In this document: piece after piece, positions 1-32,000 of the stretch
Layout of the letters: the number at the start of each line of letters is the position of its first letter
Position numbering within the stretch: the first letter of the stretch is position 1
Source of the DNA: Propionibacteriaceae bacterium
GTDB taxonomy: Bacteria; Actinomycetota; Actinomycetes; Propionibacteriales; Propionibacteriaceae
Direction of reading: 5' to 3'
DNA: 32,000 nt
NCBI GenBank assembly: GCA_031256725.1
Contig: JAIRQE010000009.1
Location: 30,001-62,000 of the forward strand
Notes under the pieces: generated by a model
Seen by the model: only the letters and a program-made list of their open reading frames with translations
What the model was told of the DNA's origin: nothing
The model's database searches: none
Translations under genes and position numbers: made by a program

Positions 1-5
1 CAAAG

Positions 6-746
6 TTATTCTTTGTCGTTTATAGTGACGGGTGTATTGAGTAGCTTTAAGTCAGCACTTGATACAAAACCAGTGGAAATAGCCCATTCAACCAAGCATG
101 CTCGGCGACCACTCGCATGGGTATGCACTCCACCTCTCATACCCTCGACGCCCAATTTGTCGAGTTTCGAACAGACGTTATCGATCTTCTTCTCAAAACG
201 TTTCACTGGCCAACCGATCCGGGCAGCCGCAGATGCGTTGGTTGGTATCCTCGCAACACCTAGGCCTTCACGCAGCAACATGGGTTCGGCTAAAGCAAGA
301 ACCGCCAGATGCTGAGCTTGGGTCCAGCCGATTTCACGTACTGTCGTGTCCCCATCCGAATCGATATGCGGTATGGCCACTTGCCATCGGGGCTCATCAT
401 TGAGCAAGGTCACCCGATAATCACAAGGACCTGCCGTGAACACCACCTCAACTCGATTAAAAACCACTGGCAGACGTGATGATGGACCGAGCCATGCTTG
501 GAGACCAGTCACTTGATCATGGACTGTAGCTCCCAATCCTGTGCCAATGTTGGCAAGCCACCAGAATTCATTTTCAAAAGATATCCGTAAGAACCTTCGA
601 TGAAGGTAAGGATTATTGTCAAGACATAGATCCGCATCACGACCAATATCGAAGACTCGATCTGGACTCAGAGAAACTCTCTGTCCCTCGTATTCCACGA
701 TAAGACCTGAGATCTCTTCAATACCATCAATGTCGACTATGCTCAT
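6..746 (-). CDS. FHA-like N-terminal domain protein with an HTH-like C-terminal region (hypothetical); last visible gene of the kinase operon
   Basis: The ORF track gives 6..755. The internal ATG at 746 forms ATGA with the kinase stop (743-745), so I prefer 746 as the start. The N-terminal segment 'IGRDADLCLDNNPYLHRRFLRISF...NIGTGLGATV' resembles an FHA core (GR ... NG-like), but no clean SxxH is visible. The C-terminal 'GRRACLVEWAISTGFVSSADLKLL' looks like a helix-turn-helix tail. Domain calls are from motif memory only. Confidence 0.7.
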   Translation of the reverse strand: MSIVDIDGIEEISGLIVEYEGQRVSLSPDRVFDIGRDADLCLDNNPYLHRRFLRISFENEFWWLANIGTGLGATVHDQVTGLQAWLGPSSRLPVVFNRVEVVFTAGPCDYRVTLLNDEPRWQVAIPHIDSDGDTTVREIGWTQAQHLAVLALAEPMLLREGLGVARIPTNASAAARIGWPVKRFEKKIDNVCSKLDKLGVEGMRGGVHTHASGRRACLVEWAISTGFVSSADLKLLNTPVTINDKE

Positions 747-2395
747 CCTGCACATCCTTGTGCATCAGGAGAACCATTCCCATGTCGCAGAATCTTGACC
801 TCGATACACACCATGGTCTGCCCTTCTTCAAGTTTGATAGTGGCTTGTGGAAGACTGGCGATTGAGGGAGTGACGTCCTCGGCTCCAATAATCACCCAAC
901 GGTACTTGTCTCCATCCTGGGGATCAGGGTTGGTCCACGTGAATTCCGCTACACCTCTTTGCGCGTCTACAACCCCTGTAACATCAACAGGGGTTGGTGG
1001 TATTGCCGCACCCACTGGATCCTGAGGATTAGCGACAGTGGCTGTCGGCGATTCCGCCACACCAACGGGATCTCTGGGTTTACCAGTCATAGCGATCACT
1101 GCAATCACACCGCCAATGACCAGCAGAACAACTACACCGATGATGATTGGCCACGGGATTGTTTTTGGTTTAGGTTCAGTGGTCGACCAAGATTGAACAG
1201 GCGGAGCAGTAGGTACTCCTTCCGATTCCTCTAAGGAGCCTTTCGCCCTCCAAAGAGTCTCCTCAACCGCATCTGTTGGGCCAGTACCAGGGCGACGAAG
1301 CTGAGTTCTATCGATAGGAGCAGGTGGGCCACTATACATTTCCACTGGTGGTTTAGGCACACTGGGTTGTGGCGCAGTAGTACTCCAACCGCCAGGAGCT
1401 GTTGAGGGTGTTGATGCTGTGGGATCAATGATGGATATGGGTCTTAGACTGGTACCAACAATGTCATCATCATCACTATCCAGACCCTGCGAGGTTGAAT
1501 CATCAAAGATATCCATCTGAGTTGGTCTGAGACTAAGCTCGAGCTCTACTTCTCGTAAAGCCAAACCGAATGCCTTCATGGAAGGGTACCGTGACTGTGG
1601 CGATTTCGCCATGGCAGTCGCTAAGACTTGATCAAGGGAAGCAGGTGCATCGACCCGCCCCAGTGGTACATATGGCTCATTTCTGATTCGATGGATCAGC
1701 GCATGTGGTTGCTTGTTCCCTTCCCCTGGGATTTCAAACGGAGCCCGACCTGTCAAGAGCGCATATATTGTAGCTGCAAGCGACCAGATGTCGGATTGTC
1801 GCGAAGGTCTCGGATTACTATCAAATGATTCCGGCGGACTCCATGGAATCGACAACCCCTGTGCCTTACCTCGCTCAGCCTCGGCATTGGTCATCGCGAT
1901 TCCAAAGTCTCCCAAAACAGGACGACCGGAACGATCAACAAGAATATTCGCTGGCTTAATGTCTCGATGCAGAATTCCTTGCGAAGATGTCTCCGCCCCA
2001 AGCACAGTCACCCTATGAGCTGATTCAAGTGCTCCAGCAAGTTGAATCCCTATGCTTAATGCCTCATCAACTGGTTTTTGAGATCGACTCAATCCCTTCG
2101 ATAATGCAGGACCTGGATAGTACTCCATCACCAGATAGGGCCGACCATCTGCGGCTATGTCAGAGTGGAAGACTGTCACGATATTGAGATGCTGCGACAG
2201 ACCTGCCATGGCATCAGCTTCCTTGTTAAGGCGGGCGGCAGCCTCAGAGCTTGCTACGTTGGAATGCAAAACTTTAATGGCCACTTGTCGTCGTGGTGTC
2301 ATCTGCGTATACAAATAGACATCGGCGAAGCCACCATGCCCAATGTCCGCAACATAAGTGAAGCCCGGTATTCGAGGAGGAGATGCAGTAGCCAT
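743..2395 (-). CDS. Hanks-type Ser/Thr protein kinase with a single TM helix and a small C-terminal ectodomain (no PASTA repeats)
   Basis: The protein is 550 aa. Kinase motifs present are the Gly loop 'IGHGGFADVY', 'VAIKVL' Lys, 'HRDIKPANILV', 'DFGIA' and 'SPPE'. A TM helix 'IPWPIIIGVVVLLVIGGVIAVIAM' is followed by about 110 aa including 'FTWTNPDPQDGDKYRW' and two Cys residues. The start overlaps the upstream stop (TAATG at 2393-2397). Confidence 0.93.
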   Translation of the reverse strand: MATASPPRIPGFTYVADIGHGGFADVYLYTQMTPRRQVAIKVLHSNVASSEAAARLNKEADAMAGLSQHLNIVTVFHSDIAADGRPYLVMEYYPGPALSKGLSRSQKPVDEALSIGIQLAGALESAHRVTVLGAETSSQGILHRDIKPANILVDRSGRPVLGDFGIAMTNAEAERGKAQGLSIPWSPPESFDSNPRPSRQSDIWSLAATIYALLTGRAPFEIPGEGNKQPHALIHRIRNEPYVPLGRVDAPASLDQVLATAMAKSPQSRYPSMKAFGLALREVELELSLRPTQMDIFDDSTSQGLDSDDDDIVGTSLRPISIIDPTASTPSTAPGGWSTTAPQPSVPKPPVEMYSGPPAPIDRTQLRRPGTGPTDAVEETLWRAKGSLEESEGVPTAPPVQSWSTTEPKPKTIPWPIIIGVVVLLVIGGVIAVIAMTGKPRDPVGVAESPTATVANPQDPVGAAIPPTPVDVTGVVDAQRGVAEFTWTNPDPQDGDKYRWVIIGAEDVTPSIASLPQATIKLEEGQTMVCIEVKILRHGNGSPDAQGCAG

Positions 2396-3858
2396 TATGC
2401 GAGCTCCAATACAGTAAGGCTGAGTTCTGAACTTAGGCAGTAAACGTCTCCTGCCTGAGCGATTACTTGTTCGCCTTTAGTGAATCGACGATCAGGCTGA
2501 CCTATACGACGCAGAATCGTCCCATTACGACCCATGCTGGTGACTAGAACGCTCCAGTCCTCAAGGTCGATTTTTAGATGGGTGGACGAGATATGGGGAT
2601 CATTAACTCCAATAAGTAGTGGAATATCGGAGTTTGAAAATCGCGTAGCCTCAGGTTTTCTACCAATAATGACGGGCTTATCAATCGGAATAACATCCCC
2701 ACTGGGAAGCCGTATCTGTCCCAACGATGGCCGAGGGATCTGCATAGCATCCCCACTGAGCGTATTATGACAGCTTCTACAGTCGACTCGTCTTGTGGAA
2801 TTAGGGGTACGACAGGCTGGGCATAGCCTAGCCAGAACAGTCGGCTGTGATGAATGTACAACAGGAGGTGGCGCAGGAGCTGGGGCCGCAAAACTAGGCA
2901 CATCCATCACCGTCATTCCGTCGTGATCCTCTGATCCGATGTCAGATAGCGACATCACTGTCATCCCATCATGGTCATCGTCCTCAGATGGAACTAACGC
3001 AATAGTGTGGCCGTCATGGTCATCACTATTACCCTGGCCACTACTGGAATGCGGAAGTGAATTACCAATCTGCGCAGCCTGTGGCTCAAACAACCCCAGA
3101 TAATATGTCGTTGACTTCAGATCAGGGTCTTCATCTGGTTCTGGAGGCTCGTAGTCTTCCTGCATCAGTGTGGTTTGACCAGTGGACTGAACAGGAACTG
3201 GTGAAATCACGTTGGCGCTTAGGTCTTCAACGAAAGGAGATACCTGTTCCATGCTCGCTGTACGTGAAGGCACTTGTTCTGGCTCCAAACTCAGTGGTTC
3301 CCTGAGATTCGCTAGATCGACAGGTGTCTGTACCACGGGATACTGAGAAGAAAGTGACTGTGATTCAGGCCTACTAATAGGCATGAGCTCTGATGAGTTC
3401 CTCATATGTTGGCCCTCACCTTGATCCCCCATCATTCGAATACTCGAAATTAGGACGACTCCACCTTGAATTGGCCATTCGACATCAGTGGACTGTTTCT
3501 CTCTGGTGAGAACTTCTATACTGTGAGGAGCAAGGAGGATTTTCTCTTGCCAAGATGTCGCCCCATATCCATTCACGGTGAAGGGACCATCTTCCGCGAG
3601 TCCGGAAACAACAAGTTGCCCTCGCACGACAACACGGGTCCCATATCCTCCTGGCTCACACACGACGATTGCGAAATCCGGCAAAGAGGAAAGCTCAATC
3701 CCGGCCTTTGCGAAGACTTGAAGCACCCCAGTAAATCCATGTCCGGATTCCAGCGTTGACCATAATTCATTGATCATAGAACTGGAGATCGTGGAGTCCA
3801 CCACAATGAATCCATTCGCACAGACCAAACCATGCCAATCACCTGGAACATACCTCAT
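2395..3858 (-). CDS. FHA-domain protein with a zinc ribbon and acidic DHDG[HM]T repeats
   Basis: The protein is 487 aa. The C-terminal FHA domain reads 'IIGRKPE...ISSTHLKI...SMGRNGTIL' (GR / SxxH / NG). A Cys4 zinc ribbon reads 'CPACRTPNSTRRVDCRSCH'. Three DHDG[HM]T[IV] repeats lie upstream of it. The start forms ATGA with the PP2C stop (3855-3858). Confidence 0.88.
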   Translation of the reverse strand: MRYVPGDWHGLVCANGFIVVDSTISSSMINELWSTLESGHGFTGVLQVFAKAGIELSSLPDFAIVVCEPGGYGTRVVVRGQLVVSGLAEDGPFTVNGYGATSWQEKILLAPHSIEVLTREKQSTDVEWPIQGGVVLISSIRMMGDQGEGQHMRNSSELMPISRPESQSLSSQYPVVQTPVDLANLREPLSLEPEQVPSRTASMEQVSPFVEDLSANVISPVPVQSTGQTTLMQEDYEPPEPDEDPDLKSTTYYLGLFEPQAAQIGNSLPHSSSGQGNSDDHDGHTIALVPSEDDDHDGMTVMSLSDIGSEDHDGMTVMDVPSFAAPAPAPPPVVHSSQPTVLARLCPACRTPNSTRRVDCRSCHNTLSGDAMQIPRPSLGQIRLPSGDVIPIDKPVIIGRKPEATRFSNSDIPLLIGVNDPHISSTHLKIDLEDWSVLVTSMGRNGTILRRIGQPDRRFTKGEQVIAQAGDVYCLSSELSLTVLELA

Positions 3859-4655
3859 GACATCACCCGCCCAGGTTGAAATCTCCAGTCCCCAATCACT
3901 TCTTCAATGGTTTCCTCATCTTCAGATTCGTCAGCGTCTTTTACATCCACAACGATCACTGAAATGTTGTCTCGACCTCCCGCTTCTAAAGCAGCTTCCA
4001 CAAGTTTGTTCACAGCATCCTGCGCGAAAGTTTCATGTCTAAGGATGTGTGCAATGACGTCATCGTTGAGTTCTTCAGTGAGTCCATCCGAGCAAATCAT
4101 CCATCTCTCAGGTCCTTGTACTGGAAATAGCCAGTATTCTGGACGTTCCACAGTACGACCTCCAAGAACTCTGGTGATCACGTGTCGACGTCCATAATTC
4201 TGAGCATCCAATACATCTAACCGCCCAGCCTCGATCATTTCCTGTACCTCAGAATGGTCGACCGAGATTTGCGTCACTTCAGACTTGGTTGCTCGATAGG
4301 TGCGAGAATCACCTAGATTCAACACAAGCCAATAGGGTTGGTCAGCCTGCTGGACAAGAACAAGACCACTGATAGTAGTTCCAGCAGCGCGCCGTGCATT
4401 AGTGACCTCAAGATGATCTATTCCAGCTCGGGCACGAGTCAGAGCATCTCTTACGTCTTCTACCTGAGGATAGGGGCCAAGTTTGCCCATTTCTTCAACA
4501 GCAATAGAACTTGCTCGATCCCCAGCATCATGTCCGCCCATGCCATCCGCGACAATGAACACTGGGGTTCTTGCAAGGACTGCATCCTCGTTGAGTGAGC
4601 GCCTGTGTCCTGCATTGGAACAGTGAGCGACTGTGAGGGTGGGTTGAGTGGTCAT
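3855..4655 (-). CDS. PP2C-family Ser/Thr protein phosphatase
   Basis: Diagnostic motifs are 'RSLNEDAV', 'VADGMGGHDAGDRAS' and 'GGRDNISVIVVDV'. The track ORF extends to 4805, but the ATG at 4655 ('MTTQPTLTV...') forms ATGA with the upstream stop (4652-4655). The extra 50 aa lie inside the upstream gene. Confidence 0.9.
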   Translation of the reverse strand: MTTQPTLTVAHCSNAGHRRSLNEDAVLARTPVFIVADGMGGHDAGDRASSIAVEEMGKLGPYPQVEDVRDALTRARAGIDHLEVTNARRAAGTTISGLVLVQQADQPYWLVLNLGDSRTYRATKSEVTQISVDHSEVQEMIEAGRLDVLDAQNYGRRHVITRVLGGRTVERPEYWLFPVQGPERWMICSDGLTEELNDDVIAHILRHETFAQDAVNKLVEAALEAGGRDNISVIVVDVKDADESEDEETIEEVIGDWRFQPGRVMS

Positions 4656-5401
4656 CTGCTGACCCCTTCTATCACGAACCTGCGTGAACCTATGGTGACA
4701 ACGTCTCCAACCTGGACCTGCTTCTCGGCCCGTGGCTGCAGGGGGGTTGTTTGTCCTTGACGAACCAATGTTGATCCATTGGTTGAGCCCCGATCTTTGA
4801 TCCATAACCCGAGGCCATCAAACCCATACTCAAGATGTGTTTTCGAGATGGAGGTGTCGTTGATCGCAGTACACATCACACCAGGATCTGAGGAACTTGG
4901 GTTGCGCCCGATGAGACCTGATCCCATAATTCGTATGCGTTGCCCTGTATCGAAAACGAAATCTACCGTTCCTACATGAATCGGACCATACGATTGGATT
5001 GATGGAACACCCTGATTGGGATCAGGAAGCACCTGAACTTGAGCAGGGTATCCCGTTGGAGGAGTTGTCGAAGCTCCTGGAAGTGGAGGATACGGAGGAT
5101 TGAAACCAGGCTGTGGAATATAAGGAGCGCGTCGCTCAGGAGCAGGCGGATAGTCCAATGCAGGTGTTTGTACTGCTGGTCGCCGATTAAATGGCGTCCC
5201 TTGCTGAGGAGGCGATGACGGCAAGTAGCCTTCCTGGACAGGAGCAGGAGTTTTTGGAGCAACTGGAGGCGCTCCTGGCACACTTGAAATCTTCGGTACT
5301 TGGGACTGTGTGGTCAACACTTGACCACAGGTCAAACACATTTTGAGATCAGCGCCCACGAGAGCAGAACAATTCGGGCACTGTCGGGCGGGTTGGTTCA
5401 T
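4652..5401 (-). CDS. Zinc-ribbon / proline-rich linker / FHA-domain protein
   Basis: The N-terminal zinc ribbon reads 'CPNCSALVGADLKMCLTCG' and is followed by a long Pro-rich linker. The C-terminal FHA domain reads 'LIGRNPSS...SISKTHLEY...DRGSTNGSTLV'. The ATG at 5401 forms ATGA with the transglutaminase-like stop (5398-5401). The track start at 5407 is a GTG two codons upstream. Confidence 0.87.
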   Translation of the reverse strand: MNQPARQCPNCSALVGADLKMCLTCGQVLTTQSQVPKISSVPGAPPVAPKTPAPVQEGYLPSSPPQQGTPFNRRPAVQTPALDYPPAPERRAPYIPQPGFNPPYPPLPGASTTPPTGYPAQVQVLPDPNQGVPSIQSYGPIHVGTVDFVFDTGQRIRIMGSGLIGRNPSSSDPGVMCTAINDTSISKTHLEYGFDGLGLWIKDRGSTNGSTLVRQGQTTPLQPRAEKQVQVGDVVTIGSRRFVIEGVSR

Positions 5402-6681
5402 TTCCACTCCTGTATGTCCAAGGTTGGTTGAGGATTACGACGTAGGGATGCCAAAGAAAACTTGGACATGAACCTCCGCCTTGATGGGAAGGTGGAAGCG
5501 AGGGACCGCGAGACCTTCTCGACTTCTTTCCAGAATTCAGTTGCTTCTTTTTCGGTGGGAGGCGAAGGTGCAAAGGTGCCCTGGTTAGCTAAGTAGGCCA
5601 ATCTTTCTACACCTTCTACACTGTGAGCTTTGGCTAAGGCTGCACTGATTTGTTTACGTGTTGCTGCCTTAGGCGGGATAATTCCGAGGTCAGTCGCATG
5701 GTCAACCATTTCTTGCCAGCCATGCGCGACACGATGTGTGAGGTCCGGGGTTTTTCTTCGTTTCTTGGTACGGCTGAGCTTTATGGAAGTAATAATGATC
5801 AGTGGAGTCACCAAAACCCCTATAGGAATCGTGACAGCGAGTGCGATCCTTAGGATTCGACCCCAGTCAAAGGGTTCTTCTTCCTCTTCTTCCTCATCGT
5901 CGCGAGGATCGAGAGCGGATTGCGAGACATCAGAATCCGAGGAATTGGAAGGCGGAGGAGGCTGCAGTACCTGTGGTTTGGGTTTTGCTTTTGAGCGTTG
6001 ATCCTCTTCTTTCGGTTCTTGATCTTTATCAGGTGTCGGGAAGAAGGGTACCCATCCTATTCCTTCAAATGGGACCTCGACCCAAGCCTGAACATCTGAT
6101 CCTGTGACCCTCCAGGTTGACCCACTGAAGGAGGACTCTGCATCCACACGGAATCCCATGACTACTCGTGATGGTATCCCTGCATCATTCAACAACAGGG
6201 CAGCAGCAACGGCATACTGCTCCCCGTCACCTATCATCCGCTCTGGCTTGTCGAGGAGTTGAGCAATTCGGTATGACGAATGTCCCGGATTCGAGGGTTC
6301 TTCACTTTCGAGTCCATGAGAAAAGAAACCTGTTGTTTGTAATGTGGAGACTATCTCTTCGACTCGTTTAAGGGGGGACTTGTCAGTCCCTGCCCATTCT
6401 GTTGAAAGCGCACCGACCACATCCGGAACCCATTTAGGCTTGGGCATGGCAACCGTCATCAATGAGGTCTCATTCGCAGGTTTTTTACTACTCAAGGTTG
6501 CATTGATGGTGTACGTTACTCCAGACCCTAAAGCAGCAGTGTCAATCAGGGCATCTGTGCTGGGATTGTAGTAGAGAGATTCGGTGAGGGCTTCAAAACG
6601 CTCTCCTGTGAATTCAAGTGTGTCGGAGTGCGATACAGAGTCCACATGGGAAATGGTGGGAAGCTCCTGTGGCAGCACCAA
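5398..6681 (-). CDS. Transglutaminase-like protein, C-terminal fragment (core domain, TM helix and cytoplasmic tail); frameshift-split, possible pseudogene
   Basis: The segment 'GDGEQYAVAAALLLNDAGIPSRVVMGF...DVQAWVEVPFEGIGWVPFFPTPD' aligns to the Transglut_core pattern G-C-E-Q-F-A ... H-A-W-V-E-V ... F-D-P-T-P. A TM helix 'ILRIALAVTIPIGVLVTPLIIITSI' follows. The track 'M' at 6681 is a TTG codon, and this frame stays open upstream to 6717. The fragment has no signal peptide of its own. Confidence 0.75.
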   Translation of the reverse strand: MVLPQELPTISHVDSVSHSDTLEFTGERFEALTESLYYNPSTDALIDTAALGSGVTYTINATLSSKKPANETSLMTVAMPKPKWVPDVVGALSTEWAGTDKSPLKRVEEIVSTLQTTGFFSHGLESEEPSNPGHSSYRIAQLLDKPERMIGDGEQYAVAAALLLNDAGIPSRVVMGFRVDAESSFSGSTWRVTGSDVQAWVEVPFEGIGWVPFFPTPDKDQEPKEEDQRSKAKPKPQVLQPPPPSNSSDSDVSQSALDPRDDEEEEEEEPFDWGRILRIALAVTIPIGVLVTPLIIITSIKLSRTKKRRKTPDLTHRVAHGWQEMVDHATDLGIIPPKAATRKQISAALAKAHSVEGVERLAYLANQGTFAPSPPTEKEATEFWKEVEKVSRSLASTFPSRRRFMSKFSLASLRRNPQPTLDIQEWK

Positions 6682-7588
6682 CGTTATAGACCATGCCGTC
6701 GTAGGTGTCCATAACGGCTAAGCGCAATAGATAATCCTTGTCCCATCCATCAATGATGAAGAGCACTTCTTCTGCGCGATCATCCACAAGGTCCCTGAAA
6801 GAAATCAGGGGGCTTGGATATGCGTGTGTATCCAATGGGGGAACCACATGACGTCGAAGGGCTTCCCTATCTAGGTCAGAGATGACAAAGATTCCCAGGC
6901 AGCCAGCTACGAGAGCACCGATGACTAATTGTATTCCCGCTTTGAGCGTTTTCGAACGACGAACAGCCGCAGTTGAAGCCTCCGAAACCATAAGTTGGTT
7001 GGAGTCGCTTCGCCACGCAATCCAGGCAAGGGATACTCCTGCCATCACGAGAGCTTGAGGTATCGGCATATAGGATCGGGCAGTACCAAAGAGGATTACG
7101 AGAGCCGCCAGCAACCCAAGAGGGATAAAGACCAACCAGATCCTCTTCGCTCTCCATGCAGCCGTTCCAGCACCCACCGCCACAAGGAGCGCAAGAATGA
7201 AGGGAACCAAGGTCATCCCGAAGAAACTCCCCAAAGGTGTTGATACAGTAACGAATTGCTTCCATATACCGACTGATCCGAAAACTAGAATCCTCAAACA
7301 GTCAAGATCTGGAACAACACCAGCGATGGCTCTCGTCCACAGCGCTCCAGCAGCACCAAAGACGAAGTATGCCCCGACAGTGACAGCTGCCACGATTATT
7401 GTTGGCCAACGCTTCCATGCCCCCACCCAGGCAATAACCAACCCAACAGCCATCCCTACAAGTGCTGGTCGAAGGAATCCGAATGAACCAAAGGCTGGCC
7501 AGAATCCCACCAGAGCTGCACTCATGATAAGCAGAATCGCACCCACATCAACGAGGACGCGGGGAGTGAAAAATCGTGGTCTATCCAT
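6614..7588 (-). CDS. Transglutaminase-like protein, N-terminal polytopic membrane fragment; frameshift-split
   Basis: The fragment is 324 aa with about six hydrophobic helices, then 'LRLAVMDTYDGMVYNV', which is typical of the start of the periplasmic part of TgpA-like proteins. It ends in a short out-of-frame-looking tail and overlaps the next fragment by 68 nt in a different frame. An SD-like GGTGGA lies upstream of the ATG at 7588. Confidence 0.75.
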   Translation of the reverse strand: MDRPRFFTPRVLVDVGAILLIMSAALVGFWPAFGSFGFLRPALVGMAVGLVIAWVGAWKRWPTIIVAAVTVGAYFVFGAAGALWTRAIAGVVPDLDCLRILVFGSVGIWKQFVTVSTPLGSFFGMTLVPFILALLVAVGAGTAAWRAKRIWLVFIPLGLLAALVILFGTARSYMPIPQALVMAGVSLAWIAWRSDSNQLMVSEASTAAVRRSKTLKAGIQLVIGALVAGCLGIFVISDLDREALRRHVVPPLDTHAYPSPLISFRDLVDDRAEEVLFIIDGWDKDYLLRLAVMDTYDGMVYNVGAATGASHHFPCGLCIALRHT

Positions 7589-7597
7589 AATTCCACC

Positions 7598-9067
7598 TCA
7601 AACTTCCAAGGAGCGAAGGGCTCGGGGAAAGTCTTCAAGATTGCCAATGGTGAGTACTGGGCTGTTACCAATGACTCCGCGTGAGAGGTGAGCTCCGTTC
7701 CCACATCGAAGAACAACAGTGAGAACGTCAACACCAAACTGTGAGGTCGCCGCATGAAGGCGCCCAGGCCTTACTGGCGTTCCTACTGCTATCACAACGA
7801 CTGAGGCATCGGGCGCTGCAGCGGATCCATCAAGGGCTACGGTTTCTATTCGGTCAACGGGTCCACCGAACTCAAGGCGGGAGAAGTCATCCAGCATCCT
7901 GAGTCCAGTCTGAACATTGAGCCGCTTCTTTGGCGCCTGAATGGTCACATCTTTGTCGTCTCGGATTGCTTGCTGTCCCAGGGATGCGCACGCAGAAACC
8001 GCCAACTCAAAGTCAGCTTCGGATTCATAGTCTTCCACCGACATCGATAGACAGATCACCAAATGAGATCGGCGGGTTTCCTCAAATTGGCGAACGAGGA
8101 GTTTTCCTGTTCGTGCGGTTGATTTCCAGTGGACATGCCTCAGATCATCTCCGACTACATACTCCCGTAGAGCATGGAAGGCTATATCCGAGGATGACAG
8201 TGTGTCGGTCGGACGACCTTCAAGATCTTTCATGAAACCAGCTGAGGAATCTCCAAGAGAAATCGTCTTGGGGTGGATAAAGAGTTCTTGGGCGTCGGTC
8301 CAGATCACTTCGCGTCGAAGCAGACCAAGGCCATCACCGCGTGAGGAACGAACAGGACCAACTGGGATCACAGCTCGCTTTGATGTGTTCACCTGAAAGG
8401 ATTCATCAAAGGAGGCGCTGCCCGCTAGTCGTGGAACTAGAAAGGAGCTAGTAGCCTTTCCCACAGGCATCATGAATGTGGATGCCATCACAGGGCGAGT
8501 GGATGTATTGCTGACACTGACCCCACCAAAGGCGTCCGATCCTACGGTCACCCTGAGGCGACTGAGATCCAGGCTGACATCATAGGTGGATCTTCCAATC
8601 ACAAAGATGATCGAAAAGATTGACAGCGCCACTACCATGAGGGCGATAACTAGGAACTCCATCCACCCTAGCCACCACCCCAGGCCAGCGAGAACAAGAG
8701 AACTGATGAGTGCAGCCCATCCAGCGGGCTGGATGACCGCAAAGAATGGAGAAACCCTACGCCTCAGCGGCTCGCTGACGTGGAGGAATCCTCTCCAGTA
8801 CCGCCCAAGGCGAGCCCCTAAGGGATTCCACCACTGCCTCAACTTTGTCAGTGGAGATGATGTTCGCACCGTGGCTGCTTTGGGCAGAACTCTTTTTGGC
8901 TCCTGCGCATGTCGAGGCGCTTTCTCTCGCCGTTTCGCCGACTTACGAGGCTTGCCTGGAGAGGGTTCTTCTGGTTCCGTCTCAGAGCCTTTCGTCTTCT
9001 CTCGACTAGAAATGACCTGCGGTTTGAGTATGGTCTCGAAGGCCCTTTGGGGTTCGGGAGAACTCAT
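7598..9067 (-). CDS. DUF58-family protein (MoxR partner) with a basic disordered N-terminal tail and two TM helices
   Basis: The DUF58 hallmark 'DDLRHVHWKSTARTGKLLVRQFEE' is present. The N-terminal ~95 aa are K/R/P/S-rich, followed by TM segments 'AALISSLVLAGLGWWLGW' and 'FLVIALMVVALSIFSIIFVIG'. The start forms ATGA with the MoxR stop (9064-9067). Confidence 0.85.
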   Translation of the reverse strand: MSSPEPQRAFETILKPQVISSREKTKGSETEPEEPSPGKPRKSAKRREKAPRHAQEPKRVLPKAATVRTSSPLTKLRQWWNPLGARLGRYWRGFLHVSEPLRRRVSPFFAVIQPAGWAALISSLVLAGLGWWLGWMEFLVIALMVVALSIFSIIFVIGRSTYDVSLDLSRLRVTVGSDAFGGVSVSNTSTRPVMASTFMMPVGKATSSFLVPRLAGSASFDESFQVNTSKRAVIPVGPVRSSRGDGLGLLRREVIWTDAQELFIHPKTISLGDSSAGFMKDLEGRPTDTLSSSDIAFHALREYVVGDDLRHVHWKSTARTGKLLVRQFEETRRSHLVICLSMSVEDYESEADFELAVSACASLGQQAIRDDKDVTIQAPKKRLNVQTGLRMLDDFSRLEFGGPVDRIETVALDGSAAAPDASVVVIAVGTPVRPGRLHAATSQFGVDVLTVVLRCGNGAHLSRGVIGNSPVLTIGNLEDFPRALRSLEV

Positions 9068-10035
9068 GAAGGCATCCCGATCTTGGGTGCAGGCACCTCG
9101 GTGAGGATCCTCCCTACAATCTGGGAAGCAGTTGCGCCAGCAAACTCGGCTTCAGGATCAAGGACCAGTCGATGGGACAGGACTGGCCCAGCGAGTTCCT
9201 GAATATCTTCAGGAAGAACATATTCACGCCCCTGAGAAGCAGCCCACACCTTGGCTGCCCGAGTCATGGCGAGAGCCCCACGCACGGAGACCCCGATTCG
9301 GGTTTCGGAGGTCGCCCGAGTTTCTTCCGCAATCCATGAGACGTAATCCAAGACTGCATCAGGCACATGGACCTTAGCCGCCATATCAGCCATCTGACAG
9401 ACCGCATCAGTTGTGATGACCGACGAAATGGCAGCAGCACGATTCTTCACAGCAGCGCCAGAAAGGATTTCAACGGTACTCGCCCTGTCTGGGTATCCAA
9501 TCGATGTCTTCATCAGGAATCGGTCAAGTTGAGCCTCTGGTAGGCGATAGGTACCTGCCTGCTCAATGGGGTTCTGAGTGGCAAGCACCATGAAGGGGCG
9601 ACCCACCGGGCGGGTAACCCCATCCACTGTCACCTGACCCTCTTCCATGACCTCCAAAAGGGCAGACTGGGTCTTAGGCGAAGCACGGTTGATCTCATCA
9701 GCAAGAACAATGGTGGCAAAGATTGGCCCCGGTTTAAACTCGAAGACCCCACGAGACTGGTCATAGACTGTGACACCAGTGACATCAGTCGGCAAAAGGT
9801 CCGGAGTGAACTGGATACGCTTCTCCTGGCCTTCCACTGAGGCAGCCAGTGAGCGAGCTAACATGGTTTTTCCTGTACCAGGCGCATCCTCCAGAAGGAT
9901 ATGCCCCTCGGCGAGGAGAGCCGACACAGCCAGACGCACCACGTATTCTTTACCGAGCACTGCTTGACTCACGCTTGAAACGATTTGCCCGAAAGCTTGG
10001 GCAAACCATTGTGCCTCTTCACGAGTTATTGACAT
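9064..10035 (-). CDS. moxR: MoxR-family AAA+ ATPase
   Basis: The protein is 323 aa. Motifs present are Walker A 'APGTGKT', Walker B 'VLADEINRASPKTQSALLEVMEE', sensor-1 'LATQNP' and 'LPEAQLDRF'. Its size is typical of the family. Confidence 0.93.
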   Translation of the reverse strand: MSITREEAQWFAQAFGQIVSSVSQAVLGKEYVVRLAVSALLAEGHILLEDAPGTGKTMLARSLAASVEGQEKRIQFTPDLLPTDVTGVTVYDQSRGVFEFKPGPIFATIVLADEINRASPKTQSALLEVMEEGQVTVDGVTRPVGRPFMVLATQNPIEQAGTYRLPEAQLDRFLMKTSIGYPDRASTVEILSGAAVKNRAAAISSVITTDAVCQMADMAAKVHVPDAVLDYVSWIAEETRATSETRIGVSVRGALAMTRAAKVWAASQGREYVLPEDIQELAGPVLSHRLVLDPEAEFAGATASQIVGRILTEVPAPKIGMPS

Positions 10036-10061
10036 GGTTTTCCTTTTCTAAATGTTTCAAG

Positions 10062-13000
10062 CTACCAGTTCATTGTCTGGGTTTTGGAGGTAACTCCATG
10101 GATCTCGACTGTGAACACATCCGTCTTGTTGACGTAGCCATTCAGGCCACCCTGTCCGCCATGTTTAGGACATGCCATATATCCACTTCCATCAGAGGCG
10201 CGACCAACCTCCACTTGGCCCGTAATGGAGCCTGTCATCCCATTGGGTTGCCTCCAAGAACATGTCACGGTATATGTGCCCCCACCTTCAAGAGCCCACT
10301 TATTGAAACCGATGTGCCCTCTACAACCTCCGGTCAATCCGGGACCTACTGCACCGACACAATCGTTGGGGTTCACATACAACCAGTACTCTGCTGCTGG
10401 TTTGGAATGGGCTGTGGTTGAAGCGCTATTCTCTGAGCACTGACCCTCCGAATCACAGGCTTTGACCCAAATGGTATGGGTCTGCCCCCAACCATCTCCA
10501 ATCGAAATAGTTCCACTGTCCAAACCGTCTGTTTCCCACCAGCTACCCGTATCAATTTTAGCCATAACGTAAGTAACTCGGCGACCGTTCCAGCTGGGCC
10601 TACTCCAGCCAAGAATCACTTTCGTGCTTTCCCGGTCACTCGGGCGTTCCGCTGTAGCTCCAGGTTTATTCACTGGCCCAAAAGGACGACAACTGGTTAC
10701 CGATCGCTCCTCACCATCCTGTGAAAAGCCTTGCACACTAGTCCGAGCCCATACAGTAATAGTAATAGCATTATCAGAATTAGCTAGGCCAGACGCCGTC
10801 CCTGACGTGCTTGTTCCAAAGTCTCCAGACTGACCAGAACTCGCTCTCCAGTGATATGTCACCTCAGAGGATTTGGCTCCATTGAGAGCTGCGGGGCTGA
10901 AACTCACCACACATGCCTTGTCTCGATCTTGGGTGGAAAGATTCGAAACTGGTCCAGGTTTGATCACCGATCTGAACTCATCAGAGTTCACGGAAAATTG
11001 CCCTTGCCCAGCTTTGTTGTGCGCAGCAACCTTGAAGGTGTAGCCATTTTCAGAACTTGGGAGAGTGGTGGTCCGACATGTTCTTCCACCTGTGGGAGTT
11101 ACTGTGTAGGTCACTCCACTTGATGAAGTCAGAGTGTAGGAGGAGATCCTATCCCCATTGTTGTAGGGTTCAGTCCAGCACACCTCAACCTGCCCTTCAG
11201 AACCAACAGGATTCAGTCGAGTCCAGGTGGGTTGCACTGGTGGATCAGGAGGCCCTGCTGGAATCTGTGGAAGGGAGAGAGGAGACCAGTGGCTGGCTTG
11301 CTCACAGACCCCAGGAGCCAGGTTTCGAGCACAAGCCATGACTTGGTATTCGGTTCCGTTCGACAGACCCGACCAGACGTAAGATGTGCCAGTGACATTC
11401 ACGATTGCCTGCCCCGAGGGCGGAGGTGGCGAGATCTCTAGATCATAGGAAGTAACAGGAGATCCAGGACTTCCTCGAGGAATCCACGTAATAGTCAAAG
11501 ACTTGTTGCCAAATGCAAGGACTGGAGCATCGAGCCTATTAGGGATCGCATCTGGGCGTGCTTCATCGGAAGCCATAGAGGGATCGGATGTACCCACCTC
11601 ATTTGTGGCGGTCACAGTGAATCGATAGGTGACGTTGTTCGTCAATCCATTCAAGATGCATGTGGTGGTTGGACACTGTAATGGGTAGCCTGACGCGGGC
11701 GGACTTGAGGACACGGTGTATCCACTCAGGGGTGCACCATTATTATCCGCAGGCATCCAACTCAGAATCACCTGTCGATCACCCACTTGATCAATATGAA
11801 CACCTGTGGGTGGGCTTGGTCTGCCACGAACATTGAGATAGATCCGCCCAGTCGACTGACGGTTGGGATCCTGGGTGACATCCACGATCACATATCTCAC
11901 AACCATTTCACCCAGGAAAGAGGCTGCTGGAGTCACATTGACGCCCTGGCCTCCCCCGCAACCCACTACAGCTTGCCCATCACCGGTTTCAACCGATGCA
12001 CTGACGACCGTCAGGGAATCATTGGGGAAAGGATTCGTGTCATTACTTGTCACAGGAACGCACACAGTCTGCCCCTGATTCGAGCTAGGGATCATGTCAT
12101 CAACAGCCTGAGGCAGAGGTCTCCTAGTTCCTACGATCTTTATGGTCACAGTAGCCTCAACTTCAACCTCACCTAAGGTGACAGATACTCGAAGAACCGA
12201 CTCGCTTCCACTGGGAACATTGGAACCTGCGCTTGCAGTGAGCGTTGAACCGCTTAGGCTGGCCTCTACGCCACCAAGAGAGGGGCCCTCCAGCAGTGAG
12301 TACGTCAAGCGATCTGTTGGCTGAACATTCGACACTAGAGTCGCCAAATCAAAGGTGGAACCCTCTCCCACCTCAACCTCAAGGGCCGTGCTTCTCATCA
12401 CAGGAATGGTGGCTTCTTCTTCGTCCTCTTCCTCTTCTTCCTCCTTGGCCTTATCACCAGGAAGAACTTTGACTGGGATCGTCACCACAGCAGCAATGCC
12501 CGTGTCATCCTCCAGGGTTGCGCCATCAGTTACCTTGACCGAAATAGCGGCTGGCCCCTGATAGTTGTCGGGGGCAGTGAAACTCAGTTGAGTCACCGAT
12601 GGTGCGGTAGCCGAACCATTCCATGCTGTTATTCCTGCTGCATCGACAACCCTAGGGCTACGATCCGTGCGAACTATCACATGATCAGCCAGTGCGAAAG
12701 AAATAGTCTCTCCTGAACGGACTTCGACACGTTTCGCTTCTGGGTTATATTGAGGTGGAATAAGGTCTGCCCCTGGCACTGTAATGAATCCATGTCCAAC
12801 CTGACCATCGGGATCAGTGACGTAATAGTCAATGATTTGGAGGTCAGCGGTGATGGGCACAGTCACGTTATTGGCTGACACGGATACAGTCGGATCATCA
12901 ACGCTGACAACCAAGGATTCTTTATCCCCATCTGGATCATAGTCATTAGCCAAAACCTCAAGGGTCATAGAAGTATTAAGAAGGGCCTCTAAGGTCGAAA

Positions 13001-15635
13001 CCTCGTCGTCGGTGACTAGAGGCTTCTTAGGCTGAATATCTTCAGCGACTGTCAACACGATGACCCCAGTGGACTCCTGATAGAACTCATCGGAGACTGT
13101 GTATGTCCCCCAATAGGATCCCACCTGGTCGGGAGCTTGAATGATGACTTCCTGACCATCCACTTCTCCAGTGAAAAACTCCGATTGAACTGAGCCACCT
13201 TTCAGATAGCAGCAGATGTCTCCATCAGGATCAGTGTCATTCATGGTCACTGGAATAGTTACCTTGCCGCCTGGAATAGCCTCAGCAAAATCTGTAACTG
13301 CATTGGGAGGAAGGTTCATATCTGAGGCAGGTGCTACGCCTATCCGCACACGGCCAGTTGATTCCAATCCAAGTCTGTCCCTGACCACATAGGTGAATTC
13401 GTCACCAGTCGTATTCGCCCCAGGCTCATAAACGAACTTGTTTCCTTTGAGCGATGTGATGATTCCTTGACCTGGCGCAGAGGCTAGCCCCGTCACTGTC
13501 ACGTGATCACCATTGGGGTCGACACCATTCAAAGGAATCTCAATATTGACTGGATTCCCGATTCGTGTTCGGGCCTGAACATCCTTAGGCTTAGGAGCCT
13601 GGTTTCCACCCTCATCTTGTGGAGTGACATAGATAGTGAGACGCCCAGTATCCGGTTCAGCAGAACCTTTGACAACCTCGACCTGATAAAGAACCGTATA
13701 TGTTCCCGGCTCCTGGCGAGCATGGACCCTGACCGTATTACCCGAGGTGAAGACAAGGGCTTCCGTATCAGGATCGGGGGTCTCAGGAAGGTCTGGGCGG
13801 AGCCTGAGAGCGATTCCATTGGCCTGAGTATCGTTGCTTAACACGCTCACCGTGGCGATGTCTCCAACGCGTACCGTCACGGTGTCATCCACCGCAGTGG
13901 GAGGAAGAACCTTGTCTGGAGCAGGAAGCGGCACAACTGTAATGCGACTTGAGGCATATCCCTTACCATTGGAGACCGTATAGGAAATAGAAATTGGTGA
14001 TGAGAACTCCTGATTGGGCGTGATCTTCACCCGCTCATATTCCAAAACCGACACACTCACTGGGAGACCCGAATCAACACCGACACTGGTCACTACAAGC
14101 GGGAACCCAAGCGGGTTCACATCATTGTCGAGCGGGGTTACAAAGGCATCCTGACCAGGAGAAAGGAGCACTGTATCGGGAACTGCGATTGGCGGCTCAT
14201 CACCAGCCGCCTTGGGAATCACTAACACCCTTATCCATGATTCAACATTGGCAGAAGGACCGTCAGTCACGGTGTAGGTCAGGTATACCGATCCTGGTTC
14301 TGAGCAGGTTGCCGTCACCAAACCTTGAGTGAGTTCCTTTTCCAATACACACTTGGCAGGATCACCTTCGACCCCCGTTAATCTCAACGAGTTACCATTG
14401 GGATCCGTGTCATTATCGAGCGGCCGGATTTCAATAGGAGTATCGACTGTTCCTGAGACAAGATCTGGTGTCGCCACTGGTGGCCTATTACCAGAAGGCA
14501 AAACATTCACCATGATTTCCTGGGTATTTGACTCTTGCCCATCGGATACAGTGACCTGAACCGTTTTGACACCCGTCGTGAGACCACCATCCTGGAAGGT
14601 CAAAGTCCCATCTTGTGTCACAGTAACCGAATCTTCTTGAGGCGCTTCTGCCCCAAGAAGGAAGATCGTATCTCCATCTGGATCTCTCCAGTTGGTCAAA
14701 ACATTATGGGTTACACGTTGACCACTAGAGACCGTTAGTACTGTAGCTCGTGCTGTCTCAGGAGCGGAATTCTCAGACTCAGGGCGAATGGCAACCGTGA
14801 CAGATGCGGTCGATTCTCCCCCTCGACCATCATGAACCCTGTAAGCAAAACTCACCACACCTGAGGCTGTTGCTGGAACATTCATTTGTATGATCGCTTG
14901 CGAATACACGAGGTTAAGATCAAAACCGGCAGGGGCGCTTCCGAGCAACTCAACTGTGAGAAGATCCCCATCCTCATCAATATCATTTTCAACAACGGGA
15001 AGGAGCACACTCCTGCCTGGGCGAGCCCCAAACTCATCATCTCTAGCTACCGGAGGCCTATTGTCTCCTGAGCGATCAATCTTCTCGTTCTCATCGATCT
15101 CTTCTGTACTGTCCTGATCCTCATTGCCTTCGTCACCTCGAAGGGCTTCCTCCCAATTGTCCACCTTGACAACAAGATCAGTGACCAACCAAATGCCGCC
15201 AGACTTTATTTGATTGAGCACGATATGGCCCCAGTTGACACGAAAACGAAGCTCATCATCAACATCGAAATCGGGTATGGCCTGCTTCAGATCGTGGGTC
15301 TCGCCAATACAGTCTCGAATGAAATCTCCAGTCTGTGACCAGACTCCGTAAGTACATCCGTCCACAACAACAGGCTGGGAAGGAATACCCTCTGCAGATG
15401 TCACCTCGGGATCCTGCCCACCTAGAGGTTGTACGACTAAACCTTGGGTGGTGGCGTATGCTACTGAACTACCTGACTCAGACATCGCCTGCAACACGAC
15501 AGGATCTGTAGTCAGATCAACCGCCTGAAGATTCATACTTTTCTTGGTTCCTAAGTGAATCACTTGAGAATCATGGTTGATGACAACTGGAGTTTTCCCC
15601 ACAACGGTCATCGAATAGGTATCTTCCTCACCCAA
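10062..15635 (-). CDS. Giant surface/secreted protein, main fragment: multiple cadherin-like/Ig-like repeats, about five FN3 domains and a Cys-containing C-terminal domain
   Basis: The ORF is 1857 aa. Recurrent Ca-binding-type repeat motifs include 'ENDIDEDGD', 'DNDTDPNGN', 'MNDTDPDGD' and 'ANDYDPDGD', each preceded by 'PPVA/PNAV'. FN3-like modules include 'PSPPTGVHIDQVGDRQVILSW...YTVSS' and 'LTITWIPRGSPGSPVTSYDLEIS'. A poly-Glu patch 'EEEEEEDEEE' is present. I saw no signal peptide, LPXTG motif or TM helix. The track 'M' at 15635 is a TTG codon, and the frame is open upstream to 15701. Confidence 0.85.
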   Translation of the reverse strand: MGEEDTYSMTVVGKTPVVINHDSQVIHLGTKKSMNLQAVDLTTDPVVLQAMSESGSSVAYATTQGLVVQPLGGQDPEVTSAEGIPSQPVVVDGCTYGVWSQTGDFIRDCIGETHDLKQAIPDFDVDDELRFRVNWGHIVLNQIKSGGIWLVTDLVVKVDNWEEALRGDEGNEDQDSTEEIDENEKIDRSGDNRPPVARDDEFGARPGRSVLLPVVENDIDEDGDLLTVELLGSAPAGFDLNLVYSQAIIQMNVPATASGVVSFAYRVHDGRGGESTASVTVAIRPESENSAPETARATVLTVSSGQRVTHNVLTNWRDPDGDTIFLLGAEAPQEDSVTVTQDGTLTFQDGGLTTGVKTVQVTVSDGQESNTQEIMVNVLPSGNRPPVATPDLVSGTVDTPIEIRPLDNDTDPNGNSLRLTGVEGDPAKCVLEKELTQGLVTATCSEPGSVYLTYTVTDGPSANVESWIRVLVIPKAAGDEPPIAVPDTVLLSPGQDAFVTPLDNDVNPLGFPLVVTSVGVDSGLPVSVSVLEYERVKITPNQEFSSPISISYTVSNGKGYASSRITVVPLPAPDKVLPPTAVDDTVTVRVGDIATVSVLSNDTQANGIALRLRPDLPETPDPDTEALVFTSGNTVRVHARQEPGTYTVLYQVEVVKGSAEPDTGRLTIYVTPQDEGGNQAPKPKDVQARTRIGNPVNIEIPLNGVDPNGDHVTVTGLASAPGQGIITSLKGNKFVYEPGANTTGDEFTYVVRDRLGLESTGRVRIGVAPASDMNLPPNAVTDFAEAIPGGKVTIPVTMNDTDPDGDICCYLKGGSVQSEFFTGEVDGQEVIIQAPDQVGSYWGTYTVSDEFYQESTGVIVLTVAEDIQPKKPLVTDDEVSTLEALLNTSMTLEVLANDYDPDGDKESLVVSVDDPTVSVSANNVTVPITADLQIIDYYVTDPDGQVGHGFITVPGADLIPPQYNPEAKRVEVRSGETISFALADHVIVRTDRSPRVVDAAGITAWNGSATAPSVTQLSFTAPDNYQGPAAISVKVTDGATLEDDTGIAAVVTIPVKVLPGDKAKEEEEEEDEEEATIPVMRSTALEVEVGEGSTFDLATLVSNVQPTDRLTYSLLEGPSLGGVEASLSGSTLTASAGSNVPSGSESVLRVSVTLGEVEVEATVTIKIVGTRRPLPQAVDDMIPSSNQGQTVCVPVTSNDTNPFPNDSLTVVSASVETGDGQAVVGCGGGQGVNVTPAASFLGEMVVRYVIVDVTQDPNRQSTGRIYLNVRGRPSPPTGVHIDQVGDRQVILSWMPADNNGAPLSGYTVSSSPPASGYPLQCPTTTCILNGLTNNVTYRFTVTATNEVGTSDPSMASDEARPDAIPNRLDAPVLAFGNKSLTITWIPRGSPGSPVTSYDLEISPPPPSGQAIVNVTGTSYVWSGLSNGTEYQVMACARNLAPGVCEQASHWSPLSLPQIPAGPPDPPVQPTWTRLNPVGSEGQVEVCWTEPYNNGDRISSYTLTSSSGVTYTVTPTGGRTCRTTTLPSSENGYTFKVAAHNKAGQGQFSVNSDEFRSVIKPGPVSNLSTQDRDKACVVSFSPAALNGAKSSEVTYHWRASSGQSGDFGTSTSGTASGLANSDNAITITVWARTSVQGFSQDGEERSVTSCRPFGPVNKPGATAERPSDRESTKVILGWSRPSWNGRRVTYVMAKIDTGSWWETDGLDSGTISIGDGWGQTHTIWVKACDSEGQCSENSASTTAHSKPAAEYWLYVNPNDCVGAVGPGLTGGCRGHIGFNKWALEGGGTYTVTCSWRQPNGMTGSITGQVEVGRASDGSGYMACPKHGGQGGLNGYVNKTDVFTVEIHGVTSKTQTMNW

Positions 15636-15669
15636 GTCAGAAAAACCAGCTTTGTCGATCTTGGCAGAT

Positions 15670-16245
15670 TCAGCTTCTGAGATACCCCCCCCCCCAGACC
15701 GTTATTAGGGTGCTAGTCAAAGGGTCGACAACGTATCCTGTTCCATCAAACCCAACCGAAGACACGGCATTGTGTGGAAGATCCTCAACAATCGGAGGGA
15801 AGACCTCAGTATTCGGATCAAATCCTGCTACTGAACTCACAGGGATCATCCAGAACTTTCCCTGCTCAGGAACAAGGATTCCAACCATCTCTCCACCAAG
15901 ACTTACCTGAGTACTCGACCCAAGGAGTTGTTGGATTCCCAAGGTCAGATTAGGAGGATTCACCTGAACAAAAGATCCATCATCAGGACCAGTAACGAAG
16001 ACGGATGTGCGGTCCTGAATCACATCGAAATCGGTGACTTCCGTCACATACGAAATACCATCAATCTGCCCTGCACTGTGATTAAAACGCCCCAGATGTT
16101 GGATGGAATGATTCGTCACCCAAACCCCAGAGTCATTCATATCGACTGTAGCAACAGGCATTCCCTCACTCGCTACAGCAAGACCAACCAATCCCATAGA
16201 CAAGGACGCGACTAACCCAACGGACAAGGCTTGATGCCATTTCAT
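15670..16245 (-). CDS. N-terminal fragment of the giant surface protein (Sec signal peptide plus the start of the N-terminal domain), truncated just after the poly-G tract
   Basis: 'MKWHQALSVGLVASLSMGLVGLAVA|SEG' has the n/h/c layout of a signal peptide. An SD-like AAAGGAGA lies upstream of the ATG at 16245. The ORF ends '...TVWGGGYLRS*', where WGGG is encoded by the G11 run. Confidence 0.8.
   Translation of the reverse strand: MKWHQALSVGLVASLSMGLVGLAVASEGMPVATVDMNDSGVWVTNHSIQHLGRFNHSAGQIDGISYVTEVTDFDVIQDRTSVFVTGPDDGSFVQVNPPNLTLGIQQLLGSSTQVSLGGEMVGILVPEQGKFWMIPVSSVAGFDPNTEVFPPIVEDLPHNAVSSVGFDGTGYVVDPLTSTLITVWGGGYLRS
15685..15695 (-). repeat. 11-nt homopolymer (C11 on the + strand, G11 on the coding strand) at the junction of the two giant-protein fragments
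   Basis: Counted directly from 'gata cccccc ccccc agacc'. The other homopolymer runs I noticed in the window are 6 nt or shorter. Confidence 0.97.
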
Positions 16246-16497
16246 ACTAGCTTTGTCTCCTTTCGCTGCCTGCCACCTGAACCCCCAAACAATCTCCGAT
16301 GTTTGATCGGAGCCTATTATTTCACCATCATCTGATTTATCTCATCATTAAGATTCCTTCTGAGACAACATTGATCAGAAAATCCCCTACCGGACCTTGA
16401 CAGAGAATGCTACCTAACAGACAAATCAGATTCTCTAATTCTTTCTTGATGCGAAAGATACGTCCATGGGGATAAATCCCCTTGTTTCCTTTCCGCA

Positions 16498-16619
16498 GTG
16501 TCAGGACTCATCTCAGGACACACCTCACAAAGTGAAATCTTTCTTGTCAATGTCTAGAACCTCAGGCGGCCTCTATGAGATAAAAGTGTGTCCTGAGATA
16601 CGGTCCTGACACCTGACAC
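16498..16619. promoter_or_regulatory. Long imperfect inverted repeat built from TCAGGAC/GTCCTGA heptamers in the divergent intergenic region
   Basis: The left arm at 16498-16523 reads GTGTCAGGACTCATCTCAGGACACAC. The right arm at 16586-16612 reads GTGTGTCCTGAGATACGGTCCTGACAC. The two arms are complementary over the outer 10 and inner 13 positions and differ only in a central 3-4 nt. Each arm holds two heptamers 12-13 bp apart. An extra CTGACAC copy lies at 16613-16619. Confidence 0.6.
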
Positions 16620-16675
16620 CCTGATTGTTGGGAGGAGGATCATCTTGAATTGACATCTCCCGTACACTGGTATCT

Positions 16676-16912
16676 ATGGGACGACTTTTGCCTGTGATAC
16701 TTGTGCTAGCTGCAACGATCTTCACGTTAGTTCATCTTGCCCAAGCTGATTCCAAGGGGGTACGTGTAGTCCCAAAGATACTGTGGCTTTTAATGATCCT
16801 CACCCTGCCTATTATTGGGATGACCGGGTGGTGGATCTTTGGTCGCCCGATTGAAGAGGATGTACCTCCAACCGCACCTGATGATGATCCTGATTTCTTG
16901 AGAAAACTCTGA
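16676..16912 (+). CDS. Small two-TM membrane protein, PLDc_N-like (PLD nuclease N-terminal domain family)
   Basis: The protein is 78 aa. 'LLPVILVLAATIFTLVHL' and 'ILWLLMILTLPIIGMTGWWIFGRP' match the short PLDc_N pattern. The tail is acidic. Confidence 0.6.
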   Translation: MGRLLPVILVLAATIFTLVHLAQADSKGVRVVPKILWLLMILTLPIIGMTGWWIFGRPIEEDVPPTAPDDDPDFLRKL

Positions 16913-16985
16913 TCCGAGATCCGTCGATTCAAGGTACTTGAGGCATCCGAAGGATCACCAGAAATCACTGTTTGTGTTGTTTCCC

Positions 16986-17393
16986 CTAGTCATTGCGCAC
17001 TGTTAGGGCCCAGGATTGATCACCTTCAACATAAGCTCCATGCCAGACCTCATTGCTGAACATGAGTGCACCAGAAGATTCTGAAGTAATCTCCCATCCC
17101 AAACCTGGCAGGGTTCCCCTGAGATAGGCTTCGATATCCTTCGCTTCTGAGATGATCCCTGTCACGATGAGAAGATTCCCCTGATCAGCGGTATAGGTCA
17201 GGGTTACATGATCAGGAATCCAGATCATTGACGCGGCTTCGTTGGTGAATCCTAGGCGAGCTAGGGACTCCCCGGTGTTGGGAAGACTCACCTGTACCGT
17301 GGGCGTAGGAGTCGGTTCCCCCATATTCCCCGCAGAACAGGAAGACAGCATCAGCGATCCAAGGATCACCACAGCAATTGTGCGAATCCTCAC
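16986..17393 (-). CDS. Putative lipoprotein (hypothetical)
   Basis: The lipobox 'LSSC' follows the hydrophobic 'RIRTIAVVILGSLML'. A GTG at 17393 is preceded by the SD AGGAAGGA about 6 nt upstream. The track start at 17483 would add 30 non-signal residues and overlap the divergent gene's start. Confidence 0.65.
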   Translation of the reverse strand: MRIRTIAVVILGSLMLSSCSAGNMGEPTPTPTVQVSLPNTGESLARLGFTNEAASMIWIPDHVTLTYTADQGNLLIVTGIISEAKDIEAYLRGTLPGLGWEITSESSGALMFSNEVWHGAYVEGDQSWALTVRND

Positions 17394-17482
17394 ATGAGTC
17401 CTTCCTATGCCCAACCAGGGAGCATTCCCAGCGTACCCCAGAGGTCTCCAGTAAGCTGTGCGGGTATCATAAGGAGACTGCA

Positions 17483-18451
17483 ATGAACCTGTTCGCCCTG
17501 ATTCGCGAGCCCATGCCTACCATCCGACCTACAGATCTACTCACTGAGGATCACCCCGATCGTTCCTATCCTCACAAGCATCCCGTACGCTCCTCGGCGT
17601 GGCTTCGTGGAGGATTGTTTATCCTACTCATGGTCGTAGGCACATTCATCTTCACATCGATCTATCAGGCAGTCAACGGGTCCTTCAATGTGAGTTTCAC
17701 TGCGAGTGCTGTCACCCAACTTCTTGCAGCAATAGCCGCCTATGCTGTGGTCTGCTTCATCACCGAATCGCGGGTATGGCCCCATGAGATCGCTCTGAAA
17801 CGACTTGGAGGACTCCTCAAGGGGATGTTGCTTGGTGTCCTTCTTGTTTCCCTGTCCATTGGTGTACTCGCGATTCTGGGAAACTACACCATCACTGGAT
17901 TCAACTCTGACTACTCCCCGTGGATGGATCTGCTGACACTGGGAGTGGTTGCTGCAATATCTGAGGAAATCATGTTGCGTGGGATCCTGTTCCGCCTTGT
18001 GGAAGAGGGATTAGGAAGCTGGGGTGCTGTACTCATCTCAGCCCTCGTCTTCGGTTTCATGCATATTCTCAACCCCGATGCCAGTCTGTGGGGAGCCATC
18101 GCTATCTCTATTGAAGCAGGTATCCTTTTCGCTGGACTCTACATCATCACCCGGTCTCTGTGGTGGTGCATCGGTATGCACTTTGCCTGGAATATGACCC
18201 TCGGCCCGGTCTTCGGGTCCATCGTTTCGGGTACTGGAGCCCAAGAAAGCTGGCTCGTCAGCCACTGGAGCGGTTCCGATCTTCTCACTGGAGGGATCTT
18301 CGGCCTTGAGGCCTCCATCATTCCTGTGATCCTCTTGGGTGCTCTAGGGATCTTCCTACTCATCTACGCCCACATCTCAGGTCTGATGACTGCCCCCATC
18401 TGGGTTCGCAAACAGACATTGAGCGGATCAACCTCGGGCGATCAAGCCTAA
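17483..18451 (+). CDS. CPBP-family intramembrane glutamic endopeptidase (CAAX/Abi-like)
   Basis: Motifs 'SEEIMLRGILF' (EExxxR) and 'FGFMHI' (FxxxH) are present, plus a later 'HFAWN', in a multi-TM protein. The ATG at 17483 has the SD AAGGAG 6 nt upstream. The track start at 17378 lacks support. Confidence 0.8.
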   Translation: MNLFALIREPMPTIRPTDLLTEDHPDRSYPHKHPVRSSAWLRGGLFILLMVVGTFIFTSIYQAVNGSFNVSFTASAVTQLLAAIAAYAVVCFITESRVWPHEIALKRLGGLLKGMLLGVLLVSLSIGVLAILGNYTITGFNSDYSPWMDLLTLGVVAAISEEIMLRGILFRLVEEGLGSWGAVLISALVFGFMHILNPDASLWGAIAISIEAGILFAGLYIITRSLWWCIGMHFAWNMTLGPVFGSIVSGTGAQESWLVSHWSGSDLLTGGIFGLEASIIPVILLGALGIFLLIYAHISGLMTAPIWVRKQTLSGSTSGDQA

Positions 18452-18895
18452 CCCGCGATCCGTCCATGTGAGTTCTCGCCTTCGCCCCTGGTTGGCACAG
18501 GTACCACAGTAGGCCCTGTACTTAGGTTTACGGTGCCTGAAGACTTCGTGCCCGCGTACACAGACTCCCTGCCATCGTGCTGAGATCCTGGCTTCGGGAA
18601 TTTCTATCGTACGACCCCCCACATATCCCAGGGATCTTGCCGTCTTCACCCATGTACGCCCATGGCCTTCGTGTACCCCTACGAGCCCGTGGGCAATCTC
18701 GTGGAGGATGATCTGCTCAACCTCGTCATCCGCCAAGTAGGCAATGAGATAGGTTGAACAAGTAATCTTCTTTTTTGTGTAATGGCAGCATCCCGCCCGG
18801 GTACGTGCATAGTCAAGCCCGAAAGACCATTGGGATCCAAGGTGCTGGGCAACAAGGGCCTCACCCCTAGCACGGGTGTACTCAGCAGTAGCCAC
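18428..18895 (-). CDS. SprT-like zinc metallopeptidase-domain protein
   Basis: The protein carries 'ILHEIAHGLVGVHEGHG' (HExxH) and a C-terminal Cys cluster 'CVRGH...CGTC'. The start is GTG. The 3' end overlaps the convergent CPBP gene by 24 nt. Confidence 0.75.
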   Translation of the reverse strand: MATAEYTRARGEALVAQHLGSQWSFGLDYARTRAGCCHYTKKKITCSTYLIAYLADDEVEQIILHEIAHGLVGVHEGHGRTWVKTARSLGYVGGRTIEIPEARISARWQGVCVRGHEVFRHRKPKYRAYCGTCANQGRRRELTWTDRGLGLIARG

Positions 18896-18902
18896 AGCAA
18901 TC

Positions 18903-19337
18903 TCAGGCAGTGGCAGCGATGTGCGCCAGGGCGTAATCGTATCCAGCCAGACCCATCCCAGCGATCACACCCTGGGTCACTGCAGAGATCACTGAATGGT
19001 GACGGAACTCCTCGCGAGCATGAATATTCGAGATGTGTACCTCAACCAGAAACCCAACTTCACGGGCAGCATCAGCAATGGCATGGGAATAATGAGACCA
19101 AGCCCCCGGATTGATGACCACCGGAATCGACTCATCGGCTGCTTCATGAAGCCAGGAAATCAGCTCAGCTTCAGAATCTGTTTGGCGTACCTCAACTGCG
19201 AGGCCAAGACCCTCGCCAGTGCCAACCAGGTGTTCAGCCAAATGGGCATGGGTGAGCGAACCATAGACGTCGGGATCGCGTACACCTAGACGACCCAGGT
19301 TAACCCCATTGAGTACAAAAACCCTCTTCACTTCCAC
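18903..19337 (-). CDS. aroQ: Type II 3-dehydroquinate dehydratase
   Basis: The protein is 144 aa. 'VLNGVNLGRLGVRDPDVYG' and 'HISNIHAREEFRHHSV' are signature regions for type II DHQase. The start is a GTG at 19337 or 19331. Confidence 0.9.
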   Translation of the reverse strand: MEVKRVFVLNGVNLGRLGVRDPDVYGSLTHAHLAEHLVGTGEGLGLAVEVRQTDSEAELISWLHEAADESIPVVINPGAWSHYSHAIADAAREVGFLVEVHISNIHAREEFRHHSVISAVTQGVIAGMGLAGYDYALAHIAATA

Positions 19338-19352
19338 ATCCTTCCATCGACC

Positions 19353-20339
19353 CTATTCTTTCATGGTGGCAAGTCCAACATAGGCTGCGGCATAGAGTCC
19401 TTGGTACAACAGCCCCGCATAGCGGACAATGGGGTTCTCATGAGAGAAGGTGATCCTCTCAACCCGCAGGCTTCTCCCCTCAGCCAATCGCGCAAGATCC
19501 ATCGTACCCACTGAAGACTCCCCATCGTCGAGAACCAACAGACAGAAATCAGTCTTGACCGTGGCCTGTTCAAAGGGGTCAGCAAAAACATCATGAGGGT
19601 GTGCGGCCTGAATCAGTGGAGCCAGCGCAGCATCATCAGCAGCCAAAGCGGGCAGTCCTGTTGCCTCACGTAGGGCTTCCGCGACTCGGCGTGAGGCTCG
19701 TGCAGCCAAGGTGGATGCCCCCCACACAAGGGGTACAGCATCAGCAAGCGCACACGACAGATTCTTGGCTGGATTGGTTTCAAGTCCGTGACGAGGACCC
19801 GAGATCTCTGCCACCTCATCAAGGGTGTCTGCAACGAGATTCAAATCCAGGGCAGGACCCAATCCAAGAAGATCCAAAACCTTGAGGGCTAGGAGTGCAG
19901 CAAGGAAGGGATCCTCATCGTGGGTGACGAGTTTCGGTACTGCGGTGGCTTCGATCACAGCCTTGGAATCCTGAGGGGCCACCATGAAAATCATTGACCC
20001 CCTCCGCATTGCCTCACGGGAGAGGGGTATCCATCGCGAATCAGGACCTGTTAAGACGATGACCATGTCGAGGGGACCAGTCCACGCGGGAAGGGTTTCC
20101 ATCTGCCAGGCTACGCATGGTACAGGGCTCCCACACTCAACAATCGCACGAATAAGCCTTGATTCAGCCCCGATCACCAGGATTGTACGGGGCTGAAGCC
20201 CCCCAAGTTTGGCCACAATTGTTGCCATCTCTTCGGAGCGTTCACAACGCAAACGGGCTCCCGTTAGAGCAAGTTTGTGTACCAGATCCCCTCTGACGCT
20301 GAGAGCCAAAGGATCATCCAGTAGGGAATCGTCGAACAT
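19353..20339 (-). CDS. SIS-like phosphosugar isomerase-family protein (Rv3256c-like conserved hypothetical)
   Basis: The protein is 328 aa. Its position directly downstream of phosphomannomutase/Trm112 matches the actinobacterial Rv3256c slot. The composition is Ala/Leu-rich. I verified no catalytic motif, so the call rests mostly on synteny. Confidence 0.45.
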   Translation of the reverse strand: MFDDSLLDDPLALSVRGDLVHKLALTGARLRCERSEEMATIVAKLGGLQPRTILVIGAESRLIRAIVECGSPVPCVAWQMETLPAWTGPLDMVIVLTGPDSRWIPLSREAMRRGSMIFMVAPQDSKAVIEATAVPKLVTHDEDPFLAALLALKVLDLLGLGPALDLNLVADTLDEVAEISGPRHGLETNPAKNLSCALADAVPLVWGASTLAARASRRVAEALREATGLPALAADDAALAPLIQAAHPHDVFADPFEQATVKTDFCLLVLDDGESSVGTMDLARLAEGRSLRVERITFSHENPIVRYAGLLYQGLYAAAYVGLATMKE

Positions 20340-20357
20340 CGAGCCCCCTTCAGTGAC

Positions 20358-20561
20358 CTAGTTGAACCCTCGCGAAGGCCTCGTATCGCGAGCCTCATCG
20401 ACCAGCATGATCGGGATATTCTCGCGGATAGGATAGGCCAAGGCACAGGATTGAGAAGCACAAATGAGCTCCTTTGCCTCGTAGTCCACACTGAGATTCG
20501 AGTGGCAGGCCGGGCAGGCCAGTATTCCCAACAGTGTCGGGTCTAGTTCCAGAGCCATCAT
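20358..20561 (-). CDS. Trm112-family small zinc-ribbon protein
   Basis: The protein is 67 aa. 'LLGILACPACHSNL...LICASQSCALAYPIRENIPIMLVDEA' is the classic Trm112/DUF343 pattern. The start forms ATGA with the phosphomannomutase stop (20558-20561). Confidence 0.8.
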   Translation of the reverse strand: MMALELDPTLLGILACPACHSNLSVDYEAKELICASQSCALAYPIRENIPIMLVDEARDTRPSRGFN

Positions 20562-21919
20562 TCCTCCTTGAGAAGAAAGAGTACTTCATCACGCAGCTTT
20601 GCCATAAGTTCGCTACTGCGCGCCTCCACATTGAGTCGTACCAGGGGTTCAGTATTGGAAGAACGTACACACAGACACCATTGGTCGCCACGAATCTTGA
20701 GGCCATCGTTAGTGTGTACCTCTGCGTTCCTACCGAAGGCTTCCGCAACCTTAATGATCGCTCGTTCAGGCTCATGTACTGTCATGTTGATCTCGCCAGA
20801 AGCCTCGTACCGGGAATAGGAATCCACGATCTCGGAGAGGGGTTTATCGGTCTTTCCTACTTCCGCTAATACATGGAGGGCTGCCAACATCCCCGTATCG
20901 GCACCAAAGAAATCCCGGAAATAGTAGTGGGCTGAATGCTCCCCACCGAAGATGGCATTGGATTCAGCCATGAGCGCCTTAATGTAGGTATGCCCCACCC
21001 TGGATTCGATGACCGTACCACCGTGCTCCTTGATGATTTCGTGTACCGCCTCAGAGATGGTTGTGTTGACGATAACTGTCGCACCAGGCTCCTTATCCAA
21101 AAGACGTACCGAGATCATGGCCGTGATCACTGAAGGGGAAACAACCTGGCCACGTTCGTCAATGACGAAGACCCTGTCTGCATCCCCATCGAAGACGAGG
21201 GCAAGATCTGCCCCGTGTGCGACCACCGCCTGTTGGGCATCAACGAGGTTCTGCGGTTCTAGAGGGTTGGGTTGATGGTTGGGGAAGGTACCATCGAGGT
21301 CCATGAAGAGCCCCACGAGCTCAATATCAAGCTTGGAGAGTACGGCCCTTGACGAGAGTCCACCCATACCATTACCAGCATCAATAACCACCTTCATGTG
21401 CCTCTTACCTGTCATGTTGACATGCTTGAGCAGGTAGTCCGCATAGCTCTCGCCGATATCATGATGGTGAACTGAAGCTGGGTTTGCGACCTTAGTGACG
21501 TGATGCTCACCAGAATCAATAGCTTGAGCCAAGTGTGCGAGTTCCTTAAGGAACAGCGGTGTCACCGGCTTCGCCCCAGGCATACACATTTTTAGGCCAT
21601 TGTAGATACTCGTGTTGTGACTTGAGGTGATCTGTACCCCTGGCAAGTCCATGAGTCCTGAGGCGAACCACAGTTCATCGGTTGAAGCCAGGCCAAGATC
21701 GACTACAGATGTCCCCGTGTCGACAACACCGCAAAGAAAGGATGACAGGATTTCGGGACTGGAGACTCTCATGTCCCGACTCACGACGATCTTTTTCTGA
21801 GGAATCAGCAGTGCGAAGGCGCACCCCAGACTATAGGCCCCCGCCATGTCCCATTCAGTGCCGACAATCCCCCGAATGTCGTTCGCTTTGAAGATTTGAG
21901 ATTTCAGCACATACCCCAC
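20558..21919 (-). CDS. manB: Phosphomannomutase/phosphoglucomutase (alpha-D-phosphohexomutase)
   Basis: The protein is 453 aa. It has 'FKANDIRG', the phosphoserine loop 'ITSSHNTSIYNGLK' (Thr where Pro is usual in SHNP), the metal loop 'FDGDADR' and 'GGEHSAH'. The start is GTG. Confidence 0.9.
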   Translation of the reverse strand: MGYVLKSQIFKANDIRGIVGTEWDMAGAYSLGCAFALLIPQKKIVVSRDMRVSSPEILSSFLCGVVDTGTSVVDLGLASTDELWFASGLMDLPGVQITSSHNTSIYNGLKMCMPGAKPVTPLFLKELAHLAQAIDSGEHHVTKVANPASVHHHDIGESYADYLLKHVNMTGKRHMKVVIDAGNGMGGLSSRAVLSKLDIELVGLFMDLDGTFPNHQPNPLEPQNLVDAQQAVVAHGADLALVFDGDADRVFVIDERGQVVSPSVITAMISVRLLDKEPGATVIVNTTISEAVHEIIKEHGGTVIESRVGHTYIKALMAESNAIFGGEHSAHYYFRDFFGADTGMLAALHVLAEVGKTDKPLSEIVDSYSRYEASGEINMTVHEPERAIIKVAEAFGRNAEVHTNDGLKIRGDQWCLCVRSSNTEPLVRLNVEARSSELMAKLRDEVLFLLKEE

Positions 21920-21975
21920 CTTAGTGGGTTTGGGAGGGAATTGTGAGAGTTTTGGCTAGTAAAAGCTTGGTTGGA

Positions 21976-22386
21976 TCACCGACTGGAATGCCCCTGAGAG
22001 TCTGCAACGACCCGCAAATGTGCTCGTGAGGCCATGATCACGAGGTTGGTTCGAGATGAGAGACTGTACTCTGTACCCTCTGGTTCACCCTCGCCTAAGC
22101 CGCCAACTCGGCGTATCTCAGCAGCTAAGGCCTCGATAGCCTCACCAGAGTTTGGCACAGGGGCTGGAGCGGGTCTGTACGGGTTTTTTGCAGGGATCCC
22201 TCGGGTAGTGAGGGTCCATCCTCGCGGAGGCTTGAATCGGGTCATATGGACCTGACACAGTACGTAGCCGCTTGGATCCAGTTCATGACCGACAGGGGCC
22301 ATCTCAACCTCGGACTGGGAATATGAGAAAGTCACCTGGGCGATTGCAACATTGGTACATCCAGGTCGCGAACACGGGAATGACAC
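21976..22386 (-). CDS. DUF3499-family protein (Rv3258c-like)
   Basis: 'CSRPGCTNVAIAQVTFSY...LCQVHMTRFKPPRGWTL' matches the DUF3499 pattern. The start is GTG. Its position between pmm and the Rv3259-like gene matches actinobacterial synteny. Confidence 0.75.
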   Translation of the reverse strand: MSFPCSRPGCTNVAIAQVTFSYSQSEVEMAPVGHELDPSGYVLCQVHMTRFKPPRGWTLTTRGIPAKNPYRPAPAPVPNSGEAIEALAAEIRRVGGLGEGEPEGTEYSLSSRTNLVIMASRAHLRVVADSQGHSSR

Positions 22387-22464
22387 ACCTCAACCCTACC
22401 GATAGTCCCAGGATGTGATGCGAAGGAACACTGGGAAAGGTGGAACTCGCGTACACTTGTTTCC

Positions 22465-22887
22465 ATGCGTGATCGTCATCGTCGGGGTATGAGAGGCATG
22501 CTTGCTCCCCCCAATTGCATCGCAGGACAGATGCTTCGCCTGCGACGTCCCACGCTACCCACCCCTTTGTTTTTCCACTATGTGGCTGAGGCGATTGAAG
22601 CCATCGATAGTGCTGTTCCTGATGTACTCAACCACCTCGAAATCGGGGTTGAGGAGGTACCCGATGTCTCTGCCTTATGGAGTAGCCATATGCCCCTTGC
22701 GGCCTCAGTGGAAGCAACAAAGGATCATCTTGCGCAAATCATCATCTATCGTCGCCCCATAGAGTTTCGTGCTGGCGATTCAGACCAACTCAAGCAACTC
22801 ATCTTTGTGGCCCTGGTTGAGCAGGTTGCTGCCTCAACAGGCCACAGTGTGGCCACGTTGGACCCAGACAATATACGCGGGGAATAG
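22465..22887 (+). CDS. Rv3259-like conserved protein (family usually annotated as zincin-like metallopeptidase)
   Basis: The protein is 140 aa. 'RHRRGMRGMLAPP', 'LEIGVEEVPD' and 'IIIYRRPIEFRA...LIFVALVEQVA' resemble the Rv3259 family as I recall it. No HExxH motif is visible. It is divergent from the DUF3499 gene, as in mycobacteria. Confidence 0.55.
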   Translation: MRDRHRRGMRGMLAPPNCIAGQMLRLRRPTLPTPLFFHYVAEAIEAIDSAVPDVLNHLEIGVEEVPDVSALWSSHMPLAASVEATKDHLAQIIIYRRPIEFRAGDSDQLKQLIFVALVEQVAASTGHSVATLDPDNIRGE

Positions 22888-22888
22888 A

Positions 22889-24169
22889 TCAGCCAAGACC
22901 AGGATCCAACTGGGGTACATCCACACTTGAGATAATACCTCCCCCATAAATGGGCAGGATGGACCATGCCTTGTCAGTCAAAGTCAAAGATGTTCTCAAA
23001 GAATCTGAGGTAGTCGCTATTCGCACAGAGATCCCTGTGGAAGGAAACTCAATGGGTACAAGGGACTGAGCAGGAATCGGCGTCTCAATCACAAGACCAG
23101 TCCCCGATTCCGTCATTGAATGCAAGGAGACTGTGGCCTCCTCCAATCCAGGATTAGCCACCCATAGAATTCCACCAATGGGAGGAAGGACAACCTCCCC
23201 ATGGAGTGCAGGTTGAGAAGACAGACCAGCAATATCGCGATCCGCAACAGTGATAGAAGCTGTCACAGGAAGATCTGAACTCAGATGAATCCCGGAGGGC
23301 TGACCCCCCAATGCCTGGGTCATATCCACTGAGATTGATCGCGAAGGCGGGATCTCAATAGTTTCCAATCCATGGGGTGTGAAGGGGCCCATTTCACCAA
23401 TGATTCCTACAGTAACCGTGGCCTGAGCCGAGGAATCGGGGTTCGTCAAAGAGAGGGTACGTGTACCTGATCCCCCAGGAATCCCGACCATGACCAGATC
23501 TGTATCAGCAAGGGCCTGAGGATGCTGCCAGTCGGCTCCCTGATCGTTAATGGAACGCAAAATTGCGGAAACTCGACCCTTTGAGGCTCTCACCTGAATA
23601 CTGATCGGTGTTTCGGAGGACAAGAGTTGGTTGATGGACAGAACCTGTTCATAGCCTGCTGCTACAGGAATATCGCGCAAACCGGGAAGGGCGATCGGAC
23701 CTGTTTGCCCGAAGATGAAAACATCAACAACAGCTGGAGTGGAGTCAATATTTGAGAATATCAGAGCAGAATCCATCCCCTGGGTTTCAACGCCATTCCA
23801 GGTACCCGTGGTGATGGGAGAGGCGCAGGGAGCCATCATGATCTTCCCTACTTCTGTATAGGAGGCAATTCCACCAACAGTTGCTGATCCACGTACCACA
23901 ACCGGTTTTGCTGGATTCTCCACAGAGGCACTCGTGGTGGGCTCGGATGGAAGGGCGTTGACCAATCCAACCCGGAAAACCTCGGTATCAGTGACCTTGA
24001 CCACCGTCTCACCCAGATTGACCACCCCCACTGGACAGGCTAACAACCTGGATACAGGCAGTGCGATCTGTCGAACTGCTGGCTGAGGAATAGGTACGAG
24101 GATGGCGGTAACGAGTGCGCCAAGAATCACAACTATGCCGCCAATGAATCCGACTCTGGGGATCATCAT
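22889..24169 (-). CDS. N-terminally membrane-anchored extracytoplasmic protein, DUF5719-like
   Basis: The protein is 426 aa with an N-terminal TM helix 'FIGGIVVILGALVTAILV'. The remainder is Ser/Thr/Gly/Val-rich and beta-like. The start forms ATGA with the GT2 stop (24166-24169). The family call rests on its recurrent pairing with the large GT2 gene and is not verified. Confidence 0.5.
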   Translation of the reverse strand: MMIPRVGFIGGIVVILGALVTAILVPIPQPAVRQIALPVSRLLACPVGVVNLGETVVKVTDTEVFRVGLVNALPSEPTTSASVENPAKPVVVRGSATVGGIASYTEVGKIMMAPCASPITTGTWNGVETQGMDSALIFSNIDSTPAVVDVFIFGQTGPIALPGLRDIPVAAGYEQVLSINQLLSSETPISIQVRASKGRVSAILRSINDQGADWQHPQALADTDLVMVGIPGGSGTRTLSLTNPDSSAQATVTVGIIGEMGPFTPHGLETIEIPPSRSISVDMTQALGGQPSGIHLSSDLPVTASITVADRDIAGLSSQPALHGEVVLPPIGGILWVANPGLEEATVSLHSMTESGTGLVIETPIPAQSLVPIEFPSTGISVRIATTSDSLRTSLTLTDKAWSILPIYGGGIISSVDVPQLDPGLG

Positions 24170-27100
24170 CGGGTCCTCCTTCGTGTCGGAACTCCATCTT
24201 CGTCTTCATCCCTACTCGTCAGCGGAGGTACAACAAAGATAATCAAGGCAGCCAAGAAAGCCAACTGTATCCATGCTGTCCACATGCGCGGAATGGTGTA
24301 GCTCAGGCGTATCTCTCCTGAGGCTCCGCCAAGAGTGTAGGCCGCTCTCCAGTCCCCTGATGTGGTTGGACGCAACTCCTGATCACCAACGAATACATGC
24401 AGGTTAGGATCAGATGGTTGAGCAAGAACAAGAGTGGTTCTCTTTCCGGGCGGTACCGGATCACGGGCACCAAGGTAGATCACTGGATCACCCTCAGTCA
24501 CCAAGGCCCTGCGTGTGGGTGAAAGCGAATCCGAAGTGACAGCCCAAATCTCAGTGTCACCACCGGTCGTCATCCTCTGAAAACCCGCAGTGGTGTCCAA
24601 GGCGATCACCGTATCAGCATTGGCGTTGAGCACCACGACGACACTCACACCTGCTGTAGCCAATTCCGCAGCTGCAGAATCATCAGCTCGCCCTTCCACG
24701 GCTCGTGCAACAATTTGCTCAAAGGTTTCTACGACACTGTCCACTTGGAGGGGACCACTCAGAATAGAGCCCTGCCCCCAGGTGGTCTGTCCCTCATACC
24801 TGAGGTTCCATGTTCGAGTAGCTCCATTGATGATGAGGGTACCCGTATCCAATTCCATTTCATTGTGGGCAAGATATTCAGGTACTTTCTTGCTGGGCCC
24901 ACGAACAACCTCGCTCATGCCCCCGTATGCACTCCATACCCCACCGAGAAGGAAGGCCACCACGATCAGCAGGGATACCAACGCAATCAGAGCCTGAGTG
25001 GCACCAAAATCCTTACCCTCAACCGAATTCAAGGTCTGGTCGATCCAGATGGCTACGGCGTACACAAGGAATGAGAAACCGACAAGCAGGAAGGCGCTGG
25101 GATCGGGTTGAACCCTAGTGATCTCCATAGGAAGACTGACCTGGGCAAACCACATGCCTACAGTGATACAGCCAGCGCCAATAAGGGCGAGCCAACGGCC
25201 CTTGGAATCCCGAATCATCACAACGATAACGCCAGCCCACAAAGCAGAGAACACAACCAAAGACAGCCATTGAGGTGGCGCGCCCACAACAAAGGGTCTC
25301 GCAAAGAACATCTCCCAGGTGAGAGGCTGGTCAGTCAACATCGCTTCGGGGGTCAGCAACAACCGAGAAGGATTAGCCACAAAATAGGGGATGGATTGTG
25401 CCCAGAATAGGAAAGGAAGTACCAAGGCAACCACAGTACGTACTAAGCGGGCTGTACCACCACGATTGAGAGCCACAATGATGGAGATCGCGATCACAGG
25501 TATCCAGAGCACAGGAGTGATCGCCACAATCACAAGTCCAGCCAAAGAGATCCCAGCAAGGGTTTGCAAGGTGCGGGCACCCATCCATGGTTGAGGTATC
25601 CGTGAAATCCATTCAGCCATGAAAGGCAGGATCACAGCAAGGAGTACCAACCACAGAGCACCGCGGTTGAGTCCACCCATGAGGACTGGCACCAGAGCAT
25701 AACCACCAGCAGCAAGCCATCGTAACCCAGAATGTTCAATCCTTCGCCGGGCGAACCACACAGCAACACCCATGGTGATTGGGAAATAGGTCAACAGAGC
25801 AAAAACGGGGAACCACTGCGGATGCAGGGCAACTGCAGCTGTAGCAGCACTCACAAGAAGCCAGGGTTCACCAAGTCCGGACAGTGCGTACTGGAAACCC
25901 TGCATCAAAGAATCTGGGGTACCCAACAGCCCTGGGGCCGTCACCATTCCCCCTTGGTACAGATGCCTCCCCATGATGAGGATCCCAGCAACAAGGGCTG
26001 ACATCCATACCCCTATAGGAATCCGCTTGCGCCCCTCGCCAAGTCGTCTCGTGAACTCATCACCCAACAGGTCATCAAGAGTTATCTCGGCTTCATTATT
26101 GGAGGACCATTGGCCCTGGACCCAGGAGACCAGGGATTGGAATCCATCATCCACAACGCTACCCAGGGTTGGACGCAAGGATCGAACCCTGTGAACAGTG
26201 TTTGATCCATGAGAAACCCTCTTGATGATCTCTCTGAGGCGTTTCACAGGTTTTCGGCTGCGGAAGATGAAGTCTGACCACGCTTGGAGTTCATCCTTGG
26301 CCCGATCAGGCACCCTTCCAAGAACATAGACGAGGGCTGAGAATAGACATACGAAGGTCAGTTGGACAAGAATCCCGATCCGAGCGAAGCCTCTAGCATG
26401 TGCCGCGACGAGTCTGAGTCCCATGAGACGATCCCATGCCGCCTCGCTTCGAGCGGCACGACGGGCAATAGTTGACTCCCGGATCTCCGAACGCCCCACT
26501 TGTCGGTGAACGATTCTGGCCTTGGGACAGGTGAGTACCCATTCACCGATCAGGTGGGCACGCCATCCCAGGTCAACACCATCACGATAGGCCGAGATAC
26601 AACGATCAAAGCCGCCAAGACGAATGAGGGAATCCCATTTGATGAGCATCCCACAGGTCGAACCACCCAAAACCGGAGAGGATTCATATTGGCCCTGAGC
26701 GACCTCATCGGGCTCAAGACCGAGGGCTCGACGCCCTGATGCAGTGATGGATGCCCCGACTTCAAGGGTACGAGCGGCATGATTACGCCGTGAAGGCCTC
26801 ACCAGCAGAGGTACAGCGATAGCCAGTCGTGGGGTACGTGCGGCAAGCTGAAGAAGTTCTGTGAGCGCGTTTTGATCTGGTACAGCATCATCATGAAGCA
26901 TCCAGATCCACTGAGTGGGTCGACCGATCACCGACAATGCCAATTCGACTGCCTGACCAAAAGAAGCATTGGCTTTGCCATCAATCACATGGTCAATGAG
27001 TCCCGCTCCGCGAGCGGCCTCCAACAACTCAGTGGTGTCATCAGTGGATTCGTTATCAACTGCGATGATGATCTCTGGACGACGATCTAGTTGCCCGATT

Positions 27101-27231
27101 CCAGCAAGAGTGGCATTAAGCCAGGATGCTGCATTACGACACACAAGGACAGCGGTAACAGTGTGACCGCTGAGATCGACATCGCTGAGTTCAGGAGCAT
27201 CAAACCAGCTCCAATCGTCGGTATGAGACAT
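24166..27231 (-). CDS. Family-2 glycosyltransferase fused to a large polytopic membrane domain
   Basis: The protein is 1021 aa. The N-terminal GT-A features are 'VTAVLVCRNAASWL', 'AVDNESTDDT' and 'MLHDDAVP' (DxD-type). From about aa 280 onward there are more than 10 hydrophobic helices, followed by a soluble C-terminal region and a final TM helix. Confidence 0.85.
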   Translation of the reverse strand: MSHTDDWSWFDAPELSDVDLSGHTVTAVLVCRNAASWLNATLAGIGQLDRRPEIIIAVDNESTDDTTELLEAARGAGLIDHVIDGKANASFGQAVELALSVIGRPTQWIWMLHDDAVPDQNALTELLQLAARTPRLAIAVPLLVRPSRRNHAARTLEVGASITASGRRALGLEPDEVAQGQYESSPVLGGSTCGMLIKWDSLIRLGGFDRCISAYRDGVDLGWRAHLIGEWVLTCPKARIVHRQVGRSEIRESTIARRAARSEAAWDRLMGLRLVAAHARGFARIGILVQLTFVCLFSALVYVLGRVPDRAKDELQAWSDFIFRSRKPVKRLREIIKRVSHGSNTVHRVRSLRPTLGSVVDDGFQSLVSWVQGQWSSNNEAEITLDDLLGDEFTRRLGEGRKRIPIGVWMSALVAGILIMGRHLYQGGMVTAPGLLGTPDSLMQGFQYALSGLGEPWLLVSAATAAVALHPQWFPVFALLTYFPITMGVAVWFARRRIEHSGLRWLAAGGYALVPVLMGGLNRGALWLVLLAVILPFMAEWISRIPQPWMGARTLQTLAGISLAGLVIVAITPVLWIPVIAISIIVALNRGGTARLVRTVVALVLPFLFWAQSIPYFVANPSRLLLTPEAMLTDQPLTWEMFFARPFVVGAPPQWLSLVVFSALWAGVIVVMIRDSKGRWLALIGAGCITVGMWFAQVSLPMEITRVQPDPSAFLLVGFSFLVYAVAIWIDQTLNSVEGKDFGATQALIALVSLLIVVAFLLGGVWSAYGGMSEVVRGPSKKVPEYLAHNEMELDTGTLIINGATRTWNLRYEGQTTWGQGSILSGPLQVDSVVETFEQIVARAVEGRADDSAAAELATAGVSVVVVLNANADTVIALDTTAGFQRMTTGGDTEIWAVTSDSLSPTRRALVTEGDPVIYLGARDPVPPGKRTTLVLAQPSDPNLHVFVGDQELRPTTSGDWRAAYTLGGASGEIRLSYTIPRMWTAWIQLAFLAALIIFVVPPLTSRDEDEDGVPTRRRTR

Positions 27232-27262
27232 AGGGCCTTTACATCAGTCAGTGGCGCGCTAG

Positions 27263-27520
27263 TCACGCCCGACGCTTAAGTTTACGCCTTTCGCGTTCAC
27301 TGAGGCCACCCCAGATACCGTACCTCTCGTCATTGGCGAGAGCGTATTCCAGGCATTCCTGCTTGACATCACACACTTTGCAGACACTCTTTGCCTCGCG
27401 AGTAGAACCACCTTTCTCTGGGAAAAAGGCCTCAGGATCGGTCTGCGCGCATAGCGCACTGGCTTGCCAGGAACTAGCGTCGTCGTCGACCGTTGTGATC
27501 AACGTGAGCATTTTCGACAT
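27263..27520 (-). CDS. whiB: WhiB-family [4Fe-4S] transcription regulator (WhiB/WhiB2/WhmD type)
   Basis: The protein is 85 aa. 'ALCAQTDPEAFFPEKGGSTREAKSVCKVCDVKQECLEYAL' supplies four Cys residues with the CxxC(x5)C pattern. It also has 'GIWGGLSERERRKLKRR'. Confidence 0.95.
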   Translation of the reverse strand: MSKMLTLITTVDDDASSWQASALCAQTDPEAFFPEKGGSTREAKSVCKVCDVKQECLEYALANDERYGIWGGLSERERRKLKRRA

Positions 27521-27557
27521 CTCAACCTTCTCATCCCAAAGTATGATCTAACACAAA

Positions 27558-27586
27558 ATTACACCAGTGTGACTTAGGTAAGTCAA
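27558..27586 (-). promoter_or_regulatory. Candidate sigma-70-type promoter of whiB, with an embedded palindrome
   Basis: On the minus strand, TTGACT (27586-27581), a 17-nt spacer and TGTAAT (27563-27558) lie about 37 nt upstream of the ATG. The palindrome GACTTA-GG-TAAGTC (27571-27584) spans the -35/spacer region. This is sequence pattern only. Confidence 0.4.
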
Positions 27587-27678
27587 CTCAGGGAGTATAT
27601 CTGTTCCACAGTGATGGACATGACGATGACCATTATCGGAGAGACTCCGGCAAGAAGAACCTTACTCATCACGTGATT

Positions 27679-28089
27679 TCAGGGGCGGGCCTCGCGTTCT
27701 TTCACCAAGTCAGAGGCCTTCATCCATCCGTACCCCTGGGCTTCCTTTGGCGCAGCGATGGGTAGAGTACCTTGATCACTTTCTCCGCCATCGCGAGAGG
27801 TGGAGGTACTAACGGGGTTACTATCATCGGCAACAGTGCTGGAATGGCCTAAAGACAGTGATTCACGCCGACCCTTCACCATCCTGACACCGAATGTAAT
27901 GACTAATGCCGCGACAACACACCCTGCACCGCTCAGGGGAAAAACTACATCAGTGGGAACCATCTGGGGTGAGATCTGATAAAGAACAACGAGAATGACC
28001 ACTGATACGAAAGCAGCCACTCCCAAGAAGATCAGAAACCAACCCGCGCGCTTGTACCCCACAGATGAGTTTTCACCCATAATTTTCAC
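27679..28089 (-). CDS. Small two-TM membrane protein (hypothetical)
   Basis: The protein is 136 aa with TM segments 'WFLIFLGVAAFVSVVILVVLY' and 'GAGCVVAALVITFGV'. The tail is polar. The start region overlaps the manC 3' end (an alternative ATG is at 28080). I recognised no family. Confidence 0.55.
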   Translation of the reverse strand: MKIMGENSSVGYKRAGWFLIFLGVAAFVSVVILVVLYQISPQMVPTDVVFPLSGAGCVVAALVITFGVRMVKGRRESLSLGHSSTVADDSNPVSTSTSRDGGESDQGTLPIAAPKEAQGYGWMKASDLVKEREARP

Positions 28090-29143
28090 CCAGTTCGTAA
28101 GCCAACTCCCTCAGTTCTTTCACTGATTCTGCATGACTCTTCGAACACACGAGTGTTATATCTCCCTCTTGGACAATAACAAGGTCATCGACACCACATA
28201 CGGCAATGAGTTTCCCATCACCACCACGATTCATAATGAGGTTTCCGTGAGCTTCCAGTGTGACGGCCAAGCCCTCAATCTTGTTTTCCCCACCCTCTAA
28301 GGCATCAGCCAGAGATGGGAATGATCCAATGTCAGCCCAGTGCCCCTCCAAAGCGACAACGAGTACTGATGCTGAAGTCTTCCCCTGGGTTGAGGGTTCC
28401 ATGACAGCGTAGTCCACAGAAGTCTTCTTCAACGTGGGATAAATCTCATCAATCCGATCAGGATTGGCTACTAGATCCTCAATGGAACTCAGTAGTTCAG
28501 GTTCAAGAATGCGGATCTGGTCAAGATAGGTCTCGGCCCTCCAGATGAACATTCCAGAGTTCCACAACCAGCCGCCACGGGAGACATAGTCCTTCGCTGT
28601 AGCGAGATCGGGCTTCTCTGCAAAGCGCTGTACTGTGAAAACGGTGGGATGGTCATCCAAGGCAGGCCCGCGATGGAGATACCCGTATCCAGTGTGTGGA
28701 CTCTGGGGTACGACGCCCAATGTTACGAGAGCTGTGGGATGTTCCCGAGCCGCAGAGAAAGCATCCTTAATCACGGAAATAAGGGCTGCCTGTGGAGTGA
28801 TGATGTGGTCAGCCCCCAAGACAGCCACGACCGCATCTGGATCACGTTGTGCGATGGTTGCTACCGACCATGTGACTGCTGCGCACGAGTCTCTTCCCTC
28901 AGGTTCACTGAGTTGATTCTCCTTAGGGAGATCCGGCAATTGCTCGGAAATGATCTGGGCGTAATCACGCCCTGCGCAAACAATGATGCGCGAAGGGTCA
29001 ACGAGTGCCTTCGCGCGGTCATAAGCTAGCTGAAGTAATGATCTGCCATCAATGAACGGCAGTAGTTGTTTTGGCATCCCACGGCGAGAAAGAGGCCACA
29101 GCCTCGTCCCCGATCCGCCGGCCATGATGACGACATAATCCAT
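28073..29143 (-). CDS. manC: Mannose-1-phosphate guanylyltransferase
   Basis: 'MDYVVIMAGGSGTRLWPLSRRGMPKQLL' is the nucleotidyltransferase G-loop, and 'GYGYL' is also present. Size is about 356 aa. The track start at 29185 lies inside a perfect hairpin and adds 14 atypical residues, so I chose the ATG at 29143. Confidence 0.88.
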   Translation of the reverse strand: MDYVVIMAGGSGTRLWPLSRRGMPKQLLPFIDGRSLLQLAYDRAKALVDPSRIIVCAGRDYAQIISEQLPDLPKENQLSEPEGRDSCAAVTWSVATIAQRDPDAVVAVLGADHIITPQAALISVIKDAFSAAREHPTALVTLGVVPQSPHTGYGYLHRGPALDDHPTVFTVQRFAEKPDLATAKDYVSRGGWLWNSGMFIWRAETYLDQIRILEPELLSSIEDLVANPDRIDEIYPTLKKTSVDYAVMEPSTQGKTSASVLVVALEGHWADIGSFPSLADALEGGENKIEGLAVTLEAHGNLIMNRGGDGKLIAVCGVDDLVIVQEGDITLVCSKSHAESVKELRELAYELGENYG

Positions 29144-29155
29144 AGAAACAAGTAT

Positions 29156-29185
29156 ATGTCTGGCCTGCCACCCCAGGCCAGACAT
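29156..29185 (-). terminator. Perfect 12-bp stem / 6-nt loop hairpin between the coiled-coil operon and manC (terminator or attenuator candidate)
   Basis: ATGTCTGGCCTG (29156-29167), loop CCACCC, then CAGGCCAGACAT (29174-29185). On the minus strand the hairpin is followed by ATACTTGTTTCT and then the manC ATG. The T-tract is weak. Confidence 0.45.
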
Positions 29186-29273
29186 ACACCCCTATGAGAA
29201 ATTGAGTTGCACACATCGGGGATTGGCAAGCCATCCCCTCATGTACGTGGTTTGAGAGACTCCTAAGGGACTC

Positions 29274-30230
29274 TCACTGCCAGTCGTCGCCTTCGCCCAG
29301 TTCTTCTTCAATGTCTTCCAAGAACTCGTCGGCATCATAGCCTGGGTTCACACCCATGGTGGCGAGCATCTGACGAACATTGCTGAGCTGGAGTGTGATA
29401 GCGTCACGACGCGCACTTGCAGCCTGGACTTCACGCTCGGACTCGCGACGTACTCTCTCTGCAGCAGCCTTAGCCTGCTTGAGAATATCGGAAGCCTCGT
29501 TGTTAGCATCCCTGATTGTGGTGTCGGCCTGCTCCTGAGCTTCTGCCTTGTAGCGCTCGGCCTCTTCCTGGATCGCGAACAGTGATTCCTCAGACCTCTG
29601 CATGGCCTCATCTTGGGCCTTCATCTGAGTAGCAAAATCCTTGGCGGCTTCGTCACGACGCTCTGCAAGAGTCTTCTCGAAGTCAGCAGCTGCGACAGCA
29701 GCGCGAGCACGCTGGTTTTCGTAAATAGCCTCGGCTTCTTCACGACGAGCCAATGCCTCACGGTCAGCCTGATCCAAGATCTCTTCGGCTTCGCGCTGAG
29801 CCTGACCAATGATTCGGGTGGCTTCGGTGTCTGCTTGGCTACGTACTTCTGCGGCATAGGCCTCTGCTTCTGTCCGTGTTTGCTCAGCGGCTGACTGTGT
29901 CTCAGCTGTCAGCTGGTCAGCTTCCCTCTTTGCAGAGGAGCGCACATCTTCGCTCTCGGCCTGAGCTAGACCCAGCATCTGGGAGATGCGAGAACCCAAG
30001 TCGTCGAAGGATGGAGCCTTGGGAGACTGGGCGACGCGATCCTCAAGATCAGCGGTGTACAGCGACATCTCATCAAGCTCCTGTTGGAGCTGATCGATGG
30101 TGGCATGCAACTCTGAGTCCCCACCTCCGGACCCACTGCGAGCAGCTTCAAGCTCTTGGGTCAAGCGCTCGAACTCGGCATTGACTTCCTCGGGATCATA
30201 TCCCCGACGGATCATCTGAAAATTGGGCAT
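29274..30230 (-). CDS. DivIVA-domain coiled-coil protein
   Basis: The N-terminal 'FQMIRRGYDPEEVNAEFERL' is the DivIVA N-terminal motif. The remaining ~280 aa are A/E/R/Q-rich and predicted coiled coil. Confidence 0.8.
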   Translation of the reverse strand: MPNFQMIRRGYDPEEVNAEFERLTQELEAARSGSGGGDSELHATIDQLQQELDEMSLYTADLEDRVAQSPKAPSFDDLGSRISQMLGLAQAESEDVRSSAKREADQLTAETQSAAEQTRTEAEAYAAEVRSQADTEATRIIGQAQREAEEILDQADREALARREEAEAIYENQRARAAVAAADFEKTLAERRDEAAKDFATQMKAQDEAMQRSEESLFAIQEEAERYKAEAQEQADTTIRDANNEASDILKQAKAAAERVRRESEREVQAASARRDAITLQLSNVRQMLATMGVNPGYDADEFLEDIEEELGEGDDWQ

Positions 30231-30257
30231 CTGTCCTCAATCTCTTTCTCGTAGTAG

Positions 30258-31553
30258 TTAGGTTCCGTCCGGATTCTCCGGCACGGCAAGAGCTTCAATA
30301 ACTCCTGACAATTGACCTAGCTGTGCAGCTATATTATCGCGACGGCGGGCCAACGTCGAAGCCTCCATGCGGGCACGTTCCATATACTCACGTACTTCAT
30401 TGCGAATTGCATCGGCATCCTGCCTTGCCTGTGCAACAACATCCATTGCCTCCTGGCGTGATCGTCCAGCCCGTTCAGCGACACTGCGCTGCAACTCTTC
30501 CATTTCTGCCATGGCGCGAGCACGCGCCTCGGCTGCCACACTCTCCTGGCGTGCAATACGATCCTCAGCCTGAGCTTTCAGTCTCATCGCATCCTCACGG
30601 GCACGAGTAAGTGCAGCGTCGCCCTCAATCCTAGCCTGAGTACGCATAGCCTCAGAATCGACCTGGGCTTTGTCCATAATTGCCTGAAATGTTTCATTAA
30701 GTTCTGAACGTTTACCCGAGACTTCAATGTCGGCTTCTCGACGTATGGCATTCGCCTCAGCCTGGGCTCCCTCAATAAGAGCTCTCATGGATTCCTGGGT
30801 GGTGGCCACCTGCTGGGAGACCCGATCAAGACGGGCTTTCGCCTGAGCACGACCCTCAGCAATGATGGATTCGAATTCCTCTTGAGCCTGACGACGTAGG
30901 TGCGATACCTCTTCTTCAGCATCAGCACGCGCAAGATCAATAGCGTTACAAGTGGTGTCCATCTCCATCTGCATGGCATCCCATAGACGTTGAAGCTCCT
31001 CTTCGACTCCGACCCATACCTGTGCAACCTCACGATCCAACTGCGCACGACGTTGCCGAGACTCATCATCAAGAGCCTTACGCATCGCAGTAATCTCATC
31101 CTCAACTGCAGCGCGATAGTCATTGATACGACCATAGGCATCAGACTCAAAATCAGAGACAACCGAGAAAACAGCTCGCTCACGTTCCTGGGCGCGGTTC
31201 TGAGCCTCAATCACCTCATGTCGAGCTCGATCAAGAACATCTTGTACAAAACCTTCAGCCTCTTTGGCTATACCACGGGCACGGTCAGCAGAATCTCGGA
31301 CAATAGTTTCCCCAGCTGTTTGGGCAAGATCAACAGCAGCTAGTACAACCGTTTCGGACTCGCGTCGACGTTGCTCAAGTAGTTGACTCGCTGAACGGTT
31401 CTCCTCCATGAGGGCTTCCCAACGGCTCTGCGCCTTCAGGAGCTCAGCTTCGGTTTCTTCTTTGAGTCGATCAGCAAGAATCTGAGCATGGGTGAGCATA
31501 TCCTGTGCACCCTGACGCTGCCCAGGGAAAGAAGGAGGTCTGGCAGCGCTCAT
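30258..31553 (-). CDS. Long A/E/R-rich coiled-coil protein (paralogue-like of the adjacent DivIVA-domain protein)
   Basis: The ORF track gives 30258..31565 with a GTG start that overlaps the SD. The ATG at 31553 has AAAGGAG 11 nt upstream. The composition is coiled coil throughout. The C-terminal 'LARRRDNIAAQLGQLSGVIEAL' parallels 'SARRDAITLQLSNVRQMLATM' in the neighbouring protein. Confidence 0.7.
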   Translation of the reverse strand: MSAARPPSFPGQRQGAQDMLTHAQILADRLKEETEAELLKAQSRWEALMEENRSASQLLEQRRRESETVVLAAVDLAQTAGETIVRDSADRARGIAKEAEGFVQDVLDRARHEVIEAQNRAQERERAVFSVVSDFESDAYGRINDYRAAVEDEITAMRKALDDESRQRRAQLDREVAQVWVGVEEELQRLWDAMQMEMDTTCNAIDLARADAEEEVSHLRRQAQEEFESIIAEGRAQAKARLDRVSQQVATTQESMRALIEGAQAEANAIRREADIEVSGKRSELNETFQAIMDKAQVDSEAMRTQARIEGDAALTRAREDAMRLKAQAEDRIARQESVAAEARARAMAEMEELQRSVAERAGRSRQEAMDVVAQARQDADAIRNEVREYMERARMEASTLARRRDNIAAQLGQLSGVIEALAVPENPDGT

Positions 31554-31773
31554 GAAAACCTGCACTCCTTTCCCATAGGTGAGGTCGAGCTAAGGACAAT
31601 CAACCATCTGCATCTGAGAAGGGAGCATTGTAAATATGCCCTCCCAGATCTGCGGTTATGCCACACTAACTATTCTTACTTGAGGATATACTACACATCC
31701 TTGACATAATTGCTAGGCAACCCCGATGGCGGTTTACACTTAGGTAATATCTGTAAGTCTCAACCCCACTGCT

Positions 31774-32000
31774 TTAGGCTATGTCACTGAAGATCGAACT
31801 CACAACTAGGGTCACCCACTCAATCAAATCAAGGTTCTTCACCAGTTGGCTGGGTAGACCTCCTGTCATGGGTGCAGGGATGAGAATGTACCCCTCAGGC
31901 TTAAAGATAGAACCGGGATAAAGCCTCGAAACACGAGCCCTGCGCGAATCTGGAAGTGGTGATTGCGGGGTGAATCGAATGAATTTCCCCTGAAGTACAA
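31774..32000 (-). CDS. 3' end of an unidentified gene truncated by the window edge
   Basis: I translated the minus strand by hand. An open frame runs from the window edge to a TAA at 31774-31776 and reads '...GKFIRFTPQSPLPDSRRARVSRLYPGSIFKPEGYILIPAPMTGGLPSQLVKNLDLIEWVTLVVSSIFSDIA*'. It is absent from the ORF track because it has no in-window start. I did not recognise the product. Confidence 0.4.
   Translation of the reverse strand, partial: VLQGKFIRFTPQSPLPDSRRARVSRLYPGSIFKPEGYILIPAPMTGGLPSQLVKNLDLIEWVTLVVSSIFSDIA

Follow-up and report, generated by a model that had tools for sequence, protein, structure and literature searches.

Two actinobacterial systems come closest to the gene cluster considered here. 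The first is the Esr ("epibiont sensing and response") pathway of Schaalia odontolytica (Wang et al., bioRxiv 2026-09-09; PMC13622651), comprising the surface filament sensor EsrA, MoxR and vWA proteins, the transglutaminase EsrD, the kinase EsrE, the phosphatase EsrF, and the FHA output protein EsrG. Its published function, demonstrated in one genus only and in a preprint, is the sensing of a threat (an epibiont) to control transcription and Esx/type VII secretion. EsrA has a Sec signal, an N-terminal sensor domain of the WD40-class β-propeller type, and a long series of Ig-like domains, with no LPXTG motif, and EsrG has a pseudophosphatase domain at the N terminus, a disordered region with a phosphothreonine, and an FHA domain at the C terminus. 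Esr loci are reported mainly in Actinomycetales and Propionibacteriales, 40% of them with esx linkage (PMC13622651). The second is the PFNA operon of Bifidobacterium, pkb2-fn3-aaa-atp-duf58-tgm-prpC-hyp-fha (Nezametdinova et al. 2018/2021, Dyachkova et al. 2019), described as a Bifidobacterium-specific sensor of host cytokines.

More distant are the MoxR-vWA-β-propeller ternary conflict systems (Kaur, Burroughs, Iyer, Aravind 2020; PMC7159879), the survey of which does not include the present architecture, as the Esr preprint also says (PMC13622651). The MoxR-DUF58-TgpA triad of Pseudomonas aeruginosa (TgpA; PDB 6G49) and the mycobacterial moxR1 operon (Rv1479-1481) share a three-gene core with our cluster, in which the transglutaminase-like core aligns to TgpA, but have neither a kinase/FHA module nor a giant protein. 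Type VI secretion under PpkA/PppA/Fha1 control and the T7SSb protein EssC, which bears FHA domains, likewise place a Hanks kinase, a PP2C phosphatase, and FHA domains beside a secretion ATPase. This is an analogy only; the secretion system and the sensor components are different.

We analyzed a 32,000-nt stretch of a Propionibacteriaceae metagenome-assembled genome (MAG), here called the window. An initial annotation of this DNA had named no characterized pathway of this composition and had staked its proposal on the lack of an orthologous cluster with a published function; both points are overtaken by PFNA (2018-2025) and Esr (September 2026), relatives published with functions. We consider it probable (about 0.82) that the cluster is a member of the Esr family, in which we include PFNA, and that it adjoins an Esx/T7SS locus. 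The basis of this assignment is the architecture, the order of the genes, the taxonomy, and an Actinomyces locus with collinear genes and not direct alignment to EsrA-G. The features of the window are as follows:

16345-16316, minus strand: promoter-like site with an extended -10, upstream of the esrA start
16294-16312, minus strand: perfect palindrome CTCCGAT-N5-ATCGGAG, after the promoter-like site
10062-16245, minus strand: esrA/fn3-like gene for a surface protein of ~2060 aa (Pfam, frame repair, relatives)
15685-15695, minus strand: G11 homopolymer (C11 on the plus strand), exactly at the frame switch of the giant gene
9064-10035, minus strand: MoxR-family AAA+ ATPase, 323 aa (AAA_3, E 3e-62; AAA_lid_2; bpMoxR, E 1e-10)
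7598-9067, minus strand: DUF58 (vWA-related) protein, 489 aa (Pfam DUF58)
5398-7588, minus strand: interrupted esrD/tgm-like membrane protein gene (Pfam TgpA_N and Transglut_core)
4652-5401, minus strand: FHA protein 1, 249 aa (Pfam FHA; sequence read)
3855-4655, minus strand: EsrF-like PP2C Ser/Thr phosphatase, 266 aa from the ATG at 4655 (Pfam PP2C_2/PP2C)
2395-3858, minus strand: EsrG-like putative output protein, 487 aa (Pfam FHA)
743-2395, minus strand: EsrE/Pkb2-like Hanks-type Ser/Thr kinase, 550 aa (Pkinase, E 5e-33)
6-746, minus strand: conserved 246-aa protein with a predicted N-terminal FHA fold and C-terminal LuxR/GerE-like HTH (AlphaFold2 [AF2] and Foldseek)

The ORF list and a Pfam search of the window confirmed that every ORF from 16245 down to 6 lies on the minus strand in an unbroken run. 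Six junctions share start and stop nucleotides and, read directly on the coding strand, are exactly those given in the initial annotation: ATGA at 9064-9067, 5398-5401, 4652-4655, 3855-3858, and 743-746 and TAATG at 2393-2397. Its statement that no gap exceeds 26 nt is wrong, as ORFs 16245-15670 (191 aa) and 15635-10062 (1857 aa) are 34 nt apart; this distance is not intergenic, the two ORFs being two frames of one gene. The 11 ORFs thus represent nine genes, two of them interrupted (the giant protein gene and the transglutaminase-like gene, tgm), and both interruptions had been overlooked. The domains that it had put forward for profile searches were retrieved with Pfam, namely, AAA_3/AAA_lid_2, DUF58, TgpA_N with Transglut_core, FHA twice, PP2C, Pkinase, and Big_9/Cadherin_4/Cadherin_5/fn3, and the FHA-type proteins do number three, with the FHA fold of the last (746-6) recovered by AF2 and Foldseek. 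PASTA, FTSW_RODA_SPOVE, and transpeptidase domains are absent from the gene run by Pfam, which bears out the earlier remark that the kinase lacks PASTA repeats and the run lacks rodA and pbpA and rules out the fhaA-fhaB-pstP-rodA-pbpA-pknA-pknB cell division cluster. The promoter-like site and palindrome (16294-16345) lie 49 to 100 nt upstream of the esrA start. They constitute weak evidence: the frequency of promoter-like sites does not exceed that in shuffled sequences, and the window and L090 each have the palindrome as a unique sequence.

The giant protein comprises an N-terminal signal/anchor helix (hydrophobic/TM residues 6 to 24), a conserved β-rich N-domain, Ig-like repeats, fn3 domains, and a C-terminal domain. 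Pfam recognizes Big_9 nine times, Cadherin_4 seven times, and fn3 in three stretches, along with Cadherin_5, and a search for an LPXTG-type motif found none. The N-domain of ~370 aa is kept in relatives and has no Pfam match even at E <=1. Removal of a single G from the G11 tract (giving G10) yields one ORF of 2060 aa, and either G10 or G13 would restore the frame. Relatives are unbroken across the split site, including P0121, L082 (a single ORF of 2030 aa), and the FN3 protein of B. adolescentis. The tract is absent from these relatives, at 27 to 35% identity, and is the sole run of >=9 nt in 1.67 Mb of fetched related loci. As a homopolymer inside an ORF that sets the reading frame, it has one hallmark of a phase-variable contingency locus.

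Downstream lie the MoxR ATPase, 57 to 77% identical across related loci, and the DUF58 protein, which has a basic tail at the N terminus, forms a two-helix hairpin in the membrane (TM helices at 108 to 157), and is 31.7% identical to the DUF58 protein of B. adolescentis PFNA (E 4e-62). The tgm gene is present as ORFs 7588-6614 and 6681-5398, which are in different frames and overlap by 68 nt. It is split by an out-of-frame internal deletion at about 6614-6681, leaving it ~29 conserved codons shorter than its relatives, 59 of 60 of which have one continuous ORF. When mapped onto the Cys-His-Asp triad of P. aeruginosa TgpA (6G49), the corresponding positions are Gly-Gln-Phe in the window protein and Asp-His-Asp/Asn/Phe in its relatives. 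The position of the TgpA nucleophile is Asp in 62 of 65 loci and Gly in two (the window and its Logan copy, L001), and the catalytic Cys is absent from all 65; the three bifidobacterial sequences read have Ser. A canonical thiol enzyme of the transglutaminase/TgpA type can therefore be set aside, as neither the window protein nor the family has the Cys-His-Asp triad.

The phosphosignaling module begins with FHA protein 1, found at 55 of 69 loci, in which an N-terminal Cys4 zinc ribbon-like motif and a Pro-rich linker precede a C-terminal FHA domain. The PP2C phosphatase retains the metal-binding motifs DGMGGH, GDSR, DG, and GGRDN and matches the NCBIfam model Stp1_PP2C_phos (E 3e-50, under the curated cutoff). 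The EsrG-like protein consists of an N-domain of ~140 aa conserved in 44 loci, an acidic disordered linker, a Cys4 motif, and an FHA domain at the C terminus, and so matches the described layout of EsrG1 (N-domain, disordered linker, C-terminal FHA; PMC13622651); comparison of its N-domain with PP2C by hhalign was negative (probability 0.1). The linker carries three DHDGxT[IV] motifs (residues 282 to 319), and the DHDGxT motif with an invariant Thr occurs in 43 of 45 EsrG-like homologues versus 0.06% of shuffles. We propose that this threonine is the phosphoacceptor site. The kinase, with its VAIK, HRD, and DFG motifs present, has a kinase domain, a linker, one TM helix (417 to 435), and an ectodomain of ~115 aa, and it scores 168 bits against the PknB_PASTA_kin model, for which the cutoff is 450.

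The product of the last gene has no match in Pfam or NCBIfam. Its AF2 models (pLDDT 81 and 85) have an N-domain that Foldseek matches to FHA folds with a probability of 1.0 and a C-domain of four or five helices matched to the DNA-binding domains of LiaR, GerE, NarL, and DosR (probability <=0.99 and TM ~0.78, but E ~0.4). The family comprises 3552 clusters when grouped at 90% identity, or 894 representatives when grouped at 50%, and extends to Acidimicrobiia. In the Esr preprint, the route from EsrG phosphorylation to a change in transcription is listed among the open questions, and no HTH protein is mentioned (PMC13622651). The initial annotation had suggested a transcriptional output through the last gene, and the predicted combination of FHA and LuxR/GerE-like HTH folds fits this idea. 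Our own, tentative proposal, for which the odds are unfavorable, is that this protein might supply the transcriptional output still missing from the Esr/PFNA pathway, docking on the phosphorylated DHDGxT threonine of the EsrG-like protein and binding DNA.

In 57 of 69 related genomes, spanning Micrococcales, Propionibacteriales, and Actinomyces, the genes follow one collinear order (MoxR, DUF58, Tgm, FHA, PP2C, FHA, kinase, FHA-HTH); the 69 are loci with >=9 kb of upstream flank scored for DUF58, Tgm, PP2C, the second FHA protein, and the kinase in order. The Actinomyces mediterranea locus (L060) and two metagenome loci (L082/L083) are likewise collinear. This conservation is far beyond chance, and the genes form one coconserved unit. 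The earlier suggestion that they are made together as one machine is borne out as to the coconserved unit, the bifidobacterial version of which was shown experimentally to be cotranscribed (PMC8430577), and the notion of a surface protein joined to MoxR/DUF58/transglutaminase and Ser/Thr phosphosignaling agrees in outline with the Esr preprint (PMC13622651). The initial annotation had offered assembly of a surface structure with chaperone help as one reading; this departs from the published Esr function of threat sensing with control of transcription and Esx secretion.

Just beyond the left end of the window, and hence missing from the initial annotation, lies a type VII secretion locus with an EccC-like ATPase that has N-terminal FHA domains, a WXG100 protein, and four further genes. 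An EccC-like gene coding for FHA and FtsK/SpoIIIE ATPase domains is found directly 3' of the cluster in at least 50 related loci, beginning in most within ~100 nt of the FHA-HTH gene on the same strand. At the two loci whose gene calls were inspected (L088 and L089), the FHA-HTH stop overlaps the eccC start, and WXG100 genes are also present. In the window's contig, the T7SS genes are convergent with the cluster, the block being inverted relative to most relatives.

The cluster shares with Esr a filament with Ig-like repeats and no LPXTG motif, MoxR, vWA/DUF58, and Tgm-like proteins, a kinase, a phosphatase, Esx/T7SS adjacency, and occurrence in Propionibacteriales. It differs in having two further FHA proteins (zinc ribbon-FHA and FHA-HTH), interrupted esrA and esrD genes, and the inverted T7SS block; with a PP2C as in Esr1 and Esx adjacency as in Esr2, it is an exact match to neither Schaalia system. 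All five core genes of PFNA and its accessory prpC and FHA genes are present, and comparison with B. adolescentis identified full-length homologues (tgm, E 1e-46; duf58; fn3 N terminus, E 1e-32), with giant proteins similar in size and fn3 domains near residues 1480 to 1500. However, the kinase gene is first in PFNA and eighth in the window, after the EsrG-like gene, and the presence of a T7SS-adjacent copy in a Propionibacteriaceae MAG is at odds with restriction to Bifidobacterium. With the ternary conflict systems (PMC7159879), the cluster shares a MoxR matching bpMoxR, a vWA-type partner, a variable sensor, and the logic of threat sensing, but it has an exported filament as the sensor and a kinase/FHA relay as the output and lacks a VMAP-type effector fusion.

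Extending the signaling steps of the Esr preprint to this domain content, gene order, and neighborhood, we infer that the long EsrA-like filament (signal anchor, β-rich N-domain, and Ig-like chain) would detect an extracellular antagonist while the polytopic EsrD-like protein holds it on the cell. MoxR and the DUF58/vWA-like membrane protein might then link the sensor to the membrane kinase, which would phosphorylate the EsrG-like protein at a threonine of its disordered linker, a modification reversed by the PP2C. Contacts between FHA domains and phosphothreonine may carry the signal onward, both to gene expression and to the EccC ATPase of the neighboring T7SS, which bears FHA domains. The lack of a catalytic Cys in the Tgm-like protein at all 65 loci does not fit the covalent anchoring step of this scheme.

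It is about as likely as not that the cluster is, in this genome, a decaying remnant or that the frame breaks are sequencing artifacts, with nothing special at G11. Two of the nine genes are interrupted, tgm has lost all three triad positions, homopolymers are error prone, and the source is a MAG. Yet both truncated products are identical in independent assemblies (an NCBI MAG contig of 90.5 kb and a Logan contig of 83.7 kb; for the 191-aa product, also that from JGI), the tgm break is not at a homopolymer, and all seven cytoplasmic genes remain unbroken and keep their catalytic motifs. Furthermore, an 11-nt run of G inside a gene for a surface protein is what a slipped-strand switch classically looks like, and a possible second option, independent of the proposed role of the FHA-HTH protein, is that G11 is a true switch, toggling the surface sensor between on and off states within the population. 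As the sensor is out of frame at G11 and the anchor gene is frameshifted with its triad lost, the part of the system outside the cell has probably been turned off or is decaying here; with two genes broken, the system may be nonworking altogether.

We think it improbable that MoxR, DUF58, and Tgm serve mainly to fold, insert, or anchor the giant adhesin-like protein under quality control, with the kinase module merely tuning this process. MoxR ATPases are chaperone-like remodelers with vWA/DUF58 partners (PMC12067865), deletion of esrD1 in Schaalia releases EsrA1 to the supernatant (PMC13622651), and the junctions suggest tight translational coupling, all in keeping with such a role. Against it, deletion of esrA abolishes the genome-wide transcriptional response and EsrG phosphorylation in Schaalia (PMC13622651), which makes EsrA a signaling input and not mere cargo, and the cluster is coupled to EccC and WXG100 genes. 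Slightly less probable still is host immune sensing and adhesion on the PFNA model, in which FN3 binds cytokines such as TNF-alpha, Pkb2 and TGM sense the host, and Pkb2 phosphorylates MoxR. In its favor, the PFNA papers report cotranscription, in vitro binding of TNF-alpha by a fragment of FN3, and the action of Pkb2 in phosphorylating the AAA ATPase, and the window proteins are homologous to those of PFNA. Against it, genera living free in soil and water (Arthrobacter, Microbacterium, Cryobacterium, Subtercola, and Promicromonospora) also have the cluster and its last-gene family extends to Acidimicrobiia, so that an animal cytokine cannot be the ancestral ligand, and the physical link to T7SS and the Schaalia genetics favor interbacterial conflict.

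The cluster is a real, widely conserved actinobacterial gene run of a kind already published twice, as PFNA and as Esr. To that literature, the present analysis possibly adds an FHA and LuxR-like HTH protein as a candidate transcriptional output, the DHDGxT motif conserved in the EsrG-like protein, the replacement of the catalytic Cys by Asp across the transglutaminase-like family, and a G11 tract in the sensor gene.

The ORFs on the minus strand from 16245 to 6 form an unbroken run, as the initial annotation had proposed, and a reading of the coding strand recovers all six start/stop overlaps that it listed (ATGA at 9064-9067, 5398-5401, 4652-4655, 3855-3858, and 743-746 and TAATG at 2393-2397). 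Two corrections apply to this otherwise accurate description of run and junctions: the giant gene and the transglutaminase-like gene (tgm) are each represented by two ORFs of a single gene. The eleven ORFs of the run are nine genes, with the following domain content.

16245-15670 (191 aa) and 15635-10062 (1857 aa), minus strand: giant surface-protein gene; Big_9, Cadherin_4, Cadherin_5, and fn3 (Pfam)
10035-9064, minus strand: MoxR; AAA_3, AAA_lid_2, and bpMoxR (Pfam)
9067-7598, minus strand: DUF58 (Pfam)
7588-6614 and 6681-5398, minus strand: tgm, after DUF58; TgpA_N and Transglut_core (Pfam)
after tgm, in order, minus strand: FHA, PP2C, FHA, and Pkinase without PASTA (Pfam)
746-6, minus strand: last ORF; no match in Pfam or NCBIfam

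An identity with the cell-division fhaA/pstP/pknB cluster was rejected, as PASTA, rodA, and pbpA are all absent. A PADLOC scan for known defence systems returned only generic kinase, PP2C, and AAA matches, and none of the products reached a curated cutoff in an NCBIfam scan.

The view that no characterised pathway has this composition does not hold, since clusters that are probably orthologous and have a published function exist under two names, Esr and PFNA. The epibiont sensing and response (Esr) pathway of Schaalia odontolytica was described by Wang et al. in a preprint of 9 September 2026 (PMC13622651). Its EsrA protein bears a Sec signal, 14 Ig-like repeats, and, at the N terminus, a beta-propeller, and it lacks an LPXTG motif; the other components are a MoxR protein, a vWA protein, the transglutaminase EsrD, the kinase EsrE, the phosphatase EsrF, and EsrG, which joins an N-terminal pseudophosphatase to a C-terminal FHA domain via a disordered region (PMC13622651). 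Deletion of esrD1 leads to the appearance of EsrA1 in the supernatant, and infection by a Saccharibacterium results in EsrA1-dependent phosphorylation of EsrG1 at T152 (PMC13622651). The pathway leads to Esx secretion and surface remodelling, and the function reported for the family is defence against epibiotic Patescibacteria through Esx secretion; the 3502 loci counted belong mainly to Actinomycetales and Propionibacteriales, and 40% of them adjoin esx genes (PMC13622651). Compared by description, the cluster in the window matches the Esr component list item for item and likewise adjoins esx genes, in a Propionibacteriaceae genome.

The preprint makes no mention of PFNA (PMC13622651), a Bifidobacterium operon with the gene order pkb2-fn3-aaa-atp-duf58-tgm-prpC-hyp-fha that is cotranscribed in B. 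longum GT15 (PMC8430577) and has been declared exclusive to bifidobacteria (PMC10688814). The PFNA papers report phosphorylation of the MoxR ATPase by Pkb2 and in vitro binding of TNF-alpha by an FN3 fragment. B. adolescentis PFNA proteins, obtained by translating the supplementary codon alignments of PMC6803598, were compared with the products of the window. The B. adolescentis tgm product (WP_011743632) aligns with the C-terminal half of the window Tgm at 31.5% over 400 aa (E 1e-46) and with its N-terminal half at 26.6% over 244 aa (E 9e-15), and it matches Micrococcales loci at about E 1e-70; the duf58 product (WP_011743631) aligns with the window DUF58 protein at 31.7% over 372 aa (E 4e-62), and the N-terminal 507 aa of fn3 (WP_041777402) align with residues 15-486 of the frame-corrected giant protein at 27% (E 1e-32). 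On the basis of these tgm, duf58, and fn3 matches, PFNA and the Esr-type cluster of the window belong to one family. This family is not confined to bifidobacteria or to host-associated bacteria and is widespread in free-living actinobacteria. A search from P0049, a homologue from a Bifidobacteriaceae MAG, found no genus Bifidobacterium sequence among its best 120 matches.

Conservation of gene order was examined by tblastn of all window proteins against 80 fetched genome loci anchored on the last gene, with the collinearity count restricted to the 69 loci whose flank upstream of the anchor extends for 9 kb or more. The genes for DUF58, Tgm, PP2C, the second FHA protein, and the kinase occur in the same order in 57 of the 69, and the run noticed in the window is thus real and well conserved. 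The genera with the cluster include Microbacterium, Arthrobacter and its relatives, Cryobacterium, Promicromonospora, Oerskovia, Luteimicrobium, and Actinomyces, along with Propionibacteriaceae. In the high-GC DNA of the 12 loci left out of the strict count, ORF calling was unreliable. Three of these 12 have the cluster and failed the strict collinearity test (L017, L050, and L075), and nine have the last gene without an upstream MoxR-DUF58-Tgm set, most often with no more than an FHA or PP2C match nearby (L031, L032, L034, L054, L055, L056, L058, L073, and L074). These nine, which include several from Microbacterium as well as Timonella, Sanguibacter, Gordonia, and Frigoribacterium, may be paralogues or split systems; the Sanguibacter locus (L054) lacks MoxR-DUF58-Tgm and retains the FHA, PP2C, and kinase genes. 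A locus from a Bifidobacteriaceae MAG (L087, 7249-10753) bears a reduced module coding for an FHA protein of 106 aa, PP2C, an EsrG-like protein (DUF7577 plus FHA), and a homologue of the last-gene product. It adjoins a penicillin-binding protein gene, has no kinase or MoxR gene nearby, and is similar to the prpC-hyp-fha end of the PFNA operon in B. longum.

The cluster is also physically linked to genes for type VII secretion. At least 50 related loci have an EccC-like gene on the same strand that begins no more than about 100 nt from where the last gene ends, and in Luteimicrobium (L088) and Subtercola (L089) the two genes overlap, stop to start, with WXG100 genes coming next. In the present contig, the last gene is followed, outside the window, by a gene for an LRV_2 protein, beyond which lies a convergent operon (L090, the same contig past the left end of the window, 10766-20741) encoding a WXG100 protein, four proteins of 198, 286, 494, and 568 aa, and a 1478-aa EccC/EssC-like ATPase that combines FHA and FtsK_SpoIIIE domains; the 568-aa protein has a weak T7SS_signal/PPE-like N terminus. 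The secretion block is thus convergent with the cluster here, whereas in most relatives the two are codirectional. As this locus lies outside the window, it was invisible to the initial annotation. The right half of the window (16986-32000) is an ordinary conserved actinobacterial housekeeping region coding for a CAAX protease, an SprT-like protein, a type II dehydroquinase, a SIS protein, a phosphomannomutase, DUF3499, a zincin, DUF5719, a family-2 glycosyltransferase of 1021 aa, a mannose-1-phosphate guanylyltransferase-like nucleotidyl transferase, and a DivIVA-like protein; it showed no frame breaks.

The product of the last gene is a two-domain protein. Its residues 15-116 adopt an FHA fold in the AF2 model (mean pLDDT of 81 for the whole protein), and Foldseek matches this N-terminal domain to the FHA domains of Rv1747, OdhI, and GarA with a probability of 1.0. 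The invariant residues G35, R36, H49, and N66 agree with the FHA signature, in which the usual Ser is here a Pro. The C-terminal 110 aa were modeled with a pLDDT of 85 and a pTM of 0.79, and their best structural matches are the LuxR/GerE-type DNA-binding domains of LiaR, GerE, NarL, and DosR, with probabilities of up to 0.99, a TM score of about 0.78, and weak E values of 0.4 or higher (Foldseek). The models make this FHA-HTH protein a candidate carrier of the transcriptional output and a candidate link between the kinase and transcription. The route from phosphorylated EsrG to transcription is an open question in the Esr preprint, which mentions no HTH protein (PMC13622651). Of all members of the cluster, the last gene is the most conserved, with about 50% identity between orders; clustering of its family at 90% identity gives 3552 clusters and at 50% identity 894 representatives, and the family is present in at least 504 species-level genomes and extends to Acidimicrobiia such as Microthrix. 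The last gene is a frequent accessory outside the core, because DUF58-anchored loci show the whole run of giant-MoxR-DUF58-Tgm-FHA-PP2C-FHA-kinase with the last gene missing. A 269-aa ORF after the kinase gene in one metagenome locus (L082), tested as a divergent version, showed no similarity to it. In P0132, a 612-aa homologue from an ENA metagenome, the FHA-HTH unit forms the C-terminal 230 aa of a fusion protein.

The second FHA protein of the run (2395-3858) is EsrG-like, with an N-terminal domain conserved in 44 loci for which hhalign found no similarity to PP2C. The linker carries a [DE]HDGxT[IVLM] motif in 43 of 45 homologues compared with 0.06% of shuffled sequences, and the window protein has three DHDG[HM]T[IV] copies within residues 282-319. 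This pattern marks the invariant Thr of the motif as a candidate phospho-acceptor. The architecture of the first FHA protein varies between genomes, since the zinc-ribbon N terminus of the window copy is replaced by an RDD membrane domain in Subtercola (L089, 4965-6086).

The only PDB sequence match to Tgm is the Pseudomonas aeruginosa TgpA domain (6G49), and we used this alignment to map the catalytic triad of TgpA onto the family. At the nucleophile position, 62 of 65 loci have Asp, and the window sequence, which is counted twice in the 65 because L001 duplicates it, has Gly; the three bifidobacterial sequences that were read have Ser. The triad His position is occupied by His in 59 of the 65 and by Gln in the window copy, in which the three triad positions read G-Q-F. 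Given that the catalytic Cys is missing family-wide, with Asp in its place at most loci and Ser in the bifidobacterial sequences read, the transglutaminase-like protein of Esr/PFNA clusters is unlikely to be a thiol enzyme. These residues fit neither covalent anchoring by a thiol transglutaminase, as in the Esr model, nor the cysteine protease of the PFNA papers, and neither activity should therefore be assumed.

Two genes of the cluster are out of frame in this genome. The two tgm ORFs, which share 68 nt read in different frames, align to the N- and C-terminal halves of a single 770-aa Tgm in a related locus (L002), and tgm is one continuous ORF in 59 of 60 related loci; in the window about 29 conserved codons are missing after YDGMVYNVG, where the frame changes (6614-6681). 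The two ORFs of the giant gene are likewise two frames of one gene, with the switch falling exactly on a G11 run (15685-15695, C11 on the plus strand), and in silico deletion of one G yields a single ORF of 2060 aa. The point of the break is crossed without interruption in P0121 (a homologous protein), in the single 2030-aa ORF of L082, and in the B. adolescentis FN3 protein. The first 368 residues of the reconstructed giant protein, used as a query, gave one match and did not return the sequence itself, which sufficed to establish continuity across the break and was useless for taxonomy. A metagenome scan with DUF58 as the query found five loci and no close relatives. Besides the G11 run, no homopolymer in the window reaches 8 nt, and the 1.67 Mb of related loci that we fetched have no other of 9 nt or longer. 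The run may act as a phase switch by strand slippage, or it may be a sequencing error.

Both truncated products are identical in the NCBI MAG (MDR0488386.1 and MDR0488382.1, contig of 90,542 nt, locus tags with the prefix LBG99_), the JGI version, and the Logan assembly of run SRR14710887, whose contig SRR14710887_86595 is identical to the window, so that the breaks are not a quirk of one assembler. The frame is broken in the sensor and anchor genes, while the seven cytoplasmic genes retain their catalytic motifs, and this leaves three alternatives for the system in this genome: it is reversibly switched off at G11, it is in decay, or it was mis-sequenced. The 448 nt upstream of the giant gene, an intergenic region between divergent genes, contain a promoter-like sequence that has an extended -10 element and, just 3' of it, a perfect palindrome, CTCCGAT-N5-ATCGGAG (16294-16345 for the two together). 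Neither the window nor L090 contains another copy of the palindrome, and a promoter scan gave no more sites than shuffled sequences.

By analogy with the published Esr steps, a surface filament would sense an antagonist, the kinase would be activated, the EsrG-like protein would then be phosphorylated on Thr and reset by PP2C, and the outputs would be transcription and Esx secretion. To this scheme our analysis suggests adding the DHDGxT threonine as the probable acceptor site, the FHA-HTH protein as a putative transcriptional output, the FHA-bearing EccC as a possible second target, and a Tgm-like protein that may hold the filament noncatalytically.

Direct sequence comparison of PFNA proteins with the window products joins the PFNA and Esr literatures, which do not cite each other, and the finding that the family is not specific to bifidobacteria weakens the cytokine-sensing interpretation. 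The DHDGxT motif and the FHA-HTH protein are offered as testable links between the kinase and transcription. The out-of-frame sensor gene at a homopolymer is recorded as a natural variant that could be an on/off switch. The type of cluster is already known; to the published picture, this study may add the PFNA-Esr link, the missing catalytic Cys, the FHA-HTH candidate, the DHDGxT motif, and the homopolymer break.

Follow-up and report, generated by a model that had tools for sequence, protein, structure and literature searches.

The stretch of DNA analysed here, referred to as the window, comprises 32,000 nucleotides of a contig from a metagenome-assembled genome (MAG) deposited as 'Propionibacteriaceae bacterium' (locus tags LBG99_031xx). 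The nearest genomes are other uncultured Propionibacteriaceae MAGs, whose isolate names we take to be those of termite-gut MAG studies; the source environment is presumably the termite gut. The minus strand of the window carries a tightly packed operon of roughly 16 kb, which is headed by a giant gene whose reading frame is interrupted by a run of 11 G residues. The features of the giant gene, of its upstream region and of the operon are as follows.

10062..16245, minus strand: whole giant gene, 2,060 aa at a tract length of G10; homologues are continuous through the junction
15670..16245, minus strand: upstream fragment, 191 aa (MDR0488386.1), with the start codon, an N-terminal hydrophobic helix and the first half of a predicted beta-propeller
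15673..15701, minus strand: interval of 29 nt in which both frames are open according to three-frame translation and to which frame-restoring events are confined
10062..15635, minus strand: downstream fragment, 1,857 aa from a nominal TTG, with the second half of the predicted propeller, about nine Big_9/cadherin-like repeats (tandem-95 repeat) and three FN3 domains
16256..16264, minus strand: Shine-Dalgarno-like sequence GAAAGGAGA, 10 nt upstream of the ATG, partly conserved in the relative L089
16312..16324, minus strand: candidate extended -10 promoter element TGAAATAAT, based on its match to the consensus and its conservation in L089
16354..16380, minus strand: conserved block with the inverted repeat TTCTGA-N11-TCAGAA, a candidate operator
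9064..10035, minus strand: MoxR-family AAA+ ATPase (AAA_3, AAA_lid_2), starting 27 nt past the stop codon of the giant gene
7598..9067, minus strand: DUF58 protein, its start overlapping the MoxR stop codon
5398..7588, minus strand: TgpA-like transglutaminase (tgm), divided between two ORFs, TgpA_N at 6614-7588 and Transglut_core at 5398-6645/6681
4652..5401, minus strand: FHA-domain protein, 249 aa
3855..4655, minus strand: PP2C-type Ser/Thr phosphatase, 266 aa
2395..3858, minus strand: protein with a C-terminal FHA domain, 487 aa
743..2395, minus strand: Ser/Thr protein kinase, 550 aa, near the 3' end of the operon and followed by one overlapping ORF
6..755, minus strand: final operon ORF within the window, 249 aa, without a family match, its start overlapping the kinase stop codon

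In the syntenic clusters L087 and L088, the kinase gene is followed by a 239-aa gene. A scan for promoters and terminators returned only one weak promoter-like site, which was kept as a candidate because its -10 element is conserved in L089.

The G11 homopolymer is located at positions 15685-15695 of the minus strand and appears as C11 on the plus strand. It occupies codons 185-188 of 2,060 and thus lies early in the coding region. In the upstream frame the minus strand reads ACG GTC TGG GGG GGG GGG TAT CTC AGA AGC TGA, with the stop codon at 15670-15672, 8 codons past the tract. According to three-frame translation, the downstream frame is shut by TAA TAA, opens at CGG 15701 and reads GGGGISEAESAKIDKAGFSDLGEEDTYSM; its residues from 15701 onwards are R S G G G G I S E A E S A K I D K A G F S D L G E E D T Y S M. 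When one G was deleted in silico, a single ORF of 2,060 aa extending from 16245 to 10062 with no internal stop codons was obtained, and the addition of two G residues gave an ORF of 2,061 aa; the in-frame tract lengths are G7, G10, and G13. The peptide of the fused product that spans the junction is TVWGGGISEAESAK. A sequence-only reading of this DNA had described the G11 run, the stop codon, the dual-open interval and the fused ORF from 16245 to 10062, and three-frame translation reproduced all four. At NCBI the two fragments have entries of their own, MDR0488386.1 (191 aa) for the upstream one and MDR0488385.1 ('tandem-95 repeat protein', 1,824 aa) for the downstream one. They are one gene, and their split annotation is a warning to annotators of metagenome-assembled genomes.

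Searches of the downstream fragment against Pfam and NCBIfam gave nine matches to Big_9, matches to bacterial cadherin-like domains and to the tandem-95 repeat of NCBIfam, and three FN3 domains. They gave no family match for the 191-aa fragment, the nature of which was deduced only from the alignment of homologues and from structure prediction. The only strongly hydrophobic stretch of the fused protein comprises residues 5-27, in agreement with the earlier statement that the signal segment is confined to the short upstream fragment. This N-terminal helix reads either as a signal peptide with an AVA|SEG-like cleavage site or as a membrane anchor. No export signal was found in the downstream 1,857-aa fragment. 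A ColabFold/AlphaFold model of the repaired N-terminus (pLDDT 68, pTM 0.69) contained a helix at residues 4-27 and an all-beta domain, a predicted beta-propeller, at residues 33-360, in which residues 186-194, encoded by the tract, make up a loop of low confidence joining two strands. Foldseek matched the N-terminal domain to beta-propellers: that of BamB and the YVTN propeller in an archaeal S-layer protein. In this model the frameshift bisects one folded domain and leaves 90% of the protein without the export or anchor helix, so that neither of the two products is likely to be functional. The possibility that the locus encodes two separate functional proteins was rejected, as the break interrupts what is predicted to be one propeller and no export signal is present on the large fragment. 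The designation 'surface protein' in the sequence-only reading can be kept in the sense of an N-terminally anchored or secreted protein, for which we infer an envelope location; an LPXTG motif is absent from the fused protein, and Pfam scans of the window ORFs identified no sortase or pilin domains.

Two distant orthologues with about 40% identity (P0001, P0002) and two metagenome relatives with 58-61% identity (L003, L004) can be aligned in a single frame with the sequence before as well as after the junction. When one genome per species was scanned, 80 further loci were obtained, which belong to Propionibacteriaceae MAGs, Promicromonosporaceae, Cellulomonadaceae, and other groups. Of the 82 homologous loci, 81 showed no break in the frame over 360 codons or more counted from the N-terminus, or as far as the contig extends. 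Judged from these alignments, the gene is ancestrally a single one. Within the N-terminal domain, variability is highest between the conserved YVVDP and YSMT blocks, where the tract is situated, and every relative differs there in sequence and length. None of the distant relatives, the 82 homologous loci included, has a G run at this site, which makes the tract lineage-specific. Likewise, the relatives recovered by a metagenome scan have 58-61% identity and lack the tract; a conspecific contig with a tract of another length was not among them.

With the fused 436-aa N-terminus as query, only four distant matches were obtained, because Big_9 words saturated the candidate list. When the 191-aa fragment alone was used as query, a close relative was recovered: P0160, a 195-aa protein with 85% amino acid identity to the 191-aa fragment, which is encoded on a 2.8-kb ENA contig (L089; assembly ERZ27257340) from a different sample. 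L089 is the sole close relative found and shows 78% nucleotide identity to the window. At the exactly homologous codon it carries the sequence T-G9-T; its upstream ORF stops 10 codons past the run, and an ORF in the second frame extends over 473 codons to the end of the contig. In both lineages G10 is the in-frame length, encoding WGGGISEAE in the window and WGGGVSEAE in L089. Comparison of tract lengths between relatives, a check that the sequence-only reading had put forward, thus showed a run at the same codon with a different length (G9 versus G11), both lengths being out of frame. The frame offset is +1 in the window and -1 in L089, and neither lineage was seen in the ON state. When both sequences were set to G10, 665 codons could be aligned with no gaps, no stop codons and no indel besides the tract. 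The comparison covers the only two lineages that carry the tract, both of which come from short-read metagenome assemblies.

A run of this length is exceptional for the contig. The G11 tract is the only homopolymer of at least 8 bases in the 32-kb window, which contains 171 G/C runs of length 4, 29 of length 5, 7 of length 6, none of lengths 7 to 10, and one of length 11. Within the window the counts drop about four- to six-fold with each extra base, and models based on composition and on a first-order Markov chain predict about 0.01-0.02 runs of at least 11 bases per window. No other run of at least 8 bases was found in 49.5 kb of the same contig (the window plus 17.5 kb of flanking sequence); the 512 kb of homologous loci, many of which exceed 70% G+C, contain no run longer than 7. 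Based on these run-length spectra, a chance origin of the tract was ruled out. The tract also stayed pure G: outside of it, GGG is found in both lineages at only about 17% of the conserved Gly codons, and the probability that two internal codons were retained as pure G by chance is roughly 0.03.

One explanation for the broken frame is a sequencing or assembly miscall, in which case the true length would be G10 and the gene intact and constitutively ON. Short-read platforms and library PCR are prone to errors in long poly-G runs, and both available sequences are metagenome assemblies. The Logan assembly of SRR14710887, an 83.7-kb contig, is identical to the window across the compared stretches (1064-19245), including G11. 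As two different assemblers arrived at G11, this length is not a quirk of a single assembler, although the two assemblies of the window contig may share reads. Furthermore, L089 originates from a different sample and is off by one in the opposite direction, and two opposite consensus errors are unlikely. Controlled G11/C11 templates keep the correct length in about 94-97% of sequence families, with -1 errors predominating over +1 errors (Penno et al. 2022, PMC9187656). We therefore consider a miscall very improbable.

To describe selection on the two parts of the gene, substitutions between the window and L089 were compared on both sides of the tract. The pS values were 0.55 upstream and 0.71 downstream of the tract, showing that synonymous sites are near saturation, and the pN values were 0.08 upstream and 0.09 downstream. 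The resulting dN/dS ratios were 0.08 upstream and 0.04 downstream. Near-saturated synonymous sites in combination with a low dN/dS indicate that, all through a long divergence, strong purifying selection acted on the part lying out of frame. The sequence-only reading had left the choice between a switch and a miscall open; the shared codon, the lengths G9 and G11, the dN/dS values of 0.08 and 0.04 and the lack of any further lesion favour the switch.

The same data bear on the assumption of a plain loss of function, according to which the operon is decaying and G11 is the first mutation at a hot spot, with no adaptive or reversible role. In this case one would have to explain why the 1,857 downstream codons contain no stop codon or further indel and why their dN/dS is 0.04 despite saturated synonymous sites. 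In addition, the opposite length in L089 would require two independent and very recent losses at the same tract, and it is difficult to see why G10 is retained in a strongly constrained gene unless switching is tolerated or beneficial. One lesion in 6.2 kb together with a dN/dS of 0.04-0.08 does not fit a decaying pseudogene; the neighbouring tgm gene carries a separate lesion. Decay is in agreement with the fact that none of the 82 more distant loci has the tract, and HPT-associated deteriorated genes are known in Cutibacterium acnes (Scholz et al. 2016, PMC4746626). In its favour, too, is the state of tgm, a gene of this operon that is split by the out-of-frame loss of 26-30 conserved residues. 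Taken together, plain loss of function appears unlikely.

The lesion in tgm was characterized by homology. A HMMER search identified 894 transglutaminase homologues, and nearly all of the best 150 have a length of 740-880 aa and match the 324-aa TgpA_N ORF over their own first ~310 residues. In the syntenic cluster of a relative, the transglutaminase is a single ORF of 763 aa. As determined by tblastn and multiple alignment, the homology changes frame near 6635-6649, and 26-30 conserved residues (...RVGxxLG...TVxVGxYxGxWxP) are missing. By sequence, the split has the appearance of a deletion of about 78 nt that is out of frame and lies away from any homopolymer, and it is probably irreversible. 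Fusion of the tgm ORFs by hand did not extend the TgpA_N profile match; the split was settled by the lengths of the homologues and by tblastn. A protein search with the TgpA_N ORF returned the query itself as the sole match and no close relative of the gene. The core fragment lacks the N-terminal membrane segment for export and is thus probably inactive, so that a return of the giant gene to the ON state may leave the system incomplete in this genome. The tgm lesion downstream may have been permitted by a prolonged OFF state, and the system may already be degenerating in this genome. The sequence-only reading had missed the disruption of tgm, which lies outside a homopolymer.

A further possibility is programmed recoding as the main mechanism. 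The out-of-frame state would then be the normal one, and transcriptional slippage or ribosomal frameshifting would yield the full-length protein, so that the cell would make a short secreted half-propeller along with low levels of the giant protein. RNA polymerase can slip on runs of 9-11 identical bases, giving +1 and -1 transcripts, and both known lineages are indeed out of frame. With regard to ribosomal frameshifting, the window would need a +1 shift (-1 nt) and L089 a -1 shift (+1 nt), and these opposite corrections exclude a single fixed ribosomal frameshift. A structured recoding signal was considered and dropped, since RNA folding around the tract was unremarkable (z = 0.19) and revealed no stimulatory structure. 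Moreover, the 191-aa product represents half of a single predicted fold and is unlikely to be functional alone, and for the equivalent tracts of Bifidobacterium breve replication slippage was given as the cause (PMC9187656). As the main mechanism, recoding is thus quite improbable, to about the same degree as a miscall.

Contingency loci with poly-G/C tracts are known from surface-protein and LOS genes of Neisseria, Haemophilus, Helicobacter, and Campylobacter, and in Mycobacterium tuberculosis from the 7C tract of glpK. The window gene shares with these classical loci the homopolymer within a coding sequence and, presumably, slipped-strand mispairing leading to a reversible ON/OFF frameshift. 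It differs in that other phyla and genes are concerned, and in that their switching rates and phenotypes were measured, whereas the window is known from its sequence alone.

A direct precedent in the same phylum is provided by the sortase-dependent pilus genes of B. breve UCC2003, in which bbr_0113a/b contain G11 and bbr_1889a/b contain G10 (Penno et al. 2022, PMC9187656); the statement of the sequence-only reading on poly-G frameshifts in Bifidobacterium pilus genes is thus correct. The B. breve tracts part a short ORF with a Sec signal from a very large pilin ORF, which in the case of bbr_1889b comprises 2,674 aa (PMC9187656). In B. breve cultures, the tract lengths were G11 (37%), G12 (59%), and G10 (3%); in-frame lengths were enriched in the mouse gut, and transcription dropped past the premature stop codon (PMC9187656). 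Both systems are actinobacterial, have a tract of G10-G11 near the 5' end of the first gene of the cluster and a short signal ORF upstream of a large ORF that lacks a signal or a Shine-Dalgarno sequence of its own, and in both the annotated reference state is OFF. Unlike the B. breve clusters, the window contains no sortase, LPXTG, or pilin domains, and thus no sortase and LPXTG pilin cluster; its operon instead encodes the MoxR, DUF58, transglutaminase, and kinase proteins. In addition, the window tract lies 185 codons into the gene within a loop of the predicted beta-propeller, whereas the B. breve tract is found just after the signal peptide, and switching in B. breve was measured, whereas the window was characterized by sequence.

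Within the family Propionibacteriaceae itself, 54 variable tracts were described in C. acnes, nearly all of them G/C and 28% intragenic (Scholz et al. 2016, PMC4746626). The tract lengths track clades, and the authors favour slow accumulation over active switching (PMC4746626). The C. acnes tracts resemble the window tract in being G/C tracts of 6-13 nt that vary between lineages, some of them being intragenic and frame-shifting; among the intragenic examples named in the section consulted, there is no homologue of the window gene (PMC4746626).

The operon itself resembles the PFNA operon of Bifidobacterium, which is composed of pkb2, fn3, aaa-atp and duf58 as well as tgm (Nezametdinova 2018, Dyachkova 2019, PMC6803598). 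As in PFNA, a large FN3 adhesin-like protein, a MoxR ATPase, a DUF58 protein, a polytopic transglutaminase, and a Ser/Thr kinase are encoded in one operon, and in the window these five core genes are located on one strand as overlapping or near-abutting ORFs, with tgm being split. The differences are that the host belongs to another family, that the window kinase gene is located near the 3' end whereas pkb2 is named first, that the window has the predicted beta-propeller, about nine Big_9/cadherin-like repeats and the FHA and PP2C genes in addition, and that its tgm is disrupted. The window operon is therefore PFNA-like and not a strict member of PFNA, which is a Bifidobacterium-specific cluster. 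Phase variation of PFNA was not mentioned in the literature consulted.

The locus combines a slippable tract, frame toggling, tract lengths that differ between two lineages, and an intact, constrained gene. On the basis of the sequence comparisons, an old conserved tract with out-of-frame lengths bracketing G10, located early in the first gene of the operon within an otherwise flawless and constrained 6.2-kb gene, is the comparative signature of a phase-variable (contingency) gene. We consider it probable that the G tract serves as a hypermutable slipped-strand ON/OFF switch. Counting against a switch are the presence of the tract in only two lineages, both known from short-read metagenome assemblies and neither of them seen ON, its absence from distant relatives, the tgm lesion in the operon and the case of C. 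acnes, in which lengths that track clades point to slow change instead of active switching (PMC4746626).

According to the proposed mechanism, tract lengths of G10 (or G13 or G7) would give rise to the 2,060-aa protein, consisting of the N-terminal export or anchor helix, the beta-propeller and a stalk of Ig-like, cadherin-like, and FN3 domains, with the in-frame tract encoding a Gly-Gly-Gly surface loop of the propeller. With G11, as in the window, or G9, as in L089, translation would end 8-10 codons past the tract with the propeller halved, and the 1,857-aa remainder would have neither its own start context nor an export signal, leaving the protein OFF. The 5.6 kb left untranslated would probably lower the expression of the downstream genes by polarity. 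Slippage would occur at replication and be frequent and reversible in the living population, and transcriptional slippage may contribute. To our knowledge, actinobacteria lack MutS and MutL, and their NucS pathway does not correct indels. Without indel repair, homopolymer runs of actinobacteria would be especially unstable.

The mechanism as such and homopolymer phase variation of actinobacterial surface proteins were already known. New are the target, which is the lead gene of a PFNA-like operon in an uncultured member of the Propionibacteriaceae, the position of the tract in a predicted beta-propeller loop and the evidence from two lineages. More tentatively, the whole PFNA-like module (MoxR, DUF58, transglutaminase, FHA, PP2C, kinase) might be phase-variable through translational uncoupling and polarity over the 5.6 kb, a possibility that we regard as rather doubtful. 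If true, switching of the whole module would mean stochastic control of an envelope-remodelling and signalling operon in a gut actinobacterium, and a widespread operon would face fluctuating selection from host, phage, or competitors. PFNA-like operons are conserved across many actinobacteria. A conserved tract of variable length would mark the product of the lead gene as exposed and under fluctuating selection, and may thereby provide a clue to the role of this operon in gut symbionts.

The N-terminal 360 residues of the repaired protein, i.e., the product of the giant gene once its frame is restored, found no match in Pfam or NCBIfam. Their predicted fold is a beta-propeller, with a YVTN propeller and BamB as the Foldseek matches, and they are conserved in Propionibacteriaceae, Promicromonosporaceae, and Cellulomonadaceae. 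This part of the giant protein seems to represent a domain family not yet described; its location is as follows.

Window 15670-16245 plus 14900-15701, minus strand: N-terminal domain, residues 33-360 of the repaired protein

In several Promicromonosporaceae genomes, belonging to the genera Luteimicrobium, Antribacter, and Isoptericola, two copies of the giant gene were observed on one contig, about 6-13 kb apart (paired homologous loci L012/L013, L011/L015, L017/L019, and L055/L075). The family has undergone tandem duplication.

Two blocks on the 5′ side of the giant gene are kept in the window and in L089, a contig from a close relative, despite saturated synonymous sites in the gene. One is a candidate operator, the other a candidate promoter. 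A hairpin perfectly conserved between the same two sequences probably serves as terminator for the small PLDc_N gene, which is placed divergently.

Window 16354-16380, minus strand: inverted repeat TTCTGA-N11-TCAGAA, candidate operator, conserved between the window and L089
Window 16312-16324, minus strand: extended -10-like TGAAATAAT, candidate promoter, likewise conserved
Window 16461-16481: G+C-rich hairpin GGGGATTTATCCCC, terminator-like score on the plus strand

The TgpA-like transglutaminase gene is also split.

Window 5398-7588, minus strand: split transglutaminase gene, junction at about 6635-6649

It comprises two ORFs, one for TgpA_N (324 aa) and one for Transglut_core (415/427 aa); each of its homologues is one protein, 750-800 aa long. 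At the junction, the frame changes and 26-30 aa of conserved sequence are absent. The split has the appearance of a deletion, out of frame and about 78 nt long, that does not lie at a homopolymer. Long acidic runs occur in the transglutaminase (5398-6681, minus strand; DDEEEEEEEPFDW) and in the giant protein (10062-15635, minus strand; KAKEEEEEEDEEEAT), encoded by GAA/GAG-rich, low-complexity sequence.

The kinase operon is adjoined by an FtsK/SpoIIIE protein and several unannotated proteins, encoded on the same contig immediately left of window position 1.

L085 (this contig) 13059-21653: 1,478-aa protein with an FHA domain and two FtsK/SpoIIIE ATPase domains (EccC/EssC-like)

This EccC/EssC-like protein and its neighbours may constitute a type VII secretion cluster.
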